This document shows positions 1 to 64,000 of a stretch of DNA of 64,000 nt, piece after piece. A program made the position numbers and the translations under genes. The stretch covers positions 1 to 64,000 of the forward strand of contig OY761611.1 in assembly GCA_963664875.1 (NCBI GenBank), read 5' to 3'. This DNA comes from Candidatus Kapaibacterium sp. GTDB taxonomy: Bacteria; Bacteroidota; Ignavibacteria; Kapaibacteriales; UBA2268. The notes beneath the pieces are model-generated. The model had not been told where the DNA came from, searched no databases, and saw only the letters and a list, made by a program, of their open reading frames with translations. How positions within the stretch are numbered: position 1 is the first letter of the stretch; each line of letters opens with the position of its first letter.

Positions 1-2
1 AA

Positions 3-830
3 TACGAGAGCGAACTTCAAAATCTAAATAATCATTTGGAAAAGATGGTAAAAACAAGAACAAATGAGTTAGAAAGTGTATTAGATGAGCTAATGCAAGA
101 AAATGAGTATAAAAATGAAGCTCTCGATAAACTATCAGAAGCAAATGCTGCAAAACATAAATATATCTCTATTTTGGCACATGATATCAAAAACCCGTTG
201 ACTGCGATACTTACCTCAACGGAACTCCTTCACTTGTTTATTAATAAAGGTACTATTGATAAGTTGCCTAAACATATCAACCGAATAAGTGATTCTTCTA
301 AGCAAATACTGGGCTTAGTTGAGATGGTGTTATTATGGAATAAATCACAAAATGAAACAATTAAATATGAGCCTACTAATATATACTTACAGCAAATAAT
401 AGATACAGTTATAATGTTTTCTAATCTATCTATTACTCAAAAAAGTATGGATATTGTTGTAGATATTCCACAAAATTTGCAAATTGTTGCTGATAGAGAA
501 ATGATTGAAACAATTTTAAGAAATCTAATTTCTAATGCTGTAAAGTTTAGCAATCCCACATCAACAATAAACATTTATGCTAAAGAAATGGATAAGGATA
601 TCGTTATTTCAGTGTCTGATCAGGGTGTAGGTATTGAACAAGATAGAATCGCAACAATATTTGAACCAAATGATAGTAATCATACATTAGGCACTCTCGG
701 AGAAAAAGGAACCGGTTTAGGATTGCCTCTATGTAAAGAATTTATATTAAGACATAACGGTTCGATATGGGCAGAAAGTGTTCCGAATGTTGGAACTACT
801 TTGTTTATCTCTTTGCCTAAACAAGTATAA
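3..830 (+). CDS. Sensor histidine kinase (HisKA-HATPase), 5' end outside the window
   Basis: H-box AHDIKNPL, N-box NLISNAVKF, G1 DQGVGI, G2 GTGLGL; the frame is open back to position 3. Confidence 0.92.
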   Translation, partial: YESELQNLNNHLEKMVKTRTNELESVLDELMQENEYKNEALDKLSEANAAKHKYISILAHDIKNPLTAILTSTELLHLFINKGTIDKLPKHINRISDSSKQILGLVEMVLLWNKSQNETIKYEPTNIYLQQIIDTVIMFSNLSITQKSMDIVVDIPQNLQIVADREMIETILRNLISNAVKFSNPTSTINIYAKEMDKDIVISVSDQGVGIEQDRIATIFEPNDSNHTLGTLGEKGTGLGLPLCKEFILRHNGSIWAESVPNVGTTLFISLPKQV

Positions 831-870
831 ATGTGAAAATGATTTCAAGTCAGTTATCTGAGAAAAAGAA

Positions 871-1269
871 ATGGATATATTTGATAAAATAAAAGATTTG
901 CTTCTATTTAGAGAAGGAACAGAAGAGGAAGATGACTATTCGAGGACTCCTATAGTTACGCTCGGTTCAATTTTTTGGGGAATAATGCTGCGTGGGCTGA
1001 TTGTAATGCTATTAATGCTATTTTTAATTAAATTTCCAACGGTGCGCGACAATTGGTCATTATTGCTGTTTTCCTTGTGGTTTATAGCTGCTTATCCTGC
1101 TTATAGGCAATATCAGCTTTACTATAAGAGGATTGAAAAGTTTGAGGAAGAGACGTTGTGTGGTTCATGTCGATATTTTGATTCCGGTGCAAGACTTTGC
1201 ACTATTTTTGACGAGCATATTTCTAAAGATTACATTCCCTGCGAAGGTCAAAACTGGGAGCCAAAATAG
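871..1269 (+). CDS. Two-TM membrane protein with a C-terminal 4-Cys cluster
   Basis: Two hydrophobic segments, then CGSC...C...C near the C-terminus. Confidence 0.7.
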   Translation: MDIFDKIKDLLLFREGTEEEDDYSRTPIVTLGSIFWGIMLRGLIVMLLMLFLIKFPTVRDNWSLLLFSLWFIAAYPAYRQYQLYYKRIEKFEEETLCGSCRYFDSGARLCTIFDEHISKDYIPCEGQNWEPK

Positions 1270-1453
1270 GGGATAGACTCCTTGTTTGTGTGTTTAGATA
1301 GTTAATTTTGTATAATCCTAAGGTAGATAATTGACTAAAGTGCTACAAGAAACGAGAGCTGTCATCAGAAATATAAAATATTTGTTACTTCCTTTATTTG
1401 CTGAGAAGAATACAATTCTTGCGTAGGCAAAATTTACTTGTTCTATCATTGAA

Positions 1454-1682
1454 GAGGCTGTCTCATAATCAATTTAAAATGTTTAAAATTCAACATCCCA
1501 TCTCGGCAAGCTCAGTAAAACGCTTCCCAAGAAGTGGAATTGAAAGCGGCATAAGTTCTTATAACTGCTTTTATATGAAAGAATTACAAATTCCCCTCTT
1601 GAGGGGTGGCATGCGAAGCATGACGGGGTGGAAAAATGATTCTACATTTTATGATGCAAATTTTGACTTACGAGACAGTCTC
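1454..1682. mobile_element. MITE-like non-autonomous element (229 bp) with terminal inverted repeats and an internal REP-like palindrome
   Basis: GAGGCTGTCTCATAA (1454-1468) vs TTACGAGACAGTCTC (1668-1682), a 13/15 inverted match; internal CCCCTC-TT-GAGGGG; no transposase. Confidence 0.7.
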
Positions 1683-1824
1683 ATATTAGACAAGATAAAT
1701 ACCTAATAATCTTTGCTACTAACATTTTCGGCTTGAATCCTTACATCAGTGCTCAAACTTGTGCTTCAAGCAATTGTTGAATTAGTATTTATACCTATTA
1801 TTTTTGAATCAATTAGTATCTATC

Positions 1825-2877
1825 ATGCCAAACACACTCAATCTCTATTATGCAATCTCATCGAAATGCAATCTAAGATGTTCCTACTGCTATGTACCGG
1901 AAGCTGGCAAGTCGAATCCCACAGATGAAAAAGTTACAGAAGAAAATTTGAGATTATTCCTTCATAAATTGCAATCTGAATCTTACAAACTTGGAGCTTT
2001 TTGTTTTCACGGAGCAGAGCCAACAATATATGATGCAAAGACTTTGTCTCAATATTGCAATATGGTGCTTGATTTTAAGAAGAAGTCAAAGAGCCGGAAT
2101 AATCTGATTGCTATTCAGACCAATGGGTACAATGTTGATAGAACATATTTGCAAACTTTGCTTGATAATTTGCTGCCTGATTCATCTTTAAGACTTGGAT
2201 TTTCGATTGATTTACCTAAACAAATACACGATAAGTATCGTAATAATTCTTATGACAGCGTATTTGATAATTTCTGCAATGCACTTGAAAGCGGAGTGGA
2301 CGTTTCTGTTTTATCGGTTGTATCGGCTGAGGCAATGAACAATAAAGATGAATGGGTTGCTTCCATAAAAGAAATGCTGGACTTAAAAGAGAAATATACC
2401 AATTTCAGAAAGTTCAAAATCAAGTTAGCTACAGGAGACTTAGGCTTCAAAGAAGAAGATATGGAGATGATGGCTGATATATTGATAGAAAACTCATGGA
2501 CAAAATTGTTACAAATATTTAGCTATTCATATTGCCTTAGCAAAGGCAATGATTGCGATTGGTTCGAATTTTCTCCTGATGGTTCATGTTTTTCCTGCAA
2601 TAAAACATTTATGAATAGCGAGGCTTTTTCTAATTGGAAATTACATTCTTTCGACTATATTAAAGAAAAAAGAGCTATCTTGTACGCTAAAGAGCCAACA
2701 CACAGAGATTGCAAAAGCTGTGAGTATGAGATGTACTGCAATAGCGGGTGTCCCATCGACAGATATAAATCGGGTGAAATGGCAGGCAAAGCACATGAAT
2801 GTACAATTATCAAAAAAGTATATAAGCATTTGCAAAATAACGGTATCAATATTATAGATTATATACATCAACCATAG
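1825..2877 (+). CDS. Radical SAM/SPASM-domain protein
   Basis: CNLRCSYC, FHGAEP, IQTNG, SPASM cysteines CFSC...CKSCEYEMYCNSGCP...C; ATG 1825 preferred over TTG 1804. Confidence 0.9.
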   Translation: MPNTLNLYYAISSKCNLRCSYCYVPEAGKSNPTDEKVTEENLRLFLHKLQSESYKLGAFCFHGAEPTIYDAKTLSQYCNMVLDFKKKSKSRNNLIAIQTNGYNVDRTYLQTLLDNLLPDSSLRLGFSIDLPKQIHDKYRNNSYDSVFDNFCNALESGVDVSVLSVVSAEAMNNKDEWVASIKEMLDLKEKYTNFRKFKIKLATGDLGFKEEDMEMMADILIENSWTKLLQIFSYSYCLSKGNDCDWFEFSPDGSCFSCNKTFMNSEAFSNWKLHSFDYIKEKRAILYAKEPTHRDCKSCEYEMYCNSGCPIDRYKSGEMAGKAHECTIIKKVYKHLQNNGINIIDYIHQP

Positions 2878-2885
2878 GTGGACTT

Positions 2886-4025
2886 ATGTATTTTTCAGGT
2901 AAGTTATCAATTGACCCGGCAAAAGAGACTATAACAAAGTCTATAAAGCCGACTAAAATGTTTGCCAAATTGCTAAATGCAATAACATTTGGTGCTAAAG
3001 CAAAAAAAGAAGAGCATGAAACTTTTACTGCTGTTTCTATCCTTCAACAAATCAATATGGCATTTCGCTCGCTTGGTATCAGCAATGCAGTTAGGCTTGC
3101 GGTTAATGATTACAATTTCTATTTAGATGAAAAAGGAAAAGAAAACGATATCGAAGATGCTATGCTGGAATTCGAGACCGGAATAGATCCTCTCGAATCT
3201 CAAACATTTGAAAATATCCTTTACGTTTTAGAGCACGAAACAGATGCAATTAAATTCTTATTTGAAATAGAAATAGTCAGAAAACACAAACCTCGTGAAT
3301 ACCCTATAACAATAACTGTGAACGGGGTTATGACTGATTTCAAACTTGCTCCGGGAGAAACGAAAGCTGACCTTGAAGAAAGAATGAAAGACGTTTTTGC
3401 CTCGCAGGATGCTTATGATAGTTTTGTGAGAGATAAACGAAGTGCTTTTGATACTTTTGTTGATGAATTAGAGCTCGCAGTTAGAAAGTTTATTAAAGTC
3501 GATGACATAAAGAATGGTAAATCGTCTGACATATTAAGACCAAAAGAGCAGATTAACGAGCCTTCTTCCGTGCGGTATTATGCCTCCGGTGCACCTGTGG
3601 TAGCAGGATATTACGGTTTTAGCGATTACTTCTTCTATTCCTATATGTGGTCGTCTATGGCATATTCGCACAATATGTATATACATGATGTAAATATAGT
3701 AGATGAAATGGGCGCGGATGTTATGAGCATAGGTCAGGAAGGATTTGCAGCGGGAGCATTTGATACTCTAAATCCTGACGCTGACTTTGCAGTTCCTGAA
3801 GGAATAGATGCGGAATATTTCTCAGGCAATGAATATGAAAGTGAGTTGATAGATAGTCAGGTACTCGGAAGCGATGCAGGCTTTGGCACAGATAATGTTG
3901 ATGATACAAAATCATGGGCGGACTCATGGGGTGAAAGCGATTCCGGAGATTTCGGAGGCGATTCGTCTTCTTGTAGTTCCTGCTCTTCATGTTCATCCTG
4001 CAGTTCTTGTGGCGGATGTGATTAA
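2886..4025 (+). CDS. Hypothetical protein with an acidic linker and a C-terminal (SSC)5GGCD tail
   Basis: 379-aa ORF starting 8 bp after the rSAM stop; its only six Cys lie in the last 17 residues. Confidence 0.85.
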   Translation: MYFSGKLSIDPAKETITKSIKPTKMFAKLLNAITFGAKAKKEEHETFTAVSILQQINMAFRSLGISNAVRLAVNDYNFYLDEKGKENDIEDAMLEFETGIDPLESQTFENILYVLEHETDAIKFLFEIEIVRKHKPREYPITITVNGVMTDFKLAPGETKADLEERMKDVFASQDAYDSFVRDKRSAFDTFVDELELAVRKFIKVDDIKNGKSSDILRPKEQINEPSSVRYYASGAPVVAGYYGFSDYFFYSYMWSSMAYSHNMYIHDVNIVDEMGADVMSIGQEGFAAGAFDTLNPDADFAVPEGIDAEYFSGNEYESELIDSQVLGSDAGFGTDNVDDTKSWADSWGESDSGDFGGDSSSCSSCSSCSSCSSCGGCD

Positions 4026-4082
4026 AATTAGACTTGTTTTGACAAAAAAAAGAATAGTAATAATTTTCATATAGGAGAGAAA

Positions 4083-4988
4083 ATGGGTATAGTAATATTT
4101 GGGATTGTAATCCTTGTCGTTGGTTTTTTGGTGGCAAAGACACCGGGACCTCTTACAAAATACAAGAGTCTTTTTACTCTTGGTGGTATCGTGCTGATAG
4201 TAATTGGGGTACTCACAGCAGGTGTGCGTCAGATAGACACGGGTCATGTGGGGGTGCAGAAGCTATTTGGGGAAGTAAAAGAGGAAATACTCTATGAAGG
4301 CTTAAACTTAGTGAATCCACTAATAGAAGTGTATCCTATGAGTACCAAAACTCAGAATTACACCATGTCTTCCACTGTTGACGAAGGGCAGGTCAAAGCT
4401 GCAGATGCAATAACTGTACTTAGCCAAGATGGTTTGGAAGTTAATATTGATCTTACAATATTATACACTATAATCGCTACAGAAGCTCCAAAAATTGTAA
4501 GGACTATTGGGCTTGACTATGAAGCTAAAGTTATCAGACCTACAACCAGAACCCGTATTCGTGAAGTAGCAGTTTATTATAATGCAACTGATCTATACTC
4601 CTCAAAGCGAGAAGAATTTGAAAACAAAATCAAAGCAAAAATTGAAAAAGATTTTGCTGAAAGAGGACTTATACTTGAGCAGATGTTAATTAGAAAAATA
4701 GATTTGCCAAAATCAGTCAAAGAAAGTATCGAAAGAAAAATCACAGCCGTGCAGGAAGCTCAGAGAATGGAATATGTACTACAGAAAGAGCAACAGGAAG
4801 CTGAGAGAAAACGAGTGGAAGCAAGAGGTGTTGCCGATGCTCAAAAAATTATAAATGAAGGGTTGAGTCCTAAACTTTTGAAATTTGAAGAAATTAAAAT
4901 GCAAAAGGAGATTGCTAATTCGCCTAATTCAAAAATCATAATTATGGGTGATGGCAAGAGTTCTCCCTTTATAATTGACACTAAATAA
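4083..4988 (+). CDS. SPFH/prohibitin family membrane protein
   Basis: Two N-terminal TMs, GHVGV...FG, DGLEVNIDLTI, C-terminal EAERKRVEARG coiled coil; GGAG RBS. Confidence 0.92.
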   Translation: MGIVIFGIVILVVGFLVAKTPGPLTKYKSLFTLGGIVLIVIGVLTAGVRQIDTGHVGVQKLFGEVKEEILYEGLNLVNPLIEVYPMSTKTQNYTMSSTVDEGQVKAADAITVLSQDGLEVNIDLTILYTIIATEAPKIVRTIGLDYEAKVIRPTTRTRIREVAVYYNATDLYSSKREEFENKIKAKIEKDFAERGLILEQMLIRKIDLPKSVKESIERKITAVQEAQRMEYVLQKEQQEAERKRVEARGVADAQKIINEGLSPKLLKFEEIKMQKEIANSPNSKIIIMGDGKSSPFIIDTK

Positions 4989-5006
4989 AAAGAATAAGAT
5001 AACGTC

Positions 5007-5067
5007 AAAAGAGATGATTCTATCGAATGATATTTGCTATCATTTATGGAATTATCTCTTTTTTTTA
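5007..5067 (+). terminator. Probable intrinsic terminator after the rSAM-SPFH cluster
   Basis: AAAAGAGATGATTC...GAATTATCTCTTTT followed by a T-run. Confidence 0.55.
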
Positions 5068-5105
5068 GTTGATAGTTTTTATAAATACATATACGGAGTT
5101 TTTCT

Positions 5106-5657
5106 ATGAAATATTCGATATTAGCAACGCTAATTGCATTTTTGGGCTTGTTGTCGCTAAATGTGGCACATACTTCCGAAAAAGCCGAAATCTACAATTT
5201 TACTGTCAATACAATAGACGGTGAAGAAACTACACTTGGAGAGTACACCGGCAAAGTGATGTTGGTGGTTAACGTAGCAAGTAAATGCGGTTTGACTCCT
5301 CACTACGAAGGATTGCAGGAGCTATACTCTAAATACTCTGCAAAGGGACTTGTGGTTTTGGGTTTTCCATGCAATCAATTTATGTCACAGGAGCCCGGTA
5401 CAGAATCTGAGATAAAAGAGTTTTGCAGCACTAACTATAGTATTACTTTTCCAATGTTTTCTAAAATAGACGTAAACGGCGATAATGCACATCCGCTATA
5501 CAAATATCTTACAGGTTTGGATATTAATGGATACAGTGGTAAAATAGAATGGAATTTCTCGAAATTTCTAATCGACAAATCAGGCAAGGTTGTGAAAAGG
5601 TATCATCCGAAAACTGCACCTGCAGATATAGCAAAAGACATTGAAGCATTGTTGTAG
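5106..5657 (+). CDS. Exported Cys-type glutathione peroxidase family protein
   Basis: NVASKCG, GFPCNQF, WNFSKF; signal peptide. Confidence 0.93.
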   Translation: MKYSILATLIAFLGLLSLNVAHTSEKAEIYNFTVNTIDGEETTLGEYTGKVMLVVNVASKCGLTPHYEGLQELYSKYSAKGLVVLGFPCNQFMSQEPGTESEIKEFCSTNYSITFPMFSKIDVNGDNAHPLYKYLTGLDINGYSGKIEWNFSKFLIDKSGKVVKRYHPKTAPADIAKDIEALL

Positions 5658-5791
5658 TGAGATTTTAAAAATGAATTCTAAAACAATTCTAATTGCATAA
5701 ATATTAAAATCAAGTCAAAAACACAGTGTAAGGCTCTGTATTTAGATTCTTTTTAATTTTATAAATTAAAACTGTGTAATATTATCAGGAT

Positions 5792-5836
5792 AAAGCTATT
5801 TTACTTCAACTATATAATAAGTAAAATAGCTTTTTT
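5792..5836 (+). terminator. Perfect 15-bp AT-rich inverted repeat, probable terminator
   Basis: AAAGCTATTTTACTT (5792-5806) / AAGTAAAATAGCTTT (5819-5833). Confidence 0.5.
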
Positions 5837-5960
5837 ATCTTTGTTGATTTTGTACTTTTAAAAGTATCTGAAATATAAGGACTTATGATTATTGGTGATA
5901 ATTTTTAACATTAACAAAATAATAATTGTCAATAAAAATATAAAATTGTATTTTGCATCG

Positions 5961-6034
5961 AATGATTAGATGCTCAGGCATCACGTATTGTTGACTACGG
6001 GGAAGTGTTTTTTTTAAAAGCACTTCCTTTTTTT
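5961..6034 (+). ncRNA. Candidate small RNA: two hairpins plus an intrinsic terminator
   Basis: TTGTCA-N17-TATTTT promoter (5926-5954); GATGC/GCATC and CGTA/TACG hairpins; GGAAGTG/CACTTCC stem plus T7. Confidence 0.5.
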
Positions 6035-6322
6035 ATATATAATAGTCTTGTCAGAAAATCGAGAACAAGATTGAATTCGATTTTAAAAAGTGAACAGATA
6101 CTTACACCTTCAGATAAGAATCAACCTCTGCAATCAGCCAAAAAGCTCCTAAATTGTTTACCAATAGATAATGCCTAAAAAGTGAAATATGATATTTCGA
6201 CAGATTTGAATCTTACAAAGTTAGGACTTGCTAAACCATAAGTAAAAATTATTTTTAATCTATGATTTTATGCAGTATATTCAAATATTCTTGTAAAGCA
6301 ATATAGCTAAGAGGCAATATTT

Positions 6323-7903
6323 ATGAAAGCTATCTTCATTGCAGCAGTTATGGTACTAAGTGTTTGGATTGTTTATCTCTTTAACAAAGAGACTCCAAAC
6401 AGCAATTTACTGCTATTAAAAGAAAAGATTGCAAAAGAGGAATCCAAGCCTGTCGATCACAGCAAATTTGATATTTTGCAAAAGGATTTTGCTACAGGTA
6501 GTGAAGTAACAGAAGCCTGTATCGGTTGCCACACCGAAAGGCACACCGAAGTGATGAATTCTTCTCACTGGAATTGGACAAGAGAAGAATATATCGAAGG
6601 CAGAGGTATTGTAAAAATTGGTAAAAAGAACGTAATCAATAATTTTTGTATAGGTATTGCAGGTAGTGAAAAACTATGTAATACTTGTCATGCAGGTTAC
6701 GGCTGGTCAGATACCACTTTTGATTTTAACGCTTCTCATAATGTTGATTGTTTAGTTTGCCATGACAATTCAGGGCAGTATAAAAAAGGTAAAAATCTTG
6801 CCGGACAGCCTGATCCTTCTGTCAATCTGTCGGCAGTTGCTCAAAAAGTAGGTAAACCAAAGATGGAAAATTGTGGAACTTGTCACTTCGTAAGTGGTGG
6901 AGGAAACAACGTAAAACATGGCGACCTCGAAGGAGCTTTATACGCAACAACTAAAGATGTCGATGTCCACATGGGAATTGATGGTGCCGATATGGAGTGT
7001 GTGGAATGCCATACTGCTGAAAATCACAAAATCAAAGGCAAACTTTATAGCGTTTCTTCTATGAACAAAGACCGTATGGAATGCGAGTCTTGTCATACGG
7101 CTACTCCTCATAAAGAAGACATAATCAACGAACATACTGTAAAAGTAGCTTGCCAAACTTGTCATATACCTGTTTACGCCAAAGCCAATTCAACAAAAAT
7201 GACATGGGACTGGTCGAAAGCCTTTACAAAATCTAAAGATCCCGAATACCACGAATCAGATTCTTTGGGTAATCATACTCATTTAAGTAAAAAGGGTGAG
7301 TTTACTTGGGAAAATAACGTGAAACCAGAATACAGATGGTTCAACGGTACTGCTGATCATTATTTGCTTGGTGACAAAATTGATGAAGTACCGGTGCAGA
7401 TAAACAGCTTAAAAGGAAACTATTCGGATAAAGACTCAAAAATAATTCCTGTGAAAATCCACAGAACAAAGCAGATCTACGACACAGAAAACAATATGCT
7501 CATTCAGCCAAAACTTTTCGATTCAGAGCAGGGCAAAGGTGCTCTTTGGATAGATGGTGCAGTGATGCCGATAGAAAAAGTATGGGACAATGCCGCCAAA
7601 GCAGGTATGGAATATGTAGGTTTGCCTTATTCGGGTAATTACGGTTTTATTGAAACTGAAATGTACTGGCCTGTTAACCACATGGTTTCACCAAAAGAAA
7701 ACAGCTTAAAATGCGTGGACTGCCACACAAGAAACGATAGCCGTCTTGAAGGATTAAATGATTTTTATATGCCGGGGCGTGACTATAATAAGGCTGTAGA
7801 ATATTTCGGAATTTTCTTAGTCCTTAGCACAATTTTATTTGCAATAACTCACGGCATAGCTAGATTATTTGTTACGCTTAAAAACAAAAGGAAAGGTGAG
7901 TAA
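6323..7903 (+). CDS. otr: Octaheme c-type cytochrome, tetrathionate reductase (Otr) family
   Basis: Eight CxxCH motifs; HWNW and INNFCIG signatures; C-terminal TM. Confidence 0.88.
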   Translation: MKAIFIAAVMVLSVWIVYLFNKETPNSNLLLLKEKIAKEESKPVDHSKFDILQKDFATGSEVTEACIGCHTERHTEVMNSSHWNWTREEYIEGRGIVKIGKKNVINNFCIGIAGSEKLCNTCHAGYGWSDTTFDFNASHNVDCLVCHDNSGQYKKGKNLAGQPDPSVNLSAVAQKVGKPKMENCGTCHFVSGGGNNVKHGDLEGALYATTKDVDVHMGIDGADMECVECHTAENHKIKGKLYSVSSMNKDRMECESCHTATPHKEDIINEHTVKVACQTCHIPVYAKANSTKMTWDWSKAFTKSKDPEYHESDSLGNHTHLSKKGEFTWENNVKPEYRWFNGTADHYLLGDKIDEVPVQINSLKGNYSDKDSKIIPVKIHRTKQIYDTENNMLIQPKLFDSEQGKGALWIDGAVMPIEKVWDNAAKAGMEYVGLPYSGNYGFIETEMYWPVNHMVSPKENSLKCVDCHTRNDSRLEGLNDFYMPGRDYNKAVEYFGIFLVLSTILFAITHGIARLFVTLKNKRKGE

Positions 7904-7904
7904 A

Positions 7905-8561
7905 ATGAAAAAAGTATATATATACGATACCTTCAATAGAATATGGCATTGGGCTCAGGCTGCTCTTATTATATTTTTGATGATAACCGGATTTGAAATA
8001 CACGGAACATATACTTTCTTTGGGTATGAGACTGCTGTACAATGGCACAACATTGCTGCTATATCTTTTATAGCTCTCATAGTGCTTGCCATATTCTGGC
8101 ATTTTACAAGTGGCACTTGGCGTCAGTATATTCCTACTACCCAAAACATAATTGCACAGGTTAGATACTATACACTCGACATTTTCCAAAATAAACCACA
8201 TCCTGTAAAGAGAAGTGTATTAAGTAAGTTAAATCCACTACAAAAATTGGTTTATTTTGGTTTCAAAATAATGATAATTCCTGTGATGGTAACTACAGGT
8301 CTAATGTATATGTACTATCGTTATCCTATGAACGGGAAAGTACAAAGTCTTGACTTTACTAGTTTAGAACCAATTGCAGTCTTGCATACCTTAGGTGCAT
8401 TTCTTTTGGTGCAATTCCTAATTGCACATTTGTATCTGATAACAACCGGACACACAATCAGCTCGAATCTAACTGCCATGATTACAGGATATGAAGAGTT
8501 GGAATCTGACGAAGAAAATAAAGAAACTAACTTAGATGTGGAGATAAGCCATGAAAAATAG
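7905..8561 (+). CDS. Cytochrome b/b6-domain membrane protein (PhsC-like)
   Basis: RIWHW, NPLQKL, His pairs in TM helices; ATG 7905 directly after the otr stop. Confidence 0.88.
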   Translation: MKKVYIYDTFNRIWHWAQAALIIFLMITGFEIHGTYTFFGYETAVQWHNIAAISFIALIVLAIFWHFTSGTWRQYIPTTQNIIAQVRYYTLDIFQNKPHPVKRSVLSKLNPLQKLVYFGFKIMIIPVMVTTGLMYMYYRYPMNGKVQSLDFTSLEPIAVLHTLGAFLLVQFLIAHLYLITTGHTISSNLTAMITGYEELESDEENKETNLDVEISHEK

Positions 8562-9069
8562 TAATTATTTTATGAATCCATACTTCGCAGGATTTTTGTT
8601 AGGACTCGTTCTACTGGCTTCCTTTTATCTAACAGGAAGAGGCTTGGGTGCAAGCGGTGCTGTCAAAAGCGTAGTTGTTACTATGGTTGAAGAGGTCGCT
8701 CCTAATCATGCAGCTGAGGGAGACTACTATAAAAAGTATTCAGAATCACATCCTGAATCTCCACTCAAAGATTGGCTTTTGTTTCTTGCCGTTGGAGTTG
8801 TTATTGGTGGCTTTGTGTCAGGTTCGAGAGCAGAAAGAATTGCCTTTAAGTTTGAAAAAGGCGAACGAGCTTCTAATGCTATCAGAGTTGTTGGAGCTTT
8901 AGCCGGAGGGGCATTATTTGGATTTGGAGCTCAACTTGGCAGAGGTTGCACAAGCGGTGCAGCACTTTCGGGTATGGCTGTGCTTTCTACAGCAGGCTTT
9001 ATTACAATGCTTGCTATATTTGGCTCCGGATTTGTATTTGCATATTTCTTTAGAAAACTTTGGATTTAA
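8551..9069 (+). CDS. YeeE/YedE thiosulfate transporter family protein
   Basis: GLGASG and GAQLGRGCTSG motifs; multiple TMs. Confidence 0.88.
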   Translation: MKNSNYFMNPYFAGFLLGLVLLASFYLTGRGLGASGAVKSVVVTMVEEVAPNHAAEGDYYKKYSESHPESPLKDWLLFLAVGVVIGGFVSGSRAERIAFKFEKGERASNAIRVVGALAGGALFGFGAQLGRGCTSGAALSGMAVLSTAGFITMLAIFGSGFVFAYFFRKLWI

Positions 9070-9092
9070 TAAACAATTAGAAGAGAAAAACA

Positions 9093-10292
9093 ATGGGACC
9101 ATTAGTATCTTTCGGAATAATCGGTCAGGAGTTCAATTATATCATAGCTCTTCTGATTGGTATAGCTTTTGGATTTATCTTAGAACAAGCAGGATTTTCT
9201 ACATCCAAAAAACTTGTAGGAGTTTTTTACGGCTATGATTTTGTTGTTCTTAGAGTATTTTTTACTGCAGCAGCAACCGCTCTGATTGGATTGATTATAT
9301 TTGATTATCTCGGTCTGATAGATATGTCGTTTATCTATATAAATCCTACCTTTTTACAGCCGGCGATAGTTGGTGGCATTATTATGGGATTTGGATTTAT
9401 ACTTGGAGGTTTTTGTCCCGGTACGTCGCTGGTGGCTGCTGCAACAGGAAAAATTGATGCTATGCTTTTTATAGCAGGAAGTTTAGTAGGCATTTTTGCA
9501 TTTGGAGAAATGTATCCTGCAATTTCGGATTTCTACTATTCTACAAACTTAGGTGGCATATTTGTTTATGATTCACTTGGCATTTCAAGGGGATTATTTG
9601 CTTCAGGGCTTGCTATTGTAGCCATTGTGGCATTTATTCTTACTTCAAAAATAGAAGAGAAAGTAAAATACGGATATAAGCCGGAACATCCGAAATATAA
9701 AATGGCTATTCCGGCGATAGCTGTTGGATTTGCAGCAGCAATAGTCATTCTGTTTTTACCTGAAAAAAGAGAATCTGTAGAAACCTTATCTGCTCAGGAG
9801 CTTGAGAGCACTTTACAAAATGAAGTAAAATACGTAACTCCGGAAGAGTTAGCCTATGATATTTATTATAAAAATGCGAAGTTTTTGCCAATAGATTTAC
9901 GCGAAGAAGAGCAATTTAAGAAGTATTGTATCACGGGCGCTACGAGAATGACGTTAAAAGAAATATCTCTTACAACCGGCAAAGTAATGTTACAACATCC
10001 CAACAAAAGACCTGTCTTTTATTCTGCGGATGAAGATATGGCTAAAAGAGCCTTTTTACTTGCTCAGAAAGAAGGTATGGACAATGTCTATGTACTCAAA
10101 GGCGGTATAGATGCTTATAAAAATATGTTACAAACCCAAACAGTAGCCCATAAGGCAGCTTTTATCGGTGCTAACGGAGACGATTTTGTTACCCGTTTAG
10201 CCAATTACTTGAAATCAGACACCACACTCACTAAACCTCAAGAGAGACAAAAAGTAGAGGTAAAAGTAGTCAAAGTCAAGGGCGGCTGTTAA
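9093..10292 (+). CDS. YeeE/YedE transporter fused to a rhodanese-like domain, with a C-terminal GGC
   Basis: FGFILEQAGF, GGFCPGT; IDLR...VLKGG rhodanese-like region; ends VKVKGGC. Confidence 0.85.
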   Translation: MGPLVSFGIIGQEFNYIIALLIGIAFGFILEQAGFSTSKKLVGVFYGYDFVVLRVFFTAAATALIGLIIFDYLGLIDMSFIYINPTFLQPAIVGGIIMGFGFILGGFCPGTSLVAAATGKIDAMLFIAGSLVGIFAFGEMYPAISDFYYSTNLGGIFVYDSLGISRGLFASGLAIVAIVAFILTSKIEEKVKYGYKPEHPKYKMAIPAIAVGFAAAIVILFLPEKRESVETLSAQELESTLQNEVKYVTPEELAYDIYYKNAKFLPIDLREEEQFKKYCITGATRMTLKEISLTTGKVMLQHPNKRPVFYSADEDMAKRAFLLAQKEGMDNVYVLKGGIDAYKNMLQTQTVAHKAAFIGANGDDFVTRLANYLKSDTTLTKPQERQKVEVKVVKVKGGC

Positions 10293-10300
10293 CATCACAG

Positions 10301-10344
10301 AAAGAGGCTAAAAGTCAAATTAGATTACTTAGCCTCTTTTTTTT
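10301..10344 (+). terminator. Intrinsic terminator of the otr operon
   Basis: AAAGAGGCTAA / TTAGCCTCTTT plus a T-run. Confidence 0.75.
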
Positions 10345-10637
10345 GCCTATTTAGAAAGTCATCTCTTTGAGTCTTAGGGAATATGATATAAGTAAATCAG
10401 TGTCCAAACAACAGCTTCCTTTATATGAATATAGAAATCTCTGATTGACCAAATTTAAAGACCACAAATGACTTGCGGTAGCAAATTCCTATGCCGGAAA
10501 CAGGCTCGAATGCCTCAACAAAGAGAAATAAAATGCAATTTGAAATATTGTGTTGAAACATATTTGCTGAACAATCGTTAGAAATCATGTAAAAATGGTT
10601 ATCTTTGTAAATAGATTAAGCAAACTTTGGAGAACTT

Positions 10638-11429
10638 ATGCGATTGTTTCGTTTACTTGGACTTTTAGTTATTCTGACATTTGCACTTACAAATGTGAAT
10701 GCACAAGATGCCGATATTGATGATTTTTCTTTTGATACAGAAGAAATTCAAACCGAAAAACCTGTATATTTTGCAATAGGCGGGGGGTATGCTGCTAACT
10801 TCATGTTCTACGATCCTGCACCAATAAATAATGTGTTTGCAAAAGGCAACGCAGTTTCCGGTTTCGAATTCCCGGAATTTGAAAAACCAATTGTAATGCA
10901 TGGAGCTACTGCAATACTTAGCACTTATTATATACCGAACACAAGAATCGGCTTTTTTTCGTTAGGTGGCAATCAAACCAAGAGTTACACTTTGACTGAA
11001 AATGAAAAAACATACGACATGGATATGAAATACAGTCAAAGTATTTTGGGAGGTAGCATTGACTACGGCTTTATACTTATGAAATCATTAGTAGTGCTTC
11101 CCGGTTTAGGTTTTGGTCATGGCAATATGACATTTGAAACAACAAAAACAAACTCTGCATATTCTTGGTCTGATTTCGATAACATGAACGACGAGAATTT
11201 TATCAAGCGAGCAGAAACCGGCTATTGGTTTGTGCAGCCTCAATTAAACATTGAATATGCAGTAACAGGTGTCCTTGCATTCCGCCTCAATGCGAATTAT
11301 ATTTTGCCATTCGGTCAGAAAGACTGGAAATATAATAACACAAAAGAACTTACAAATACGCTATCAGACATAGAGACAAAAGGCTTTTCCGTGCAGCTTG
11401 GTTTGATGGTAGGTTTGTTTAATTATTAG
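10638..11429 (+). CDS. Outer-membrane beta-barrel protein
   Basis: Signal peptide, amphipathic beta strands, aromatic C-terminus; TATCTTTG promoter element at 10600-10607. Confidence 0.7.
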   Translation: MRLFRLLGLLVILTFALTNVNAQDADIDDFSFDTEEIQTEKPVYFAIGGGYAANFMFYDPAPINNVFAKGNAVSGFEFPEFEKPIVMHGATAILSTYYIPNTRIGFFSLGGNQTKSYTLTENEKTYDMDMKYSQSILGGSIDYGFILMKSLVVLPGLGFGHGNMTFETTKTNSAYSWSDFDNMNDENFIKRAETGYWFVQPQLNIEYAVTGVLAFRLNANYILPFGQKDWKYNNTKELTNTLSDIETKGFSVQLGLMVGLFNY

Positions 11430-11450
11430 AAAAAAAATCAAAAAAAGAGC

Positions 11451-11481
11451 TTGACAAAGTAAGAAAAATCACTTATATTTG
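11451..11481 (+). promoter_or_regulatory. Housekeeping promoter of the tRNA
   Basis: TTGACA-N17-TATATTTG; the same TAnnTTTG element occurs at 10600, 39899, 48909 and 57287 upstream of core genes. Confidence 0.8.
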
Positions 11482-11520
11482 TACTCTCTTTTAGAGACAG
11501 TCGAGATAAATAAATCTCAC

Positions 11521-11594
11521 GGGCCTGTAGCTCAGCTGGTTAGAGCTGCGGACTCATAATCCGTCGGTCGGGGGTTCAAGTCCCTCCGGGCCCA
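11521..11594 (+). tRNA. tRNA with CAT anticodon, most likely tRNA-Ile2; CCA not encoded
   Basis: Acceptor GGGCCTG/CGGGCCC-A, anticodon loop CTCATAA, T-loop TTCAAGT; paired 1:72 argues against an initiator tRNA. Confidence 0.93.
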
Positions 11595-11602
11595 CTTCAA
11601 GA

Positions 11603-11642
11603 AAGAGCTAATTGTTTAGTAAAAAAACAGTTAGCTCTTTTT
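11603..11642 (+). terminator. Terminator after the tRNA
   Basis: AAAGAGCTAATTGTTT / AAACAGTTAGCTCTTT plus Ts. Confidence 0.75.
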
Positions 11643-11652
11643 GTATTTTGTA

Positions 11653-11674
11653 TGGGTAGCACTTTGGGTAGCAC
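11653..11674. repeat. 10-bp direct repeat resembling an integrase arm-type site
   Basis: TGGGTAGCAC-TT-TGGGTAGCAC about 60 bp after the tRNA 3' end. Confidence 0.5.
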
Positions 11675-11980
11675 CAAATCACATCTTTCTGCCAAAATCA
11701 GATATAGAATACCTCTATTAAATCACATATATTTTCCGCACTTATTTTCCTTTTTTATGCTGTCTTTCGAGCTAAGATGTTTCTAAATCTTGTAATGAGA
11801 GAATCTGCAAAGCAGTTTAAATCTGCTTATTTACTACCAACACTAAAAGCTTTACCAAATATTTTATCGAATCTAATAAAAATCAGGTTTGTTATAATGT
11901 ATTCCATAGTAAAACTTGTTAATATCTGTAGATGTTGTTATATTGAATAATTATCAAATATTTGTATAAATCAAAACAAC

Positions 11981-12013
11981 TGAGACATAATATGTCGCTA
12001 TGCTATGTATATT
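11981..12013 (+). promoter_or_regulatory. Island box 1 (putative WYL site plus -10) upstream of the UvrD-nuclease
   Basis: TGAGAC-ATAATAT-GTCGCT; TGTCGC-N9-TATATT. Confidence 0.75.
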
Positions 12014-12048
12014 CTTATATAGCATATTCCAAATCTATAGAGGTTAAC

Positions 12049-14745
12049 ATGAATTTGAATTCTGCCCAACAGCATGCTGTTGATATAACTGGTAGTGTGG
12101 TTGTAAAAGCAAATCCCGGAACAGGGAAAACTACTCTAATCGCAAGTAAATATCTTAAACTTCTTCAAACCGGTATTAATCCCGAAGAGATTCTGTGTTT
12201 GACATTTACAAATAAAGCACAGAAAGAGATGGAAGCTCGTATCAAAAAGTTGATAGTAGATAATAACTTAGAAGTTAATCTTGCTGAATTGAAAATATTT
12301 ACTTTCCACTCCTATGCTATGAATGTTGTTGAGCAGAGAGAAATTATTCCTGAAACCTTCCTCAAATACATGATACTAAGGTATATGAAAGAGCATCAAG
12401 TCTATTCTTTGCAAGAATACGGACTTGAAAATACAGCTTTGCCTGGTATGATGGGACTTATTAAGTATCTTAAAACGCATGGTAAGCAACCTACAGATTT
12501 AGATGCCTCAGATATTAAAGGAATTATGCGTAAACTGTATGATGATCATCAAGCCACAAAACCTAAAAGTCAAAAGAATCCTCGTGAGGATGCTGAACTC
12601 TTTGCTTATGTAGATGCATTATGCAATATCTTTGATGATTACGAAACGCAAAAATCCCGTTATGGCTATGACTATTCTGATTTGCTTATTGAATATGATA
12701 AACTCACTCAAAAGCCGCATTATAAATATGTATTAGTAGATGAATTGCAGGATGTAAACTATCTTGAAGCAAAGATGGCTCGTGAGGCAGGCGATATTTT
12801 CTTTGCTGTGGGTGATGCAAAGCAGTCTATTATGGCGTTTCAGGGTGGCTCTATAGAAAATTTTGAAATGTTTAAGGATGGGGAAGAGGTTATACTTTCT
12901 GATAACTATCGTTCCTCAAATGAAATTCTTACTTTTGCTCGTGATGTTTATAAAAAACGCACTGGTTCGTTGGATCATAAAAATGAGCTCCAATCCCTTC
13001 GCAATCCAACTATAAAAGATGTGATGGATAAAGTCAAATTATATGAGATAGCCAAAGATGATGTGCTTGATTCTGTTGTGAAGTTGGTTGCTAACTTATC
13101 TAAATTGGGTGATAAAGTTGCAGTAATTGGTAGAACAAACGACCAACTTGATAGTATGTCGCGCAAGCTTACTGACTATGGATTATCTCACACTACCACT
13201 TACGAAAAGGGCTCTGACGCTGTTAAGCAACATATTATAGAGTTTATTGATGGCTTTTTTACAAAAGACCCTCAGATAATCCTAAATTCTTTCTTCACTC
13301 CGTTTGCTCCGATAAGTATTGAAGATGCTGTCAAAATATCAAATGCCGAACCTAAAACTATTGCTGATGTTCTGACTACTGAGCGTCTCGAGAGCTTTTA
13401 TAATTCGGTTACTAAAGTGGAAGATATAAATACTCTGTTTACTGATTGTATTTTCCCTATTTCCTTGCAGTATGGCGAAATATATTACGAAACTGCTCAG
13501 ATGATGTATAAAACTTATGCTGAAGCTTTCAAAAATGTAAATCTCAAAACTTATGATAAGCTGTTTGACTATATGAAAATGGCTTCTCTTGATGCTGAGA
13601 GGAAAAAAGAAATAGAAGAGCAGGTTGTTCTTACTACGATTCACAAAGCCAAGGGTAAGGAATACGACCACGTAATATATGTGCAGCACGAAACAAAAGA
13701 AAAAAAGGATATTTACTATTTTCTAAGAGAAGCAACTCTCAAATCGCTTAATCTAAATAGCTCTGAATTAGATGAAGAGGAATCTTTGCGTCTTGACTTC
13801 GTAGCTGTTACTCGTGCAAAGGAAACCCTGCACATTATCCCTGAGGATATGGAGCAGTTTGTTACTGAAGACACCGTCACAACTTCAATAGATGTTGAAA
13901 TCGAAGATTTTGAGATCGAAACTGATGCCTTCAAAGCTAAACAGGCGTTTGCTCTTTTTGTGAATAAGGATTATGAAAAAGCAAAAGACCTTTTAACTAC
14001 AAATCGTGATTGGCTGATTTACACTATAAGAGCGCATTTTGAAAATATGCCTCATTTGTCTTTCTCCGCTGTGATAAAAGATCCTTACGAGTATTTAAAG
14101 AAGCGGATTTTGAATATTAAATATATTTCTGATGCTTTGGCGGTGGGTATTGATTTGCATGATTATGCAGAAAAATTCCTTAAAACGGGCAAGACAGAGC
14201 ACAAAAAAGAGCTCGCTCCGTATGTTAAGAATTTCCACAATTTGCATGATGAAATTCTAAAAAGCTATCCGAATTTTGTATCGGCAGAGGATAATTTTAA
14301 TTTACCACTAAACGAAGTCTTTGATGTAGATGATGATATTTTACTGACCGGAAAAATTGATGCTATATATAAAGATGAGCATGGAAGATACCTCTTTGTG
14401 GATTGGAAGACAAGCCGCAATCAAAACTCGCTAAACGATTACCGCAAGCAGCTCGAAACTTACAGAAGGGCTTACACTAAACTAAACAATATCGAATTGG
14501 ACGATGTTACTTCTGCGGTCGCTTTTGTAAGCCTTGCCACAGGTATAAATACCGGTCAGCTCGATCATGAGTTAGTGCTGGAAACTAATCCAAGTAATAT
14601 GTTCACCAACTTCCAAAAGGACGTGCAGACGATCATATCATGGCGAAAAGACCCTCTGAACTTCTGCAATGACTTCCTTGATAATGAGAAGGATGATTAC
14701 CTATGGCAGGCAGTCGCCGAGCAGATTAAGAGAGAGATGAGGTAG
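12049..14745 (+). CDS. UvrD/REP-like SF1 helicase fused to a C-terminal PD-(D/E)xK nuclease
   Basis: ANPGTGKTT, TFTNKA, VDELQD, VGDAKQSI, NYRS, TIHKAKGKE, VAVTRAK; GKIDAI...VDWKT...QLETY; GAGG RBS before ATG 12049. Confidence 0.92.
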   Translation: MNLNSAQQHAVDITGSVVVKANPGTGKTTLIASKYLKLLQTGINPEEILCLTFTNKAQKEMEARIKKLIVDNNLEVNLAELKIFTFHSYAMNVVEQREIIPETFLKYMILRYMKEHQVYSLQEYGLENTALPGMMGLIKYLKTHGKQPTDLDASDIKGIMRKLYDDHQATKPKSQKNPREDAELFAYVDALCNIFDDYETQKSRYGYDYSDLLIEYDKLTQKPHYKYVLVDELQDVNYLEAKMAREAGDIFFAVGDAKQSIMAFQGGSIENFEMFKDGEEVILSDNYRSSNEILTFARDVYKKRTGSLDHKNELQSLRNPTIKDVMDKVKLYEIAKDDVLDSVVKLVANLSKLGDKVAVIGRTNDQLDSMSRKLTDYGLSHTTTYEKGSDAVKQHIIEFIDGFFTKDPQIILNSFFTPFAPISIEDAVKISNAEPKTIADVLTTERLESFYNSVTKVEDINTLFTDCIFPISLQYGEIYYETAQMMYKTYAEAFKNVNLKTYDKLFDYMKMASLDAERKKEIEEQVVLTTIHKAKGKEYDHVIYVQHETKEKKDIYYFLREATLKSLNLNSSELDEEESLRLDFVAVTRAKETLHIIPEDMEQFVTEDTVTTSIDVEIEDFEIETDAFKAKQAFALFVNKDYEKAKDLLTTNRDWLIYTIRAHFENMPHLSFSAVIKDPYEYLKKRILNIKYISDALAVGIDLHDYAEKFLKTGKTEHKKELAPYVKNFHNLHDEILKSYPNFVSAEDNFNLPLNEVFDVDDDILLTGKIDAIYKDEHGRYLFVDWKTSRNQNSLNDYRKQLETYRRAYTKLNNIELDDVTSAVAFVSLATGINTGQLDHELVLETNPSNMFTNFQKDVQTIISWRKDPLNFCNDFLDNEKDDYLWQAVAEQIKREMR

Positions 14746-14822
14746 CGAAATTAGAAAATGTTTATGTAAATAACAAAAAATTGAAATAAATCTAAGTTTA
14801 AACAATACAATGGAGATTAGTT

Positions 14823-16805
14823 TTGGAAAAAAATCATATTGAAGAATTGATAAGAAACTATAATGATAAGTATCAGTTATGTGATAAAAATTCAGATTTA
14901 TACATCTTAGATGGTATTCCTGATAGTAAATATAACAATGCTTTCAAATCTCATAACTTGATTGAAGATGAAGTAATATATCTATTAGTTGATACTACTT
15001 TTTGGGGATCTGCTTCAGATAGTCTCCTTATTACCAACTATAGGATTTCAATTCGTGTTTATGGTGAAGAGAATAGTATTTGGTTTACTCTGCAAGAACT
15101 CAATAGTGTGAGCTATAATAAGCTCGATGAACTATTTTCATTTAAATATTCTTATTATAATACAGAGATACTAATGCCATTTGCAGATGTCTATAGTGTT
15201 GTTTCTAAGGATGAACACAGAATAGTTTTTGCTGAATTGCTGACGAATATAGCTAATGACTATGAAGATATAGAATCATTTGCGTTTAAACAAATATTTG
15301 AGCAAGAAGATAGAGCGAACCAAAAAGAAAAACTGTTAGAATATTTAGAAGAATTTAAAGAAGGATATTGTACTCATGAAGCAACATATCTTCTAGCAAG
15401 TCTATATTCAGAAGAAAATCAGTATGAAAAGGCATTGGGAATTATTACAAATTTAGATTTAGAAAAATATGATAAAGACTGTCATGGTTATTTTCATTTT
15501 TTAGAAGCAAAAGTTTTACTTGGGATAAAACAAACTAAGAAAGCTGAACTGAAGCTGCTACAAGCAAAGAACAGTATAAAAGATTTACCAAAAGATCATA
15601 AATTCTTTGTCGATAGTTTGAAAGATTTAGCAATAGATGATACAATTTCTACACTTCAGAATATCTTCTGTGATGATTTCGACGAAATTGAGCCAAAACT
15701 AAGAAAATATATCTTGGTTACGGATACGACAGATCAAGTTCATAATAATAGCTTTTATGCTTTTCAAATGAATACCCTACCAAAAATAGAATTTCCTACA
15801 GGCCACCCTCAGGTTAATATGCTTTACGTTTTACATCCGCAAAAAAAGAATTTGTATATACCGACAAAGGATTTAGATTCACATTTAATCGTTGATAAGC
15901 TAAATGAGTATCAATATTTTATTCAGTGTTTGGGTGCTCGTAAGATAGAAATCGTTAGGGCTTCAGAGTCAAGATTTACTTCACATGATACTTCGAATCA
16001 AGATACATCTGTATCTATAGAAGGAAGTAAGGCGGGGATTAAAGCTGTGTCTTTTAGTGGGGAATATTCAAGAGATATAACTTCAAACGAGAATATACTT
16101 AATACTTTTAGCACTAAAAGAGAGCAAATCTTTTCACCGAAGAAAAAACCATATTTACCTGATACTTTAAATTGGTATAATGCAGAACCATCTTGGCAGA
16201 GATTGTATGAACAAAGAATAAATGGTGGACTTTTATCTCACACTGAAATTCTATCTACATCAACGTCAGAAGTAGTTTCTGAATCAGAGAAGAAAAAAGT
16301 TAGTTCTGATATTGCATTATTTGTAAATAAATTTAAAAGTATTAAAGACACAGATAAGTATTTTGAAAATACAAAAAATGAAACCTTGCAGTTAGAAATC
16401 AAAGTAGAGTTTGAAGATATAGCTAATCTACTTGAAGAAAATCAGGAAGTAAAAGAAGAGAAAAAAACACTATCAGACATAGAAGCTACTTATAAAGAAG
16501 ATGTTGAAATGATGTTGGAAGATGATAATATTATCGATGAAGCAGAGCGAAAAATGTTAGACCGAAAAAAGATAAAACTTGGTCTTTCTCAAGAGAGAGC
16601 AAAAGAAATAGAAATGATGGTAATAGCAGATAAGGCACCAATGTTAAAAGAAGAATTAGAGTATTTAGAAGAATATAGAGCTATTTTAGAAGAAACTCCT
16701 GAGTTAAGTAAACTCGAGAGAAGGCTTTTAGATAGATTAGCAAGGAAATCAGGAATAACATCGGAGCGTCAGAAAGAATTGGAAGAGGGTGTGTCTATTG
16801 GTTAA
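14823..16805 (+). CDS. Multidomain hypothetical protein: TPR-like region, central HP/LGA domain, C-terminal TerB-like repeats
   Basis: TPR-like YLLASLY...YEKAL; LYVLHP...CLGARKIEI; two helical repeats (ERKMLDR..KLGLSQERAKEIE, ERRLLDR..KSGITSERQKELE); GGAG before TTG. Confidence 0.75.
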   Translation: MEKNHIEELIRNYNDKYQLCDKNSDLYILDGIPDSKYNNAFKSHNLIEDEVIYLLVDTTFWGSASDSLLITNYRISIRVYGEENSIWFTLQELNSVSYNKLDELFSFKYSYYNTEILMPFADVYSVVSKDEHRIVFAELLTNIANDYEDIESFAFKQIFEQEDRANQKEKLLEYLEEFKEGYCTHEATYLLASLYSEENQYEKALGIITNLDLEKYDKDCHGYFHFLEAKVLLGIKQTKKAELKLLQAKNSIKDLPKDHKFFVDSLKDLAIDDTISTLQNIFCDDFDEIEPKLRKYILVTDTTDQVHNNSFYAFQMNTLPKIEFPTGHPQVNMLYVLHPQKKNLYIPTKDLDSHLIVDKLNEYQYFIQCLGARKIEIVRASESRFTSHDTSNQDTSVSIEGSKAGIKAVSFSGEYSRDITSNENILNTFSTKREQIFSPKKKPYLPDTLNWYNAEPSWQRLYEQRINGGLLSHTEILSTSTSEVVSESEKKKVSSDIALFVNKFKSIKDTDKYFENTKNETLQLEIKVEFEDIANLLEENQEVKEEKKTLSDIEATYKEDVEMMLEDDNIIDEAERKMLDRKKIKLGLSQERAKEIEMMVIADKAPMLKEELEYLEEYRAILEETPELSKLERRLLDRLARKSGITSERQKELEEGVSIG

Positions 16806-16852
16806 GATATCATTTCAATTTCTAAAATGTAAAAAAAAGCAATATGCAATAG

Positions 16853-17854
16853 GTGAAAAATATGAAGTATTATGGTATTGTAAATAAGTTTAAAGATGAG
16901 CATAAATCTGGAATATATGCGAGACGTCAAATAACTTCTAAAGAACTTAATAGAATATCAAGCAAATATAAATTAGATGAATGGTTAGAATTAATATTTC
17001 TACTCAATCCTTCTGTTCTATTGACAAATCTAATTTTTCAAAGACACCGTACTGTTGAAATATTGAAATCAAGTTACGAAAATATTTCAAATATCTTCAA
17101 AAAGAAAGAAAAGTCTAGAAAGTTGGAATATAAAGCTAAAATAAATTTGGATTCCGCACGATGTCTTTGTTTTTTTGACGAAACTCTGGATGGAGATTAT
17201 AACATTATTGATGAATCTTTAAACTATGGTTTATTTGACAAAATAGGTAATAGTGGTTTTGAAAAAATGATGAAATCAGAAGGTGGTTCATCAATGTTTT
17301 TACTGGAAAAAAACTCTATTCCAAATCAAATAATCCATTTTTCAGGCAATAATGTAAATCTATCCTACGGTTTGTATTGTGAGCATCCAAGGAAGGACAA
17401 TGTTCTTCTTCCTCTTGAAAATTTACCTCAATTATTGCAATCCCTATTATTAGAAGAAACAATTCGAATTTATGAAGTACTTGGTGCAAAAGAAATAGTA
17501 ATAGAAGATATGACTGATTATAAAAGCTCAGTAAAAGGAAAAGATCATAAATATTCTATAAAGATAGAATCAGATAGTAAAATAAACACATTGAGAACAA
17601 AAACATATGGAGATGGTGTTTTTGATATTGAGAGAGCAGAAAAATATCACAATTTAGTTTATGATTATCCTGCAATTATGTCTGTTGTTGAAGCGAGAAA
17701 GTATGGGAATCAAACTTTAGAAGATTTTATTGAGGATGTTGATTTGAGTGCAGGTATAGATGTTGGAGTGTTGGGACTTTTTAACTTGGAGGCAAATTTA
17801 TCTTTGAAAAGACGATGGCGGTTTAAGGTTGAGTTTTGGCCAAGGAAATTATAG
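16853..17854 (+). CDS. Hypothetical protein sharing the HP/LGA domain with the upstream gene
   Basis: LYCEHPRKDN..LP...VLGAKEIVI...FKVEF aligns by eye with the 660-aa protein. Confidence 0.75.
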   Translation: MKNMKYYGIVNKFKDEHKSGIYARRQITSKELNRISSKYKLDEWLELIFLLNPSVLLTNLIFQRHRTVEILKSSYENISNIFKKKEKSRKLEYKAKINLDSARCLCFFDETLDGDYNIIDESLNYGLFDKIGNSGFEKMMKSEGGSSMFLLEKNSIPNQIIHFSGNNVNLSYGLYCEHPRKDNVLLPLENLPQLLQSLLLEETIRIYEVLGAKEIVIEDMTDYKSSVKGKDHKYSIKIESDSKINTLRTKTYGDGVFDIERAEKYHNLVYDYPAIMSVVEARKYGNQTLEDFIEDVDLSAGIDVGVLGLFNLEANLSLKRRWRFKVEFWPRKL

Positions 17855-17874
17855 AATTGATTATCAATATATTA

Positions 17875-18027
17875 GGTATTGTAAACTAAACTCTGTCCAG
17901 TAGATTGATGAAATTAAAGGACAGAGCAATGAAGGAACAAGATTACAAATCGATTCAAGACAAAGCAATTAAGCAATTTAAAGAGGGCAAATCACTATTA
18001 GGTAAAGATGGTGCATTTGCCCCTTTA
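17875..18027 (+). mobile_element. IS256-family remnant: left end plus the first ~33 codons of the transposase
   Basis: MKEQDYKSIQDKAIKQFKEGKSLLGKDGAFAPL resembles Bacteroidota IS256 transposase N-termini; GGTATTGTAAACTAAACTCTGTC is end-like. Confidence 0.75.
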
Positions 18028-18345
18028 TCCCAGCAATTTTTTACCATGGTGAGCATAGGCCGCAATCTTGATTCCATACTGGTCTTCTTTGTGATAACTC
18101 CACTCGAGCCTATTGATAATTGTTTCGCGAAATGTTTTTTGCATTTCTTCAATGCTAACAATGTCCGGAGCAGGCATCTCATCAAGATATAAAAGATATT
18201 TTTCTACGTACGATTCCGGCAATCCAATTTTAGCAACTTTGCTTTTGCCATATCTTTTATGCCAATTATAAATTCTTGCATAACATTCTTCTGCTCCCAT
18301 ACCTTCGGGAACTCTCTCTAAATCACCGCGATTTAAACCCATCAC
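18025..18345 (-). pseudogene. Hypothetical ORF probably 3'-truncated at the IS256 remnant
   Basis: GAGG RBS and box 2 upstream; its TAA coincides with the last recognisable transposase codon. Confidence 0.5.
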
Positions 18346-18399
18346 TTTCCTCTAAATTAGGTTTTATAAAATTTGAACTTAAAGATATAGACGGCAGTA

Positions 18400-18418
18400 T
18401 GCGACATAATATGACGTA
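18400..18418 (-). promoter_or_regulatory. Island box 2
   Basis: Sense TACGTC-ATATTAT-GTCGCA; -10 spacing deviates from the other boxes. Confidence 0.65.
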
Positions 18419-18435
18419 AAAACATGTAAAAGTTG

Positions 18436-19149
18436 CTAAATTCTACAAATCCTTTCTTTCATCTCATATCTCTCACAGATAAAATTGCGATTGACCGTAA
18501 TTGCATAGCCAAGAAAGAACAGCTTTTTAGTGCCTGCCTCAAGCTGCTGCTTAATAGTATCTTTATTACCACATAGATAAAGCTGCCGAAAACTGCCACC
18601 ATACTTGCAGGATTCGCAACGAGGCTGCTGCTTCACAAATTCCTTCAGATATTTCAGCATATCAATCAGCTGCTGAGCCGTAATCTTAACGCTTTCACCT
18701 GAAGTGGAAAGGAAGAAGATATCCGAATGTTTGTGCTCAATAAATCGTTTAATCTTATTCCGCCACGAAATCAGATAAGGAAACAAATCTTCAAATTCCG
18801 GCACAAGTCTGCCTTTTTTACCTGTAATCCGTTCACTCTCTACATATTCTTTAATATCACGAAGAGAAAAATCACCAACATTGAAAGTCCATGTATCGCT
18901 ACGCACATCCTTGCGAACCCGAACAAACCCATATTGCAGCAGATCATAAATAATCTCATCACGCGCCTTCCCTTCAAATCTAAGCTTTTCGCCATATTTG
19001 TCATAAGTCTTTTGAATTGAGTCAAAAGTCAGCCCAAACATTTCAGGATGTTCAATAACAAAATCAATATGAGTTATCTCCACAGCCGGTACCGGCGTTT
19101 GTGACTTGTTCAAATATCTTTTCGGTATAATCCAAAATGCGTATATCAT
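18436..19149 (-). CDS. Hypothetical protein, paralogue B (IYAFWIIP N-domain, Cys-rich tail)
   Basis: First ~77 aa nearly identical to the 19146-20228 protein; CESC...C...C tail. Confidence 0.85.
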   Translation of the reverse strand: MIYAFWIIPKRYLNKSQTPVPAVEITHIDFVIEHPEMFGLTFDSIQKTYDKYGEKLRFEGKARDEIIYDLLQYGFVRVRKDVRSDTWTFNVGDFSLRDIKEYVESERITGKKGRLVPEFEDLFPYLISWRNKIKRFIEHKHSDIFFLSTSGESVKITAQQLIDMLKYLKEFVKQQPRCESCKYGGSFRQLYLCGNKDTIKQQLEAGTKKLFFLGYAITVNRNFICERYEMKERICRI

Positions 19150-20228
19150 GATTTCTTATTCCTATATTGAGCATCAAAATTGTTTTTTTCTTTTATATTC
19201 ATCTCAAAAAATTCACATGAATAAGAATAATCTGAGATTACAAATTGACCGGTTTTTGTATCTAAGGAGCTGTTCTTAAACTTTTCAATTTTGTTCTTTT
19301 CCTCATTTCGACAAATTGAATTATCGCAGTGCCAAGAAGAGTGTATTCCCCGACAGAAATAAGTACATTTAAAGCAACTCGGTTGGTAATCAAAAAAGCG
19401 AGTTAAATATTTGATCATACTATCAAACTGCGTATGAGACAGCAGCACTGCATCTTCTGTGTCATTTGTAATCAGGTATCTGGAAGATTTGTGAGAGTAG
19501 AAGTTTTTTATTAAATCATACCAGACAAAAACATCTTTAAATCTATTTTCTAAACTATAATCAAGTCTCCCATGAAGACTCGGAAAACTACCGTTTTCAA
19601 GGAAATTGCGGATACTGTCTATATCAATATTAAATATTTTGAGCAGCCAAATATTGTTTGCTTCAAGTTTTTTGATTTTTAAATTTGTCTCTGACCAGTA
19701 CCGGTCTATTTTTGAAAGTACTTTGTTGTACCGTAGAAGAGATTGAAAATCTTCTCTTGTTAGAGTTATATCTGTATTTACCAAAGAACTAATCTTGATA
19801 TTATATAGGTAATTTTCAGGTTTTCGTTTTACTTTGTTCCACCATGTTTGAAGGGTAGTAAGTAAGTCTTGCAAATCATGACTCAATATTTTGTGAATAC
19901 CTTCAACATTTTTGTTATCAAGGAATTGTTCAATATCTGTAACATCAAAATGATTCAATTCAAGTAAAAATTGATTGTTTTTGATATCTGTTGTAACTCT
20001 CACAAAACCTTTCTGCAAAAGATCATAAATAATCTCATCTCGTGCCTTCCCTTCAAATCGAAGCTTCTCACCATACTTATCATAAGTCTCTTGTATTTGA
20101 TCCAAAGTAAGCCCAAACATTTCGGGATTCTGAATAACAAAATCAATATGAGTTATCTCAACAGTCGGCACAGGAGTTTGAGCCGTATTCAAATATTTTT
20201 TCGGTATAATCCAAAATGCGTATATCAT
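19146..20228 (-). CDS. Hypothetical protein, paralogue A (same N-domain, duplicated middle domain, Cys-rich tail)
   Basis: GGAG RBS; 4-bp overlap with paralogue B; CFKC...C...C tail. Confidence 0.85.
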   Translation of the reverse strand: MIYAFWIIPKKYLNTAQTPVPTVEITHIDFVIQNPEMFGLTLDQIQETYDKYGEKLRFEGKARDEIIYDLLQKGFVRVTTDIKNNQFLLELNHFDVTDIEQFLDNKNVEGIHKILSHDLQDLLTTLQTWWNKVKRKPENYLYNIKISSLVNTDITLTREDFQSLLRYNKVLSKIDRYWSETNLKIKKLEANNIWLLKIFNIDIDSIRNFLENGSFPSLHGRLDYSLENRFKDVFVWYDLIKNFYSHKSSRYLITNDTEDAVLLSHTQFDSMIKYLTRFFDYQPSCFKCTYFCRGIHSSWHCDNSICRNEEKNKIEKFKNSSLDTKTGQFVISDYSYSCEFFEMNIKEKNNFDAQYRNKKS

Positions 20229-20242
20229 TTTCTGCTCCTTTG

Positions 20243-20845
20243 CTATTTTAAAGATAAGCCGGGCAGGCTCTGGCTAACAAATTGATACTGCTTGCCGTTA
20301 TAGATGAAGTCAGGTCGATTGTAATGGTAAAATTCCTTTTCCCTTGTAACATAAATTTGATACAGAGGCATTCTATTAATCAAAACCTGCTTAAAAGCTT
20401 TAACTTTAAGCAATTTCTGCCTGCTGTACTCTATTGCTTCAGTTTCAGTCAGAGGATGAGGAAAATGTATTCTTACTACGACCCATCTGTATGTTAAGTA
20501 GCTTTCCTTATATTTGCTTGTGGTTTTGAGCATTTCATCAAAATACTCTTGGTCTAAAGCGATTGCTTTTTGAATGTCATTCAATTTGAGACCAAGTAGG
20601 TCTATGTATTCTTTAGGTATAGGAATATTTAGACTATCCCAATCTTTCCTTTTTCTCATGAACTTACTGAGATTTTTACGTCCCATTTTATCACATAAAT
20701 AGCGCGAACCTTCAGGATTTTTATAGAAATCAGGAAAGTTCGCTGAGTGAGATTGAATCAAGCAGCGAGTATAATAATAGCGATCGTAATTATTCTCAGA
20801 GCGATTAGGAACTGAGAATCCCGGAATCGGTTTTGGTAGTGACAT
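20243..20845 (-). CDS. Hypothetical basic protein
   Basis: 200-aa ORF with GGAG RBS, first of a three-gene unit. Confidence 0.75.
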   Translation of the reverse strand: MSLPKPIPGFSVPNRSENNYDRYYYTRCLIQSHSANFPDFYKNPEGSRYLCDKMGRKNLSKFMRKRKDWDSLNIPIPKEYIDLLGLKLNDIQKAIALDQEYFDEMLKTTSKYKESYLTYRWVVVRIHFPHPLTETEAIEYSRQKLLKVKAFKQVLINRMPLYQIYVTREKEFYHYNRPDFIYNGKQYQFVSQSLPGLSLK

Positions 20846-20849
20846 GATA

Positions 20850-20971
20850 ATACTCCAATATTATTTTGAAAAATGGAGTATCAAGAGGAGAGAATTTTGC
20901 ATTTATATGCCGCATCGTCCTGCCACCGTGGCTATTGCTCGGTTGGCTCACATCTAAGTGATCTTGATACT
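20850..20971 (-). promoter_or_regulatory. Candidate structured 5' leader with alternative SD-sequestering and SD-releasing stems
   Basis: 10-bp IR (20877-20886 / 20962-20971) overlapping an 8-bp IR (20850-20857 / 20874-20881) that covers the GGAG RBS; GC-rich core. Confidence 0.45.
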
Positions 20972-20980
20972 GAGGATTAG

Positions 20981-21508
20981 TTATATAATTTCTTTTACGA
21001 TTTGCCCAAATCCGATTGGCAAATCAAATTCATCAGATGTATTACTTAAATCAAGTATAAAAGCCAAATTCCCAACAACTAAGACAGAGCTGCGAAAATC
21101 ATCCCACATTGGTACGGAATACCCAAGATTTGCCTCTGTGTAACATCGTACTACATCAGCCATCTGATACATAAATGTTGTATCTTTATGAGTAAAGTTT
21201 TTCATTAGCACGAAGTATTTGCCATTCAGTTGTCCAAAAATTATTGGCATTTCTCTAAAGTTAAATCCGTTACTTTGAGATTGCTTCATTTTGATGAATG
21301 TTTCTGTATCTTGCTTTGCAATATCAATGATTGCAATCGGACAATCAAGTTCCGAAGCAAGATTTTTACACATAGCTTCAAACTCTTCACTATTATACCT
21401 CGAATTATAAATATGTCTTTTGTTTACGCATTTTGATTCCATTTCATTACGCATCCTTTGTAGTTCTTTGCGTAACTTTTCGATTTTGTCTGCTTTAAAT
21501 TGGCTCAT
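20981..21508 (-). CDS. Hypothetical protein
   Basis: 175-aa ORF with AGGA RBS, last gene of the 22468-20981 unit. Confidence 0.7.
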   Translation of the reverse strand: MSQFKADKIEKLRKELQRMRNEMESKCVNKRHIYNSRYNSEEFEAMCKNLASELDCPIAIIDIAKQDTETFIKMKQSQSNGFNFREMPIIFGQLNGKYFVLMKNFTHKDTTFMYQMADVVRCYTEANLGYSVPMWDDFRSSVLVVGNLAFILDLSNTSDEFDLPIGFGQIVKEII

Positions 21509-21524
21509 AACCCAAATCCTTGTT

Positions 21525-22115
21525 TTACTTTACCCAATCAAACCACACCGTTTGATTGAATAACGGAATTGAATAAGTTTTACAAACATTCATTGTATGT
21601 CCTGTTCCGCCTTGAAGTGGTTTTTGTAAGTCGTCGTAAAAGAGAGCAGCTGTAATCGGTGCTATGTTTGTTGTACCCAAAGCTTTGATTGTATCACGTA
21701 AGATATATGCTACTTTAACGGTAAATCTGTTTTTTACACCAGCTAAGTATGAATCTACAAACTTGCCATGCTTTGGGTTTAGCCTTGTCGCGTCTAATAT
21801 TTTTTGTTCTTTGCTTAAGTCAAGTTTATCTAAAGAAATTGTTTTCCCTGCTATATTATGTGCTACTCTGTGTTTTTCGTACGGAGTAATTACTTCAAGC
21901 CTTTGGCTATCAACTTTTGCTACACCCTCCGAAAAATATAAATCAGAGCCGGAAGCATTGCCGCTTCTAAAAATAATATGTTTTGAATTTTCGGCAAGTA
22001 GCTTGCCGATAGATACAAGTTTATCCTTGTCGCTATCGGCAACTATCCGCTTTCCCTCTAAAAGAATAATACTTCCGGGGTGGTCATACATTTCTATAAA
22101 CTGTTCGCAAGTCAT
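21525..22115 (-). CDS. SLOG/DprA-like Rossmannoid nucleotide-binding protein
   Basis: LEGKR, RSGNASGSD (cf. SGGAxGAD), GGTGHT...IPLFN. Confidence 0.7.
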   Translation of the reverse strand: MTCEQFIEMYDHPGSIILLEGKRIVADSDKDKLVSIGKLLAENSKHIIFRSGNASGSDLYFSEGVAKVDSQRLEVITPYEKHRVAHNIAGKTISLDKLDLSKEQKILDATRLNPKHGKFVDSYLAGVKNRFTVKVAYILRDTIKALGTTNIAPITAALFYDDLQKPLQGGTGHTMNVCKTYSIPLFNQTVWFDWVK

Positions 22116-22468
22116 TAGTCAAGTACCCTTCTTGCACGTTCTTGGAAGTGATCAAATTCCTTTTGAATCTCAACTTTATAAAAGCCGGGCCCAATAACAA
22201 TAGGGGAGTGCTCCTGATGCTTAAGTGTAACATCTTCTTTGACTTCGAAGTACAAGTTGTTGTCCTTGTCCTGACGTAAATCGAACTCACCAAATAGTTT
22301 ATGCATGTGCCCGGTTACTTCACCTTCTGCAAGCACACCGTCATTCTTTACTTTCATCGAACCAAATTCCTCGATACGTTCAACTTTCTTGATAACTACA
22401 TCACCCTGAAAGCCATATTGACCTACTTGCATTTTGCGAGCATCTCGTGGATTTTTTTCTTCAAACAT
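22115..22468 (-). CDS. Small His-rich beta protein (QGDV / GEVTGHxH / HxEH), the family usually found beside DUF6745 genes
   Basis: FQGDVVI, LAEGEVTGHMH, LKHQEH, GFYKVEIQKEF...RVLD; GGAG RBS. Confidence 0.85.
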   Translation of the reverse strand: MFEEKNPRDARKMQVGQYGFQGDVVIKKVERIEEFGSMKVKNDGVLAEGEVTGHMHKLFGEFDLRQDKDNNLYFEVKEDVTLKHQEHSPIVIGPGFYKVEIQKEFDHFQERARRVLD

Positions 22469-22513
22469 TTTTGTGTCTCCTATAGATAAAAGATTGGATG
22501 TTTTCTATATAGT

Positions 22514-22546
22514 AATGTACGATATGGTGCGACAGAATGTGACTTA
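22514..22546 (-). promoter_or_regulatory. Island box 3
   Basis: Sense TAAGTC-ACATTCT-GTCGCA; TGTCGC-N9-TACATT. Confidence 0.78.
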
Positions 22547-22557
22547 TAAGAATCATT

Positions 22558-25104
22558 TTATCGATTTTTTTCAAAACTTTCAACTAAATCTTCTGCTGTA
22601 TGTTTCATCCATTCAATCTCAGTTGCACCAAGATCTGTAAAGTGTATGTTAGAGTTATGTATCCCATCAATATTAGGTGAGTCAGGGAGGTCAGGAACGT
22701 AAAATCCCTTTATGTTATACTTTTCTATGTAGTAAAAAAGTCTATAAGCGGCATCGCTAAAATGTAGATTTACTTCCCTATAAAGACCATCATCAAAAAC
22801 AATCTCTTCGTAGCCGGATTGGAGTATTCTTTCGTAACCTATCATATTGAGCAATCTGCCGGTATCTCTTTCCCAAGGATGCTTACACGCATATACAAAG
22901 GCGTCTTTACCTATATCTTTCTGCAGAAAAGTCTCGTCAATTATATAATGGAGAATTGAAACATATCTTTTTTCATCAGCAAATTTAGATCTATATCTTA
23001 CTTTTTGTCCGGGAAATTGATATTCATTATCAGGAATTGATACAACAGGTTTTATTACGCCAATAAGTGTATTGTTATCAGTAATATATAATCTTGGTAT
23101 GTGGAATATTAGTTCAGTAAGTATGTTGATAAAATCTGTTGCTTTGTTATCAAATGGAACTCCATTTTCGATTAGGTATTTAATTGTAAGGAAATTTAAT
23201 ATATTAGAATGTAGATTTTCGTGAGGTTCATCTTCAATTTCATTATAAAAATCTGCCATATCTTTAAGATTTGAAAAGGTGAACTTAGCTAAATGAGCAA
23301 TTTGTGTATATCCAAAATGATTTCTGTAAAATTCAATATTTTGAAATATTGAGCTGTAATTCCACAAATCCTCTGATATTTTGTATAAGTTATTATTTTC
23401 AAATATTTTGATGCTGAGAGAAATTTTGTCTATATAACTATTAACCGTGCCATCTGATAAATCGTAACTGTATCTATTTAGTTCTTCTTGATGTATATTA
23501 TCTTCAACATATTGATAGAGTTCTTTGTCAGATTTACATAACTTTATCTCACAATTGCTACTTATCAGATTTGTTGAGGCTAACAGTTCCCCAAATTTTC
23601 TCAATAGCATTTTGCCAATTTCAATATCTGGTTTAGCTTTAGCTAATTCATTCAATTTATTTTGCATATACTCCTTGAAATTATCTGAATCGATAAGATT
23701 ATTGATATGTTCAGATAACTTTGTCAAAGATTTACTTCTCTCATTTAGAATATCTTCCTGAGAATTTTCTTTCTTTTCTTCATGGACTGTTTCTTCTTCA
23801 AACTCTTTGTACTCTTTTTTCCATGACCAACGAGTTAAACGTCTCCAGCCTTGATTCCAGCTGACAAAATCATTAGTACAATACTCAAGTGGTATATATG
23901 GTATTATGTCGGAATCGAACTCATAAACTTTGTACTCTGAATAATGTAGTTGTATAAAACTATAAGCATAGTCATACCATTCTTCTAAATCTGATTCAAA
24001 TCCTCTTTCTCGAATAAATTGCAGCATCTCTAAACCGGTTTTACCCAATAAATAACCAATAATTGCGATTTTAAAGACTTCTTCTTTCTCAGATGCAAGT
24101 GCTGCAAAGCGGTCAAAATTTTCCACTCCTGTAAAATGCTTATGGAAGTAAGCATCAAATAGTTGGAAGTTGTAATTTATAAATTGTTTTGGTGTCTCAA
24201 GGATAGGTAGGATTGAATCTAATACCTTCTTGGCTAATTCCGGCTTCGAGAGGTGCTTGACACAGCTATTAAAGACACTAACATAGAGTTGATGGTATTT
24301 TATAGTCAAAGATTCACTACCCGATAAACCTTGACTACCGGCTGGATAAAAGGTAGGTATTGCGTGTACTCTATTGATATAATGTTCGGAAGCCCATTCC
24401 TGTTCGTTTAGTGTACAGGCTAATTGTTCAGCTATTGATTCGTGAAATACATTTGCCTGTTCCAACTGAATAATTATCTTTTCTAACAGACCAAGATCGT
24501 TAAGAGCAGCAACATCTCTAATATAATTTCTTATTGCTGCGCAATCCTCGGACAACACCAAGTCTTCAGTATATTTAAAGTAATCAGTATAATATTTTAC
24601 AGAATTATTATTCAATTCCTTAATTATGTGATTGTTGCCCAAATTCTTCTTCATAGAAAGCGCAAAATTTACAGAAGGGAATTCTATCCTTTTGCAAATT
24701 CTGCCGTACCAATCGCTGTCTCCAAGACAATCAAGCACGGACTGGGCTAAATACATCAAATCCTGAGAATCTGTAGTGTCTTCTGCTTTTTCGAAATATT
24801 CTCTTGTTTTCGTTAAGTCTTCAGACAGATGATAATACAATTCTCCAATAATTCTATTATCACTATTATATTCAGAGACTTTTTCTAACAATGGGATATA
24901 TTTTAACGCCCATTTTCTATCTTCGAAGAATTTACAAACGGTTTCAAAGCATTCCAGCAAATCACGAAAACCTTTAGCTAAGTTAAAAAAAGCTTCAAGC
25001 ATTTTTTGCTTATAGCGAATATCATCCGATAGTTTCAGCTCTTTCTGCTTTGATCTAATTAGCTGACTAAGATCATATTTATTTGCATCGTAATTTTCAA
25101 ACAT
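22558..25104 (-). CDS. Helical-repeat protein with a divergent DUF6745-like C-terminal half
   Basis: TPR-like N-terminal half; LLNMIGYERILQ parallels LLIRYFGYERFLQ in the 982-aa paralogue. Confidence 0.65.
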   Translation of the reverse strand: MFENYDANKYDLSQLIRSKQKELKLSDDIRYKQKMLEAFFNLAKGFRDLLECFETVCKFFEDRKWALKYIPLLEKVSEYNSDNRIIGELYYHLSEDLTKTREYFEKAEDTTDSQDLMYLAQSVLDCLGDSDWYGRICKRIEFPSVNFALSMKKNLGNNHIIKELNNNSVKYYTDYFKYTEDLVLSEDCAAIRNYIRDVAALNDLGLLEKIIIQLEQANVFHESIAEQLACTLNEQEWASEHYINRVHAIPTFYPAGSQGLSGSESLTIKYHQLYVSVFNSCVKHLSKPELAKKVLDSILPILETPKQFINYNFQLFDAYFHKHFTGVENFDRFAALASEKEEVFKIAIIGYLLGKTGLEMLQFIRERGFESDLEEWYDYAYSFIQLHYSEYKVYEFDSDIIPYIPLEYCTNDFVSWNQGWRRLTRWSWKKEYKEFEEETVHEEKKENSQEDILNERSKSLTKLSEHINNLIDSDNFKEYMQNKLNELAKAKPDIEIGKMLLRKFGELLASTNLISSNCEIKLCKSDKELYQYVEDNIHQEELNRYSYDLSDGTVNSYIDKISLSIKIFENNNLYKISEDLWNYSSIFQNIEFYRNHFGYTQIAHLAKFTFSNLKDMADFYNEIEDEPHENLHSNILNFLTIKYLIENGVPFDNKATDFINILTELIFHIPRLYITDNNTLIGVIKPVVSIPDNEYQFPGQKVRYRSKFADEKRYVSILHYIIDETFLQKDIGKDAFVYACKHPWERDTGRLLNMIGYERILQSGYEEIVFDDGLYREVNLHFSDAAYRLFYYIEKYNIKGFYVPDLPDSPNIDGIHNSNIHFTDLGATEIEWMKHTAEDLVESFEKNR

Positions 25105-25133
25105 TTTGATTTTCCAATTAAATATACTACTTC

Positions 25134-26333
25134 CTATGCCTCAAACGCAGGCTTATCATAAACCTTCAATCCAAGCCGCCAATTTAGAGCATCTTCTACA
25201 GTTCTACAACTTTTATGCACTCCTTCAAGATGTTCTTCACCGGTTGTTGGGTTAATCATTTGAAGGAATGGGTACCAATCAGGATTCTTTATGTTATATT
25301 CAAATTCCTGAGGTATTTGAAACGCAATTAGCTGATAATTGTCTTGCATATCTAATACTTTTCGTTCTAAATACTTGAGCAGATTATCTTTACCCATATA
25401 TCTAATTCCCATCGAACGAAGCGTTGTATTTTGTGTTTTCAAGATTCTTAGAGCTTTCTTTTGAGAAGGCTTCATGTCCCAATACCAATTTGAAATTGGT
25501 TGGGATCTGAAGAAAGAAAAATGTGATTTATCCGGGAATACCATAGCCGGACCACGCTCATTATGTAAGGTCAGAGCTAATATCTGTCTTTGGCTTCTAT
25601 GTTCGAGAAATTTATATTTAGGTTTTTCGATAACAAAACAAGTATCTTTAAAAGGAAATACCATATACGAATTTCTGCTAACAATCTCAGCCACTTCAAT
25701 TTGCCGTTTTTCGTGTTCCGAGAACGGAATTCCCAAAATTTGAAGATATTTGAACATTAGAGAATAGCTCGATAACGATTTATATGCCATGGTACGTGAA
25801 GACGTGAAATTGTCATAAGGATGATAGATATTCTTGATGAGGTGGCAGTATATCAATTTACGTATTGTTACCATGAACTTATATCCGAAACTGATATTAC
25901 CATTAGATATACCATAAATATCCTCCAGTGTTGCCCTTTTAGTTTCCCAGCTTTTATTTCTCCCTGTTTTTTCGAGCATACTCTGAAAATTCTCTTCAGC
26001 TCTGCCAATTACTCCCATAAATTTGTTATACAGAATATCATAGGAAAAGAATATGCATGGAGGTATTCGCTCAACTATACGTGTTTTTATAGATTTGTCG
26101 TATTCACTAATAATATCATAATTTTCTTTAAACTCATCCATTCCTCCAAGGATGTGGATAGGAGGGACTGTTCCAGCAATTCTTCTGTATTCATCTTTCA
26201 GCGTATCTTTTAATACATCTAAATCAGCCTTCCCATATATGAAGGAATCATACATCATAGCAACGTGATTCCATGCATATTTTAGCAGCTCGATATCATC
26301 AGCAAACCCGGGAACATTAGATTTATAGTGCAT
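25134..26333 (-). CDS. DUF6745-like protein
   Basis: FPFKDTCFVIEKP, LHNERGPAMVFPD, NTTLR...YMG, MINPTTGEEHLEGV...ALNWRLGL..Y..P.FEA. Confidence 0.8.
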   Translation of the reverse strand: MHYKSNVPGFADDIELLKYAWNHVAMMYDSFIYGKADLDVLKDTLKDEYRRIAGTVPPIHILGGMDEFKENYDIISEYDKSIKTRIVERIPPCIFFSYDILYNKFMGVIGRAEENFQSMLEKTGRNKSWETKRATLEDIYGISNGNISFGYKFMVTIRKLIYCHLIKNIYHPYDNFTSSRTMAYKSLSSYSLMFKYLQILGIPFSEHEKRQIEVAEIVSRNSYMVFPFKDTCFVIEKPKYKFLEHRSQRQILALTLHNERGPAMVFPDKSHFSFFRSQPISNWYWDMKPSQKKALRILKTQNTTLRSMGIRYMGKDNLLKYLERKVLDMQDNYQLIAFQIPQEFEYNIKNPDWYPFLQMINPTTGEEHLEGVHKSCRTVEDALNWRLGLKVYDKPAFEA

Positions 26334-26369
26334 AACTACCTCAGCAAAATATATTTTCTATACCTATAT

Positions 26370-26402
26370 AATTTACGAGGCTGTGCGACAGAATGTGACA
26401 CT
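26370..26402 (-). promoter_or_regulatory. Island box 4
   Basis: Sense AGTGTC-ACATTCT-GTCGCA; TGTCGC-N9-TAAATT; GTGCGACAGAATGTGAC core identical to box 3. Confidence 0.8.
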
Positions 26403-26464
26403 ATCAGAATAAAAAAATGAGAAAATAACAAATGTCGAAATGTTTTTTTACATACATTTATAGA

Positions 26465-26503
26465 AATACCCAATGTAGTCTATTGTATATTACATTGGGT
26501 ATT
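26465..26503. terminator. Perfect 13-bp inverted repeat downstream of the mcrBC unit
   Basis: AATACCCAATGTA / TACATTGGGTATT. Confidence 0.5.
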
Positions 26504-26537
26504 CTATATTTGTGTGCGGTATTTACTGAAAATATAT

Positions 26538-26756
26538 TTATCGTATCTTGTCAAACTTATGACCGCAATTCAAGCAGCCATAATAGGGAGTAGGATCTCC
26601 ATACTCATTTTCAATGATAATGCAACCTAAAGTAATTTTGTTAGGATCATCCATAACTTCTGAAGTTGGTTCTCCATAAATAATCTTCCTAATTTTGCCG
26701 GAATTGCATTTAGGGCATCGTCTGTTTTTGGTGTTGGGGTTAAATTGGTTAGGCAT
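26538..26756 (-). CDS. Small zinc-ribbon protein
   Basis: CPKC...IIYGEP...LGC...CLNCGHKF. Confidence 0.75.
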   Translation of the reverse strand: MPNQFNPNTKNRRCPKCNSGKIRKIIYGEPTSEVMDDPNKITLGCIIIENEYGDPTPYYGCLNCGHKFDKIR

Positions 26757-26833
26757 AGTTTATAATTCTTAAGTTGTAATCTTTTCTAGAAAATGTATTA
26801 GAAGTATGTTGTTTATTTTACCTAAACTACGCC

Positions 26834-27019
26834 TCAAAAACCCGGATAAAGGAGTTTAGCAAGCTCCCCAACCTGAAAACCACCTTCTGCTAAAGAAGCA
26901 AGAAAGTCGTTATCATCATTAGTGCTCGGATATTCTTTTTTGCCGGTATAATACAATTTAACAGGGCACTCTCTACCAAGCTTGAATCGTGATTTTGTCA
27001 GGTATTTTGGTTTGGGCAT
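26834..27019 (-). pseudogene. N-terminal fragment of a DUF2779-type nuclease-like protein
   Basis: YLTKSRFKLGRECPVKLYY...LAEGGFQVGELAK, with a stop after 61 aa. Confidence 0.7.
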
Positions 27020-27031
27020 TATATGAGACTT

Positions 27032-28492
27032 TTATTTTAATGAAAGTGTATTTTTAATTCTATCAATAAAAGCTTTTTCTTGATTAGATAACTCCTCTTG
27101 TTTTACTTCATCCAATTTCCCTAGATTTGCAATTCCATCTACAATGAACGTCCCTTTCCCGCCAAACCACTCTTCTGAGTATGGGGATTTTTTATTTGGC
27201 CAATCATTTTCCCAATCTGAGTCAATTGGATAAAGCAGACCTCCAGCTACAAGTTTGTCTTTACTCTCTTTCTGATAAAATGACATATAAGAATGAATCT
27301 GATAAAAATCACTTCTATCTACATCTCCTTCGCTAATTCCAATTTTTCCTTGGAATTTCATTCTCTTATATTTTGCATCAAATACAGCAACTCGACCATC
27401 ATCATGCCTTAAAACTAAATCAGGATACATATGTCGGCTATAAAAACTGTTTTCATACAGATTTAGCTCCTCTTGTGCATTTACAGTCCAACCATCTGCT
27501 GATAAAGTATGACGGAGCAACTTTTCGAGATAGACTTCCCACAAATCTGCAATGTTTAGCAGATATGATCCTGCGTGTTTATTTCCTTTTCCTGATAAAT
27601 CATAATGATCTAATTCCAACAGAATTCCGGCATAATCTAAAATCGACTTGAATGATGCATATATAGGGTTGCTAAGTGATTTATGGTTCGTAGCACGCCG
27701 AAATATTTCCATTGTTACGCGTGTTTTCTTTGTTTCTTGTTTTAATGTATTTCTGACCTCACTCAACTTACCAGTAATACCTGTACCGAAGATTTCTTCA
27801 ATGCTGTCAAGAGCATTGCTCAACACTACCATAATCTCAGGTACCAAGAGGCGTTCCCGGGTTTTCGAGGAAATATTCCCTTTAATAGGAATATCTTTAT
27901 TGATAAATCTATTAAAATCTACATTGCCATGAACTTTTATGTCATGGTAATTGACTGTTTGATAGCTGCTGGGCAATCCAAGCAAACTTGCCTTGCTCAG
28001 TTTTTGTAAAAATAAATGCCCAATTATTCTTTTAATAAATTCGGTTTTATTTGTTTGCTTTTGTACTTTAATTGTAACGTCGCTTAAAAATATATCATCT
28101 GCGACATTGAGCATCCTGTTTAGGAGAACTTCAGAAAATCGCGAACCAATTTCAATATCAACATTTTTCCAAGTGATCTTCCCAATGTAATTCCCGGTTC
28201 TTACATTGAATTTATATTTATTATCTTCAAGATCTTCTCTGTTGATTGAAATAATAAATTCATCTTCCTCTCTTTTTTTTACTTTTAAGTGAGGAATTAT
28301 TGGTATCAATGTATTATCTGGAGATTTTTTTAGAAAATCTGCTAATGTAAGATTTATTGGAAAATATCCTTTATTTAGATTTTTACCTTCACATTTGTAT
28401 TTTGATTCTCCTATTACAAAATTTTTATCTCCATTTGGCTCATTTTTTATATAATCAGAATTAAAATTATCGACAGTTTCAATTTTCGCCAT
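27032..28492 (-). CDS. mcrC: McrC-family restriction endonuclease subunit
   Basis: GNYIG, LWEVY, YPDLV, FDAKYK, DFYQIHSY; overlaps the mcrB stop. Confidence 0.88.
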   Translation of the reverse strand: MAKIETVDNFNSDYIKNEPNGDKNFVIGESKYKCEGKNLNKGYFPINLTLADFLKKSPDNTLIPIIPHLKVKKREEDEFIISINREDLEDNKYKFNVRTGNYIGKITWKNVDIEIGSRFSEVLLNRMLNVADDIFLSDVTIKVQKQTNKTEFIKRIIGHLFLQKLSKASLLGLPSSYQTVNYHDIKVHGNVDFNRFINKDIPIKGNISSKTRERLLVPEIMVVLSNALDSIEEIFGTGITGKLSEVRNTLKQETKKTRVTMEIFRRATNHKSLSNPIYASFKSILDYAGILLELDHYDLSGKGNKHAGSYLLNIADLWEVYLEKLLRHTLSADGWTVNAQEELNLYENSFYSRHMYPDLVLRHDDGRVAVFDAKYKRMKFQGKIGISEGDVDRSDFYQIHSYMSFYQKESKDKLVAGGLLYPIDSDWENDWPNKKSPYSEEWFGGKGTFIVDGIANLGKLDEVKQEELSNQEKAFIDRIKNTLSLK

Positions 28493-30284
28493 TTGTTGCC
28501 TTTTCTTCATTATTATTCTTTGGGCCGAAGCTCCTTATTGCTTCTTCAAAAACAGATTTTACTTTATCCTCAATTTCATTTTCTGAGAAAAATGGGCGCA
28601 AATATTCTTTTAATAGAGGTTTAAGAAAATTATTTTTAAGAAATAGGATGTTATTTTTGTTTATCCTTCCTTTAGAGGAATTAATCTTCATAAAATAACT
28701 GTGACCAATCTGATAATCCTTAGATAATCCTAAATCTGTAATTTTTTCATTTACTTTCTCAGCATATGCGATAAATTCTGTTAAGCTTTCCGTATCAATG
28801 TATTCTGACAATTCTTCATATATGGCTTGTGGGTTAAAAATAAACTCCAACCAAATAAATCGGCGACGTAAAGCAAGATCAAAGCTATCAATTGATTTAT
28901 CTGTAGTATTCATAGTACCAATAACAATTACATTTTCCGGGATAAAAAATTCTTTATCTTCTTCCTTTCTTAGTGTTGAATATTGTGTCTTTATCTTTCC
29001 TTCTTCACCTCTATACTCAAGGCAATACAACAATTCTCCAAACACACGCGACAGTTCTGCTCTGTTAATTTCATCTATTATGAAGTAATAATTCTCTTCT
29101 TTACCTTTGGCTTTTTTACAGAAATTTCTGAACACTCCATCTTTTAATTCAAATTGAAGCCCTGATGTTGTATCAATTTTTATTGGGCGTATACCTTCAA
29201 TAAAATCTTCGTATGAAAAGGAAGAATGAAATTGCACAATTTCTATTCTATCTTTTAAATTTTCATTTTTGTTCTTATCATATTCTTCTATAATTCTTTT
29301 TGCATTATATGTTTTTCCTGTACCGGGAGCTCCGTATAGGATAATATTTTTACTATTGCCATCTTTCAAAACATCTAAGAATTTATTAGCATTGTCAGCA
29401 GCAGCATTTTTTTTCTTCTTTTCACTTTGATTGACATACTTATAAGCGGCATCATAGAAGGCAACAACATCTCCATTATTTGTACCAATATTGCCGTTCC
29501 CTTGGTATTTATCTAGAACATTGAAGAATTGATCAACAAGAATATTGGCTTTTACAGTTACCGAAGATTGTGTTATTTCTTCTTTTATCTGTTCTGCAAC
29601 ATACAGGCGCTGATCATCTTTTAGCTTAGGCCAATCTGTCTTTTTTGAGTATACATCTTTTTCGATTTCTATTATATAATCAGTAGCCTTTCTCATACAG
29701 CCATTTGTTAAAAAAATCTCTTCATTTTCGTAAAACAAGAAAGTGTTAATTGCACTTTTGGGGAAGCCATTTTTTTTCCAAGATTTAATATCCTCTTGGT
29801 TATAATTGGAAAATTTATTTTCCCATGCTTTCTTGAAGTTATCTTCTTGTAGAGTATGATCTTTGTAATATAGTTGGTCCTTGTTAGTAATTACTTCACA
29901 TAAGAAACTTGCAAAGGCAGTTAATTTATTTGCTATATATGGATCTAATATATCTTGATCAATATCTTCTTTAATTTTATTTACATTATATTCTTCTTTG
30001 TCAATATACAAAAGAGCAAGCAGATCAAATCCTTTAATATGCAAAGGATTGTAGCCGTCTATAAAATCTGAACTCCAAATTGAAAGTACTGCTTTAAGTT
30101 TTTGTTTTTCGTCTTCACCTTTAAGGAGCTTAAATTTATTTTCCCAATCCTTATATCGTTTTAGATTGATATGATGACCTATGTAGTCTTTTTCCTGCGA
30201 TTGCTTCACTAAATCACAAAAATTATTAACCAGATTATCCAAACTAATGTTTTTATTATCCAGTAAATTGAATTCTTCACTCAT
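28479..30284 (-). CDS. mcrB: McrB-family AAA+ GTPase
   Basis: GAPGTGKT, QFHSSFSYEDFIEGIRP, IIDEINRA, MNTTDKSI...ALRRRF, IGHSYF; AGGA RBS before ATG 30284. Confidence 0.92.
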   Translation of the reverse strand: MSEEFNLLDNKNISLDNLVNNFCDLVKQSQEKDYIGHHINLKRYKDWENKFKLLKGEDEKQKLKAVLSIWSSDFIDGYNPLHIKGFDLLALLYIDKEEYNVNKIKEDIDQDILDPYIANKLTAFASFLCEVITNKDQLYYKDHTLQEDNFKKAWENKFSNYNQEDIKSWKKNGFPKSAINTFLFYENEEIFLTNGCMRKATDYIIEIEKDVYSKKTDWPKLKDDQRLYVAEQIKEEITQSSVTVKANILVDQFFNVLDKYQGNGNIGTNNGDVVAFYDAAYKYVNQSEKKKKNAAADNANKFLDVLKDGNSKNIILYGAPGTGKTYNAKRIIEEYDKNKNENLKDRIEIVQFHSSFSYEDFIEGIRPIKIDTTSGLQFELKDGVFRNFCKKAKGKEENYYFIIDEINRAELSRVFGELLYCLEYRGEEGKIKTQYSTLRKEEDKEFFIPENVIVIGTMNTTDKSIDSFDLALRRRFIWLEFIFNPQAIYEELSEYIDTESLTEFIAYAEKVNEKITDLGLSKDYQIGHSYFMKINSSKGRINKNNILFLKNNFLKPLLKEYLRPFFSENEIEDKVKSVFEEAIRSFGPKNNNEEKATNGEN

Positions 30285-30482
30285 TATATTTTCCTTTATA
30301 TGTAAAATTTGTTTAATAGAATTGCTGCAAGCAATTTGTTGATGTAAAACTATGATAGCTATGCGCATCAGTTATATATTAAATACTAAAAACTCAAATA
30401 GTACTTTAATCCTACTTGTTAAATAATTTACAAAACAATATATTCATAAACAACTTATAAATATATTGACAAGCTAATATTA

Positions 30483-30857
30483 TTACTCATCCCAACTTTC
30501 AGGCCAAAACCTTGTTTCGTAATAATGAACAATAGATATAAGTTCTTCAGATACTTTCTTCGGTGTTTCATGAGCTAAATCACTTAACTTAAAGAAAATA
30601 CAATTTATGCTTCTGTACTCGCCTTCCACTTCCTCATCATAAATACTATAATCCTCATCATAGTTTTCCTTGACATATTCCAACAGTTCTGAGATGTTTA
30701 AACCATCAACTTCTAAATCATTCTCGATTGCATAGTTTAGTATCTCTTCGGCAATGCCGATTTCTATCAGTTCTGCTATTGCGAGCTCATCATCTTCTAA
30801 AGCATCCCATGTAGCAAATTCTTTATCGATATACTTAAGTAATTCCTGCTTTGTCAT
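30483..30857 (-). CDS. Highly acidic hypothetical protein
   Basis: 124 aa, D/E-rich, 4-bp overlap with the upstream gene. Confidence 0.75.
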   Translation of the reverse strand: MTKQELLKYIDKEFATWDALEDDELAIAELIEIGIAEEILNYAIENDLEVDGLNISELLEYVKENYDEDYSIYDEEVEGEYRSINCIFFKLSDLAHETPKKVSEELISIVHYYETRFWPESWDE

Positions 30858-31948
30858 AAAAATTCTCCAAATAAATAGTCACTAACAGCTTCCCAATCAG
30901 GAATTGCCGATGACCCAAATTGAATCAATTGTCCCGAGAAATTTTCAGAATCACTGTTAGGCGAATCATCTATTAGATAATCACCTTTGAGTAAGTTTTT
31001 ATGATGTGAGATTATCAATCTATTGTAGAGTGCGCTATCACTGTCGGCACCAAAGTATTTCTGAAGCCAATGCAATCTAAGCTGCCATACAGAGGGCTTG
31101 AGCCATGGGGCAGTAGCAAGCACATAAATATCATAATACTCAGCAAACATCTTTACTGTTTCTATAGCACCCTCAAACGGAGTCAACTTAGAGAAAATTC
31201 CGGGCACTTCGTCATACTTATCTTTATATTTTTCTCTCATCTCAGAATCTAATTGTCCGATTGCGGTATTGAAATCAGCTATAACATTGTCCATGTTGAT
31301 ATAGAGTATCTTTTTGATTGCAAATTTCTCTTCATCATGGATTTGAAATAGGTCATCATAATCGTCAACAAGCAAGTATAACTTTATTGTTCTCAGGTAA
31401 TCTTTCAAATTGTTGAATTGGTGACCGCCATCTTCGCTGATGAAAACATCTTTTATTACATTCGTAAAAATAGAACGAAACTTATCAAAATTATCTTTAC
31501 TGATCCGCTCATCATCTGTATTCCGATAGATTTGCAATATTTGACCATGCTGCTTAGATAATAAATGAGAAATTTCTGTTTTGAACTGCTGAAATGAATC
31601 TAACTCCTGATTAGACAGAAGCTCTACCAAAGTTTCTTCAGGGAAATAACTTGGGTTTAGTAGGGCCGTTTTCAAATTGTATTTTAATGCTGCATAAATT
31701 GCAGGTATTGAACCAAGAGAAGAAGCTATTAAGTATATATTACAGCCCTTATGTTCTGCAATAAGCTTATCAATTGAACTAATATCAGCACTCCAATTGT
31801 AAGTTTGAGCGTATTCAATTACTTGGAAGTTTTCAACTTCTTTTTCAAAATATTCTTTAACTTGAAGATATTTCGAAGAGTTTACTCCTTCGAGGTTTCG
31901 TTCCTCTATGCTTCGAAAACCGGAGAAATAAATAAATAAGTGTTTCAT
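30854..31948 (-). CDS. YqiA/YcfP-like alpha/beta hydrolase fused to an NT5C-like HAD nucleotidase
   Basis: SGFRS, ASSLG, LLNP, GGHQF; then YINMDNVIADF, ATAPW, HHKNLLKGDYLIDD. Confidence 0.82.
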   Translation of the reverse strand: MKHLFIYFSGFRSIEERNLEGVNSSKYLQVKEYFEKEVENFQVIEYAQTYNWSADISSIDKLIAEHKGCNIYLIASSLGSIPAIYAALKYNLKTALLNPSYFPEETLVELLSNQELDSFQQFKTEISHLLSKQHGQILQIYRNTDDERISKDNFDKFRSIFTNVIKDVFISEDGGHQFNNLKDYLRTIKLYLLVDDYDDLFQIHDEEKFAIKKILYINMDNVIADFNTAIGQLDSEMREKYKDKYDEVPGIFSKLTPFEGAIETVKMFAEYYDIYVLATAPWLKPSVWQLRLHWLQKYFGADSDSALYNRLIISHHKNLLKGDYLIDDSPNSDSENFSGQLIQFGSSAIPDWEAVSDYLFGEFL

Positions 31949-31983
31949 ATATATTCCAAATAAACACACAAAAAAGATATACT

Positions 31984-32016
31984 AATATAAAACCTTAAGC
32001 GACAAAAAGTGACACA
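31984..32016 (-). promoter_or_regulatory. Island box 5
   Basis: Sense TGTGTC-ACTTTTT-GTCGCT; TGTCGC-N9-TATATT. Confidence 0.78.
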
Positions 32017-32080
32017 AGTGTATATTTTATAAAATTATAGTATAAATATCATAACCTATGTATATTCAATGTTATAATAC

Positions 32081-35029
32081 CTACGCCTCAAATACCGGTC
32101 TATCATAAACCGTCAATCCAAGTCGCCAATTCAAGGCTTCTTCTACTGTCCTGATTCTTGGTTCAACTCCTTCTATATGTCGCTCGCCTGTGGTAGGATT
32201 TACCATAATCAGGTAGGGGAGTGTCCTTGTGTCGCTGCCATCTACTAAGTAAAGGAGACCTAATTGGTAGTCGTCTTGGGTATCAACTATATCTAAGTCA
32301 AGGTTTTGCAAGAAGCGTTCGTAACCGAAATAGCGTATCAAAAGATCACGAGTAGTAACATTGCTTACTTTTAATATTTGCTTTGCCACCATTTTATGGT
32401 TGTCAGATAAAATCCACCCGGGTATGCTGTTTGTATTCCATGCACCCAATACAGATTCAAACTCCAAAGGAGGCATACCTTCCTGAAAATTGATGCTGAA
32501 CTTGCAATTATTATAATTATTCTTAGGGAAGTTCTTCGGATCTCTAAGCATAAACTGGAATGTATCATTTTTATCGTACCATACATAGTCGCAATACAAA
32601 TATATCTCTGTAAGTAATGATATTATTTCGCTTGTTTTGCTATCTACGTTTACCACATACCTGAGCAATGCATCATACATCCACAGACGAACAAGAAACA
32701 TATTAACAGAATAGCTCATATTGCTATACAGAAATTCCAAAAAAGCATGAGAACGAATATGTTCATCACTTTCAATCGCACTTATCGCATCCTCTATATC
32801 ATTCCTTTTTGAGCCACCGGTGTACATGAGATGTGTAAGCAAGTCTGTGTAAACATCTGTGAAAATATGATCTAAATCAACGCTGTCATGTAATTCGTCA
32901 GTGCTTCCTCTGCTACTCAGGATATATTCATGAGTCAAAACCAGATATCTGCCTGCAGTTTGTTCTACTGTTTTGCCATCTATCTTGATTTTGTAGTCAA
33001 TATCTAAATCTGAATGATTCAGCGGATATTCCTCATCAGTATCTACTTTTTCAATGGAATGGCTGCAGAAGTCATGTTGCATTAAAAAAGAATTGTGGCT
33101 TTTTAAGTTACTTCTGAATCTGTCACCTGACTTCTGCAATAGCATTGAATTTCCCTGTTTGACAAGAGAAAGCAACTCATTCCTTTCAGCTTGATTTACT
33201 ATCTTTATATTATTTATACCCAAGAGCGATGCTAATCGTTCTAAACTTTTTTGAACTTCTGTTGTGGTATCTTCCATGCTAAGATTTGGCTTGCAAAACC
33301 GATCTCTTAGATTTGTTAAATGATTAAGTATATTAGATGCCTGCTCAAATAACAGCTCAATCTTAAATGAATCTATAAATACAAAAGGCCCTTGCTTTTT
33401 CATGCTGAATCCTATGGATTTTTGAATATTTTCAATTGTATGAATATTTTCAATAGTATAATTAGTTTTAGATGGGTTTAGATATTCTTTTTGTGAGAAA
33501 ATCTGAATATAATCCGGCAGTATTTTGCATCGTTTGGTATTAGGATTTGCGATTAGAGAGAGTCTTAATTCCTCACCAAAATCTACAAACACATCCCCAC
33601 AATCATCCTGAACTGCAAACAATTTATACTTAACAGTTTTTTGTTCTAAAAAATGATTTACATAGTACTCTTTAGCTTCTTTTACGGAGAATAATGATTT
33701 ACGGACTTTTTCAGGGAAAATTATCATTTGCTTTTCTTGATGGTCAGCAAAGCACAATTTGAGCTCCTCATCAGATTCTATTCTAAATAGAATAAACTGA
33801 TTATCAACATCTATTACATCAAATAATCTCATGATATTTTGCAGAGAAAAATCTTGTAATACATTGAAATTAGTTCTGTTTAGATGAAAGTTGTGCTTGA
33901 AAAACTTACGCAAAGAATTAGATGCGATTAAAACATTTTGCTCTGTGTCGTAATCGTTAATATCTATAAGTGCTGAAAAATCTTTAGAATTTATATCACT
34001 AAGATCGAAAGGAATTGGAGGTATTCGTACTGCGTCTCCATAGTTAACCGTTGCGAAATTGTTATTTGCAGAATGTTGATTTCTTAAAGATATATACTTA
34101 CTTTCTCTAGCTTTAATGAGTAATCCATCTGAGTTAGGAGCGAAGTCAGTCCAAAACTCAAAATTATTTCCGTCAATCTTGAATTTATGCTTGAAGAAGT
34201 TGTAACTTTTCAAGTCTTCTTCAATGTATATAGAATTTAAAGAAAATGTTTTAGCATTGTTTAAAGTTATATCTATATTCAGAGTAGAAAGTAGCAAAAG
34301 TGCATTTAGTATATCGTTTTCCGGTTCGTCCAAAATAAAACCTAAACCCCTAATTGCATCATACAGCCAAAATATATGCCTTTGTGATAAACTGAAATCT
34401 TTCAAATAATTGCAATACAGGTAATTTATAAACTGTAAATATTTATTATCAAAAGCATATTGTGATTTAAAATCCAAATTACCAAATATCATTATATTAG
34501 AGTTATACCTAAAGTCAGATTCTTCGATTATTCGCCTGAATAGTAAATTGTCGTTGGGATAAGCATAATGTTCAAATGGAAAAGAGGGACAATTTCTAAA
34601 TATTTTATAATATCTGCCACAAGCGAAATAGAATCTGGACGCAAGTACTTTTGATGATAATTCAAAATCAATATTATCAATCAAATCCAAATCTTCAGTT
34701 TCTCTATTTACCTCTATTTCAATTGTCAAAACAGAATTTGAAGTGTCAGGATTTTTTAATTGGACATCTTCAATTTTCCTGACATTGTTTTCAGTAGCGT
34801 GATACATGCGGCTATCTGTTCTTATTTCTGCTTGAGTCAATAGTATCGCAGGCTCTGAAATACAAATATAATCAGCTACCACTCTGAGAGCATCTACTAT
34901 ATCCTGCTCTCCGCAATCATTGTCATTGTTATAATACTTCTGCTTCCAATAATCCATTCTATCAAGGACTTGTTGTATTTGAGCAGGTGAGAGCTGGAAG
35001 CCTTCTTTGTTTTGTTTGCAGTCTTGCAT
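32081..35029 (-). CDS. Large DUF6745-like protein with apparently two tandem units
   Basis: N-terminal LSPAQ..RMDYW; WLYDA and WMYDA motifs; C-terminal MVNPTTGERHIEGV...ALNWRLGLTVYDRPVFEA nearly identical to the 399-aa paralogue. Confidence 0.8.
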   Translation of the reverse strand: MQDCKQNKEGFQLSPAQIQQVLDRMDYWKQKYYNNDNDCGEQDIVDALRVVADYICISEPAILLTQAEIRTDSRMYHATENNVRKIEDVQLKNPDTSNSVLTIEIEVNRETEDLDLIDNIDFELSSKVLASRFYFACGRYYKIFRNCPSFPFEHYAYPNDNLLFRRIIEESDFRYNSNIMIFGNLDFKSQYAFDNKYLQFINYLYCNYLKDFSLSQRHIFWLYDAIRGLGFILDEPENDILNALLLLSTLNIDITLNNAKTFSLNSIYIEEDLKSYNFFKHKFKIDGNNFEFWTDFAPNSDGLLIKARESKYISLRNQHSANNNFATVNYGDAVRIPPIPFDLSDINSKDFSALIDINDYDTEQNVLIASNSLRKFFKHNFHLNRTNFNVLQDFSLQNIMRLFDVIDVDNQFILFRIESDEELKLCFADHQEKQMIIFPEKVRKSLFSVKEAKEYYVNHFLEQKTVKYKLFAVQDDCGDVFVDFGEELRLSLIANPNTKRCKILPDYIQIFSQKEYLNPSKTNYTIENIHTIENIQKSIGFSMKKQGPFVFIDSFKIELLFEQASNILNHLTNLRDRFCKPNLSMEDTTTEVQKSLERLASLLGINNIKIVNQAERNELLSLVKQGNSMLLQKSGDRFRSNLKSHNSFLMQHDFCSHSIEKVDTDEEYPLNHSDLDIDYKIKIDGKTVEQTAGRYLVLTHEYILSSRGSTDELHDSVDLDHIFTDVYTDLLTHLMYTGGSKRNDIEDAISAIESDEHIRSHAFLEFLYSNMSYSVNMFLVRLWMYDALLRYVVNVDSKTSEIISLLTEIYLYCDYVWYDKNDTFQFMLRDPKNFPKNNYNNCKFSINFQEGMPPLEFESVLGAWNTNSIPGWILSDNHKMVAKQILKVSNVTTRDLLIRYFGYERFLQNLDLDIVDTQDDYQLGLLYLVDGSDTRTLPYLIMVNPTTGERHIEGVEPRIRTVEEALNWRLGLTVYDRPVFEA

Positions 35030-35089
35030 GATTATATTGACCTTTGATAGAATTTTAAAATACCATATTTAGAGTTTAGATAATATAGC

Positions 35090-36487
35090 CTATTTAGAAA
35101 GTATTGGTTCATCATCCCTTGCCATTTGTGGAGACTCTTCTTCGTCTAAATTTATGTTATATGCACCTGTAGAATTGTCTTTGAAGAACTTTCGATTGCA
35201 ACTTAAAGTTCTAAGAAGAGAGCAGTTTATTGGCTTGTCTTTGTCCCTAATGCTTGAAAATTCATAAGGAGGCAAGTACTTCAGGTGTGAAAACTTATGA
35301 TATATCACGAAAATGGCATAAAACTCTGTCCTTTTTAAATCTTGTATTGTGAAATTGAGAGATCCAAGGCTCAAACCATAATTAGGCGCATCTGAAAAAT
35401 CACCAAATTCATTGGTCATGTGTATCTCATCTTCAATATACCATGTCTTTGCCCTATGCATAGGTTCATCCCACTCATCAACACAATCCTGTTTCTCGTA
35501 AAAAAGTTCTAAATACGATTCATCAGTAATTTCTTCAGAGTATTTGTGTGCAGTGATATGAAACCCATCTCGATATATGCCTCTATGATTAGTAAAAAAC
35601 TCAATTTCCTGTCCTTTAATCAAAACTGTATTTTTATAATTTTTCAAATAGTCTTCTTTTCTTTCTTCATTGGCTGGATAAATGGTAATCTGACCTTCTG
35701 TGTTCACTATAAAATAGAAATCGGCTTGATTAAGAGATACAGCTGCATCAAGTATCTTATTGATTTCATAATTATATTCATGAAGATATTTATCTCCAAT
35801 AAATCGCAGAGCGTCATAAAGCCAAATTGCATTCCGATAGTCACTACCAACATAATCTTCATAGTTGCAGTAGAGGAAGTTAAGCAATTGTATCACTTCA
35901 TTATCCTTAACTTCCTTTTGCTCAGGATCTACTGATCCAAATATTCCATCGTGCAATTCACTTCTGAAATCACTCCTCTCAAATAAATATTTTAAAAGAG
36001 AAGCATTTTCGCAAAACTTATCTTCTACAGCTGCTTGATGTCTTAAATCTCTAAATATTTGTAAAAAGTCACCTCCTACTACATAAGATATTGCCGGAGT
36101 GTTATAGTTATGGAACCGAAAATATGCTTTGTCTTCTTTGTAATGTGTTATATCTTCAATATGTACAATCAGTGATTTTTCAGATTTATCATATATTTTG
36201 TTATTCTGATAGTGTTTTCTTATTTCAACATCAGCCAAGTCTAAAAGGTTTGGTGTAAATAAATCTATCTCTAAAAATATATCCATTTCATTAGAGACCA
36301 GCTCAATTTTTGGATTTGCGATACCTACATACTCAGCTATAAGTCTGACAGCAGATACCAATTCCTGATAACTCACATTACTTCCGTCATTGGAGTAGTA
36401 TCTGTCTCTCAAATAATCCATTCTTCCAAGCAATTTATCTATCTGCTCTTTTGTTAAATCAAAATCTTCAGCTCTTTTGGTATCCAT
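35090..36487 (-). CDS. Paralogue of the N-terminal unit of the 982-aa protein
   Basis: LTKEQ..RMDY, SDFR, IFG, NFLYCNY and WLYDA shared; start reassigned to ATG 36487. Confidence 0.8.
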   Translation of the reverse strand: MDTKRAEDFDLTKEQIDKLLGRMDYLRDRYYSNDGSNVSYQELVSAVRLIAEYVGIANPKIELVSNEMDIFLEIDLFTPNLLDLADVEIRKHYQNNKIYDKSEKSLIVHIEDITHYKEDKAYFRFHNYNTPAISYVVGGDFLQIFRDLRHQAAVEDKFCENASLLKYLFERSDFRSELHDGIFGSVDPEQKEVKDNEVIQLLNFLYCNYEDYVGSDYRNAIWLYDALRFIGDKYLHEYNYEINKILDAAVSLNQADFYFIVNTEGQITIYPANEERKEDYLKNYKNTVLIKGQEIEFFTNHRGIYRDGFHITAHKYSEEITDESYLELFYEKQDCVDEWDEPMHRAKTWYIEDEIHMTNEFGDFSDAPNYGLSLGSLNFTIQDLKRTEFYAIFVIYHKFSHLKYLPPYEFSSIRDKDKPINCSLLRTLSCNRKFFKDNSTGAYNINLDEEESPQMARDDEPILSK

Positions 36488-36517
36488 TTTTATCTCTGAT
36501 AGTTTTACTTCTATGCA

Positions 36518-36550
36518 AATAAACGTGTTGAAGTGACAATATATGTCGTA
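36518..36550 (-). promoter_or_regulatory. Island box 6, in the divergent intergenic region upstream of the WYL gene
   Basis: Minus-strand TACGAC-ATATATT-GTCACT; TGTCAC-N9-TTTATT. Confidence 0.72.
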
Positions 36551-36679
36551 GATATTTTGATTTATCACTAAACTTTGTAACTCAAAAAATACATTTTTAA
36601 ATACAAAACTATCCGTCAAGTTCAGTCGCTTTGGTACAGATATTGCAGTAAAAGTAATTTTCAATTTCGGAAAATAGAA

Positions 36680-37678
36680 ATGTCTAAAATTCAACATATA
36701 ATACACTTACGCGATTGCCTGATGGCAGGGCAGAGGCTCGATTCTAATAATATAATTGAGCTTTTGAAAGATGAGTTTGATGCCAAAATAGACAAACGAA
36801 CAGCTCAGCGCTATATAAGTGAACTAAAGAATATGGAAGATCTTTATGTCGAAGAGAATATTGAAGGCAAAAAGATTATAATATACATTAGCGGCGAAAA
36901 CCGAAGAAGCTTCAGAGAGACCAATCCGTTGCCTAATCCGGGGAATTATCTGCTGTCGCTCAATGTTTTGAAGGCTCATCTTAAATCATTTGCCGGAACA
37001 AAAATTGAGAAAAATACGAATGAGTTAATATCTGAGATTGAAAAGGTTACTAAAAATAAAACCGAAATCTTTACTTCAAAAAGTCTGTTTTGGAATCAAA
37101 ATCACGGTAGCTACGATTATTCACCTCACGCAAAAACAATTGACCATATAACCGATTTAATAACTCAGCAAAAACTTCAATATGTGAGCTACGGAGATGC
37201 TCACAAACCTAATGGGTTTGTAGCTCAGCTTTGTGAGTTTTTTACATATAATGGCACTTTGTATGTAGCCGCTTACGTTTTTAAGCATAAGCATCATATA
37301 GCTCTTGCAGTGCAAAACATACTTAAACTTACTGATCTAAGCAAGGAAGACCAAGATCACTACTCCAATATCAATGTACCTCTCTTCTCATTCGAGGAGT
37401 TCAAAAGATATAGATTTGGCGTACATGAAGGCGAAATAAAAAAAGTTCGCCTTGAAGTCAGCAAAGAGCACAAACACTACTTCCTAAACCGCAATTTCCA
37501 CGACTCTCAAATAAATCTCTACGAAAACGACCCGGGCAGGCAAATGCAAATCACCTTAGAAGTTCCACTAAGCCCTGAATTAGTATCATGGATTCTCTCA
37601 TGGGGTGGGGAATTACAGGTAGTTTCTCCTAAAGAGTTGAAGGAGATGGTGGCAGAAAAGGCGAGGAGGTTGGTGTAG
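36680..37678 (+). CDS. HTH-WYL-WCX transcriptional regulator
   Basis: wHTH KRTAQRYISEL; YNGTLYV; WCX-type HDSQ...ELVSWILSWGGELQVVSPKELK. Confidence 0.9.
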   Translation: MSKIQHIIHLRDCLMAGQRLDSNNIIELLKDEFDAKIDKRTAQRYISELKNMEDLYVEENIEGKKIIIYISGENRRSFRETNPLPNPGNYLLSLNVLKAHLKSFAGTKIEKNTNELISEIEKVTKNKTEIFTSKSLFWNQNHGSYDYSPHAKTIDHITDLITQQKLQYVSYGDAHKPNGFVAQLCEFFTYNGTLYVAAYVFKHKHHIALAVQNILKLTDLSKEDQDHYSNINVPLFSFEEFKRYRFGVHEGEIKKVRLEVSKEHKHYFLNRNFHDSQINLYENDPGRQMQITLEVPLSPELVSWILSWGGELQVVSPKELKEMVAEKARRLV

Positions 37679-37742
37679 AAATGCTCTAAAATCAAGGTTG
37701 TTTGAAGTAAACTTTGCGAGCTTTAGTGTCTGATTGCATAAT

Positions 37743-37845
37743 GCACAACGGTAAGTGTAAGAGTAGTGGCAGATTGCGTGGTGCTTTCCTGTTAAGTTAC
37801 AAGATAGTAGAATCTGGCTACAACCCTTGAATTCACTACTATCCG
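37743..37845 (-). repeat. Degenerate attC-like cassette repeat (one arm retained)
   Basis: Minus strand ...GCAATCTGCCACTACTCTTACACTTACCGTTGTGC ends in a GTT core; resembles long Bacteroidota cassette repeats. Confidence 0.55.
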
Positions 37846-37878
37846 TCAAAAGTACTACGTTTTTTTTGACGACCGGAA

Positions 37879-38658
37879 TTATTTCATACTCAACACAAAT
37901 GGCAAGTACTCTTTTTTGTTTTCATATTCAAAGAGTAATAATTCTTTTAATGTTTCATTGTTTCTCATATACATATACATTGCTCCTTGTGCTCTTAAAA
38001 GTCTCTCGTTATCTTCAATTCCTAAATGTATTTTATACAACTCCTTAATTCCTTTAACAAATTCATTATACATATTGAATTGTTCACCCTGATAATTATT
38101 TACTATCGTACTAAAACAAAATGCTTCAACTTGCGGATTTCTTTCGTTTTCTGTTTCTGCTAATCCATTGATTCCTGTGCATACTTGACCAACATAGAAT
38201 CCTTCCTCATTGATTTCTAGAATCAAAAAGTATTTTACAGCGATATTTAATAATTCGTTTATTGAAACTGTGTCTGGAATATAGTTCGATATATCTGTAA
38301 TCTTTTTTGTCAGTTTTTCCATTTCTCTATTAAATATACTATCGTTTTCTAGTGATCTAATAAATTCAGCTTGAAGTTCAATAGTATCACTTATAGCCAG
38401 AAGTTTTTCATGGTTTGAATCGTCTGAAAAATGAGTTCGTAAATAATCGATATATTCTCTATTATTGTTTACTAAACCTGAAAAACAAGAGTTGGAATCA
38501 ATTTCATTCACGGTCTGGATTAAATATTCAGTTTCTCCGTATTTCCTTTTTTCTATTTTGAATATTTTATGATATTCATCTTCAATTTTACAGTTAGTCT
38601 GAGAAGATAAATCTACTGTAACTAGTCCAATTATTAAAATCAACAATAATCGTATCAT
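37879..38658 (-). CDS. Secreted hypothetical protein, possibly a former gene cassette
   Basis: Signal peptide MIRLLLILIIGLVTVDLSSQ; followed by the attC-like remnant. Confidence 0.75.
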   Translation of the reverse strand: MIRLLLILIIGLVTVDLSSQTNCKIEDEYHKIFKIEKRKYGETEYLIQTVNEIDSNSCFSGLVNNNREYIDYLRTHFSDDSNHEKLLAISDTIELQAEFIRSLENDSIFNREMEKLTKKITDISNYIPDTVSINELLNIAVKYFLILEINEEGFYVGQVCTGINGLAETENERNPQVEAFCFSTIVNNYQGEQFNMYNEFVKGIKELYKIHLGIEDNERLLRAQGAMYMYMRNNETLKELLLFEYENKKEYLPFVLSMK

Positions 38659-38894
38659 ATTCACTTTTTTATGGTTACAAATATTTATATAGACCAAATA
38701 TAAAAATAATTATCAAATAAACTTATATGTTTTAGTTTATCTTCCAAGTTAGAATGCAAAAACGATATTTTTTTCTATCGGGTTTATCCGACTGGTATGA
38801 CGTTATTGTATAATAAATCCCTCAATTACAAAACGCCACTCCGGCATAAGCAAACTTGAACTCGATTTGCAGTTCGTTTTCTGAGCTATTCTTT

Positions 38895-38927
38895 CTACCT
38901 CTACCTCTTCCTCTTCCTCTTCCTCTT
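38895..38927. repeat. Hexamer microsatellite (CTCTAC/CTCTTC)n
   Basis: CTACCTCTACCTCTTCCTCTTCCTCTTCCTCTT. Confidence 0.8.
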
Positions 38928-39201
38928 AAACTTCACACCAACATAAGTCCTAACAGGATTACCCCTTTCCAAATCCCAATGATTTAGCCATCCGAAAATC
39001 AAATAGAATCTCTCAGTAAAATCAATCGTAGGGTAGAAGTATTATTCTCTAAATCTGATTACGATGAAATATTCTATGATTCTGAGATATGCCAATTATA
39101 GGCAAAAGAAGTACGATAGTAAAATAGATATTTTCATACTCGTCTTTAAAGTTGCAAAAACCTAATATCAGAATTTCAAAATTTACAAATGAGTAAATAA
39201 T

Positions 39202-39858
39202 ATGCTTAAATATTATCTGTTTTTTATCCTTGCTATTCTCGTTTCCTGCAATCAAACGCAAGCTCCTATTCCTGAAAACAAAATACCGACTTCGCCTTTC
39301 GAAGTAAATCCGATTAAAAATGGAGAAGAGTTCCCGGTTATGAGTTTAAAGTCTGCAAATGGAGACTTGATTGATATTGATTCGCTGATTAGCACCCAGC
39401 CAACCATTTTTGTATATTTTCGAGGAGGCTGGTGTTATTATTGCAATTTACATTTTGACCAAATCCATACAGTAGAAGATTCATTGATGGGGCTCGGTTA
39501 TCGCCTTGTGATGGTTTCGTCTGATTTGCCTGAAAAGATGACACCAGGAATGAAGCAATATGCCAATAAAATGCTTATCCTTTCAGATTCTGAGTCCAAA
39601 TTAGCCAAAGAGTTGGGGATTGCTTATGCCTTAGAAAAATCAGTTTATCAGGATTTGATTGATTTAGGTATAAATCTCGAAGAAACACAAGGTAATACAG
39701 AACACCTCCTACCTGTGCCTGCAGTTTTCTATGTAGATAAACTTGGTATTATAAATTTTCAATATGTCAATCCGAATCACAAAATAAGGCTGCATCCTAA
39801 AGTGATGTTATGTGCTGCTGAGGCATATTTGAATTATAATATAGATGCAGACAGTTAA
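39202..39858 (+). CDS. Peroxiredoxin-like (AhpC/TSA family) lipoprotein
   Basis: Lipobox ILVSC; FRGGWCYYC; LPVPAVF. Confidence 0.85.
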   Translation: MLKYYLFFILAILVSCNQTQAPIPENKIPTSPFEVNPIKNGEEFPVMSLKSANGDLIDIDSLISTQPTIFVYFRGGWCYYCNLHFDQIHTVEDSLMGLGYRLVMVSSDLPEKMTPGMKQYANKMLILSDSESKLAKELGIAYALEKSVYQDLIDLGINLEETQGNTEHLLPVPAVFYVDKLGIINFQYVNPNHKIRLHPKVMLCAAEAYLNYNIDADS

Positions 39859-39940
39859 GGAATGTCCAATATGAACTGATATTTAGCAAGCAAATCCGTA
39901 TATTTGTTTTTACATAATTTTCAATTTCGGAGAATCTTTC

Positions 39941-41236
39941 ATGGTACCTCGTTATACTCGCCCGGAAATGGGGCAAATCTGGACAGAAGAAAACAAATAT
40001 AAAATTTGGTTAGAAATCGAAGTTTTAGCTGTTGAAGCGCAAGCCGAAATGGGAATTATTCCAATGGATGCAGCTAAAGAAATCAGAGCTAAAGCTAACT
40101 GCGACGCTGACAAAATCAACGAAATAGAAAAAGTTACTAAGCATGATGTGATTGCTTTTTTGACAAATGTCGAAGAATATGTCGGCGAGGTATCTCGATT
40201 TATACATCTTGGTATGACTTCAAGTGACGTATTAGATACTTGTCTTGCTGTCCAATCTAAGCAAGCCGGCGAGCTACTAATGAAAGATTTAGAAAAATTG
40301 AAAGAAGTACTTGCAAGAAGAGCTAAAGAGCATAAACACACTGTTTGCGTTGGCAGAAGCCACGGCATCCACGCAGAAGCTATGACTTTTGGTATGAAGT
40401 TCGCTTTGTGGTATGACGAATGTACAAGAAATATTACACGCCTCAAAGCAGCTATGGATGAGGTTTGTGTTGGTCAGATTTCAGGTGCTGTTGGTACTTA
40501 CGAACACTTATCTCCACAAGTTGAAGAATTTGTATGCGAAAAACTTGGTTTGGGAGTGTCCGCAATTTCAACTCAGGTTATCCAAAGAGATCGCCATGCT
40601 TCGTTTATGCTAGCAATTGCACAAATTGGTTCAATGCTTGAAAAAATTGCAATTGAAATCAGACACCTGCAAAGAACTGAAGTTTTGGAAGCAGAGGAAT
40701 TCTTCTCTAAAGGTCAAAAAGGCAGCTCTGCTATGCCTCATAAACGTAACCCGATCGCTTCAGAAAATATAGCCGGTCAAGCAAGACTTTTACGTACAAA
40801 TGCACTTGCTGCAATAGAAAATAATGCCTTATGGCATGAAAGAGATATATCTCACAGTAGCGTAGAAAGAGTCATTTTCCCTGATTCTACTATCTCTTGC
40901 GACTACATCTTAAACAGAGCAATCAATCTTTTAGATAATTTGCTTGTTTATCCTGAAAATATGGAAAGAAACCTTAATATAACTCACGGTTTGGTCAACT
41001 CACAAAAAGTGCTTTTAGAACTTGCTAAACGCGGCTTAAAACGCCAGGCTGCTTATGTAATGGTTCAGCAATCAGCAATGAGAACTTGGGCTGAGAAAGT
41101 TCCGTTTATGCAAACATTGCTCGAAAATGATGAGCTTATGCAGCATATAACTAAGGAAGAAATCGAAAAATTATTCAATCACGATCAAATATTTGAAAGT
41201 GCAGATTATATTTTCAAGAGATTAGGATTGGACTAA
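39941..41236 (+). CDS. purB: Adenylosuccinate lyase
   Basis: HDVIAF, GRSHGIHAE, GSSAMPHKRNP, ERDISHSSVER. Confidence 0.97.
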   Translation: MVPRYTRPEMGQIWTEENKYKIWLEIEVLAVEAQAEMGIIPMDAAKEIRAKANCDADKINEIEKVTKHDVIAFLTNVEEYVGEVSRFIHLGMTSSDVLDTCLAVQSKQAGELLMKDLEKLKEVLARRAKEHKHTVCVGRSHGIHAEAMTFGMKFALWYDECTRNITRLKAAMDEVCVGQISGAVGTYEHLSPQVEEFVCEKLGLGVSAISTQVIQRDRHASFMLAIAQIGSMLEKIAIEIRHLQRTEVLEAEEFFSKGQKGSSAMPHKRNPIASENIAGQARLLRTNALAAIENNALWHERDISHSSVERVIFPDSTISCDYILNRAINLLDNLLVYPENMERNLNITHGLVNSQKVLLELAKRGLKRQAAYVMVQQSAMRTWAEKVPFMQTLLENDELMQHITKEEIEKLFNHDQIFESADYIFKRLGLD

Positions 41237-41257
41237 AATAATCCTAAATACTAATAA

Positions 41258-41295
41258 AAAAGAGGGTTTGACTTTAATTAGTCAAACCCTCTTTT
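41258..41295. terminator. Bidirectional intrinsic terminator
   Basis: AAAAGAGGGTTTGACT / AGTCAAACCCTCTTTT between convergent genes. Confidence 0.85.
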
Positions 41296-41414
41296 ATACT
41301 TTGTGTTATGCTATCTGTTGTTTGTGTTATAGTGCAATCGTCAGTTGAAATTCAAAAAACACTTTTAACTTACTTTAATATACCGAGAATACAATTTATA
41401 AATAAAACAATAAA

Positions 41415-42164
41415 CTAAACAATGCCCAACATTCTGACTGCCATTATCAAAATTGCAACTATCATGACTATTTTAATAGCTTTTTCGCCTTTTTTGACTG
41501 CTAACTTGGCAGAAATCCATGCACCTGTGGAGGTTCCTGCTGCCATAGCAAGTCCAAGAGGCCAATTTACATTACCTGAAAAAGCAAAAATCAATAAGGA
41601 TGGGATAGTAAAGAAAAAGACAATAAATACCTTATGCATATTTACAAAGTCTAAGCGAAGTTTAAGTATATTGTAGAGTGCAGCCATTAGTAAAAAGCCA
41701 ACTCCTACCTGCATAAAACCACCGTAGAATCCGATGATAAACATCGCTGTAAATATTTTAAAATTAGATTGATTTTCGGCATCTTCTATTATTTCTATTT
41801 TCTTGCGTGGCAGAAGCATCGAAATAACTACGCCAATCATCGCAATGCTGAGTATGATTTTGAACGTTTCATTACTCATATTGATAGCAAAAAATGCTCC
41901 TGTGATAGCTCCGGGTAAAGTAAAAAGTGCCATTTTCAAACTGATTTTGAACTTAGAGTATTTTTCTTTTCTAAAGGAAACGATGGCAGATAAGTTTTGT
42001 AGTAATATCCCTACTCTGTTTGTTCCATTGGCTAAGGGTGCATCCATTCCCATAAAAATCAATGCAGGCAAAAGTAAGGTAGAGCCTCCGCCTGCCATAA
42101 CATTGATAAAGCCTGATACCAGACCAAGACCGAAAAGTAAAAGTATATTTTCCGGAGTTATCAT
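41415..42164 (-). CDS. TauE/SafE sulfite exporter family protein
   Basis: AGGGS, ANGTNR, GFYGGF; multiple TMs. Confidence 0.9.
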   Translation of the reverse strand: MITPENILLLFGLGLVSGFINVMAGGGSTLLLPALIFMGMDAPLANGTNRVGILLQNLSAIVSFRKEKYSKFKISLKMALFTLPGAITGAFFAINMSNETFKIILSIAMIGVVISMLLPRKKIEIIEDAENQSNFKIFTAMFIIGFYGGFMQVGVGFLLMAALYNILKLRLDFVNMHKVFIVFFFTIPSLLIFAFSGNVNWPLGLAMAAGTSTGAWISAKLAVKKGEKAIKIVMIVAILIMAVRMLGIV

Positions 42165-43516
42165 TTTGTTCCTTCTTCAATTGATTTGCTGGCATTTACC
42201 ACCTGACCGGATCTCAACTTAATAGAAAGGCTAATAATTTTTCCATCATCATTTTTTTCAAACTCTAAAGGAGATTCCATATCTTCAATAATAAATTTTG
42301 TATCTGAAAGTGGGAGTAATCTGTAAATGCCCCAATTTGCACTTTCTAAGGTTAGGTAATCTAATTCACGGTTGATGGCAATTTGTTCCCATGGCAAACT
42401 ATAAGTGCCCATGTAATCAGCAAACTTTCTTTCTTCTATTTTGATAGGTTCTGTTTTTTTTGGATTATCAGGTAAGTATGCGAGAGGTGCGTCGGGATTT
42501 GCCTTTGTGTCTATTGCATCAATTGCTTTCAGGCACAATTTTTCGAAATCTACATAAGTCATAGACTTCCCGGCGTAAGTATCCATCCTGTTTACTATCA
42601 CCATATCAGACTTAGGAATGACAGCAAGAAAATGTCCGGCACCGGCAGCTATTATTGCATTCTGCTTGCCAAGTTCTCCTTTGGGTATCCACCACATCAA
42701 ACCATGTCCTTCGAAAACCTGTGCGAAAGAACCAATATCAGTACTTCTCGGATAGCTTGAAATGTTGTACCACGCTTCAGAAAACAATGTTTGGTTGCCC
42801 CATTTTCCTTTATTGAGATAGAGCATTCCAAGTCTGGCAAAGTCTCTGGTTGACATTTTCATAGGATATGCAGGGAAAAAAGAATGTTTAGCTTCCCAAT
42901 GATGATAACCATCAATAAATCGGAAATCCTGCATTCCAAGGTTTCGGGCAATTCTAATCATAAAAAGTTCAAAAAAGTCCTGCTTAAAACCACTTTCGAG
43001 TATTTGACCAAGTACATTCGAATCCCAATTGTTCATATAGAACATAGATCCCGGTGCGAGTGTATCTCGCTTAGGTTTAAGCTCTCTTGAGCGTGGAGAT
43101 TCATAAGCTGCATCGTGAAAGACGCAAGATCGCAAAGCGAGTAAGTCTATAATTTTTGCATTTTTTTCGTTATCGGAGAGTTTGCCCATGTCATCTATAC
43201 CCATTTGGGCTAATGTCAGATTTGTATCAATCTGACCTTGAGACACAAATGTACCGTAAAGGGCATGAATCAAATTATTACGTAGGGAGTGAAGCATAAA
43301 TCTTCGGTAAATATCACCCCACGAAGCAGCTACTCTGCCGTTTCTTATCATCATAAAAGCATCACTCTTCAAACTGTCGAAGTCTGATTTGAGCTCCTCC
43401 ATCTTTTTTGTATTTAAACCGGCATCTTCATAATTTGTATAAATTTGCCAAGGACCGGCTGCCGTTTCAGATGCTAATAAGGCAAAAACAAGCAATATCG
43501 CATAAAAGAATTTCAA
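42161..43516 (-). CDS. Beta-lactamase-like serine hydrolase homologue with altered catalytic motifs
   Basis: HSLRN, FYMNNWD, MSTRDFARLGMLYLNKGKW, GLMWW; signal peptide; GGAG before TTG. Confidence 0.8.
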   Translation of the reverse strand: MKFFYAILLVFALLASETAAGPWQIYTNYEDAGLNTKKMEELKSDFDSLKSDAFMMIRNGRVAASWGDIYRRFMLHSLRNNLIHALYGTFVSQGQIDTNLTLAQMGIDDMGKLSDNEKNAKIIDLLALRSCVFHDAAYESPRSRELKPKRDTLAPGSMFYMNNWDSNVLGQILESGFKQDFFELFMIRIARNLGMQDFRFIDGYHHWEAKHSFFPAYPMKMSTRDFARLGMLYLNKGKWGNQTLFSEAWYNISSYPRSTDIGSFAQVFEGHGLMWWIPKGELGKQNAIIAAGAGHFLAVIPKSDMVIVNRMDTYAGKSMTYVDFEKLCLKAIDAIDTKANPDAPLAYLPDNPKKTEPIKIEERKFADYMGTYSLPWEQIAINRELDYLTLESANWGIYRLLPLSDTKFIIEDMESPLEFEKNDDGKIISLSIKLRSGQVVNASKSIEEGTK

Positions 43517-43783
43517 ATCTAAACTCCGGTATCTAAAAAGACAAATATATATATTTCAATTCAAAATATTGCTATCTAATATATTTAGCTCAAAAATCCG
43601 AACAAAAACGATTACTATTTTTACAATTTTTTGCCAACAATAATTATTAAATCGACAAAATTGTCGAGAGTTCCAAATTACAAAATGCAGGATATTTGCA
43701 AATAAACGGCATTATTGCTAATGGCACGAATCTTGTATAATAAAAACTATAATTGTAAAACACATTTATTTTCGGAGAATAAA

Positions 43784-44071
43784 ATGAAGAGATTTTTTGC
43801 AACACTTATGTTGGGTGCCTTCTTATTCGGTGCTGGCTCAATGGTTTTAACAGCTCAAGATAATATGAAACCGGTTTCTAAAAAAGAAATTATTTCTTCT
43901 GATAAAAAAGTTGAAAAGAAAGAAGCTTGCTGCGACAAAACACAGAAAAAAGACGGCACTTGCACTGACAAAAAAACTGACAAAAAAGAAGCTTGCTGCT
44001 CTGATAAAAAATCAGGTTGCAATGACGCTAAACAAGGTCATAAACACACTGGTTGCAACGGCCACAAATAA
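43784..44071 (+). CDS. Small secreted Cys/Lys-rich protein, probable metal binder
   Basis: Signal peptide; KKEACC twice; His-rich end; GGAG RBS. Confidence 0.75.
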   Translation: MKRFFATLMLGAFLFGAGSMVLTAQDNMKPVSKKEIISSDKKVEKKEACCDKTQKKDGTCTDKKTDKKEACCSDKKSGCNDAKQGHKHTGCNGHK

Positions 44072-44099
44072 GCTTACTAAAGCTAAATTTCTATAAAGC

Positions 44100-44134
44100 A
44101 AAGCCCTTCACTACATATTAGTTAAGGGCTTTTT
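44100..44134. terminator. Intrinsic terminator between convergent genes
   Basis: AAAGCCCTT / AAGGGCTTT. Confidence 0.65.
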
Positions 44135-44168
44135 AGTTTTTTAAAATTCTTCTTGCCGGAAGTATTCA

Positions 44169-46226
44169 CTATTCGACAATATAAATAGCTTTTGTGTCGG
44201 AAAAGTTAGCTGAGAGAATTTTTACAAAGTATGCTCCGGTGCTGAGCTGTTCGCTGAGGAAACGCAATTCATTGTCTGAAGAACTTATTGTGCCTTCAAA
44301 TATAGTTCTGATATAGTTCCCATTCAAATCATATAGCTTTACCGAGTGAAACGAGCCCGCCGGCAAATGATAAAGCAGTGTTGCATATTCTCCGTTTTTG
44401 AGAACATTGGGAAAAATTTTGCTGTCTATAATATCATCTTTACTTTCGACAAGGCTGTATGTGCCGCCTATGCTTTTGTGCAATACGCTCATAGGATCTA
44501 TTTCGACAAAGTTAAATCCTTTAGGTGTAATGAAGTCGAATAGCTGATGTTGTTTGTCGTTAATAAATTGATTGCTGATAAAAATAATATTGTCGCTTCC
44601 GTCAGTCAATTTGAATCTAATCGGCATCTTATAAAATTCGGGAGCGAATTTGTTGATTTGTTGCTGATCAATGCTGACAAATACTTTTAGACTATCTGTG
44701 GAGTATTCTTCTGTTTTATATCCGATTTTATAAATAGGATGTCCCGGCATATCCAACCACTGATAGAAAAAAGTATCCCAGTCGATTGGTGGATTAGGGA
44801 TTAAGTCTTTCAATGCCTCTTTGAACATATCAGTGCTTACGGATTGATACTTATATCTGTCTAATATTCCTCTTAGTGCAGCAAGAAAATTATCTTTCCC
44901 AACCATTTCGCTCATCATGTGGTAAAACCAGCCGGATTTGTAGTACGCTAAAGTATATTGGCTACCAAATATTTCGTATGTGTTCATCTGTCTGATAGCT
45001 GTTGTAACTTCGTTGTCCATGAAATATCGATTTGCATAATTACGTAATACTCCTTCATAATACGAAGGATCCCAAGAGCTAAGAAAGAGGGCTTCACTCC
45101 AGGTAGCTCCACCTTCATTTATCCAAATATCCTGCCACGAATTGCATGTTATCAAATCACCTAACCAATGGTGAGCAAGTTCGTGAGCTATGCCATGAGA
45201 AACATTACCGGTTAGCCAGTTACGGTGTACAGAAGTAGCAGTTTGATGTTCCATACCTCCAAAAGAAAAAGGTGCAACACAGATATGAGCATACTTTTCA
45301 AATGGGTAGTCGCCAAAGTTTAGTTCAAAGAAAGACATCATTTCAGGGAAATTAGCAAAAGTTCTGTTTGCATCTAATACTCCGTTGCTGACAGTATCTT
45401 GTGCCCATACATAATGCTGAATTTCTATGTTTCCGCTTTGGTTCTTCAATGGATATGATTGAGTAAGTTTAATATATTTAGAAGCATTTGCTACCATGAG
45501 GTAGGTCGCCATAGGATGTGCAGATTTCCAGTTAAAAATTGTATATTTATCACCATTTTCAGTGCTCTGGAGCAGTCCGTTAGAAATGAATTCAAATCCT
45601 GTCGGCACTTTACCGCTAATTTCGACAATAGCTTTGTCTGAAGGCAAATCACTACAAGGTACCCAATATCTTGCATCATCAGGTTCGCTCATGGTGTAGG
45701 CTATAACTTCGGGATTATAATTGTAACTTACTGAAGCCGGTTTATTAAATAGATAGAATCCTTTTGCTTGCTCGCTGCTGAATGTAAAGTATATTTTTAC
45801 ATTGATGTCTGCCTCAGGCGAAAGAGGAGATGAAAAATTTACAGAAAGCAATTCAGGCATTTTTTGAAAATCCGTCCATTTTATGTTATCCACAAAGACA
45901 GAATCAATAATCAAAGTGCTTTGAGCATCGAAAAGCAATCTGTCAGTCTCTTCTTGGATTGTAAGGCTTATGGAATTGATTCCACTGTAAGTCTTAGTAG
46001 GTTTCTCAGGTGAATTGAGAGCATTGTACCAATCCAAAAAAATCTGATACTTTTTTACATCGTAATTTTTAGAAACAGGTTCTGCTAATAATTCATCTGA
46101 ATGCAGATGTTTATGTATGTTGCAGATTTTTTGCTCAAAATGTGAACCCTGAATCATATAGTCAGGTGTTTGTGCAAAACTATTTGTAATAAAGAGAATG
46201 GCTACAAGACAGTGTATTAGTTTCAT
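44169..46226 (-). CDS. M1 family aminopeptidase with a T9SS-type C-terminal domain
   Basis: GGMEH, HELAH...INEG, YYKSG; C-terminal IFPN...LYDLNG...LSTGAYFVKI. Confidence 0.9.
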   Translation of the reverse strand: MKLIHCLVAILFITNSFAQTPDYMIQGSHFEQKICNIHKHLHSDELLAEPVSKNYDVKKYQIFLDWYNALNSPEKPTKTYSGINSISLTIQEETDRLLFDAQSTLIIDSVFVDNIKWTDFQKMPELLSVNFSSPLSPEADINVKIYFTFSSEQAKGFYLFNKPASVSYNYNPEVIAYTMSEPDDARYWVPCSDLPSDKAIVEISGKVPTGFEFISNGLLQSTENGDKYTIFNWKSAHPMATYLMVANASKYIKLTQSYPLKNQSGNIEIQHYVWAQDTVSNGVLDANRTFANFPEMMSFFELNFGDYPFEKYAHICVAPFSFGGMEHQTATSVHRNWLTGNVSHGIAHELAHHWLGDLITCNSWQDIWINEGGATWSEALFLSSWDPSYYEGVLRNYANRYFMDNEVTTAIRQMNTYEIFGSQYTLAYYKSGWFYHMMSEMVGKDNFLAALRGILDRYKYQSVSTDMFKEALKDLIPNPPIDWDTFFYQWLDMPGHPIYKIGYKTEEYSTDSLKVFVSIDQQQINKFAPEFYKMPIRFKLTDGSDNIIFISNQFINDKQHQLFDFITPKGFNFVEIDPMSVLHKSIGGTYSLVESKDDIIDSKIFPNVLKNGEYATLLYHLPAGSFHSVKLYDLNGNYIRTIFEGTISSSDNELRFLSEQLSTGAYFVKILSANFSDTKAIYIVE

Positions 46227-46362
46227 TCCTTAACCCAATTTTATGTAAATGTTAGAAAAATTCTTGAAATTGCAAAATAATCAAAAATCATTAAAAGGCT
46301 TAGCCGTTTACTAAATAAACCACAAAATACGAAAAAGTTACATTAATACTAGGTAATAGCTT

Positions 46363-47184
46363 ATGGATACTAATTATAATATCCGCATGAATAATGGATT
46401 GGATATACCTGCCCTCGGTTTGGGTACTTACTTATGCGATCCCGGCGACGAAACCTATAATGCAGTTCGCACTGCTTTGGATTATGATTATCGGCATATT
46501 GACACAGCTTCAATTTACGACAACGAAGCAGATGTAGGGCGTGCAATTAGAGATAGCGGTGTGCCGCGCGAAAAGATTTTTGTAACCACAAAGCTATGGA
46601 ATACCGATCAGGGCTATGACAAAGCTCTTCTCGCTTTCGATAAGAGTCTAAAGGAATTGGATATAGAATATATCGATTTATTTTTGATTCACTGGCCTTT
46701 GGCTAAGCTAAGAAACGAATCATGGAAAGCTCTTGAGAAAATTTACAGAGATGGAAAAGTAAAAGCTATTGGTGTCAGTAACTTTATGGTTAAGCATCTT
46801 GAGCAGCTATTGGAAGAAGCCAGTATAGTTCCTGCTGTCAATCAGATAGAATTTACTCCTTACTTATATCAAAAAGAATTATTGGATTATTGCAGAGAGA
46901 AAGATATAGTAGTCGAAGCATATTCACCGCTTACTCGTGGTTATAAATTAGAGGATCCGAGACTTGTCGGGCTTGCAATGAAATACGGAAAAACTCCGGC
47001 TCAACTTCTTCTTCGTTGGATAATTCAACACGATATGGTTTGTCTGCCTAAATCACTAAGAACTGACAGAATTAAAGAAAATGCTGATATATTCGAGTTT
47101 TATATTTCTGCAAACGATATGAAAATCCTAAGCTCGTTTAATGAAGGCTTTAGAGTAGATTGGAATCCGTCAACAATCCCTTAA
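46363..47184 (+). CDS. Aldo/keto reductase
   Basis: GLGT, YRHIDTA, LIHWP, IGVSNF, LPKS. Confidence 0.95.
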   Translation: MDTNYNIRMNNGLDIPALGLGTYLCDPGDETYNAVRTALDYDYRHIDTASIYDNEADVGRAIRDSGVPREKIFVTTKLWNTDQGYDKALLAFDKSLKELDIEYIDLFLIHWPLAKLRNESWKALEKIYRDGKVKAIGVSNFMVKHLEQLLEEASIVPAVNQIEFTPYLYQKELLDYCREKDIVVEAYSPLTRGYKLEDPRLVGLAMKYGKTPAQLLLRWIIQHDMVCLPKSLRTDRIKENADIFEFYISANDMKILSSFNEGFRVDWNPSTIP

Positions 47185-47186
47185 TT

Positions 47187-47202
47187 TGGCGTGATATTTG
47201 CT
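47187..47202 (+). promoter_or_regulatory. Sigma-54 (-24/-12) promoter
   Basis: TGGCGTGATATTTGCT has the exact GG-N10-GC spacing, 32 bp upstream of ATG 47234. Confidence 0.6.
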
Positions 47203-47233
47203 TAAGTCTTTACAATAATTGGAGTTATTGTAA

Positions 47234-48463
47234 ATGGCAAAAACATCGGGCATAGGAGCAGGGGCAAAAGCAGGTTTGGTGTCGAATATTGGTCATAATT
47301 CTACACAAAACCAATATTACTCTATGCCCAAAAAAAATAAAAGTACCCAAATTTCTCAGTTACGTTCCGGAGAGATTTTACAAGGAAAAATATTAGAAAT
47401 TGTAAACGACAATATAGCCAAAGTTAGTTTGCCTATAGGTATTTTCAACGCTTTGCTTCATGGAAAGCTAAAAACAGGTGATAGCTTGTTTTTCCTTGTA
47501 AAATCTTTGGAACCCTCTCTGACTCTTTCTGTTCATTCCGTTTCTTCTGTGCAAAACGGCAGAAAAATTCCTGTTGAAGAAGCTATACGTATGCTTGATC
47601 TGCCTGATACAGAAATATACCACAAAATTACTGAATGGATAATAAAACACGAAAGCAAGGTAAATCGTGAAGATGTATTGCTTACTGCATCTTCTCTTGC
47701 TGAGTTGCCGGCAGATGTTGTCAAAGGTAAAAACTTAGAATCAGTAATCAAATTGATATTCAATCAGATTCACTCTGAAACTGATTTGACTATAGAACTG
47801 TTTGAAAAACTATACCCTCTTTTCAAAAAAGTAGATGAACACGAAAAGACCTTTGATCTGCTGTTCAATCAGATACTCAAAGAAAAAGATAAGCCTTTGT
47901 TTAACCAATTTACACAAATGACAAATATCAAAAGCTTTTCCGGCATAACTGATTTAAATAAAGAAGTCGGGGGCAATCCTGTTCTAAAAAATTTGCTTCT
48001 TCCTGAGATTTTTTCTACTCTTTCGGAAGCAGAAAAGCAAGCTGCAATGGAATACAGTGACATAGTTTCTGCTGTTGCGGTTTGGAATAGCCTTGCAGTG
48101 CAAAGCAACCTTGCAATGTACTATTTTGTTCCGTTTTTATGGGCGGGTACATTTTATGCAGCATTGCTGACAATCAAAAAGCAAAGACACAAAAAACCTA
48201 CTAAAAGCTCAAAAGAGACATCAGAATCTGAATTAAGCGAATTTGACGACTCTTTGAAACTTACCGGACTCCTTGGTCATTTGTTTGACGGTTCCGGTGA
48301 TTTGAGAGCTTTTCTGACAAATTTTGCCGTATCTTTGAGGCAGCGTTTGCTTTCTCTCAATTATGATATGAGCTCTTTCAAATTCTCTATGGACGGCAGC
48401 GAAGAAGAAATGCTAAATAATAGTTCGCCTAATACGCCTATAAACTTTTCCGTGGTTGTATAA
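47234..48463 (+). CDS. Hypothetical protein, possibly FliK-like (flagellar hook-length control)
   Basis: N-terminal GEILQGKILE...LKTGDSLFFLV domain as in FliK-like proteins; sigma-54 site upstream. Confidence 0.5.
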   Translation: MAKTSGIGAGAKAGLVSNIGHNSTQNQYYSMPKKNKSTQISQLRSGEILQGKILEIVNDNIAKVSLPIGIFNALLHGKLKTGDSLFFLVKSLEPSLTLSVHSVSSVQNGRKIPVEEAIRMLDLPDTEIYHKITEWIIKHESKVNREDVLLTASSLAELPADVVKGKNLESVIKLIFNQIHSETDLTIELFEKLYPLFKKVDEHEKTFDLLFNQILKEKDKPLFNQFTQMTNIKSFSGITDLNKEVGGNPVLKNLLLPEIFSTLSEAEKQAAMEYSDIVSAVAVWNSLAVQSNLAMYYFVPFLWAGTFYAALLTIKKQRHKKPTKSSKETSESELSEFDDSLKLTGLLGHLFDGSGDLRAFLTNFAVSLRQRLLSLNYDMSSFKFSMDGSEEEMLNNSSPNTPINFSVVV

Positions 48464-48478
48464 TACTTTTTGTTTAAA

Positions 48479-48892
48479 ATGAAACTACTAATCTTGTTTT
48501 TACTGATGGCAATCAGCACCTATGCTGCCGACATCAATTTAAAAGTTAAAGGTCTGGAATCAGGTGACGGACAGCTAATTATATATCTTTATAACGACTC
48601 TGATGCCTTTCCGACCAAACCGGAGAAAGCTTACAAAAAGTACTTTAGTGAGATTAAAGATAAAAGCTCATCCATTGTATTAAAAGATATACCGGCAGGC
48701 ATATATGCGATTGCAGTGGTACATGACGAAGATAAGGATTCGGAACTCGATACTAATTTTTTAGGCATGCCATCGGAAGATGTAGCTGCATCTAATAATG
48801 CAAAAGGCTCTTTTGGGCCTCCAAAATTCAAAGATGCAGCATTTAAAGTAACTGAAAAAAATATAGAACTGCTTATAGATTTTAGCTTATAG
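48479..48892 (+). CDS. DUF2141 family secreted protein
   Basis: GIYAIAVVHDED...LDTNFLGMPSE...SNNAKGSFGPPKF. Confidence 0.9.
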   Translation: MKLLILFLLMAISTYAADINLKVKGLESGDGQLIIYLYNDSDAFPTKPEKAYKKYFSEIKDKSSSIVLKDIPAGIYAIAVVHDEDKDSELDTNFLGMPSEDVAASNNAKGSFGPPKFKDAAFKVTEKNIELLIDFSL

Positions 48893-48956
48893 TCTATAAG
48901 TTTTTATGTATTTTTGTCTCTATTTTTATACAATTATATTGTAAAGGTGTCAAAAT

Positions 48957-50852
48957 ATGGCAAAATGGCAAATCGAAGACTCTGCTGAGCTTTACAACAT
49001 AAGAGGCTGGGGAGCAAACTACTTTTCTATCAATGAAAAAGGTAATGTTTGTGTTTCGACAGGAAAATACAATGCAAAAATCGAATTGAAAGAAATTATC
49101 GACGAATTGCAGATAAAAGATGTATCTACTCCTGTGCTTCTTCGTTTTTCTGATATCTTAGCTGATAGGATAGAAGTGTTCCATAAATGTTTTAAACGTG
49201 CTGCGGAAGAGTACGAATATAAAGCAAGTAACTATATTATCTATCCAATCAAAGTTAATCAGAACCGCCCGGTTCTCGAAGAAATAGTAAAACATGGTAA
49301 ACAGTATAATATTGGACTGGAAGCAGGGTCAAAACCGGAATTGCACGCAATTTTGCCAAAAACCGACAAACCTGATTCATTGATTATTTGCAATGGCTAC
49401 AAAGATGAAGACTATATCGAATTGGCATTGCTTGCTCTCAAAATGGGTAAACCTATCTACATTGTTGTAGAAAAACTTAGAGAGCTTAGGCTAATCATTA
49501 CTCTATCGAAGCAATTAAAAGTTGATCCTAATATTGGCATTCGTATCAAACTTGCCAGCTCAGGGAGTGGGAAGTGGGAGGCTTCAGGTGGTGATCGTTC
49601 CAAATTCGGTCTTTCATCAGGCGAATTGCTCGAAGCTGTCTCTATACTCGAAGAAGAAGGCATGTTGGATAGATTGAAACTCATCCATTTCCATATTGGT
49701 AGCCAGGTTACAAAAATACGTACTATCAAAAATGCAATTCGCGAAGCTTCGCATTTTTATGTTCAGCTACGCAAAATGGGTGCAGGGGTAGATTTTGTAG
49801 ATATTGGTGGTGGACTTGGTGTCGATTATGACGGCACAAACACCTCTAACCAAAGCAGCGTTAATTATACAATACAAGAGTATGTAAATGATGCTGTATT
49901 TACCATGGTAGATGCTTCAGATAAAAACGGAATACCTCACCCTAATCTTATTACAGAATCAGGACGCTCACTGACTGCTCACCATTCTGTTCTAATTTTT
50001 GATGTATTGGAGCAGACTTCTGTTCCGGGCTGGGATGGAGACTACACTGTCAGCGAAGAAGATCACGAACTGGTGCAACAATTATATGATTTGTATGTAA
50101 AGCTTAATCCTTCTAATATGCTCGAATCATGGCACGATGCTATTCAAATCAGAGAAGAAGCTCTCAATCTGTTTTCGCTTGGCTTGTTCGATTTGAAAGG
50201 AAGAGCACTGATTGATAGATTGTATTGGTCAACAGCTAAAGAAGTTTATCGGATGAGTAGAGAATTGAAACATCCGCCTGACGAATTGTCTGCTTTGGGC
50301 AAACAGCTAGCGGATAAATATTTCTGCAATTTTTCATTGTTCCAGTCACTTCCTGATGCATGGGCGATAGATCAGGTGTTCCCGATTATCCCTATTCACC
50401 GCTTAGATGAAAAGCCTGAAAAATCTTCCTCGTTGCAGGATATTACTTGCGACAGTGATGGCAAAATAGAGAATTTTATCGGATATGGAGATAATGCTTA
50501 TAGTTTGCCGGTGCATAATTTCAATGAAGATGAGCCATATTATATTGGTGTTTTCCTTGTTGGAGCTTATCAGGAAATATTAGGCGACCTGCACAATCTT
50601 TTCGGAGATACTAATGCAGTCCATATTTCGTTTACTAAAGACGGAACCTACGAAATAAAACAGATTATAGATGCAGAAACTGTTTCTGAGGTACTTTCTT
50701 ATGTGCAATATGACTCTAAAAAACTGGTTAGAGCAATGGAAGCATGGGTAACTAAGTCAGTAAAAGAAGGTAAAATAAGTGCTCTCGAAGGAAAAGAATT
50801 CCTCTCAATTTATAGATCCGGACTATACGGCACAACTTACTTAGAAAGATAA
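48957..50852 (+). CDS. speA: Biosynthetic arginine decarboxylase
   Basis: YPIKVNQ, EAGSKPE, HFHIGSQ, DIGGGLGVDYDG, TCDSDG. Confidence 0.97.
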   Translation: MAKWQIEDSAELYNIRGWGANYFSINEKGNVCVSTGKYNAKIELKEIIDELQIKDVSTPVLLRFSDILADRIEVFHKCFKRAAEEYEYKASNYIIYPIKVNQNRPVLEEIVKHGKQYNIGLEAGSKPELHAILPKTDKPDSLIICNGYKDEDYIELALLALKMGKPIYIVVEKLRELRLIITLSKQLKVDPNIGIRIKLASSGSGKWEASGGDRSKFGLSSGELLEAVSILEEEGMLDRLKLIHFHIGSQVTKIRTIKNAIREASHFYVQLRKMGAGVDFVDIGGGLGVDYDGTNTSNQSSVNYTIQEYVNDAVFTMVDASDKNGIPHPNLITESGRSLTAHHSVLIFDVLEQTSVPGWDGDYTVSEEDHELVQQLYDLYVKLNPSNMLESWHDAIQIREEALNLFSLGLFDLKGRALIDRLYWSTAKEVYRMSRELKHPPDELSALGKQLADKYFCNFSLFQSLPDAWAIDQVFPIIPIHRLDEKPEKSSSLQDITCDSDGKIENFIGYGDNAYSLPVHNFNEDEPYYIGVFLVGAYQEILGDLHNLFGDTNAVHISFTKDGTYEIKQIIDAETVSEVLSYVQYDSKKLVRAMEAWVTKSVKEGKISALEGKEFLSIYRSGLYGTTYLER

Positions 50853-51190
50853 TGTCTAAAAAGAAATATAAAATATATGACCCGAATACTATTAGAGTTG
50901 TCAAAAAAGGCGACCAGACTGTTGGTATTCAAAAAATTGAAAAGACAAACGAAGCTCCCAAGAGCAACTCGGTTGTAAAACATACTTTTGGAGATAGTGA
51001 TACCCAAAGAGCTAAAAAAGAGCAAATAATTCGCTCTCAATCTTTGGCACTTATCAGAAAAAAATATCAGATGGTATCGGATCAAGATTTAAAGCTCGAA
51101 AGCAGATTACTAATTTTCAATAAGAGGCTTAAAGAGTTTCCTGTAAAAAATATAGTTACAGTGATTAAAGCTCTTCTGAAAGATAAGTAA
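50852..51190 (+). CDS. Hypothetical basic protein
   Basis: 112 aa, translationally coupled to speA (TAATG). Confidence 0.65.
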   Translation: MSKKKYKIYDPNTIRVVKKGDQTVGIQKIEKTNEAPKSNSVVKHTFGDSDTQRAKKEQIIRSQSLALIRKKYQMVSDQDLKLESRLLIFNKRLKEFPVKNIVTVIKALLKDK

Positions 51191-51209
51191 GCATATATTT
51201 GAATGCAAT

Positions 51210-51246
51210 AAAAAAAGGTATCAGATTTATATTTGATACCTTTTTT
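51210..51246. terminator. Bidirectional terminator
   Basis: AAAAAAGGTATCAGA / TTTGATACCTTTTTT. Confidence 0.75.
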
Positions 51247-51300
51247 ATTAGGGAAAATTTTAGCCGACAAAAACAGCTATAAAGTTATACTATTTAAAAG

Positions 51301-52005
51301 CTACTTCAAAAAATCCATAGAGTCGCCGGGATTGATTTCTTTTGTTTCTATACTGTGTTTGAAGATGCGAGCTTGTTTTTCGCCGAGTAGAGAGTAATTA
51401 TCATCTTCTACTAAAATGGTAGAGCCTTCTCGGAGACCTACAACATACATATTAGGATTGACAATCAAAAACTCTGCTAATCTCTGCTCTCTTGTTTCAC
51501 CGTGGTGACCTTCCGGATGAGCATCAAGATAATGCGGATTGATTTGAAAAGGAATCAAATCCAATGCCTGGAAACTTTCGGGTTCCGCAATTGGCATATC
51601 ATTAGTAGTTTTGATAGTCGGGCAGGCAAGATTAGAACCTGCACTCCAGCCGATATAAGGTATGCCTTCTTTGACTTTCTGCGGAATAATATCAATTATT
51701 CCTGTTTTGTAGCACATATCCAAGAGGCGAAATGTATTGCCGCCACCAACAACTATGGCTTCGGACTCCAATATCATATCTATCGGGTCTTCTGTTTCAT
51801 GCACAGATTCTACCTGATAGCCAAGCGGTTCGAATACATTTTTTACTTTTTGAGTATATTCATCATAAGATACTGTAACACCTGCGTATGGAACAAAAGT
51901 AATCTTGCGAATACCCGTTCTTAAAAAATCTTTCAGCAGCTCAGTGGCATGTTCCAAATAGCCAAATCCATGAGTTGTAGAATTGCTTAAGAGTAATAGT
52001 TTCAT
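51301..52005 (-). CDS. pepE: Dipeptidase E
   Basis: LLLSNST, GGGNTF, GWSAG, INPHY, GETRE. Confidence 0.95.
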   Translation of the reverse strand: MKLLLLSNSTTHGFGYLEHATELLKDFLRTGIRKITFVPYAGVTVSYDEYTQKVKNVFEPLGYQVESVHETEDPIDMILESEAIVVGGGNTFRLLDMCYKTGIIDIIPQKVKEGIPYIGWSAGSNLACPTIKTTNDMPIAEPESFQALDLIPFQINPHYLDAHPEGHHGETREQRLAEFLIVNPNMYVVGLREGSTILVEDDNYSLLGEKQARIFKHSIETKEINPGDSMDFLK

Positions 52006-52012
52006 GACAACC

Positions 52013-53485
52013 TTAGAATATTTTATTAGCCAAATCAATTATTAATGAAGGATAAATCCCAAACAATATAACCCCAAAAGTTGAAATAGCCAAAGCAATT
52101 CCTGCCATGCCGGGACAAACTCTTTCCTGCTCTGCTTCTGAATCTTTAAAGTACATATTAAGAACTAATCCAATGTAGAAATACATAGAGATTATTGAAG
52201 AAATCACAGCTACGATAGTAAGCCACAAGTAGCCCGAATCCATTGCTGCCATGAATAAATAGTATTTACCAAAGAATCCTGCCATAGGAGGTATGCCTGC
52301 AAGCGAGAACATAAATAAAGCCATCATCGCTGCAATCATAGGATTGGACTTTCTTAGACCTACGTAATCTTCGAGTTCAAGATATTTATTATCTTTTTCC
52401 ATCACAGATACGATAAGGAAAGCACCAATTTGCATAAACATATAAGCTGTCGCATAAAAGACGATACCGCTTCTTCCTTCAGGAGTATTGGCAACTATAC
52501 CCATTAATAAATAGCCTGCATGAGCCACAGAAGAGTATGCTAACATTCTTTTTACGTTTTTCTGTGTCAAAGCACTTATGTTACCAATTAACATCGTAGC
52601 AGCTGCGATAACAGCGATTAAAGTTCTGAATTTGTCAAGATTGTTTGTAAGTATTTCATTTGCAGCTGTTACCGGAATAATTGCCTGTGCGATTACAATA
52701 AATGCAATAAGTCCCGCTGCTTTACCTGCTGTGCTCATAAAGGCAGTAACTACCGTAGGAGCACCTTCGTAAACATCAGGAGCCCACTGATGGAAAGGAA
52801 ACGCTGCAACTTTGAAACCAAGACCAACAACAAGAAGACCAATACCCAAAGTTAAATATAGATCGTGAAAATCGCCTATCATCATTTTTTGTGTGATTTG
52901 GTCTAAATATAGGGTGCCGGTTGCTCCGTATATCATTGCAATTCCATATAGAAGGAAGCCGGAGGCAAATGAGCCTAATAAGAAGTATTTAAGTGCAGAT
53001 TCCATAGCTTTTTCGCGATTGCGGAAGAAACCTGAAAGTACATAAAAAGTAATAGTCATTACTTCTATACCGATAAATACCATAATCAAATTAGCTGCAT
53101 GAGCAATAAATACCATTCCGCTGATAGCAAATAGAATCAGTAAGTAAAACTCTTTATAGTCTTTATACTCTCTTGCGTTATACTGCTTGGCTGCGAGCAT
53201 AGTCAAAATACCTGCGATTGCAAAAAGCATATCAAAATATGCAGCGTATCCGCCAAATTTAATCATACCTTTGGAGATAGAATTTGCTACATCAAAGGCT
53301 GCAATGGTTTCTTCAGGTATCGATAGAGTATAAGCTGCCGCACCAAAAGTCATAACCAAGCCAAACAATACAAAATTATATACTGCTGATTTGTTCTTGC
53401 CTGTCATAAAGTCTATAGTCAGTGCAATCAATGTTACAACTGCTATCATATAAAACGGGGCTGATAATTGTATTTCTTGAATCAT
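52013..53485 (-). CDS. nuoN: NADH-quinone oxidoreductase subunit N
   Basis: ESALKYF, FKVAAFPFHQWAPDVYEGAPT, KRMLAYSS, GIPP. Confidence 0.95.
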   Translation of the reverse strand: MIQEIQLSAPFYMIAVVTLIALTIDFMTGKNKSAVYNFVLFGLVMTFGAAAYTLSIPEETIAAFDVANSISKGMIKFGGYAAYFDMLFAIAGILTMLAAKQYNAREYKDYKEFYLLILFAISGMVFIAHAANLIMVFIGIEVMTITFYVLSGFFRNREKAMESALKYFLLGSFASGFLLYGIAMIYGATGTLYLDQITQKMMIGDFHDLYLTLGIGLLVVGLGFKVAAFPFHQWAPDVYEGAPTVVTAFMSTAGKAAGLIAFIVIAQAIIPVTAANEILTNNLDKFRTLIAVIAAATMLIGNISALTQKNVKRMLAYSSVAHAGYLLMGIVANTPEGRSGIVFYATAYMFMQIGAFLIVSVMEKDNKYLELEDYVGLRKSNPMIAAMMALFMFSLAGIPPMAGFFGKYYLFMAAMDSGYLWLTIVAVISSIISMYFYIGLVLNMYFKDSEAEQERVCPGMAGIALAISTFGVILFGIYPSLIIDLANKIF

Positions 53486-53513
53486 TGTGTAAACTCTGTA
53501 CTATTCCAAATAA

Positions 53514-55088
53514 CTATTGATTATTAGTCGGAGCTGCCTCTGCTTCTATCTGAGGTAACTCGTAGCGAACTTTATTAAATTTTATAAGCTCTAATTTGTT
53601 CACAAGGGCTTTTGTAGAATTATCCGAAATTTTAAGGAATGAATTAGGGTAAACACCTATCCAAACGATAAAAATTAGCGGAGCAACAAGCATTGCCCAT
53701 TCTTGTTTTGTCAAATCCTGCAAATCTTTGTTCTTAGGATTTGTAACTTCGCCGAACATAACTCTTTGGAACATCCAAAGCAAATAAACAGCTGCAAATA
53801 TCACACCTGTTGCACTTATAATTGTGTACCATTGAGATTTCAAAAATGGTGAGTTAAAAGCACCAAGCAAAGTTAAGTATTCACCAACGAATCCGTTTAA
53901 GCCCGGAAGACCTACGGAAGCTAGCATTGCCAATGCAAAGAACACCGTAAATGCAGGCATTACTCTTGCGATGCCACCAAATTCTGAAATTTCTCTTGTG
54001 TGTCTTCTTTCGTAAATCATACCAACTGCAAGGAAAAGCATACCTGTCGAAAGACCATGGTTTACCATTTGGATAATAGCTCCCTGAATACCTTCAGCAG
54101 TCATCGAGAAGATACCAAGCACTACAAAACCCAAGTGAGACACAGAAGAGTACGCTACGAGCTTTTTAACATCTGTTTGAACCATTGCCACCAAAGCACC
54201 GTAAATAATGCCGATAACAGCAAGAACTGCTATTGTAGGAGCATATTCGAATGATGCTTGAGGGAATAGGTCGAGATTGAATCTTATAAGACCATAAGTA
54301 CCCATTTTCAAAAGTACACCTGCAAGAATTACAGAACCCGGAGTAGGTGCTTCTGTATGTGCATCAGGCAACCAAGTGTGAACAGGGAAGAGAGGCACTT
54401 TGATACCAAAAGAAAGAGCAAAAGCAAGGAATAACCAAGATTGCGTTTCCAATGGAATTTGAGAAGATACTTCTCTGATTATCTGAAAGTTACTTGTAAA
54501 TCCGGCTGCATTGTTCAATATCTCAGTACCAACGTACTGCCCTAACCACACAATGGCTACAAGCATGAATAATGAACCAACTACAGTGAATAGAAAGAAC
54601 TTCACAGTGGCATATAGTCTATTCTGACCGCCCCAAATACCGATGATAAAATACATTGGTATAAGGATTATTTCCCAAAATACGTAGAACAAGAACAAAT
54701 CAAGAGCCACAAAAACACCGGTCATTGCAAACTGCAAAAGGCTAAGCATGATGTAGTATTCTTTGTGTCTTTTCTTGATAGAATCAAAAGAAGCAAGTAT
54801 TGCTATCGGAGTGATAAAAGTAGTCAATAGTATAAGTAGCATTGACATACCGTCCACACCAATTCTGAAACCTGCATCTACAGACTGAATCCAAGTGTAA
54901 TCTATCACAAATTGGAAATTAGGGTTTAGATGGTCAAAACCGAAATATAAAAATAGTGAAACTACAAAAGTTACAATCGAAACCCCGAGCGTATAGTACT
55001 TGATTGCTTTTACGTTTTCTTTGTTGAAAAACAACAGAGAAATCGCTGCAAATAGGGGTAGTAGTAATGTCGCTAAAAATGCTGTCAT
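53514..55088 (-). CDS. nuoM: NADH-quinone oxidoreductase subunit M
   Basis: FYVFWE, PVHTWLPDAHTEAP, LLKMGTYG, GLPGLNGFVGE. Confidence 0.96.
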   Translation of the reverse strand: MTAFLATLLLPLFAAISLLFFNKENVKAIKYYTLGVSIVTFVVSLFLYFGFDHLNPNFQFVIDYTWIQSVDAGFRIGVDGMSMLLILLTTFITPIAILASFDSIKKRHKEYYIMLSLLQFAMTGVFVALDLFLFYVFWEIILIPMYFIIGIWGGQNRLYATVKFFLFTVVGSLFMLVAIVWLGQYVGTEILNNAAGFTSNFQIIREVSSQIPLETQSWLFLAFALSFGIKVPLFPVHTWLPDAHTEAPTPGSVILAGVLLKMGTYGLIRFNLDLFPQASFEYAPTIAVLAVIGIIYGALVAMVQTDVKKLVAYSSVSHLGFVVLGIFSMTAEGIQGAIIQMVNHGLSTGMLFLAVGMIYERRHTREISEFGGIARVMPAFTVFFALAMLASVGLPGLNGFVGEYLTLLGAFNSPFLKSQWYTIISATGVIFAAVYLLWMFQRVMFGEVTNPKNKDLQDLTKQEWAMLVAPLIFIVWIGVYPNSFLKISDNSTKALVNKLELIKFNKVRYELPQIEAEAAPTNNQ

Positions 55089-55122
55089 GTCTTTATCTGA
55101 AATTTATTACTAAACTTACTAA

Positions 55123-57084
55123 TTACATCAGTAGCCATGCTAATATAGCTACAATTCCTGCCATCATAAGGACTGCGTAGTTTTGAGCAACCCCGGTCTG
55201 AATCTTTCTTAAAGAACCTGAAATTAGGCTCATCGACTTACCGGAGCCATTTACTATCCCGTCTATAATTTTTGCATCAAATACTTTCCACAAGAATGAA
55301 CGCGAAATGTTTACGATAGGATCTACTATACCTTTGAAGTAAATCTCGTCGAGGAAGTATTTGTTCCAAAGCAAATTATAGAAACCTTTGAATGATTTTG
55401 CAATTTGATTCGGAGTATTGCTCTCGGTAGAGTACATTTTTTTAGCTAAGTTCCATGCAACTAATGCTATAGCCACAGAGAGAGCCATTAAAATGTATTC
55501 TATCGCATGTACTTCATGCCCATGTGAAATATCTAAAATGTGATTTGCCTGAGCAAAAATTGGATGTAGGAAACTTTCCATAATATTCGGATTGTCGCTA
55601 AAGAAAAATCCTAAAGCATAAGGAATACCTAAAAATCCTGAGAAAGCAGAAAGTATTGCCAACACAATCAAAGGAATAGTCATTGTTTTTGGAGATTCAT
55701 GCGGATGTACATGGTGATGGTCAAATCTTTCTTTGCCGTGGAAAGTAAGATAAACCAGACGGAACATGTAAAATGCTGTAAAGAAAGCTGCTACAGCAAG
55801 AGTCAGCCACAAATACATATTGCCTTGATTGAAAGTAAGCCATAATATCTCGTCTTTAGAGAAGAAACCTGCAAACAGAGGAATACCTGAAATGGCAAGT
55901 GTTCCGATCATAAATGTTTTATAAGTCGTAGGCATATATTTTGCCAAGCCACCCATTTTCTGAATATCCTGCTCTTCGTGCATGCCATGGATTACCGAAC
56001 CCGAGCCAAGGAATAACAATGCTTTGAAGAAAGCGTGAGTCATTACGTGGAAAATTGCTGCACCAAAAGCACCTACGCCAAGAGCAGTGAACATAAAGCC
56101 TAACTGGCTGACTGTAGAGTATGCCAATACTTTTTTAATGTCATTTTGTACTAAACCAATTGAAGCAGCGAGGATAGCCGTCGCAGCACCAACTATAGCA
56201 ACTGTTTCCATTGAAACAGGAGCTAAAGAAAACAGCACTGAGTTACGAGCTACCAAAAACACACCGCCGGTTACCATAGTTGCTGCGTGGATAAGTGCAG
56301 AAACAGGAGTTGGGCCTGCCATCGCGTCAGGAAGCCAAACTGCAAGTGGCAACTGTGCAGATTTACCGGTACAACCGAGAAATATTAGTAAAGTAATCGC
56401 AGTGATGACTCCGGCATTCATATACATAGAACTACCGGAAGCAGCCGCAGCCGAAACCTCGTTGTACTCTAAAGTGCCGAAAGTCATAAAAATTAGGAAC
56501 ATGGCGATAAGGAAGCCAAAGTCACCGATTCTGTTTACGATGAATGCTTTGTTTGCAGCCTGACCGGTCCATGTTATTCTTACACCATCAAATTTTTTGT
56601 CATACCAGAAACCTATTAGTAGATATGATGAAAGACCTACGCCTTCCCAACCAAGGAATGTCAGCAGGAAGTTGCTGGCAAGCACAAGGTTAAGCATCAT
56701 AAAAATAAATAAGTTCAGATATGCAAAAAAGCGGTAAAAACTTCTGTCTCCTTGCATATAGCCTATGGAATATACATGGATAAGGAAACCAACTCCGGTA
56801 ATTACCATTGTAAATAGTATCGAGAGCTGATCTACCTGATAGGAGACGTTGACTGAGAAGTCACCGGCACTAATCCAGTTATATACATTGACGATAACTG
56901 CTTCTTCCAAATGTGCGGAAGACATCTGCATAAAAATAATTAGAGCAGTGATAAAAGACAGTCCGACTGCTGCACTTGCAATGCTGCCAATCAGAGCTTC
57001 TTTCTTGAGATACTTTCCGAATAATCCGACAATCAAAAAGCCGATTAGAGGAAAGAGAGGTACTAATGTGATTAAATCATACAT
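55123..57084 (-). CDS. nuoL: NADH-quinone oxidoreductase subunit L
   Basis: GWEGVG, NRIGD, WLPDAMAGPTPVSALIHAATMV, HAFFKALLFL. Confidence 0.97.
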   Translation of the reverse strand: MYDLITLVPLFPLIGFLIVGLFGKYLKKEALIGSIASAAVGLSFITALIIFMQMSSAHLEEAVIVNVYNWISAGDFSVNVSYQVDQLSILFTMVITGVGFLIHVYSIGYMQGDRSFYRFFAYLNLFIFMMLNLVLASNFLLTFLGWEGVGLSSYLLIGFWYDKKFDGVRITWTGQAANKAFIVNRIGDFGFLIAMFLIFMTFGTLEYNEVSAAAASGSSMYMNAGVITAITLLIFLGCTGKSAQLPLAVWLPDAMAGPTPVSALIHAATMVTGGVFLVARNSVLFSLAPVSMETVAIVGAATAILAASIGLVQNDIKKVLAYSTVSQLGFMFTALGVGAFGAAIFHVMTHAFFKALLFLGSGSVIHGMHEEQDIQKMGGLAKYMPTTYKTFMIGTLAISGIPLFAGFFSKDEILWLTFNQGNMYLWLTLAVAAFFTAFYMFRLVYLTFHGKERFDHHHVHPHESPKTMTIPLIVLAILSAFSGFLGIPYALGFFFSDNPNIMESFLHPIFAQANHILDISHGHEVHAIEYILMALSVAIALVAWNLAKKMYSTESNTPNQIAKSFKGFYNLLWNKYFLDEIYFKGIVDPIVNISRSFLWKVFDAKIIDGIVNGSGKSMSLISGSLRKIQTGVAQNYAVLMMAGIVAILAWLLM

Positions 57085-57326
57085 AATACTTTGACCAATT
57101 CTATTATTTCAATTATTTTTCGGATACTTACAAGAGCAAGGTGCTTTGGCTACATTTCTTGCTAAATTCACATTAAACTCAAACTATGCCTTTTTATTTT
57201 AAAATAAAGCATAAGACAAGGCAATGGACGCAAATATGCTTAGTTTATTAGGCAAATAAATAATTTTATTCAAGCCTCCATTTTATTATATTTGGAGTTA
57301 GTACTAAGTATTATTTAACGAATGAT

Positions 57327-57656
57327 ATGCGCTATTTATTAGATAAAAAGTTTCCACTAAGTGCGATTAATGCAAACGAGAACCCGTTTTACGAAGAAGA
57401 AGAAGAGGTAAGTGTCAGCGACGAAACGAAGTTAAGTGCCCGTGTAATTTTATTCAATGACGAATGGCACACTTTCGATGAAGTAATTGATCAGATACTA
57501 AAAGCAATCAGATGCAGCTATGATAGGGCAGAGGCTCTGACTTGGGAAGTTCATTCCAAAGGGAAAGCCTGCGTTTACGAAGGTGAAATGCACGAATGCC
57601 TCAGAGTCAGCAATATTTTGGAGGAAATATCGCTGCATACGCAGATAGAATACTAA
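57327..57656 (+). CDS. clpS: ClpS adaptor
   Basis: VILFNDEWHTFDEV...EVHSKGKACV. Confidence 0.88.
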   Translation: MRYLLDKKFPLSAINANENPFYEEEEEVSVSDETKLSARVILFNDEWHTFDEVIDQILKAIRCSYDRAEALTWEVHSKGKACVYEGEMHECLRVSNILEEISLHTQIEY

Positions 57657-57657
57657 T

Positions 57658-58620
57658 CTATTCATCGTCATAATAGTCTTCATCGTCCTCGCCTTCTGCA
57701 AGGTAATCATCTTCCACGCTTTCGCCTTCAAACTCTTCGAAGATACTCTGTTTATCTTCATTATTTTTTTGCTCTTCGATGAATTCATCTCTGACTTTTT
57801 CTCGCTCTGCATCAGAGAGAAAAGGAACAAAACCGGGATTGTCTTTGATTACTTCGGAAGATGATTCCAGTCCGCTGTCTTCATCGAAATAGTCGAATTT
57901 GATAAGAGTCCTTTCTCCGCATTTGCAATGCACCTCTATCGACTCTAATTCACCTGACTCATCTCTGTTTACAACGACAGAAGTGGTCGAATGTCGGTTA
58001 TCTTTGAAGTTAGGGTCATCAGTTATCTCAATTTTTTTGGATTTCTTATTTATAGATTCAGATTTGATAATATTAGATTGAAATTCTGAATGTTTTTGAC
58101 CAGTTATTTTGGGAAGCTGTAAAAAATCTTTAAAATGCCCACGCATATATAATTCACGGGCTATTGCGTCTTCTTTGTCCAATTGATAAGATTCTTTGAA
58201 GATGCTTTTTAATCTTTCGTCTTCGGCAAGGCTCAAAGCTTCAAAAAGCTCATTTTCGGAAAGGTTGAACCGTTCTAAGATTGTTTCGGGAGAAATTAAA
58301 CCTGAAGATTGCAAATCAACTGAAGTTTTAAAATTTCTCTGCAATCTCTTTTGTTCGTCATAAGCTATTAGCTTTTCTATATCCTCAGGAGTCAGCGGAG
58401 GGATGCTTTTTTTTTCTAAAGAGTCTTTATTGACTACATCTGCTTTGCTAAACTCTTCTCCAAAAGGATTGTTTTCATCAACCTCTTCTTCGCGATTGAC
58501 TACATCCTTGCTGTCAAATTCCTCAGGGAAGGGGTTTTCATTGCTTATTTCAGAATCAAAATTCTTACTTTCTTTTTCGAAGTCGTCAAACTTATATGCT
58601 TTATTTGTAGTATCATCCAT
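57658..58620 (-). CDS. Acidic hypothetical protein at the end of the che operon
   Basis: Starts 19 bp after cheB; duplicated NPFxEEF..DVVN motif; HCKCG. Confidence 0.75.
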   Translation of the reverse strand: MDDTTNKAYKFDDFEKESKNFDSEISNENPFPEEFDSKDVVNREEEVDENNPFGEEFSKADVVNKDSLEKKSIPPLTPEDIEKLIAYDEQKRLQRNFKTSVDLQSSGLISPETILERFNLSENELFEALSLAEDERLKSIFKESYQLDKEDAIARELYMRGHFKDFLQLPKITGQKHSEFQSNIIKSESINKKSKKIEITDDPNFKDNRHSTTSVVVNRDESGELESIEVHCKCGERTLIKFDYFDEDSGLESSSEVIKDNPGFVPFLSDAEREKVRDEFIEEQKNNEDKQSIFEEFEGESVEDDYLAEGEDDEDYYDDE

Positions 58621-58639
58621 GATTTACAACAATTCCTAT

Positions 58640-59737
58640 TTATTTTGTCAAATTAAACAGAGAAGCCAAATACTCTGCTATGTTTGCTAATGGAATAATT
58701 TCATCTACAGCATTCCGCTTAATAACACTATTAGGCATACCCGGCACCACGCAGGACTCAGGACTCTGAGAAATTACGTATCCGCCGTTTCCATGTAACT
58801 TAGCCATTGCCTCTGCTCCGTCGCTACCCATTCCTGTCATAATTACCGCTACTGCATTGCCGTCATAAACATTATTGACTGAATCAACAAGCACATTCAC
58901 ACTAGGCTTGAAAAGCTCAGTAGATGGCTCATCCGAAATCATTATTTTTTTCCAACGACTAATAGTCATTATTTTGCCGCCGGGGGCGATGTAACAACAA
59001 CCTGCCTGCAGTCTTTCATTATCTTCGGCTTCTTTTACGCAAAGTTGAGATTTTGAGTTTAATCTGTCTGCCAAAGTCTTTGTAAAATAGGGGGGCATGT
59101 GCTGAGCTATAACTATAGGCACAGGAAATTCCTTTGGCAAATTTGGTATTACTTCATGTAATGCTACCGGCCCACCCGTGGAAATACCGATGGCAACTAT
59201 GCCTATATTTGAAGCTTTCGGCTTTGCTCTGCCTGTCAGACTATTTGACTGGTAGCTACCTGTAGTAGGTTTTATGTGATCAGTGCCATATTTGCCTGAG
59301 TATCTGCTTTTGAGTTTTCGCTTCATCAGCTGAGTTTTAATACTTGGGCTCGAGCCAAGTTCAACAATTTTATCAATTAACTCATCTTTTAGACTATGCA
59401 TCTCCGTAAAAGCCGAACGCTTTGTGATAAAGTCCATCGCACCATTTGACAGAGCTTCTACAGTTGCTTCAGCACCCTCGCTGGTCAAAGTACTTACCAT
59501 TAGGATAGGAGTGGGCATTTTGTCCATGATAATCTTTAATGCTTCTAAACCCGTCATAACCGGCATTTCTATGTCCATAGTAATCACATCAGGTTTAAGC
59601 GCTAAAGCCTTCTCAACACCCTCTTTCCCGTTAACAGCAGTATCTATAACTTCTATTTGCTCATTACTTATAATGCGAGTAAGTGTTCGCCTCATAAATA
59701 GCGAGTCATCAACTATCAAAACTCTGATTTTTTTCAT
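58640..59737 (-). CDS. cheB: Chemotaxis methylesterase
   Basis: Receiver domain plus ISTGGP, QHMP, MTGMGSDG. Confidence 0.97.
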   Translation of the reverse strand: MKKIRVLIVDDSLFMRRTLTRIISNEQIEVIDTAVNGKEGVEKALALKPDVITMDIEMPVMTGLEALKIIMDKMPTPILMVSTLTSEGAEATVEALSNGAMDFITKRSAFTEMHSLKDELIDKIVELGSSPSIKTQLMKRKLKSRYSGKYGTDHIKPTTGSYQSNSLTGRAKPKASNIGIVAIGISTGGPVALHEVIPNLPKEFPVPIVIAQHMPPYFTKTLADRLNSKSQLCVKEAEDNERLQAGCCYIAPGGKIMTISRWKKIMISDEPSTELFKPSVNVLVDSVNNVYDGNAVAVIMTGMGSDGAEAMAKLHGNGGYVISQSPESCVVPGMPNSVIKRNAVDEIIPLANIAEYLASLFNLTK

Positions 59738-59815
59738 AAGCCTAAGTATCGATTATTTATAATAAACCCCCGCATAAACAGAATTATTTGGGGGTAAAGT
59801 CAAAAAAGAACTGTA

Positions 59816-61807
59816 TTATTTTGCGTATTGAACAAATTCGTTGTTAGTGTATAAGCTTTCAACGAGTTCTGTTACATCAATAATCATAATTACAGATCCA
59901 TCACCCAATATAGTAGAGCCGGCAATACCTTTAATATTGCCAAGGTATTCGCCAAGTGATTTAATTACGATTTCCTGCTGACCTAAAAGCTCATCAACAA
60001 CAAGTCCAATTCGTTTCATACCCAGACCTACATTAACTACATATCTGCCGTCAAGCTCTTTTGTAATTTCTTTAGTCTTTAAAGTTTTATCCATTCGGAC
60101 TATCGGAAGTACTTCCTGTCTGATGCGGATAACTTCCTGTTTGTTGACACTTTTCACAGCACTTTTTTCGATAGCTACAACTTCGACAACGCTGCTCAAA
60201 GGAAGAGCGTAGGTCTCATTTTGTACTTTTACAAGCAATCCTTGGATGATAGCCAGAGTTAGAGGTAATTTGATAATGAAAGTAGAGCCTTTGTCAAGTA
60301 CTGATTCGATATCAATCATACCCTTCAGATTTTGGATATTTGTTCTTACTACATCCATACCAACGCCACGACCGGAAACGCTGGAAACTTTTTGGGCAGT
60401 AGAAAATCCCGGCATAAAAATCAGCTGGAAAGTTTCCCTGTCAGTCATAGTAGCAGCCTGTTCCTGAGTGATGACTCCTTTTTCCAAAGCTTTTGCTTTT
60501 AGTTTATTAGGATCCATACCTCTGCCGTCGTCTGAGATTTTAAGAACAATATTGTTACCTTCCTGTTCTGCATCTAAAGTAACAGTGCCGTAAGGAGGCT
60601 TTCCAAGTTTAGATCTTGTTTCAGGATCTTCGATACCATGGTCACAAGAGTTTCTAATCATGTGAACTAATGGATCATTAAGTTCTTCGATGATGCCTCT
60701 GTCTATTTCAGTCTCTTCACCCTTTACTATAAGTTTGATTTGTTTTCCGAATTCTTTGGAAAGATCTCGTACAATTCTCGGAGCTTTTTGGTAAAGTTTG
60801 CCAACAGGTACCATACGCATACGCATCACAGCAGCCTGAATCTCTGAAGTAACAAAATCTACAGCTGCAGTGGTTTCAATCAAATCACGGATATGCTCAG
60901 TGTGCTCGAACTCTTGTTCCATGATTTCAGTAATCTGTGCAAGTCTGTTCCTTCCTAATACAAGCTCCCCTGAAAGATCCATAAGCTCTTCAACTCTCGA
61001 AATATCAATACGTATAGTTTCTGTATTGACTTTCGCACCGACAGTTGCAGGTTTTTTAGCAGCTTCTTTGGCTGGTGCTTCGGGAGTCTTTGGAACAGCT
61101 GTTTTGTCTTTTGTTTCAGTAGCTTTGACTTCTTCTTTAGCTTCTGCACTAACTGCTTCTTCAGTATGATTAGCTTCTTCTACAGGTGAACCTTCATTAG
61201 CAATCTCTCCATCTTCAAAGAAATTGGAATTTACCTCAGCGAAAGCAGCCTGAATAAGTTCGAGCTCGTCGTCACTAAAATCACCGGGACCCTGAACAAT
61301 CTCAGGATTAGTCAACACAGAATTTAAAGCATTATCTTTAGGAATATCGGATTTATTAGCGTCTTTGCCGGTTTCTCCTTTGTCCGCTTTTGGGGCACTG
61401 CCACCGCCTGCACTTAAGCGTTCCAACTCATCAATAGTATTTTGATAGTCCACCTTATCATTGATACCTTGTTGGAGTTGATTCATAAGGAACTGAATCC
61501 AATCCTGCACTTCCAGTAAAACATCGGTAATAGCCTGATTAGCTTTTAGTTCCTCACGACGAAGTTTGTTAAGCAAATCTTCGGCATGGTGAGTGATGTG
61601 AGCTATAGAATCAAATCCCATAAAAGAAGAAGTCCCTTTGATTGTATGGAAACTTCTAAAAATGCGATTGAGAAGCTCCATATCATCAGGATTATCTTCC
61701 ATTAACATCAAATCTTGAGAAAGACTATCAATAAGTTCTTGAGTTTCAACTAAAAATCCCTCGAAAATCTCTTGCATTTCCGGGTCATTAAACATAGCTT
61801 CAGACAT
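59816..61807 (-). CDS. cheA: Chemotaxis histidine kinase
   Basis: Hpt FRSFHTIKG, HMIRNSCDHG, SGRGVGMDVV, C-terminal CheW domain. Confidence 0.97.
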   Translation of the reverse strand: MSEAMFNDPEMQEIFEGFLVETQELIDSLSQDLMLMEDNPDDMELLNRIFRSFHTIKGTSSFMGFDSIAHITHHAEDLLNKLRREELKANQAITDVLLEVQDWIQFLMNQLQQGINDKVDYQNTIDELERLSAGGGSAPKADKGETGKDANKSDIPKDNALNSVLTNPEIVQGPGDFSDDELELIQAAFAEVNSNFFEDGEIANEGSPVEEANHTEEAVSAEAKEEVKATETKDKTAVPKTPEAPAKEAAKKPATVGAKVNTETIRIDISRVEELMDLSGELVLGRNRLAQITEIMEQEFEHTEHIRDLIETTAAVDFVTSEIQAAVMRMRMVPVGKLYQKAPRIVRDLSKEFGKQIKLIVKGEETEIDRGIIEELNDPLVHMIRNSCDHGIEDPETRSKLGKPPYGTVTLDAEQEGNNIVLKISDDGRGMDPNKLKAKALEKGVITQEQAATMTDRETFQLIFMPGFSTAQKVSSVSGRGVGMDVVRTNIQNLKGMIDIESVLDKGSTFIIKLPLTLAIIQGLLVKVQNETYALPLSSVVEVVAIEKSAVKSVNKQEVIRIRQEVLPIVRMDKTLKTKEITKELDGRYVVNVGLGMKRIGLVVDELLGQQEIVIKSLGEYLGNIKGIAGSTILGDGSVIMIIDVTELVESLYTNNEFVQYAK

Positions 61808-61842
61808 AATAATCTCCGATTACTATTTTAGTATAATTATTT

Positions 61843-62937
61843 TCAACCAAAAAGAGCGTCAATGTCATCCTGAGAAGCAGGACCATCAGAATCACCGAAC
61901 AGTGCATCAATATCATCTTGCGAAGCAGACGAATCAGTGTCATCCGAGTCATCAGCTGCAGGCGAATTGAATAGAGCATCAATATCGTCATTAGATGCCG
62001 GAGATGAATCATCTTCCATGTTAGAAAACAAAGCGTCAATATCATCCTGCGAAGCAGGAGAATTATCTACAGGTGGTTCAGGTTCGGCTTGTTTGTTTTC
62101 CTCTCCGGAAGCCATACTTTTTTCGTTTTCTCTTAGCAATTCTTCGATATCTGCATCTGCCGAGAAAATAGCATCTACCTGACCCTGTCTGACTTCTTTG
62201 TGTTCAATAGCTGAAACGGCTTCAGGATCAAATGCTATAGCTCTGTGCATTTTGGAAACGTTAGTGTTATCTACCGGACCTTCTTCTGCGTCAATCAAAT
62301 CCTGAATATTAGAATCCTGGAAATTTTTAAGTATTCTGCCGAGTTTTCCTTGGATTGTTTCCAAAAGGTTATTAACCGCAGCGATTTGCTGCGAAGTAAT
62401 ATCCTGCACCTGCAAAGACATCATAATCGAACTGGAGTCCATAGCGATGCTTTGAGTAAGCTCATTGGTTTCATCAACAATCTTCATCACACTTTGGTTT
62501 TTAGATTGCTTAAGGCTATTTATAGTTTTAGCGAGATGAGGCATTACCTCTTTCATGTTACTTCCTGAGTCAATACCTTTGTATATGATTTCAAGAAGTT
62601 TGAGGTGATTAGCCATTTTTTTGCTAACAATTTCGTTCAGTTTATTTGTGTTAGAAGTAATTATGTCTGATTTATATACCAAACCATCGACAATATCCAT
62701 AATTTCCGTAGTCGCAAGCTCAGTCGCTTCCGTTACTTTGGAAAGCTGCTTAGAAGCATTTGGCATTTTGGATAAATTTTCTTGGATAGAATGGTTAATA
62801 TCATCAAGTAAGGGTTGGATTTCACTTACAAACAGGAAAATTTCTTCTAAAAAAGGTATGACTCTTTGCCCAAGAACAAATAGTGCTCTCAGTTCATCAG
62901 CTTTTTTCAATAAAACTGAGACATCTTTATTATTCAT
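61843..62937 (-). CDS. cheZ: CheZ-like phosphatase with a repeated C-terminal motif
   Basis: ATELATTEIMD, LQVQDITSQQI (DxxxQ), S(Q/N)DDIDALF four times. Confidence 0.8.
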   Translation of the reverse strand: MNNKDVSVLLKKADELRALFVLGQRVIPFLEEIFLFVSEIQPLLDDINHSIQENLSKMPNASKQLSKVTEATELATTEIMDIVDGLVYKSDIITSNTNKLNEIVSKKMANHLKLLEIIYKGIDSGSNMKEVMPHLAKTINSLKQSKNQSVMKIVDETNELTQSIAMDSSSIMMSLQVQDITSQQIAAVNNLLETIQGKLGRILKNFQDSNIQDLIDAEEGPVDNTNVSKMHRAIAFDPEAVSAIEHKEVRQGQVDAIFSADADIEELLRENEKSMASGEENKQAEPEPPVDNSPASQDDIDALFSNMEDDSSPASNDDIDALFNSPAADDSDDTDSSASQDDIDALFGDSDGPASQDDIDALFG

Positions 62938-62962
62938 AATCTGTCTCCGAATAAGAGGTTTG

Positions 62963-63337
62963 TTACTTGTTTAGTTGAGTTAAAATAGTTTCCATTTTTT
63001 CCTTTAATACCTGAGGAGTGAAAGGCTTAACAACATAGTTATTAACCTTAGCTTTTAGAGCTTCGATAATATCCTGTTTCAACCCACGAGTAGTAACCAT
63101 AAGTATAGGCAAATGCTTGAACTTGTCGCTGGAGCGAATAGCAACAGTGAGCTCTAAGCCGGTCATATTAGGCATATTCCAATCCGTAATAACAAAGTCA
63201 ATTGGACCTTCTTCCAATTTTGCCATAGCCTCATGACCATCACCTGCTTCTACCACGTCATTGTGACCAAAAGTTTTCAACGCATTGATTACAATTCTGC
63301 GCATAGTAGGGGAATCGTCAACAACTAAAAAACGCAT
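62963..63337 (-). CDS. cheY: Chemotaxis response regulator
   Basis: VDDS, TDWNMP, YVVKPFT; directly upstream of cheZ. Confidence 0.92.
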   Translation of the reverse strand: MRFLVVDDSPTMRRIVINALKTFGHNDVVEAGDGHEAMAKLEEGPIDFVITDWNMPNMTGLELTVAIRSSDKFKHLPILMVTTRGLKQDIIEALKAKVNNYVVKPFTPQVLKEKMETILTQLNK

Positions 63338-63384
63338 CCCTATTTTCCTCTAAAAATTTAATTAAAACTATTAATTTCATTGTG

Positions 63385-63750
63385 TTAAGAGAGAAACTTA
63401 GCCACTTCGTACTGAATTCTTTTAGTATTGAAAGGTTTAATCAGATACGAATTAGCTCCTGCATCGAGCCCGGCATTTATATCTTCATCTTTAGAAAGCG
63501 AAGACAAGATAATAATGGGCAAATCTTTGTATTCGGCAGATTCTCTAATCGTTTTTATTAGTTTTAAACCATCTATATTAGGCATATTCAAATCAGTTAC
63601 CAGCAGATCTATATTCTCAGTTGGAAGCTTTTCAAGTGCATCCATACCATCAACAGCAGGTATTACCTTGTATCCTTTGATTTTCAGAGCCAAAGTGATA
63701 AACTTTCTTACTGCAGCTGAATCTTCGGCAATTAAAATTGTTTTTGGCAT
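63385..63750 (-). CDS. Single-domain CheY-like response regulator
   Basis: AEDS, TDLNMP, YLIKPF. Confidence 0.88.
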   Translation of the reverse strand: MPKTILIAEDSAAVRKFITLALKIKGYKVIPAVDGMDALEKLPTENIDLLVTDLNMPNIDGLKLIKTIRESAEYKDLPIIILSSLSKDEDINAGLDAGANSYLIKPFNTKRIQYEVAKFLS

Positions 63751-63809
63751 TGTCTTTTCTCGAAATTACTTAATCTTTCTTTTTTGATGAAATTAAATGA
63801 TAGTAATGC

Positions 63810-64000
63810 TTAGTCTTTTTTGTAAGCCATCGCTTTTGGCAAGTGCACCAGCTTGAATGCTTTAGTGATACCGTGCAATGATTCGGAATAGCCTATAAAT
63901 AAATAGCTTCCTTTGTTCATTGCATTGTATAGGTTGTTCACCACTTTTTGCTTCGATGGTATATCAAAGTAAATCAATACATTACAGCAAAAAACAACGT
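63810..64000 (-). CDS. cheR: Chemotaxis methyltransferase, 3' end only (absent from the ORF track)
   Basis: Manual translation VVFCCNVLIYFDIPSKQKVV...YLFIGYSESL...AYKKD*. Confidence 0.9.
   Translation of the reverse strand, partial: VVFCCNVLIYFDIPSKQKVVNNLYNAMNKGSYLFIGYSESLHGITKAFKLVHLPKAMAYKKD

What the first reader, a model, noticed from the sequence alone, without database searches (positions are those of the whole stretch)
11981..37678. Six-site WYL regulon wiring together an uncharacterised 26-kb island (best candidate for a new system)
Seen: one motif recurs only in intergenic DNA, about 45-70 bp upstream of six island transcription units and oriented with transcription. Sense-strand sequences: 11981 TGAGAC-ATAATAT-GTCGCT; 18400 TACGTC-ATATTAT-GTCGCA; 22528 TAAGTC-ACATTCT-GTCGCA; 26384 AGTGTC-ACATTCT-GTCGCA; 31998 TGTGTC-ACTTTTT-GTCGCT; 36532 TACGAC-ATATATT-GTCACT. 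In four sites TGTCGC is followed by exactly N9 and TAnATT, and box 6 gives TGTCAC-N9-TTTATT. Box 6 lies between the WYL gene and its divergent operon. Known: the WYL activator DriD binds CGAC-N7-GTCG and is activated by ssDNA, and PafBC recognises TGTCGG-N10-TAnnnT in place of a -35 element. Inference: the island WYL protein is a nucleic-acid-sensing activator that co-induces about 11 genes (helicase-nuclease, four DUF6745-like proteins and their partner, SLOG protein, esterase-nucleotidase) as one damage- or phage-triggered programme. I saw no box upstream of mcrBC.
Basis: partly seen in the sequence, partly recalled or inferred. Interest (0 to 1): 0.92.

Follow-up and report, generated by a model that had tools for sequence, protein, structure and literature searches.

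The report
WYL-regulator boxes on seven island promoters
Seven promoters of a 27-kb defence-type island in a Bacteroidota genome carry the same binding box for the island's own DNA-damage-type (WYL) regulator, a known kind of switch that here controls mostly uncharacterised genes.

Summary
The strict pattern gives 5 matches in the window against 0.04 expected. A matrix built only from the six boxes of a sister species ranks the seven window boxes 1-7 of 7.66 million genome positions.

The box reads cGWCA-N5-TGTCGc. That is the published operator of the WYL activators DriD (CGXC-N7-GXCG) and DdaA (CGWCA-N5-TGWCG). The island protein folds as wHTH-3HB-WYL-WCX and DriD is its best structural match. 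It keeps the Arg-x3-Arg recognition helix and models as a homodimer.

Each box lies 9 nt upstream of a TAnnTT element in a promoter that lacks the host's -33 TTTG. An activator is therefore the likelier reading, and a repressor is not excluded.

The kind is already known: DdaA activates both DNA-repair and defence genes. Three things are new here:
- a second, island-borne regulator
- box-plus-cargo modules that differ between species (GmrSD in the relative; helicase-nuclease and esterase-nucleotidase here)
- orphan DUF6745 cargo

Looser boxes also precede chromosomal rmuC, rtcB and a 173-aa gene.

This scan has met similar island-wide WYL regulons on other DNA (e1-4883801, e1-5202094, e1-3154887).

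The parts
11521..11595 (+). tRNA-Met at the left edge of the island
   Evidence: ARAGORN. Window 11580-11645 and 38919-38992 lie about 360 bp apart in G004, so roughly 27 kb is inserted here.
11984..12013 (+). Box S1, GACATAATATGTCGC, then N9, then TATATT (12008-12013)
   Evidence: Ranked 4 by the G004-derived matrix. The module it heads is absent from the 60 kb of G004 examined.
12049..17854 (+). Unit 1: a UvrD-type helicase fused to a PD-(D/E)XK nuclease (12049-14745), then 660-aa (14823-16805) and 333-aa (16853-17854) proteins with no family
   Evidence: Pfam UvrD-helicase 1.2e-39 and PDDEXK_1 7.9e-07. PADLOC GajB-type models 8.9e-41. No Pfam, PADLOC or PHROG hit for the other two.
18384..18415 (-). 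Box S2, CGTCATATTATGTCG(C). It is an exact match to CGWCA-N5-TGWCG. N9 is followed by TCTATA, and TATATC lies 2 nt further on
   Evidence: Ranked 1. Orthologous box at G004 C6:130749.
18025..18345 (-). Unit 2: 106-aa protein with no family
   Evidence: 76% identical in G004.
22514..22543 (-). Box S3, GTCACATTCTGTCGC, then N9, then TACATT
   Evidence: Ranked 3. The G004 orthologue reads GTCACATTCTGTCTT-N9-TATATT.
18436..22468 (-). Unit 3, six genes: 117 aa (22115-22468, phrog_27831), 196 aa (21525-22115, DprA-like phrog_768), 175 aa, 200 aa, and the paralogues of 360 aa and 237 aa
   Evidence: The 237/360 paralogy scores 3e-60. G004 keeps the 117-, 200-, 360- and 237-aa genes but not the 196- and 175-aa genes.
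26370..26399 (-). Box S4, GTCACATTCTGTCGC, then N9, then TAAATT
   Evidence: Ranked 2. Conserved in G004 at 123583 while the sequence just upstream has a 9-nt indel.
22558..26333 (-). Unit 4: 399-aa protein with a DUF6745 tail (25134-26333) and an 848-aa protein with no family (22558-25104)
   Evidence: Pfam DUF6745 26.6 bits against a cut-off of 27. 896 representatives at E<=1e-3. 56 of the 60 aligned sequences (the query included) hit PF20530. No solved fold at E<=1e-3.
26538..30368 (-). Genes with no box of their own: zinc-ribbon protein (26538-26756), McrC (27032-28510), McrB-type AAA_5 GTPase (28479-30368)
   Evidence: Pfam McrBC 2.5e-33 and AAA_5 1.1e-17. No box upstream of mcrB. No terminator-like site between 30368 and 30483, so read-through from S5 is possible.
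31984..32013 (-). Box S5, GTCACTTTTTGTCGC, then N9, then TATATT
   Evidence: Ranked 6. The module is absent from the G004 region examined.
30483..31969 (-). Unit 5: fusion of a UPF0227 esterase-like domain and an NT5C deoxyribonucleotidase-like domain (30854-31969), then an acidic 124-aa protein (30483-30857)
   Evidence: Pfam UPF0227 1e-11 and NT5C 7.9e-11. PHROG 5'-3' deoxyribonucleotidase 8.4e-09.
36516..36547 (-). Box S6, CGACATATATTGTCAC, then N9, then TTTATTTG. This is the only box followed by a near-complete host -7 element
   Evidence: Ranked 7.
32081..36487 (-). Unit 6: 465-aa protein (35090-36487) and 982-aa protein with a DUF6745 tail (32081-35029). The two share an N-terminal module
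   Evidence: Pfam DUF6745 23.2 bits. BLASTP 982 against 399, 1.8e-26 over the C-terminal tail; 982 against 465, 1.5e-23 over the N-terminus.
36615..36644 (+). Box S7 (new here), CGTCAAGTTCAGTCGC, then N9, then GATATT, in the WYL gene's own promoter
   Evidence: Ranked 5. Orthologous box at G004 C6:118211.
36680..37678 (+). Island regulator, 332 aa: wHTH (3-69), three-helix bundle (72-124), WYL (about 148-228), WCX (238-331)
   Evidence: Pfam WCX 9.1e-13. PADLOC WYL 4.4e-20. Model pLDDT 82.5. Foldseek top hit DriD 8tp8, 2.4e-14. R40 and R44 invariant in 15 of 15 sequences. Homodimer model 0.63 against a best control of 0.00.

Best explanation
The seven boxes are operator sites of a DriD/DdaA-type WYL transcription factor. 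The most likely binder is the island's own 332-aa protein, acting as a homodimer. Each box is built into a promoter. The stronger half-site (TGTCGC) lies next to the promoter, 9 nt upstream of a TAnnTT element. The whole 15-bp dyad covers the place where the host's -33 TTTG would sit.

I infer that the protein is an activator. When its WYL domain binds a nucleic-acid ligand, probably ssDNA made by DNA damage or by phage replication, the wHTH domains engage the boxes and help the housekeeping RNA polymerase onto promoters that are otherwise weak. That would switch on seven transcription units together, 17-20 genes including its own.

The cargo is of defence-island type: a helicase-nuclease, McrBC by read-through, a nucleotidase fusion, and GmrSD in the sister species. 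It also holds orphan DUF6745 and partner proteins.

Shown here: the boxes, their conservation, the protein's architecture, and the promoter layout.
Inferred: binding, the ligand, the sign of regulation, and the defence role.
For: Box statistics and cross-genome ranking:
- 5 matches against 0.04 expected.
- 5 of 6 genome-wide matches lie in the island.
- The G004-derived matrix ranks the seven boxes 1-7 of 7.66 million positions.

Match to published operators:
- All 7 boxes carry G2, C4, G12 and C14 with an AT-rich 7-bp spacer. These are the four bases that DriD Arg37 and Arg41 read (PMC10853764 passages).
- 5 of 7 fit GWCA-N5-TGWCG, and S2 fits DdaA's full CGWCA-N5-TGWCG.

The regulator:
- Predicted architecture wHTH-3HB-WYL-WCX.
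- Foldseek order: DriD 2.4e-14, PafBC 8.5e-11, CapW 1.6e-06, BrxR 2.9e-06.
- DriD is the only PDB sequence hit, profile E 5.5e-11.
- R40 and R44, spaced i and i+4 in predicted helix 39-50, are invariant in 15 of 15 sequences.
- The homodimer model scores 0.63 against a best control of 0.00. At this mark 20 of 30 solved pairs of one chain and 1 of 23 proteins solved as single chains passed; run agreement was at least 68% and partner pLDDT at least 74. Solved DriD dimers exist, so this pass may reflect likeness.

Conservation with the regulator:
- The 79%-identical orthologue in G004 sits in a syntenic island with six boxes. One is in its own promoter and two precede a GmrSD gene.
- Boxes are kept while flanking intergenic DNA diverges.
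- In 5 of 19 metagenome loci, relatives 27-30% identical have a CGAC-N7-GTCG-type box upstream of the gene. In 4 it lies within about 85 nt of the start; in L073 it lies about 470 nt upstream.

Activator-type layout:
- The box-to-hexamer distance is fixed.
- The divergent region has one box per promoter: 2 here, 3 in G004.
- By inspection, no box promoter has a -33 TTTG and only S6 has a near-complete -7 box. The host's own -7 element TAnnTTTG is positionally enriched at -50 to -31 (99 and 78 counts against 4-53 in the other bins).
- DriD promoters likewise lack a -35 element and hold the site at a fixed distance from -10 (PMC13004042 passages).
- The RWHVR motif of the CapW/BrxR repressors (PMC11662680 passage) is absent from the island protein.
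Against: - There are no binding, expression or TSS data. No RNA run was listed.
- With TAnnTT taken as the -12 to -7 element, the dyad centre falls near -30. That is closer to the promoter than is reported for DdaA (about 50 bp upstream of the TSS) or for DriD at didA (3' end at -36). A site there could equally block the polymerase.
- WYL regulators beside defence systems (BrxR, CapW) are repressors.
- At N9, three of the 13 boxes in the two genomes (S2, G004-b, G004-e) have a poor hexamer.
- The genus has a second, chromosomal WYL paralogue, 39% identical. Looser boxes occur upstream of chromosomal genes even in species without the island regulator, so the island protein may not be the only binder, or even the main one.
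- The region around the island protein's LYV motif (residues 194-196) shows no arginines by eye, so the ligand may differ. I did not map the ligand-contacting residues by alignment.
Confidence: 0.6

Rival explanations
1. The boxes and the binder are the same, but the island WYL protein is a repressor of the BrxR/CapW kind. It would sit on the core promoters and leave when it binds ssDNA, so the island is de-repressed on damage or infection.
For: - The dyad overlaps the core promoter region, with its centre near -30 if TAnnTT is the -10/-7 element.
- The published WYL regulators beside defence islands, BrxR and CapW, are repressors that release DNA on binding ssDNA (PMC11662680 and PMC9122601 passages).
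- The island holds McrBC, and the G004 island holds GmrSD directly behind two boxes.
- The protein has a box in its own promoter.
Against: - By fold the protein ranks with the activators: DriD 2.4e-14 and PafBC 8.5e-11 against CapW/BrxR near 1e-06.
- It has the three-helix bundle that PMC10853764 assigns to homodimeric activators.
- It lacks the RWHVR motif.
- BrxR operators are 11-bp inverted repeats with a 5-bp spacer, placed downstream of the -10. That is a different site type and position.
- The boxes keep an exact distance and orientation to the hexamer, and each divergent promoter has its own box. A roadblock does not need either.
- The promoters lack the host's -33 and most of its -7 consensus.
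Confidence: 0.22
2. The boxes are read mainly by the chromosomal WYL paralogue (G000 3775579-3776499), as part of a genus-wide damage regulon. The island regulator would be redundant, a competitor or a modulator.
For: - The paralogue keeps the R-x3-R helix, reading RTIIRY.
- A box of the same layout, CGAC-N7-GTCA followed 8-10 nt later by TA(t/a)TTT, precedes a 173-aa gene in 5 of 5 genus genomes, three of which lack the island regulator.
- Similar boxes precede rmuC in 3 of the 5 genus genomes by eye (none seen in the 8 other genomes printed), and rtcB in G000.
Against: - Island boxes share a stricter proximal half, TGTCGC in 6 of 7, which the chromosomal boxes lack (they read GTCA, GACA or GACT).
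- Island-type boxes were seen only where the island regulator's orthologue is present. G004 is the only genome with a syntenic boxed island among those examined. The strict box-plus-hexamer pattern gave no hit in G001 or G003 and two hits of unexamined context in G002.
- The island regulator has its own box, kept in both species.
- The two readings are not exclusive.
Confidence: 0.13
3. The conserved string is a promoter for an alternative sigma factor and not a regulator site. It could be ECF-like, with GTCAC as the -35 and CGTA as the -10, or sigma-54-like.
For: - GTCAC-N17-CGTA in S3, S4, G004-c and G004-d resembles ECF spacing, and a CGT precedes the hexamer in 8 of 13 boxes. The ECF and sigma-54 consensus sequences are recalled, not taken from a call.
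Against: - The best-conserved bases, TGTCGC, would then fall in the spacer.
- The ECF AAC motif and the sigma-54 GG/GC dinucleotides are absent.
- No sigma-like domain was found in any island protein by Pfam.
- The string matches published WYL operators base for base.
Confidence: 0.03

Closest known systems
DriD of Caulobacter crescentus, a homodimeric wHTH-3HB-WYL-WCX activator of an SOS-independent DNA-damage response (PMC9186387, PMC10853764, PMC13004042; passages read)
   Same: - Best structural match (Foldseek 2.4e-14) and the only PDB sequence hit.
- Same domain order, including the three-helix bundle.
- Two arginines spaced i and i+4 in the recognition helix.
- Operator CGXC-N7-GXCG with an AT-rich spacer.
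- A site in its own promoter.
- Target promoters with no -35 element and the site at a fixed distance from the -10.
   Different: - Only about 17% identical in the Foldseek alignment.
- The host is a Bacteroidota organism with -33/-7 promoters.
- The proximal half-site lies 9-10 nt from the -10-like element. [quoted passage not shown]
- The regulon is one genomic island of defence-type and orphan genes, not repair and cell-division genes scattered over the chromosome.
- The regulator is island-borne and is a second paralogue.
DdaA of Acinetobacter and other Moraxellaceae, a WYL activator of DNA-damage and anti-phage genes (PMC12392091; abstract and sections 26, 28, 31 read, plus passages)
   Same: - The operator consensus CGWCA-N5-TGWCG is the island box. 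S2 is an exact match, and 5 of 7 boxes match GWCA-N5-TGWCG.
- It is a homodimer with a three-helix bundle.
- It directly activates defence systems (restriction-modification, CRISPR-Cas) together with a damage response.
   Different: - DdaA is a chromosomal master regulator that replaced SOS. This genome still has a LexA-like gene, 108 bits against a cut-off of 111.
- The DdaA motif lies about 50 bp upstream of the TSS, whereas here the box abuts the -10-like element.
- Sequence kinship to DdaA could not be tested, because no DdaA sequence was at hand.
PafBC of mycobacteria, a heterodimeric WYL activator that works by sigma adaptation at a -26 element (PMC8635444 and PMC11804915; passages read)
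   Same: - The promoter grammar tGTCgg-N10-tAnnnT against TGTCGC-N9-TAnnTT.
- No -35 element.
- The GTC triplet is read by two arginines spaced i and i+4 (R46 and R50 of PafB).
- Second-best fold match, 8.5e-11.
   Different: - PafBC is a PafB/PafC heterodimer, only one HTH touches DNA, and its site is short and not palindromic.
- Here there is one gene, a modelled homodimer, a full dyad, and a three-helix bundle that the PafB homologues surveyed in PMC10853764 lack.
BrxR and CapW, WYL repressors of BREX, CBASS and other defence islands (PMC9122601 and PMC11662680; passages read)
   Same: - wHTH-WYL-WCX dimers encoded beside defence genes.
- pEFER has two R-boxes in one defence island.
- ssDNA is the signal for CapW.
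   Different: - Weaker fold match, about 1e-06.
- The RWHVR motif is absent.
- Their operators are longer inverted repeats (11 bp with a 5-bp spacer) at or downstream of the -10.
- There are seven boxes here against one or two.

Membership tests
DriD/DdaA-type homodimeric WYL activators | Domain order wHTH, three-helix bundle, WYL, WCX | tested here: met
   Pfam WCX 9.1e-13. PADLOC WYL 4.4e-20. AlphaFold model with pLDDT 82.5 and helices 72-81, 87-102 and 110-124 between the wHTH and the WYL sheet. Foldseek top seven rows are all DriD chains, best 2.4e-14.
DriD/DdaA-type homodimeric WYL activators | Two base-reading arginines spaced i and i+4 in recognition helix alpha3 (DriD R37/R41) | tested here: met
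   R40 and R44 are invariant in 15 of 15 aligned relatives and lie in predicted helix 39-50. The match to DriD R37/R41 is by position in the helix. No superposition was made.
DriD/DdaA-type homodimeric WYL activators | Operator CGXC-N7-GXCG (or CGWCA-N5-TGWCG) with an AT-rich spacer | tested here: met
   7 of 7 boxes have G2, C4, G12 and C14. 6 of 7 have G15. C1 is present in 3 of 7. Every spacer has at least 5 of 7 A/T. Consensus sequences.
DriD/DdaA-type homodimeric WYL activators | Homodimer through the WCX domain | tested here: met
   Two-copy model scores 0.63 against a best control of 0.00, with the interface at 302-331 and 90-100. It is a model only and may reflect likeness to solved DriD dimers.
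DriD/DdaA-type homodimeric WYL activators | Sites at a fixed distance from the -10 in promoters that lack a -35 | tested here: inconclusive
   The N9 distance to a hexamer is kept in all 13 boxes of the two genomes. The hexamer fits TAnnTT in 7 and ends in ATT in 10. No box promoter has a -33 TTTG by inspection. TSSs are unknown, and the distance is shorter than published for DriD or DdaA.
DriD/DdaA-type homodimeric WYL activators | ssDNA bound by the WYL domain switches on DNA binding and activation | not testable with these tools
The LYV motif at 194-196 stands where DriD has NYL at 191-193. I did not map the ligand-contacting arginines.
BrxR/CapW WYL repressors | RWHVR motif in the WYL domain | tested here: not met
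   The island protein contains no RWHVR string, and its WYL-equivalent position reads LYV (sequence). Motif from the PMC11662680 passage.
BrxR/CapW WYL repressors | Operator is a palindrome of about 20-27 bp (11-bp arms, 5-bp spacer) at or downstream of the -10 | tested here: not met
   The boxes are 15-bp dyads with 4-5-bp arms and a 7-bp spacer, upstream of the -10-like hexamer. BrxR layout.
PafBC | PafB/PafC heterodimer or fusion, with a single DNA-contacting HTH | tested here: not met
   There is one 332-aa gene with no adjacent paralogue. A homodimer is modelled, and both half-sites are conserved.
PafBC | Promoter tGTCgg-N10-tAnnnT with the element at -23 to -28 | tested here: inconclusive
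   TGTCGC-N9-TAnnTT is one base shorter and otherwise alike. The position relative to the TSS is not known.
DUF6745 (PF20530), for the cargo proteins | Score at or above Pfam's gathering threshold of 27 bits | tested here: inconclusive
   399-aa protein 26.6 bits, 982-aa protein 23.2 bits. The six-frame genome search gave 27.9 bits for the first. 56 of the 60 aligned sequences (the query included) hit PF20530, best 2.6e-30. The 848-aa and 465-aa proteins have no hit and no BLASTP link to the tail.

The most novel reading that the evidence does not exclude
The island is a self-contained alarm regulon whose promoter box works as a portable socket. Any cargo module that carries the box joins the programme, for example GmrSD in one species and a helicase-nuclease or an esterase-nucleotidase in the other. 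All such modules fire together when the island's own WYL sensor detects ssDNA.

The conserved core would then be an undescribed anti-phage or damage-response system. That core is two DUF6745 proteins, their 465- and 848-aa neighbours, and the 117/200/360/237/106-aa set, none of which has a solved fold or a described function.

A second strand concerns geometry. A DriD-type dyad sits at a PafBC-type position, in front of a Bacteroidota -7 element. That would be a third way for a WYL activator to engage the polymerase.
Probability: 0.3. Interest if true: 0.7.

Novelty: new variant of a known kind. Interest (0 to 1): 0.5.

Why it matters
The result gives a testable handle on about 17 genes, most of them without any known family. 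If one sensor switches them on together, a single experiment would define the regulon and show whether the DUF6745 proteins act in defence or repair. That experiment is damage or phage challenge, with and without the regulator. DUF6745 is common in tailed phages and has no paper in the library searched.

The result also extends the DriD/DdaA operator code, two arginines reading G-x-C, to a Bacteroidota lineage with a different promoter grammar. And it shows the box travelling with exchangeable cargo modules between two species. That is a simple route by which defence islands could recruit new genes into an existing alarm circuit.

The regulatory principle itself is already published, so the value lies in the cargo and the island-level layout.

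Tried and rejected
Sigma-54 reading. TGTCAC-N5-GTCGC has the spacing of a -24/-12 promoter but lacks the GG and GC dinucleotides, and it would leave the conserved TAnnTT unexplained (the consensus is recalled). Rejected.

ECF reading. See the rivals.

The generic sigma-70 scan is uninformative: 87 sites against 86.8 expected. The host uses TAnnTTTG, while TATAAT and TTGACA show no positional enrichment.

Expression and TSS evidence. The look-up of sequencing runs listed no RNA holder. Read laying was not used, because contigs cannot show starts.

Wider orthologues of the regulator.
- The single-sequence scan of genome contigs found none.
- The word-based protein search found 5 proteins, only one of them above 43% identity.
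- In 10 genome loci of relatives 31-37% identical there was no island cargo and no box beside the WYL gene. There were 3 loose-pattern hits in about 186 kb, none of them within 5 kb of the WYL gene.
- In 19 metagenome loci there was no cargo. The 8 loci with 33-38% identity had no box upstream.

Cargo function.
- The 399-aa model has no PDB match at E<=1e-3; 0 of its 78 listed matches reach that level.
- BFVD returns only DUF6745 or unnamed phage proteins.
- tblastn against phage records gave 1 weak hit.
- PF20530 was found in 3 of 301 Bacteroidota genomes sampled.
- The Atlas gave DUF6745 clusters only.
- PADLOC had no model for any cargo protein except generic UvrD/GajB models.

Mobility. 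No repeat of the tRNA end longer than 16 nt was found at the right edge. No integrase was seen among the island ORFs scanned.

Perfect CGWCA-N5-TGWCG palindromes elsewhere in the genome. There are 5 positions. By the crude ORF map three overlap ORFs, one is intergenic with no gene start within about 600 nt, and one lies in a CRISPR-like array.

Literature. 'DUF6745' returned 0 papers. Searches returned no paper on an island-borne multi-box WYL regulon or on Kapaibacteria WYL proteins. These searches cover only the held library.

Supplements are closed. Table S4 and Figure S8 of PMC10853764, and Figures S3 and S8C and Table S14 of PMC12392091, may hold Bacteroidota homologues or exact box-to-TSS distances that bear on the geometry argument.

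Full report
OBSERVATION

Aligned on the sense strand, each reads (c)GWCA-N5-TGTCGC, then nine bases, then a TA-rich hexamer, then 25-40 bases to a start codon preceded by a purine-rich stretch.

- The strict pattern GWCANWTWNTGTCRC occurs 5 times in the window against 0.04 expected (100 shuffles, largest 1).
- It occurs 6 times in the 3.83-Mb genome, 5 of them in the island.
- GWCA-N5-TGWCG gives 42 hits genome-wide on both strands. Seven lie in the island's 26.4 kb, against 0.42 expected from base composition.
GATATT follows nine bases later, and the box begins 65 nt upstream of the WYL start codon at 36680.
- No box precedes mcrB.

THE ISLAND

tRNA-Met lies at 11521-11595. Window 11580-11645 and 38919-38992 lie about 360 bp apart in a sister-species genome, G004. 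So about 27 kb is inserted here. I found no integrase and no long repeat of the tRNA end.

The seven boxes head seven units:
- S1: a UvrD/PD-(D/E)XK helicase-nuclease plus two proteins with no family.
- S2: a 106-aa protein.
- S3: six genes, including a DprA-like (phrog_768) protein and two paralogues of 360 and 237 aa.
- S4: a 399-aa DUF6745 protein and an 848-aa protein.
- S5: a UPF0227/NT5C fusion and an acidic 124-aa protein. This unit possibly reads through into mcrBC, because no terminator-like site lies between them.
- S6: a 465-aa protein and a 982-aa DUF6745 protein.
- S7: the regulator itself.

That makes 17 genes, or about 20 with read-through.

Only the 399- and 982-aa proteins carry the DUF6745 tail, at 26.6 and 23.2 bits against a cut-off of 27. 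BLASTP links their tails at 1.8e-26. The 465-aa protein shares only the N-terminal module of the 982-aa one, and the 848-aa protein has no link.

COMPARATIVE EVIDENCE

Relatives of the regulator occur in 35 of the 61 genomes searched, the window's own included. Only G004 has a close orthologue, at 79% identity. All others are at or below 40%, including a second copy in the window's own genome.

G004 has a compact syntenic island on contig C6 at 117-131 kb. It keeps units 2, 3 (in part), 4, 6 (in part) and 7. It lacks the helicase module, the 196/175-aa pair, McrBC and the esterase-nucleotidase. It adds a GmrSD type IV restriction gene.

G004 has six boxes: one before the regulator, two before GmrSD, and one each before the 399-, 117- and 106-aa orthologues. 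A weight matrix made from these six ranks the seven window boxes 1-7 of 7,655,558 genome positions, scoring 20.9-31.7 against a next best of 17.0. Five of these pairs are orthologous and so are not independent. S1 and S5 head modules that G004 lacks, and they still rank 4 and 6.

In pairwise alignments the box, the hexamer and the ribosome-binding region are kept. The DNA just upstream is poorly alignable, with a 9-nt indel next to S4.

In G004 as a whole, GWCR-N6-GTCGC gives 18 hits. Six lie on C6 between 91 and 131 kb. The backward control pattern gives 36.

More distant relatives show a mixed picture. Ten genome loci (31-37% identity) and nineteen metagenome loci have no island cargo. Five of the nineteen, all 27-30% identical, have a CGAC-N7-GTCG-type box upstream of the gene. 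In four it lies within about 85 nt of the start; in L073 it lies about 470 nt upstream. The eight loci at 33-38% identity have none.

WHAT THE BOX IS

The published DriD consensus is XC1G2X3C4(X)7G12X13C14G15X with an AT-rich spacer. Arg37 and Arg41 of the recognition helix read G2 and the guanine opposite C4, and position 3 is free (PMC10853764 passages). All seven boxes carry G2, C4, G12 and C14.

DdaA of Acinetobacter binds CGWCA-N5-TGWCG (PMC12392091 section 26). S2 is an exact match, and five of the seven boxes fit GWCA-N5-TGWCG.

PafBC promoters read tGTCgg-N10-tAnnnT, with R46 and R50 of PafB on the GTC triplet (PMC8635444 passages). The island promoters read TGTCGC-N9-TAnnTT.

THE REGULATOR

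- Pfam finds WCX and PADLOC finds WYL.
- The AlphaFold model (pLDDT 82.5, from 15 sequences) shows a winged helix (3-69), three helices (72-124), a WYL sheet and WCX.
- Foldseek puts DriD chains in its first seven rows, with best E-values of 2.4e-14 for DriD, 8.5e-11 for PafBC, 1.6e-06 for CapW and 2.9e-06 for BrxR.
- By sequence only DriD chains are hit, at profile E 5.5e-11 and over WCX only.
- R40 and R44 are invariant in 15 of 15 relatives and lie in helix 39-50.
- A two-copy model scores 0.63 against a best control of 0.00, with a WCX interface. At this mark 20 of 30 solved pairs of one chain and 1 of 23 proteins solved as single chains passed. Run agreement was at least 68% and partner pLDDT at least 74. 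Because DriD dimers are solved, this pass may show likeness only.
- The RWHVR motif of the CapW/BrxR repressors is absent from the protein.

ACTIVATOR OR REPRESSOR

The host is a Kapaibacterium-like member of the Bacteroidota, going by record titles and the lineage.

Its -7 element TAnnTTTG is positionally enriched 31-50 nt upstream of start codons, with 99 and 78 counts against 4-53 in the other bins. TATAAT and TTGACA are flat. The tRNA-Met promoter shows TTG-N20-TATATTTG.

The box promoters keep TAnnTT but, except for S6, lack the final TG. By inspection none has a -33 TTTG.

Four features point to an activator:
- the stronger half-site is always next to the promoter
- the N9 distance is kept in all 13 boxes of the two genomes
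- each promoter of the divergent regions has its own box
- this is the layout described for DriD, where the site overlaps the missing -35 at a fixed distance from the -10

Three points count against it:
- With TAnnTT as the -12 to -7 element, the dyad centre is near -30. That is closer than reported for DdaA (about 50 bp upstream of the TSS) or for DriD at didA (3' end at -36).
- The published WYL regulators beside defence genes, BrxR and CapW, are repressors.
- No TSS or RNA data exist.

A second TA-rich element (TATATAG or TATTAG) lies 8 nt further downstream in six boxes. It could be the real -7 box, which would move the dyad to about -38.

I put activator at roughly 0.65 and repressor at 0.2-0.25.

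NOT ONLY THE ISLAND

A looser box with the same layout precedes a 173-aa gene (G000 1912864-1913385). It is conserved in 5 of 5 genomes of the genus, three of which lack the island regulator.

Similar boxes precede:
- rmuC: TGACATAATATGTCA-N10-TATATTTG. It is present in 3 of the 5 genus genomes by eye, and in none of the 8 other genomes whose upstream sequence was printed.
- rtcB.

The genus-wide chromosomal paralogue (3775579-3776499, 39% identical, recognition helix RTIIRY) is the obvious candidate binder. The island boxes differ in having the stricter TGTCGC half-site. So the island circuit looks like a specialised offshoot of a host WYL damage regulon, and cross-talk cannot be excluded. 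A LexA-like gene is also present, at 108 bits against a cut-off of 111.

CARGO

- DUF6745 has 896 representatives at E<=1e-3.
- It is frequent in tailed phages, by the Atlas clusters and by a BFVD hit to a Microcystis phage protein at 4e-11.
- It is rare in Bacteroidota, at 3 of 301 genomes sampled.
- It has no solved fold and no paper in the library searched.

A defence role for the island is an inference. It rests on McrBC, the GmrSD gene behind two boxes in G004, the helicase-nuclease and the nucleotidase.

VERDICT

The regulator-box link is well supported in silico. The kind of system is known, since DriD and especially DdaA tie defence genes to a WYL damage activator through this same box.

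New here are the island-borne paralogue with seven dedicated promoters, the exchange of box-bearing cargo modules between species, the close-in geometry on Bacteroidota-type promoters, and the orphan cargo.

This scan has reported comparable island-wide WYL regulons on other DNA.

Noticed in passing
G000:C1:1912864-1913463, 1875611-1877062, 2130194-2131370 and 3775579-3776499 (all outside the window): Looser DriD/DdaA-type boxes with the same box-to-TAnnTT layout precede a 173-aa orphan gene, rmuC and rtcB. The first is conserved in 5 of 5 genus genomes. A chromosomal WYL paralogue, 39% identical to the island one, may run this regulon beside a LexA-like gene at 2890640-2891239.
   Followed up: partly
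G000:C1:2164098-2164112 (outside the window): A perfect CGACAAATTATGTCG box lies inside what looks like a CRISPR spacer, flanked by a repeated unit of about 30 nt. A spacer carrying a WYL box would suggest a past invader with the same kind of promoter.
   Followed up: no
window 17880-18041: A 162-bp stretch between the convergent units 1 and 2 has two copies in G004, about 167 bp each and 87-90% identical (C6:94275-94441 and 134032-134198). They bracket the variable region that holds the G004 island. It could be a mobile-element end or a recombination site.
   Followed up: no
L018:16226-17302 (G004 C6:134225-135301): A Mutator-family transposase (5.6e-94) lies at the far end of the G004 island, next to a TerB-domain protein. 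No transposase or integrase was seen in the window's island.
   Followed up: no
window 26466-26502 (- strand): A 12-bp perfect hairpin (ATACCCAATGTA / TACATTGGGTAT) followed by T-rich sequence lies after the zinc-ribbon gene. It is conserved in G004. It probably acts as a terminator that insulates the S4 promoter.
   Followed up: partly
window 26835-27020 (- strand): A short ORF of about 61 aa (MPKPKYLTKSRFKLGRECP...) lies directly after mcrC and ends abruptly. It looks like the N-terminal remnant of a larger gene.
   Followed up: no
window 20850-20971: A 120-nt gap inside unit 3 between the 175-aa and 200-aa genes. In G004 the 117-aa and 200-aa genes are direct neighbours, with the 196/175-aa pair missing. 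The pair therefore looks like an insertion into the operon.
   Followed up: no
G004 C6:91183-91197 (L016) and C2:1269384-1269398 (L031): Two orphan boxes of full island type. The first is followed by a hairpin, and the second lies between convergent genes. Neither has a downstream gene, so they may be relics of lost cargo modules.
   Followed up: partly
window 6323-7903: An octaheme tetrathionate-reductase-family cytochrome (TIGR04315, 1.1e-170) and a radical-SAM/SPASM maturase-like gene (1804-2877) lie in the flank. They are unrelated to the finding.
   Followed up: no

Follow-up and report, generated by a model that had tools for sequence, protein, structure and literature searches.

A chromosomal island of Candidatus Kapaibacterium sp. 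with multi-copy DUF6745-family genes, a single small partner gene and a putative WYL-controlled promoter box

WYL regulators of the BrxR/CapW type are known as regulators of accessory and defence islands. PafBC is a WYL activator associated with a non-palindromic motif, as set out in part of PMC6789036, and the PafBC-dependent promoter RecA-NDp has the sequence tTGTCRgtg-8nt-TannnT, as given in one part of PMC5656591. In bacteriophages, genes of the DUF6745 family (PF20530, phrog_31813) and genes for a small partner protein (phrog_27831) form a pair that ranks among the more frequent unstudied ones, with 896 representatives (50%-identity clusters) matching the chromosomal family member P399 in a phmmer search at E<=0.001; a literature search found no paper naming the DUF6745 family. 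The adjacency of the two families in phages, stated in an earlier note on this DNA, is real, because a DUF6745-family ORF adjoins a relative of the small partner on the same strand, in either gene order, at 76 of the best 80 phage loci holding such a relative. The two genes are closely spaced, as 38 of 45 gaps were at most 30 nt with a median of 5 nt, counted at the 45 of these 80 loci where a start-codon rule was workable, and no ORF in the 80 loci matched both the DUF6745 and the partner HMMs. Around the pair, 147 ORFs from 13 phage loci include UvsX, exonucleases, HNH, a helicase, ParB, a DnaD loader and methyltransferases, and none of them belongs to the head, tail or connector categories. 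Because the pair is tightly coupled and situated among early genes of DNA and nucleotide metabolism and not among structural genes, the probable targets of its action during takeover are nucleic acids, nucleotides or a protein of the host or phage.

The locus described here is located on contig OY761611.1 of assembly GCA_963664875.1, whose first 64,000 nucleotides were analysed and are referred to as the window. It forms part of an accessory island that measures about 19.6 kb and covers 18.0-37.7 kb of the window, with a WYL-type regulator at its head and with separate transcription units that carry the same box at their start. The regulator (332 aa, 36680..37678, plus strand) is divergent from P465, the first of the DUF6745-like genes, and all remaining genes of the island discussed below are on the minus strand. 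Its residues 255-331 correspond to WCX (PF25583, E 9e-13 in Pfam) and residues 148-331 match the PADLOC WYL model (E 4e-20), while no Pfam or PADLOC model matched its putative N-terminal HTH. After P465 (35090..36487) and P982 (32081..35029) comes an inserted cassette (27032..31969), preceded by a copy of the box with two mismatches (31983..32013, minus strand) and encoding a 371-aa esterase/5'-nucleotidase fusion, a 124-aa acidic protein, McrB and McrC, with the Pfam domains UPF0227 and NT5C, AAA_5 and McrBC. The McrB-type protein of 629 aa matches AAA_5 at E 1e-17 and the 492-aa McrC matches PF10117 over the full model length at E 2.5e-33; their genes overlap, and the adjacent pair constitutes a McrBC type IV restriction system. 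A truncated, nuclease-like stub separates McrC from P399 (25134..26333), which is followed 30 nt behind by the orphan P848 (22558..25104), itself directly upstream of the gene for P117 (22115..22468). The rest of the island (18025..22115; phrog_768, E 6e-11) comprises a DprA-like protein of 196 aa, proteins of 175, 200, 360 and 237 aa and a boxed 106-aa ORF. Neither PADLOC nor NCBIfam gave a match for the DUF6745-like genes or P117.

This arrangement is like the phage pair in its domain, conserved positions and partner family, and differs from it in being chromosomal, in a phylum where the domain was found in three of 401 sampled genomes, and in having two intact and two eroded copies with one partner gene, one copy being fused behind a remnant. 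The partner here has its own promoter box, whereas in phages it is coupled to the DUF6745 gene. Such a chromosomal form with several copies, fused and eroded ones among them, is new, and its function is what we infer in the following. The preferred reading, with a probability of about 45%, is that a DUF6745/P117 module was captured, duplicated, fused and eroded, came under WYL control and serves the host against phages. A phage origin of the cluster, proposed in the earlier note, is plausible, given that the partner family is a PHROG and that DUF6745 occurs in so few genomes of the phylum. The pairing also holds in both other DUF6745-positive genomes of that sample (2/2), and P117, P399 and P982 are the only island proteins that phmmer matched to ORFs of the 80 phage loci.

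Family membership was assessed with an HMM built from 147 outside members of the DUF6745 family, 47 of 50 aligned members carrying PF20530. P399, whose length of 399 aa equals the median of the phage ORFs, scores 201 bits with this HMM and represents an intact protein of typical phage size. With PF20530, for which the cut-off is 27, it obtains 26.6 bits as a whole protein, 28.7 for the domain alone and 27.9 in a six-frame genome search, and hence is a borderline member by Pfam. P982 gains 141.7 bits with the family HMM, and its values with PF20530 (23.2, 26.3 and 26.4 bits) are all just under the cut-off, while its residues 568-982 align with family positions 22-341 in hhalign (probability 100%, E 2.4e-41), and it is treated as a divergent family member. 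This protein is apparently a complete DUF6745-family protein (568-982) fused to a P465-like half (approximately residues 1-310) through a unique middle part. P982 and P848 are far longer than is usual, since among 57 complete phage ORFs a single one attains 600 aa; a search for longer fused forms of the domain found none, an absence which the tool itself rates as weak evidence.

P399 and P982 end alike, as the earlier note had observed, with 47% identity over 118 aa in BLASTP (E 2e-27) and 32 identical residues in the last 45. A likeness at the DNA level had also been pointed out, and 70% of the bases in this stretch are indeed identical, but this is no more than protein conservation explains, because the same codon is used at 16 of 32 identical residues in the tail and at 10 of 22 upstream. 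The same codon comparison led to the rejection of gene conversion between the tails of P399 and P982. The conserved core of the family, defined as the 23 alignment columns conserved in 85% or more of the 147 members, comprises P, the H of LHN, N..R, G, D, Y.L, L.M.NP[ST], H.EGV, T, A, R and P. P399 retains 21 of these 23 positions, P982 19 and the orthologues in the congener G004 21 each; P982 lacks the LHN His (F848/Q849), which is present in the G004 orthologue, and also the following Asp.

These data bear on the alternative put forward in the earlier note, namely that the C-terminal stretch of about 45 aa docks a metal-binding P117, with variable N-terminal regions providing specificity as a sensor, decoy or effector. 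It would fit with the nearly constant adjacency of the partner in phages, with the fact that several DUF6745-like genes have a single partner gene and with the N-terminal and middle parts of P399 and P982, which are very unlike in length and sequence. However, the shared 45 aa are conserved more strongly than any other stretch in the family as a whole (M.NP[ST]..H.EGV..A..R, in at least 85% of the 147 outside members) and, judged from the alignment, are an invariant family core and not a docking tail specific to these paralogues. The His, Glu, Asn and Arg of this stretch are conserved at that level too, as would be expected of a catalytic or ligand site rather than of a docking surface, and the core could equally be an active site. 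Furthermore, P465 and P848 lack the stretch, and therefore only two proteins could dock in that way. Docking as originally conceived is thus plainly unlikely. In the preferred reading of a captured module serving the host, DUF6745 would instead be the working subunit, whose conserved His, Arg, Tyr, Asn and His-x-Glu resemble an active or ligand-binding centre, acting together with a small partner that has a putative metal site.

The other two large proteins are partial or doubtful copies. P465 is 29% identical to residues 6-230 of P982 (BLASTP, E 4e-24) and 28% over 320 aa in a second comparison, in line with the earlier note, in which it had been called homologous to the front of P982 (first ~300 aa; ~230-310 aa in these comparisons). 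It scores 9.9 bits with the family HMM, and in hhalign two colinear pieces match: residues 10-78 with family positions 16-82 (probability 88.5%, E 2.7e-6) and residues 218-263 with subfamily positions 168-213 (52%, E 1.5e-4). Taken together with residues 1-310 of P982, the N-terminal module is matched at probabilities of 63.6-88.5% and the first helices of the domain at 52%, and hhalign did not find the conserved family core in either. P465 thus appears to be an N-terminal remnant, an N-terminal module with the first domain helices, that is present again as the front half of P982.

For P848, which has one relative among 5.8 billion proteins, the earlier note had envisaged a degenerate version of the domain. 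Support comes from an hhalign match to the local subfamily (probability 17.6%, E 0.0014, 144 colinear columns), whose score was reached by none of 170 column shuffles, and from BLASTP against P982 (E 0.005). On the other hand, P848 has no Pfam match even at E 10 and reaches 2.4 bits (E 0.16) with the family HMM and an hhalign probability of 1.2% with the broad family; BLASTP gave no match to P399, and it shows no recognisable M.NP[ST]..H.EGV core motif. A degenerate DUF6745 domain may be present at residues ~636-788, although this assignment is doubtful. In the ESM Atlas, residues 590-848 had no match, and a DUF5717 assignment for residues 1-440 was set aside as a 0.85 lead alone, not usable. 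A profile check for DUF6745 on each large protein, which the earlier note had suggested, hence bears out P399 (borderline in Pfam) and P982 (hhalign), but yields N-terminal pieces for P465 and a weak match for P848. What had been described as four diversified DUF6745-like proteins would rather be two intact members, one N-terminal remnant occurring twice (as P465 and as the front of P982) and one doubtful degenerate copy. In the proposed mechanism, P465 and P848 would be paralogues with no catalytic role, which act as adaptors or are in decay.

P117 is a His-rich, all-beta protein (phrog_27831; PHROG E 2.6e-11) and the sole match of this type in the whole genome. The motifs QGDV, GE.TGH.H and H.EH noticed in the earlier note are present, and in an alignment of eight family sequences the residues Q21 G22 D23 V24, G49 E50 T52 H54 H56 and H84 Q85 E86 H87 are invariant; metal binding is suggested by the conserved His and Glu (four His and one Glu). 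Its gene is separated from P399 by P848 and from P982 by about 9.6 kb, and it has its own box and lies 89 nt behind P848, with no translational coupling to any DUF6745 gene. In the preferred reading, the single P117 would be shared by P399 and the C-terminal half of P982. The AF2 model of P117 (pLDDT 81, all strands) had no Foldseek match in the PDB and in BFVD resembled uncharacterised phage and rudivirus proteins alone (best E 4e-6, TM 0.67). In VIA, the best match was the Mis18 Yippee domain (Z 3.0, rmsd 4.0, 58 aligned), followed by a second Mis18 Yippee-like entry (Z 2.5), cereblon (Z 2.3) and YPEL5 (Z 2.2); these matches are too weak for a beta-tent fold to be called. The GH.H...E pattern is, as we take it, reminiscent of a cupin, and a cupin fold was dropped since no cupin was found among the 47 chains with Z>=2 in VIA. 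The model of P399 had no Foldseek match in the PDB at E<=0.001 and a best Z of 4.3 over 66 residues in a wide VIA search, and PDB sequence profile searches with P399 and P117 gave nothing below E 0.2. Judged by Foldseek, VIA and PDB profiles, both models therefore seem to have no solved structural relative. A more far-reaching version of the mechanism, in which the island is a WYL-switched anti-phage system made from captured phage genes, with DUF6745 paralogues of varied front ends (P399, P982 and the coreless adaptors P465 and P848) and a shared metal-binding P117 forming a new-fold enzyme on nucleic acid or nucleotides upon infection or DNA damage, is well on the improbable side. If it were true, the thousands of phage copies would be a counter-weapon or the original weapon with the same biochemistry.

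Comparison with related genomes is informative as to whether the island is maintained. In G004, one congener, genes with 50-93% identity are found in the same order, without McrBC and with GmrSD elsewhere in the island; the regulator heading it is 79% identical, the part encoding the 200-aa, 360-aa, 237-aa and 106-aa proteins has orthologues with 86-93% identity in the same order, and the C-terminal half of P982 is a standalone gene of 434 aa with 67% identity. Protein comparison found no counterpart of the 27032..31969 cassette at the equivalent place, and the DprA-like 196-aa and the 175-aa proteins were not found in the G004 island. Of four congeners searched with P982, one has a conserved counterpart of the island and three lack it, and P982 relatives occur in two of 41 related genomes, G000 included. 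The cluster thus resides in a defence-gene hot spot with swappable restriction cassettes, because the insertion points of the type IV cassettes differ between the two genomes, which carry McrBC here and GmrSD in G004. Fast evolution of the island was rejected, as identities of 50-93% to G004 are within the range of the 54-97% of four other window proteins, and there is therefore no sign of arms-race speed.

These comparisons also weigh on the possibility that the cluster is decaying cargo, the early-region remains of a phage or mobile element under neutral decay that do nothing for the host. Erosion is evident in the absence of the family core from two of the four large proteins, in the conserved His lost from P982, in the nuclease-like stub and in genome G213, where the DUF6745/partner pair is disrupted by stops and a frameshift, and the presence of the cluster in so few related genomes points in the same direction. 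Yet nine shared island genes are all open and in the same order in the two species at 50-93% identity, promoter boxes are likewise conserved, P399 retains nearly all of its core positions, and Pfam and PHROG scans of island proteins brought up no integrase, capsid or tail gene. Pure decay is hence regarded as somewhat unlikely, and it is the captured module serving the host in phage conflict, by defence or exclusion, that is pursued here.

A further alternative is that these are counter-defence genes of a resident mobile element, neutralising host or competitor defence in analogy to gp54 of mycobacteriophage Tweety. This gp54 is a shown counter-defence protein in which N- and C-terminal regions flank a variable tract, according to part of PMC9262239. 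The phage pair likewise occupies early, non-structural regions, and gp54 is alike in being a biochemically uncharacterised early phage gene with distinct N- and C-terminal regions. The analogy has no homology behind it, because gp54 has no Pfam match and hhalign against the DUF6745 profile gave a probability of 0.1%, so that a relationship was rejected. In addition, a Pfam scan found no phrog_27831-type partner among the three neighbouring genes of gp54, no tetrapeptide tract like that of gp54 was seen on reading the island translations, and the WYL regulator of the island is of host type and accompanied by restriction systems, all of which makes a counter-defence role very improbable.

The interest of the locus lies in the way in that it offers to this phage pair, since the genes are chromosomal here, belong to a complete genome and would be controlled by a regulator that can be recognised, with hints as to when they are switched on. 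Natural 'mutants' are at hand, as some copies have the conserved core and others lack it, and one copy has lost a conserved His, and the island has one partner gene for several paralogues. If the pair is a new-fold enzyme in phage-host conflict, a large block of viral dark matter would be explained; if it is decaying cargo, the island would still be a clear example of a hot spot arranged around a WYL regulator and its box, with restriction cassettes being swapped in.

The presumed control of the captured module is indicated by a repeated promoter-like box with the consensus GTCAC-N5-TGTCG-N10-TAnnTT. In the 64-kb window, GTCA-N5-TGTCG has four exact matches, every one of them on the minus strand within the island and some 50-60 nt ahead of a start codon. 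Boxes precede P399, with P848 30 nt behind it (26369..26399, an exact copy that ends 51 nt ahead of the P399 start codon), P117 (22513..22543, also an exact copy, ending 60 nt upstream of its start codon), the 371-aa gene and the 106-aa ORF (18401-18415). Genome-wide, nine matches with at most two mismatches were found, of which four are in the island, as compared to none for a reversed-pattern control. The claim that all five genes are in boxed units hence holds as far as the existence of the repeated box is concerned, but P465 and P982 have no box facing either gene and P848 depends on its position behind the box of P399. Two degenerate boxes with one mismatch each, GACA-N5-TGTCG and GTCA-N5-aGTCG (36535..36628, plus strand), face the WYL gene, the second ending 51 nt before its ATG. 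As in PafBC/RecA-NDp, a non-palindromic TGTCG box followed by TAnnTT is placed ahead of several cargo units and the regulator gene, and as in WYL-regulated islands, the cargo operons run divergently from a WYL/WCX regulator gene and their cargo includes type IV restriction. In contrast to PafBC, the regulator is a single gene and not a PafB/PafC heterodimer, and with respect to RecA-NDp the spacer is one base shorter and an extra upstream GTCAC half-site is present. By this resemblance the island box is a putative WYL target, and, by analogy with known WYL regulons, DNA damage or infection would switch on the captured module placed under this regulator. The box upstream of P399 is conserved upstream of its G004 orthologue, and the G004 regulator gene has two equivalent upstream sites in the same orientation.

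The first 64 kb of this complete, single-contig genome of 3.83 Mb contain a WYL-headed accessory island, and the gene cluster reported in it is real but less tidy than the earlier note had described. Where four DUF6745-like proteins with one partner had been counted, the island holds two intact DUF6745 proteins (P399 and P982, named by their length in residues, the latter with a remnant fused to its front), a second, free-standing remnant (P465), one doubtful degenerate copy (P848) and the small His-rich partner (P117). All sizeable genes between 18.0 and 36.5 kb lie on the minus strand and, read from 36.5 kb downwards, begin with P465 (35090-36487) and P982 (32081-35029), followed by a cassette at 27032-31969 encoding a 371-aa esterase/5'-nucleotidase fusion, a 124-aa acidic protein, McrB and McrC, and then by P399 (25134-26333), P848 (22558-25104) and P117 (22115-22468). 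A DprA-like 196-aa gene (phrog_768; 21525-22115, minus) overlaps the P117 stop codon by one base and is followed on the same strand by genes for proteins of 175, 200, 360 and 237 aa and by a 106-aa ORF. The WYL/WCX regulator gene (36680-37678, plus) is divergent from P465.

Profile searches clearly assign P399 and P982 to the DUF6745 family (PF20530), a phage protein family. The Pfam model finds these two proteins only, at 26.6 bits for P399 and 23.2 bits for P982 with a cut-off of 27, and reaches 28.7 bits with the P399 domain alone. Among 1.84 billion representatives searched by phmmer, 896 match P399 at E<=0.001, in every case over its residues ~190-399, and PF20530 is present in 47 of 50 aligned family members. 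P399, P982 and a 434-aa protein of the congener G004 were left out of the family HMM, which draws on the other 147 of 150 listed matches; it gives 201 bits for P399 and 142 bits for P982. The common C-termini noticed earlier in these two proteins were borne out (47% identity over 118 aa, E 2e-27), and the AF2 model of P399 (mean pLDDT 73.9) is confident at residues 10-80 and 190-399. Since residues 568-982 of P982 cover almost the full length of the family profile in an hhalign alignment (probability 100%, E 2.4e-41), its back half is a complete DUF6745 protein including its own N-terminal module, with a P465-like unit as front half; in G004 separate genes of 466 and 434 aa correspond to the two halves.

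The proposed homology of P465 to the front of P982 was likewise recovered (29% over 233 aa, E 4e-24). Taken with that front half, P465 matches the DUF6745 family in two colinear pieces only, namely the N-terminal module (residues 10-78, hhalign probability 88.5%, E 2.7e-6, or 63.6% with three sequences) and the first domain helices (residues 218-263, probability 52%, E 1.5e-4), and the conserved family core is absent from both P465 and the P982 front half. P848 has a single relative among 5.8 billion proteins, its G004 orthologue; Pfam is blank at any threshold, the family HMM gives E 0.16, and hhalign against the broad family a probability of 1.2%. Against a 12-sequence subfamily, residues 636-788 align over 144 colinear columns (probability 17.6%, E 0.0014), with a score of 29.0 as compared to a mean of 15.7 and a maximum of 25.6 for column shuffles, none of 170 reaching it. 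Because column shuffling is a lenient null, P848 is graded a probable but unproven degenerate DUF6745 copy. It lies immediately ahead of the partner gene, in the slot of DUF6745 in phages, which fits this reading. Profile-level homology, anticipated for all four proteins, is firm for P399 and P982, weak and confined to pieces in P465 and weaker still in P848.

The last 45 residues of P399 and P982, interpreted earlier as a docking module, are the most conserved stretch of the entire DUF6745 family. The two tails are identical at 32 of 45 residues and at 70% of bases; the same codon is used at 16 of the 32 identical residues as compared to 10 of 22 upstream, so that codon sharing is not raised and nothing points to gene conversion or to an element acting at the DNA level. 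Of the columns with at least 85% conservation among the 147 outside members, 23 in all, 13 fall inside the tail (L.M.NP[ST], H.EGV, T, A, R, P); P399 matches 21 of the 23 columns and P982 19, the His of the LHN motif being gone from P982 and retained by the G004 orthologue. Such conservation would suit a docking surface no better than it would an active or ligand-binding centre.

P117 matches phrog_27831 (E 2.6e-11) and is encoded by a single-copy gene in the genome. A word-based search yielded eight relatives, and residues Q21 G22 D23 V24, G49 E50 T52 H54 H56 and H84 Q85 E86 H87 are invariant in the family alignment; its AF2 model is all-beta (pLDDT 81), with matches in BFVD to uncharacterised viral proteins only. 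No solved structural relatives were found for the P399 or P117 models. An IMG/VR scan gave 197 P117 relatives, and in 76 of the best 80 loci a DUF6745-family ORF adjoins the relative on the same strand, in either gene order and <=413 nt apart by stop-to-stop coordinates. Under a first-ATG start rule, applicable to 45 loci, the gap is <=30 nt in 38 (median 5 nt), the few large negative values reflecting over-extended starts. No ORF in the 80 loci matched both HMMs, hence no fused form was seen; complete DUF6745 phage ORFs have a median length of 399 aa, with one of 57 reaching at least 600 aa. DUF6745 occurs in three of 401 genomes of the phylum sample, this one included, and in both others the partner gene lies directly upstream, the pair being broken in one. 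These phage loci and both genomes confirm the adjacency stated in the earlier note, and the present chromosome is unusual for its several copies as well as for carrying the pair in the first place.

Around 13 phage loci, the first by selection among 26 with full flanks, 147 neighbouring ORFs were examined. Those named include a UvsX-like recombinase, thymidylate kinase, exonucleases, HNH and NinG nucleases, a helicase, ParB, a DnaD-like loader, methyltransferases, a phosphatase, one transposase and one endolysin, and the head, tail and connector categories are represented by none of the 147, which places the pair in the early, replication or takeover region of phage genomes. No mention of 'DUF6745' or 'PF20530' was found in the literature searched. 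Mycobacteriophage Tweety gp54, described as a shown counter-defence protein (PMC9262239), was rejected as a homologue (no Pfam hit, hhalign probability 0.1%).

A P982 search of 41 related genomes found the cluster in two, this genome and G004. The G004 order is the WYL regulator (79% identical), GmrSD, the orthologue of P465 (50%), the 434-aa gene orthologous to the P982 back half (67%), and orthologues of P399 (78%), P848 (69%), P117 (86%) and the 200-aa (86%), 360-aa (93%) and 237-aa (86%) proteins; these identities are ordinary for the two genomes, four other window proteins giving 54, 76, 80-90 and 97%. The G004 island is without McrBC and the 371-aa, 124-aa, 196-aa (DprA-like) and 175-aa genes, and its type IV restriction gene GmrSD (6438-8234 of locus L010) lies between the regulator and the P465 orthologue, where nothing is present here. 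Flanking genes differ between the two genomes. With different type IV systems at two points of one conserved cluster, McrBC here and GmrSD in G004, the island looks like a defence-island hot spot.

A repeated box, GTCAC-N5-TGTCG-N10-TAnnTT, stands at the head of the transcription units (22513-22543, 26369-26399, 31983-32013 and 18401-18415), its 31-nt form lying ahead of P117, P399 and the 371-aa gene, and degenerate copies at 36535-36628 face the WYL gene. The 15-nt core has five window matches at <=3 mismatches (0.96 expected; five reached in none of 100 shuffles) and nine genome-wide at <=2, four of them in the island (reversed control, 0), and GTCA-N5-TGTCG has four exact window matches, all of them minus-strand sites within the island, with 29-60 nt between their ends and a start codon. 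G004 keeps the box ahead of its P117 and P399 counterparts and again behind that of the 237-aa gene, and the two copies facing the WYL gene are present in both genomes with one mismatch each. The WYL activator PafBC is reported to act through the RecA-NDp promoter, a non-palindromic motif (PMC6789036) given as tTGTCRgtg-8nt-TannnT (PMC5656591); the box resembles it in having TGTCG followed 10 bases downstream by TAnnTT, although its spacer is one base shorter. We infer that the box is a candidate promoter/operator of the WYL regulator and the island one regulon, whose units would be P399 plus P848, P117 plus its downstream genes, the McrBC cassette and the 106-aa ORF, with P465 and P982 read from the divergent regulator-side region. 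The best-supported reading is that of a captured phage two-protein module which would be kept under stress or infection control.

Further features were observed among the neighbouring genes. The 371-aa protein (30854-31969, minus), first of the McrBC cassette with a box copy ahead, combines a UPF0227/YqiA-like esterase domain with a 5'(3')-deoxyribonucleotidase (NT5C) domain, and the 124-aa protein directly upstream of McrB (30483-30857, minus; pI 4.05, 28% Asp+Glu), having no family match, could be a DNA mimic or immunity-type protein. Between McrC and P399 (26334-27031, minus) lie a ~60-codon stub resembling the beginning of a truncated longer gene and an ORF of ~72 aa whose two CxxC pairs form a zinc-ribbon-like pattern, which may be debris of cassette turnover. 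The 237-aa (18436-19149) and 360-aa (19146-20228) proteins, both on the minus strand and lacking a family match, are tandem paralogues (52% identity across the first 173 aa) with a 234-nt DNA repeat at 84%, each gene overlapping its neighbour's stop codon. Beside tRNA-Met, 11521-17854 encodes a 927-aa UvrD-type helicase with a PD-(D/E)XK nuclease domain (GajB-like in PADLOC), followed by 660-aa and 333-aa proteins without family match; a one-mismatch box lies at 11984, and these genes may be a further defence unit of the same variable region.
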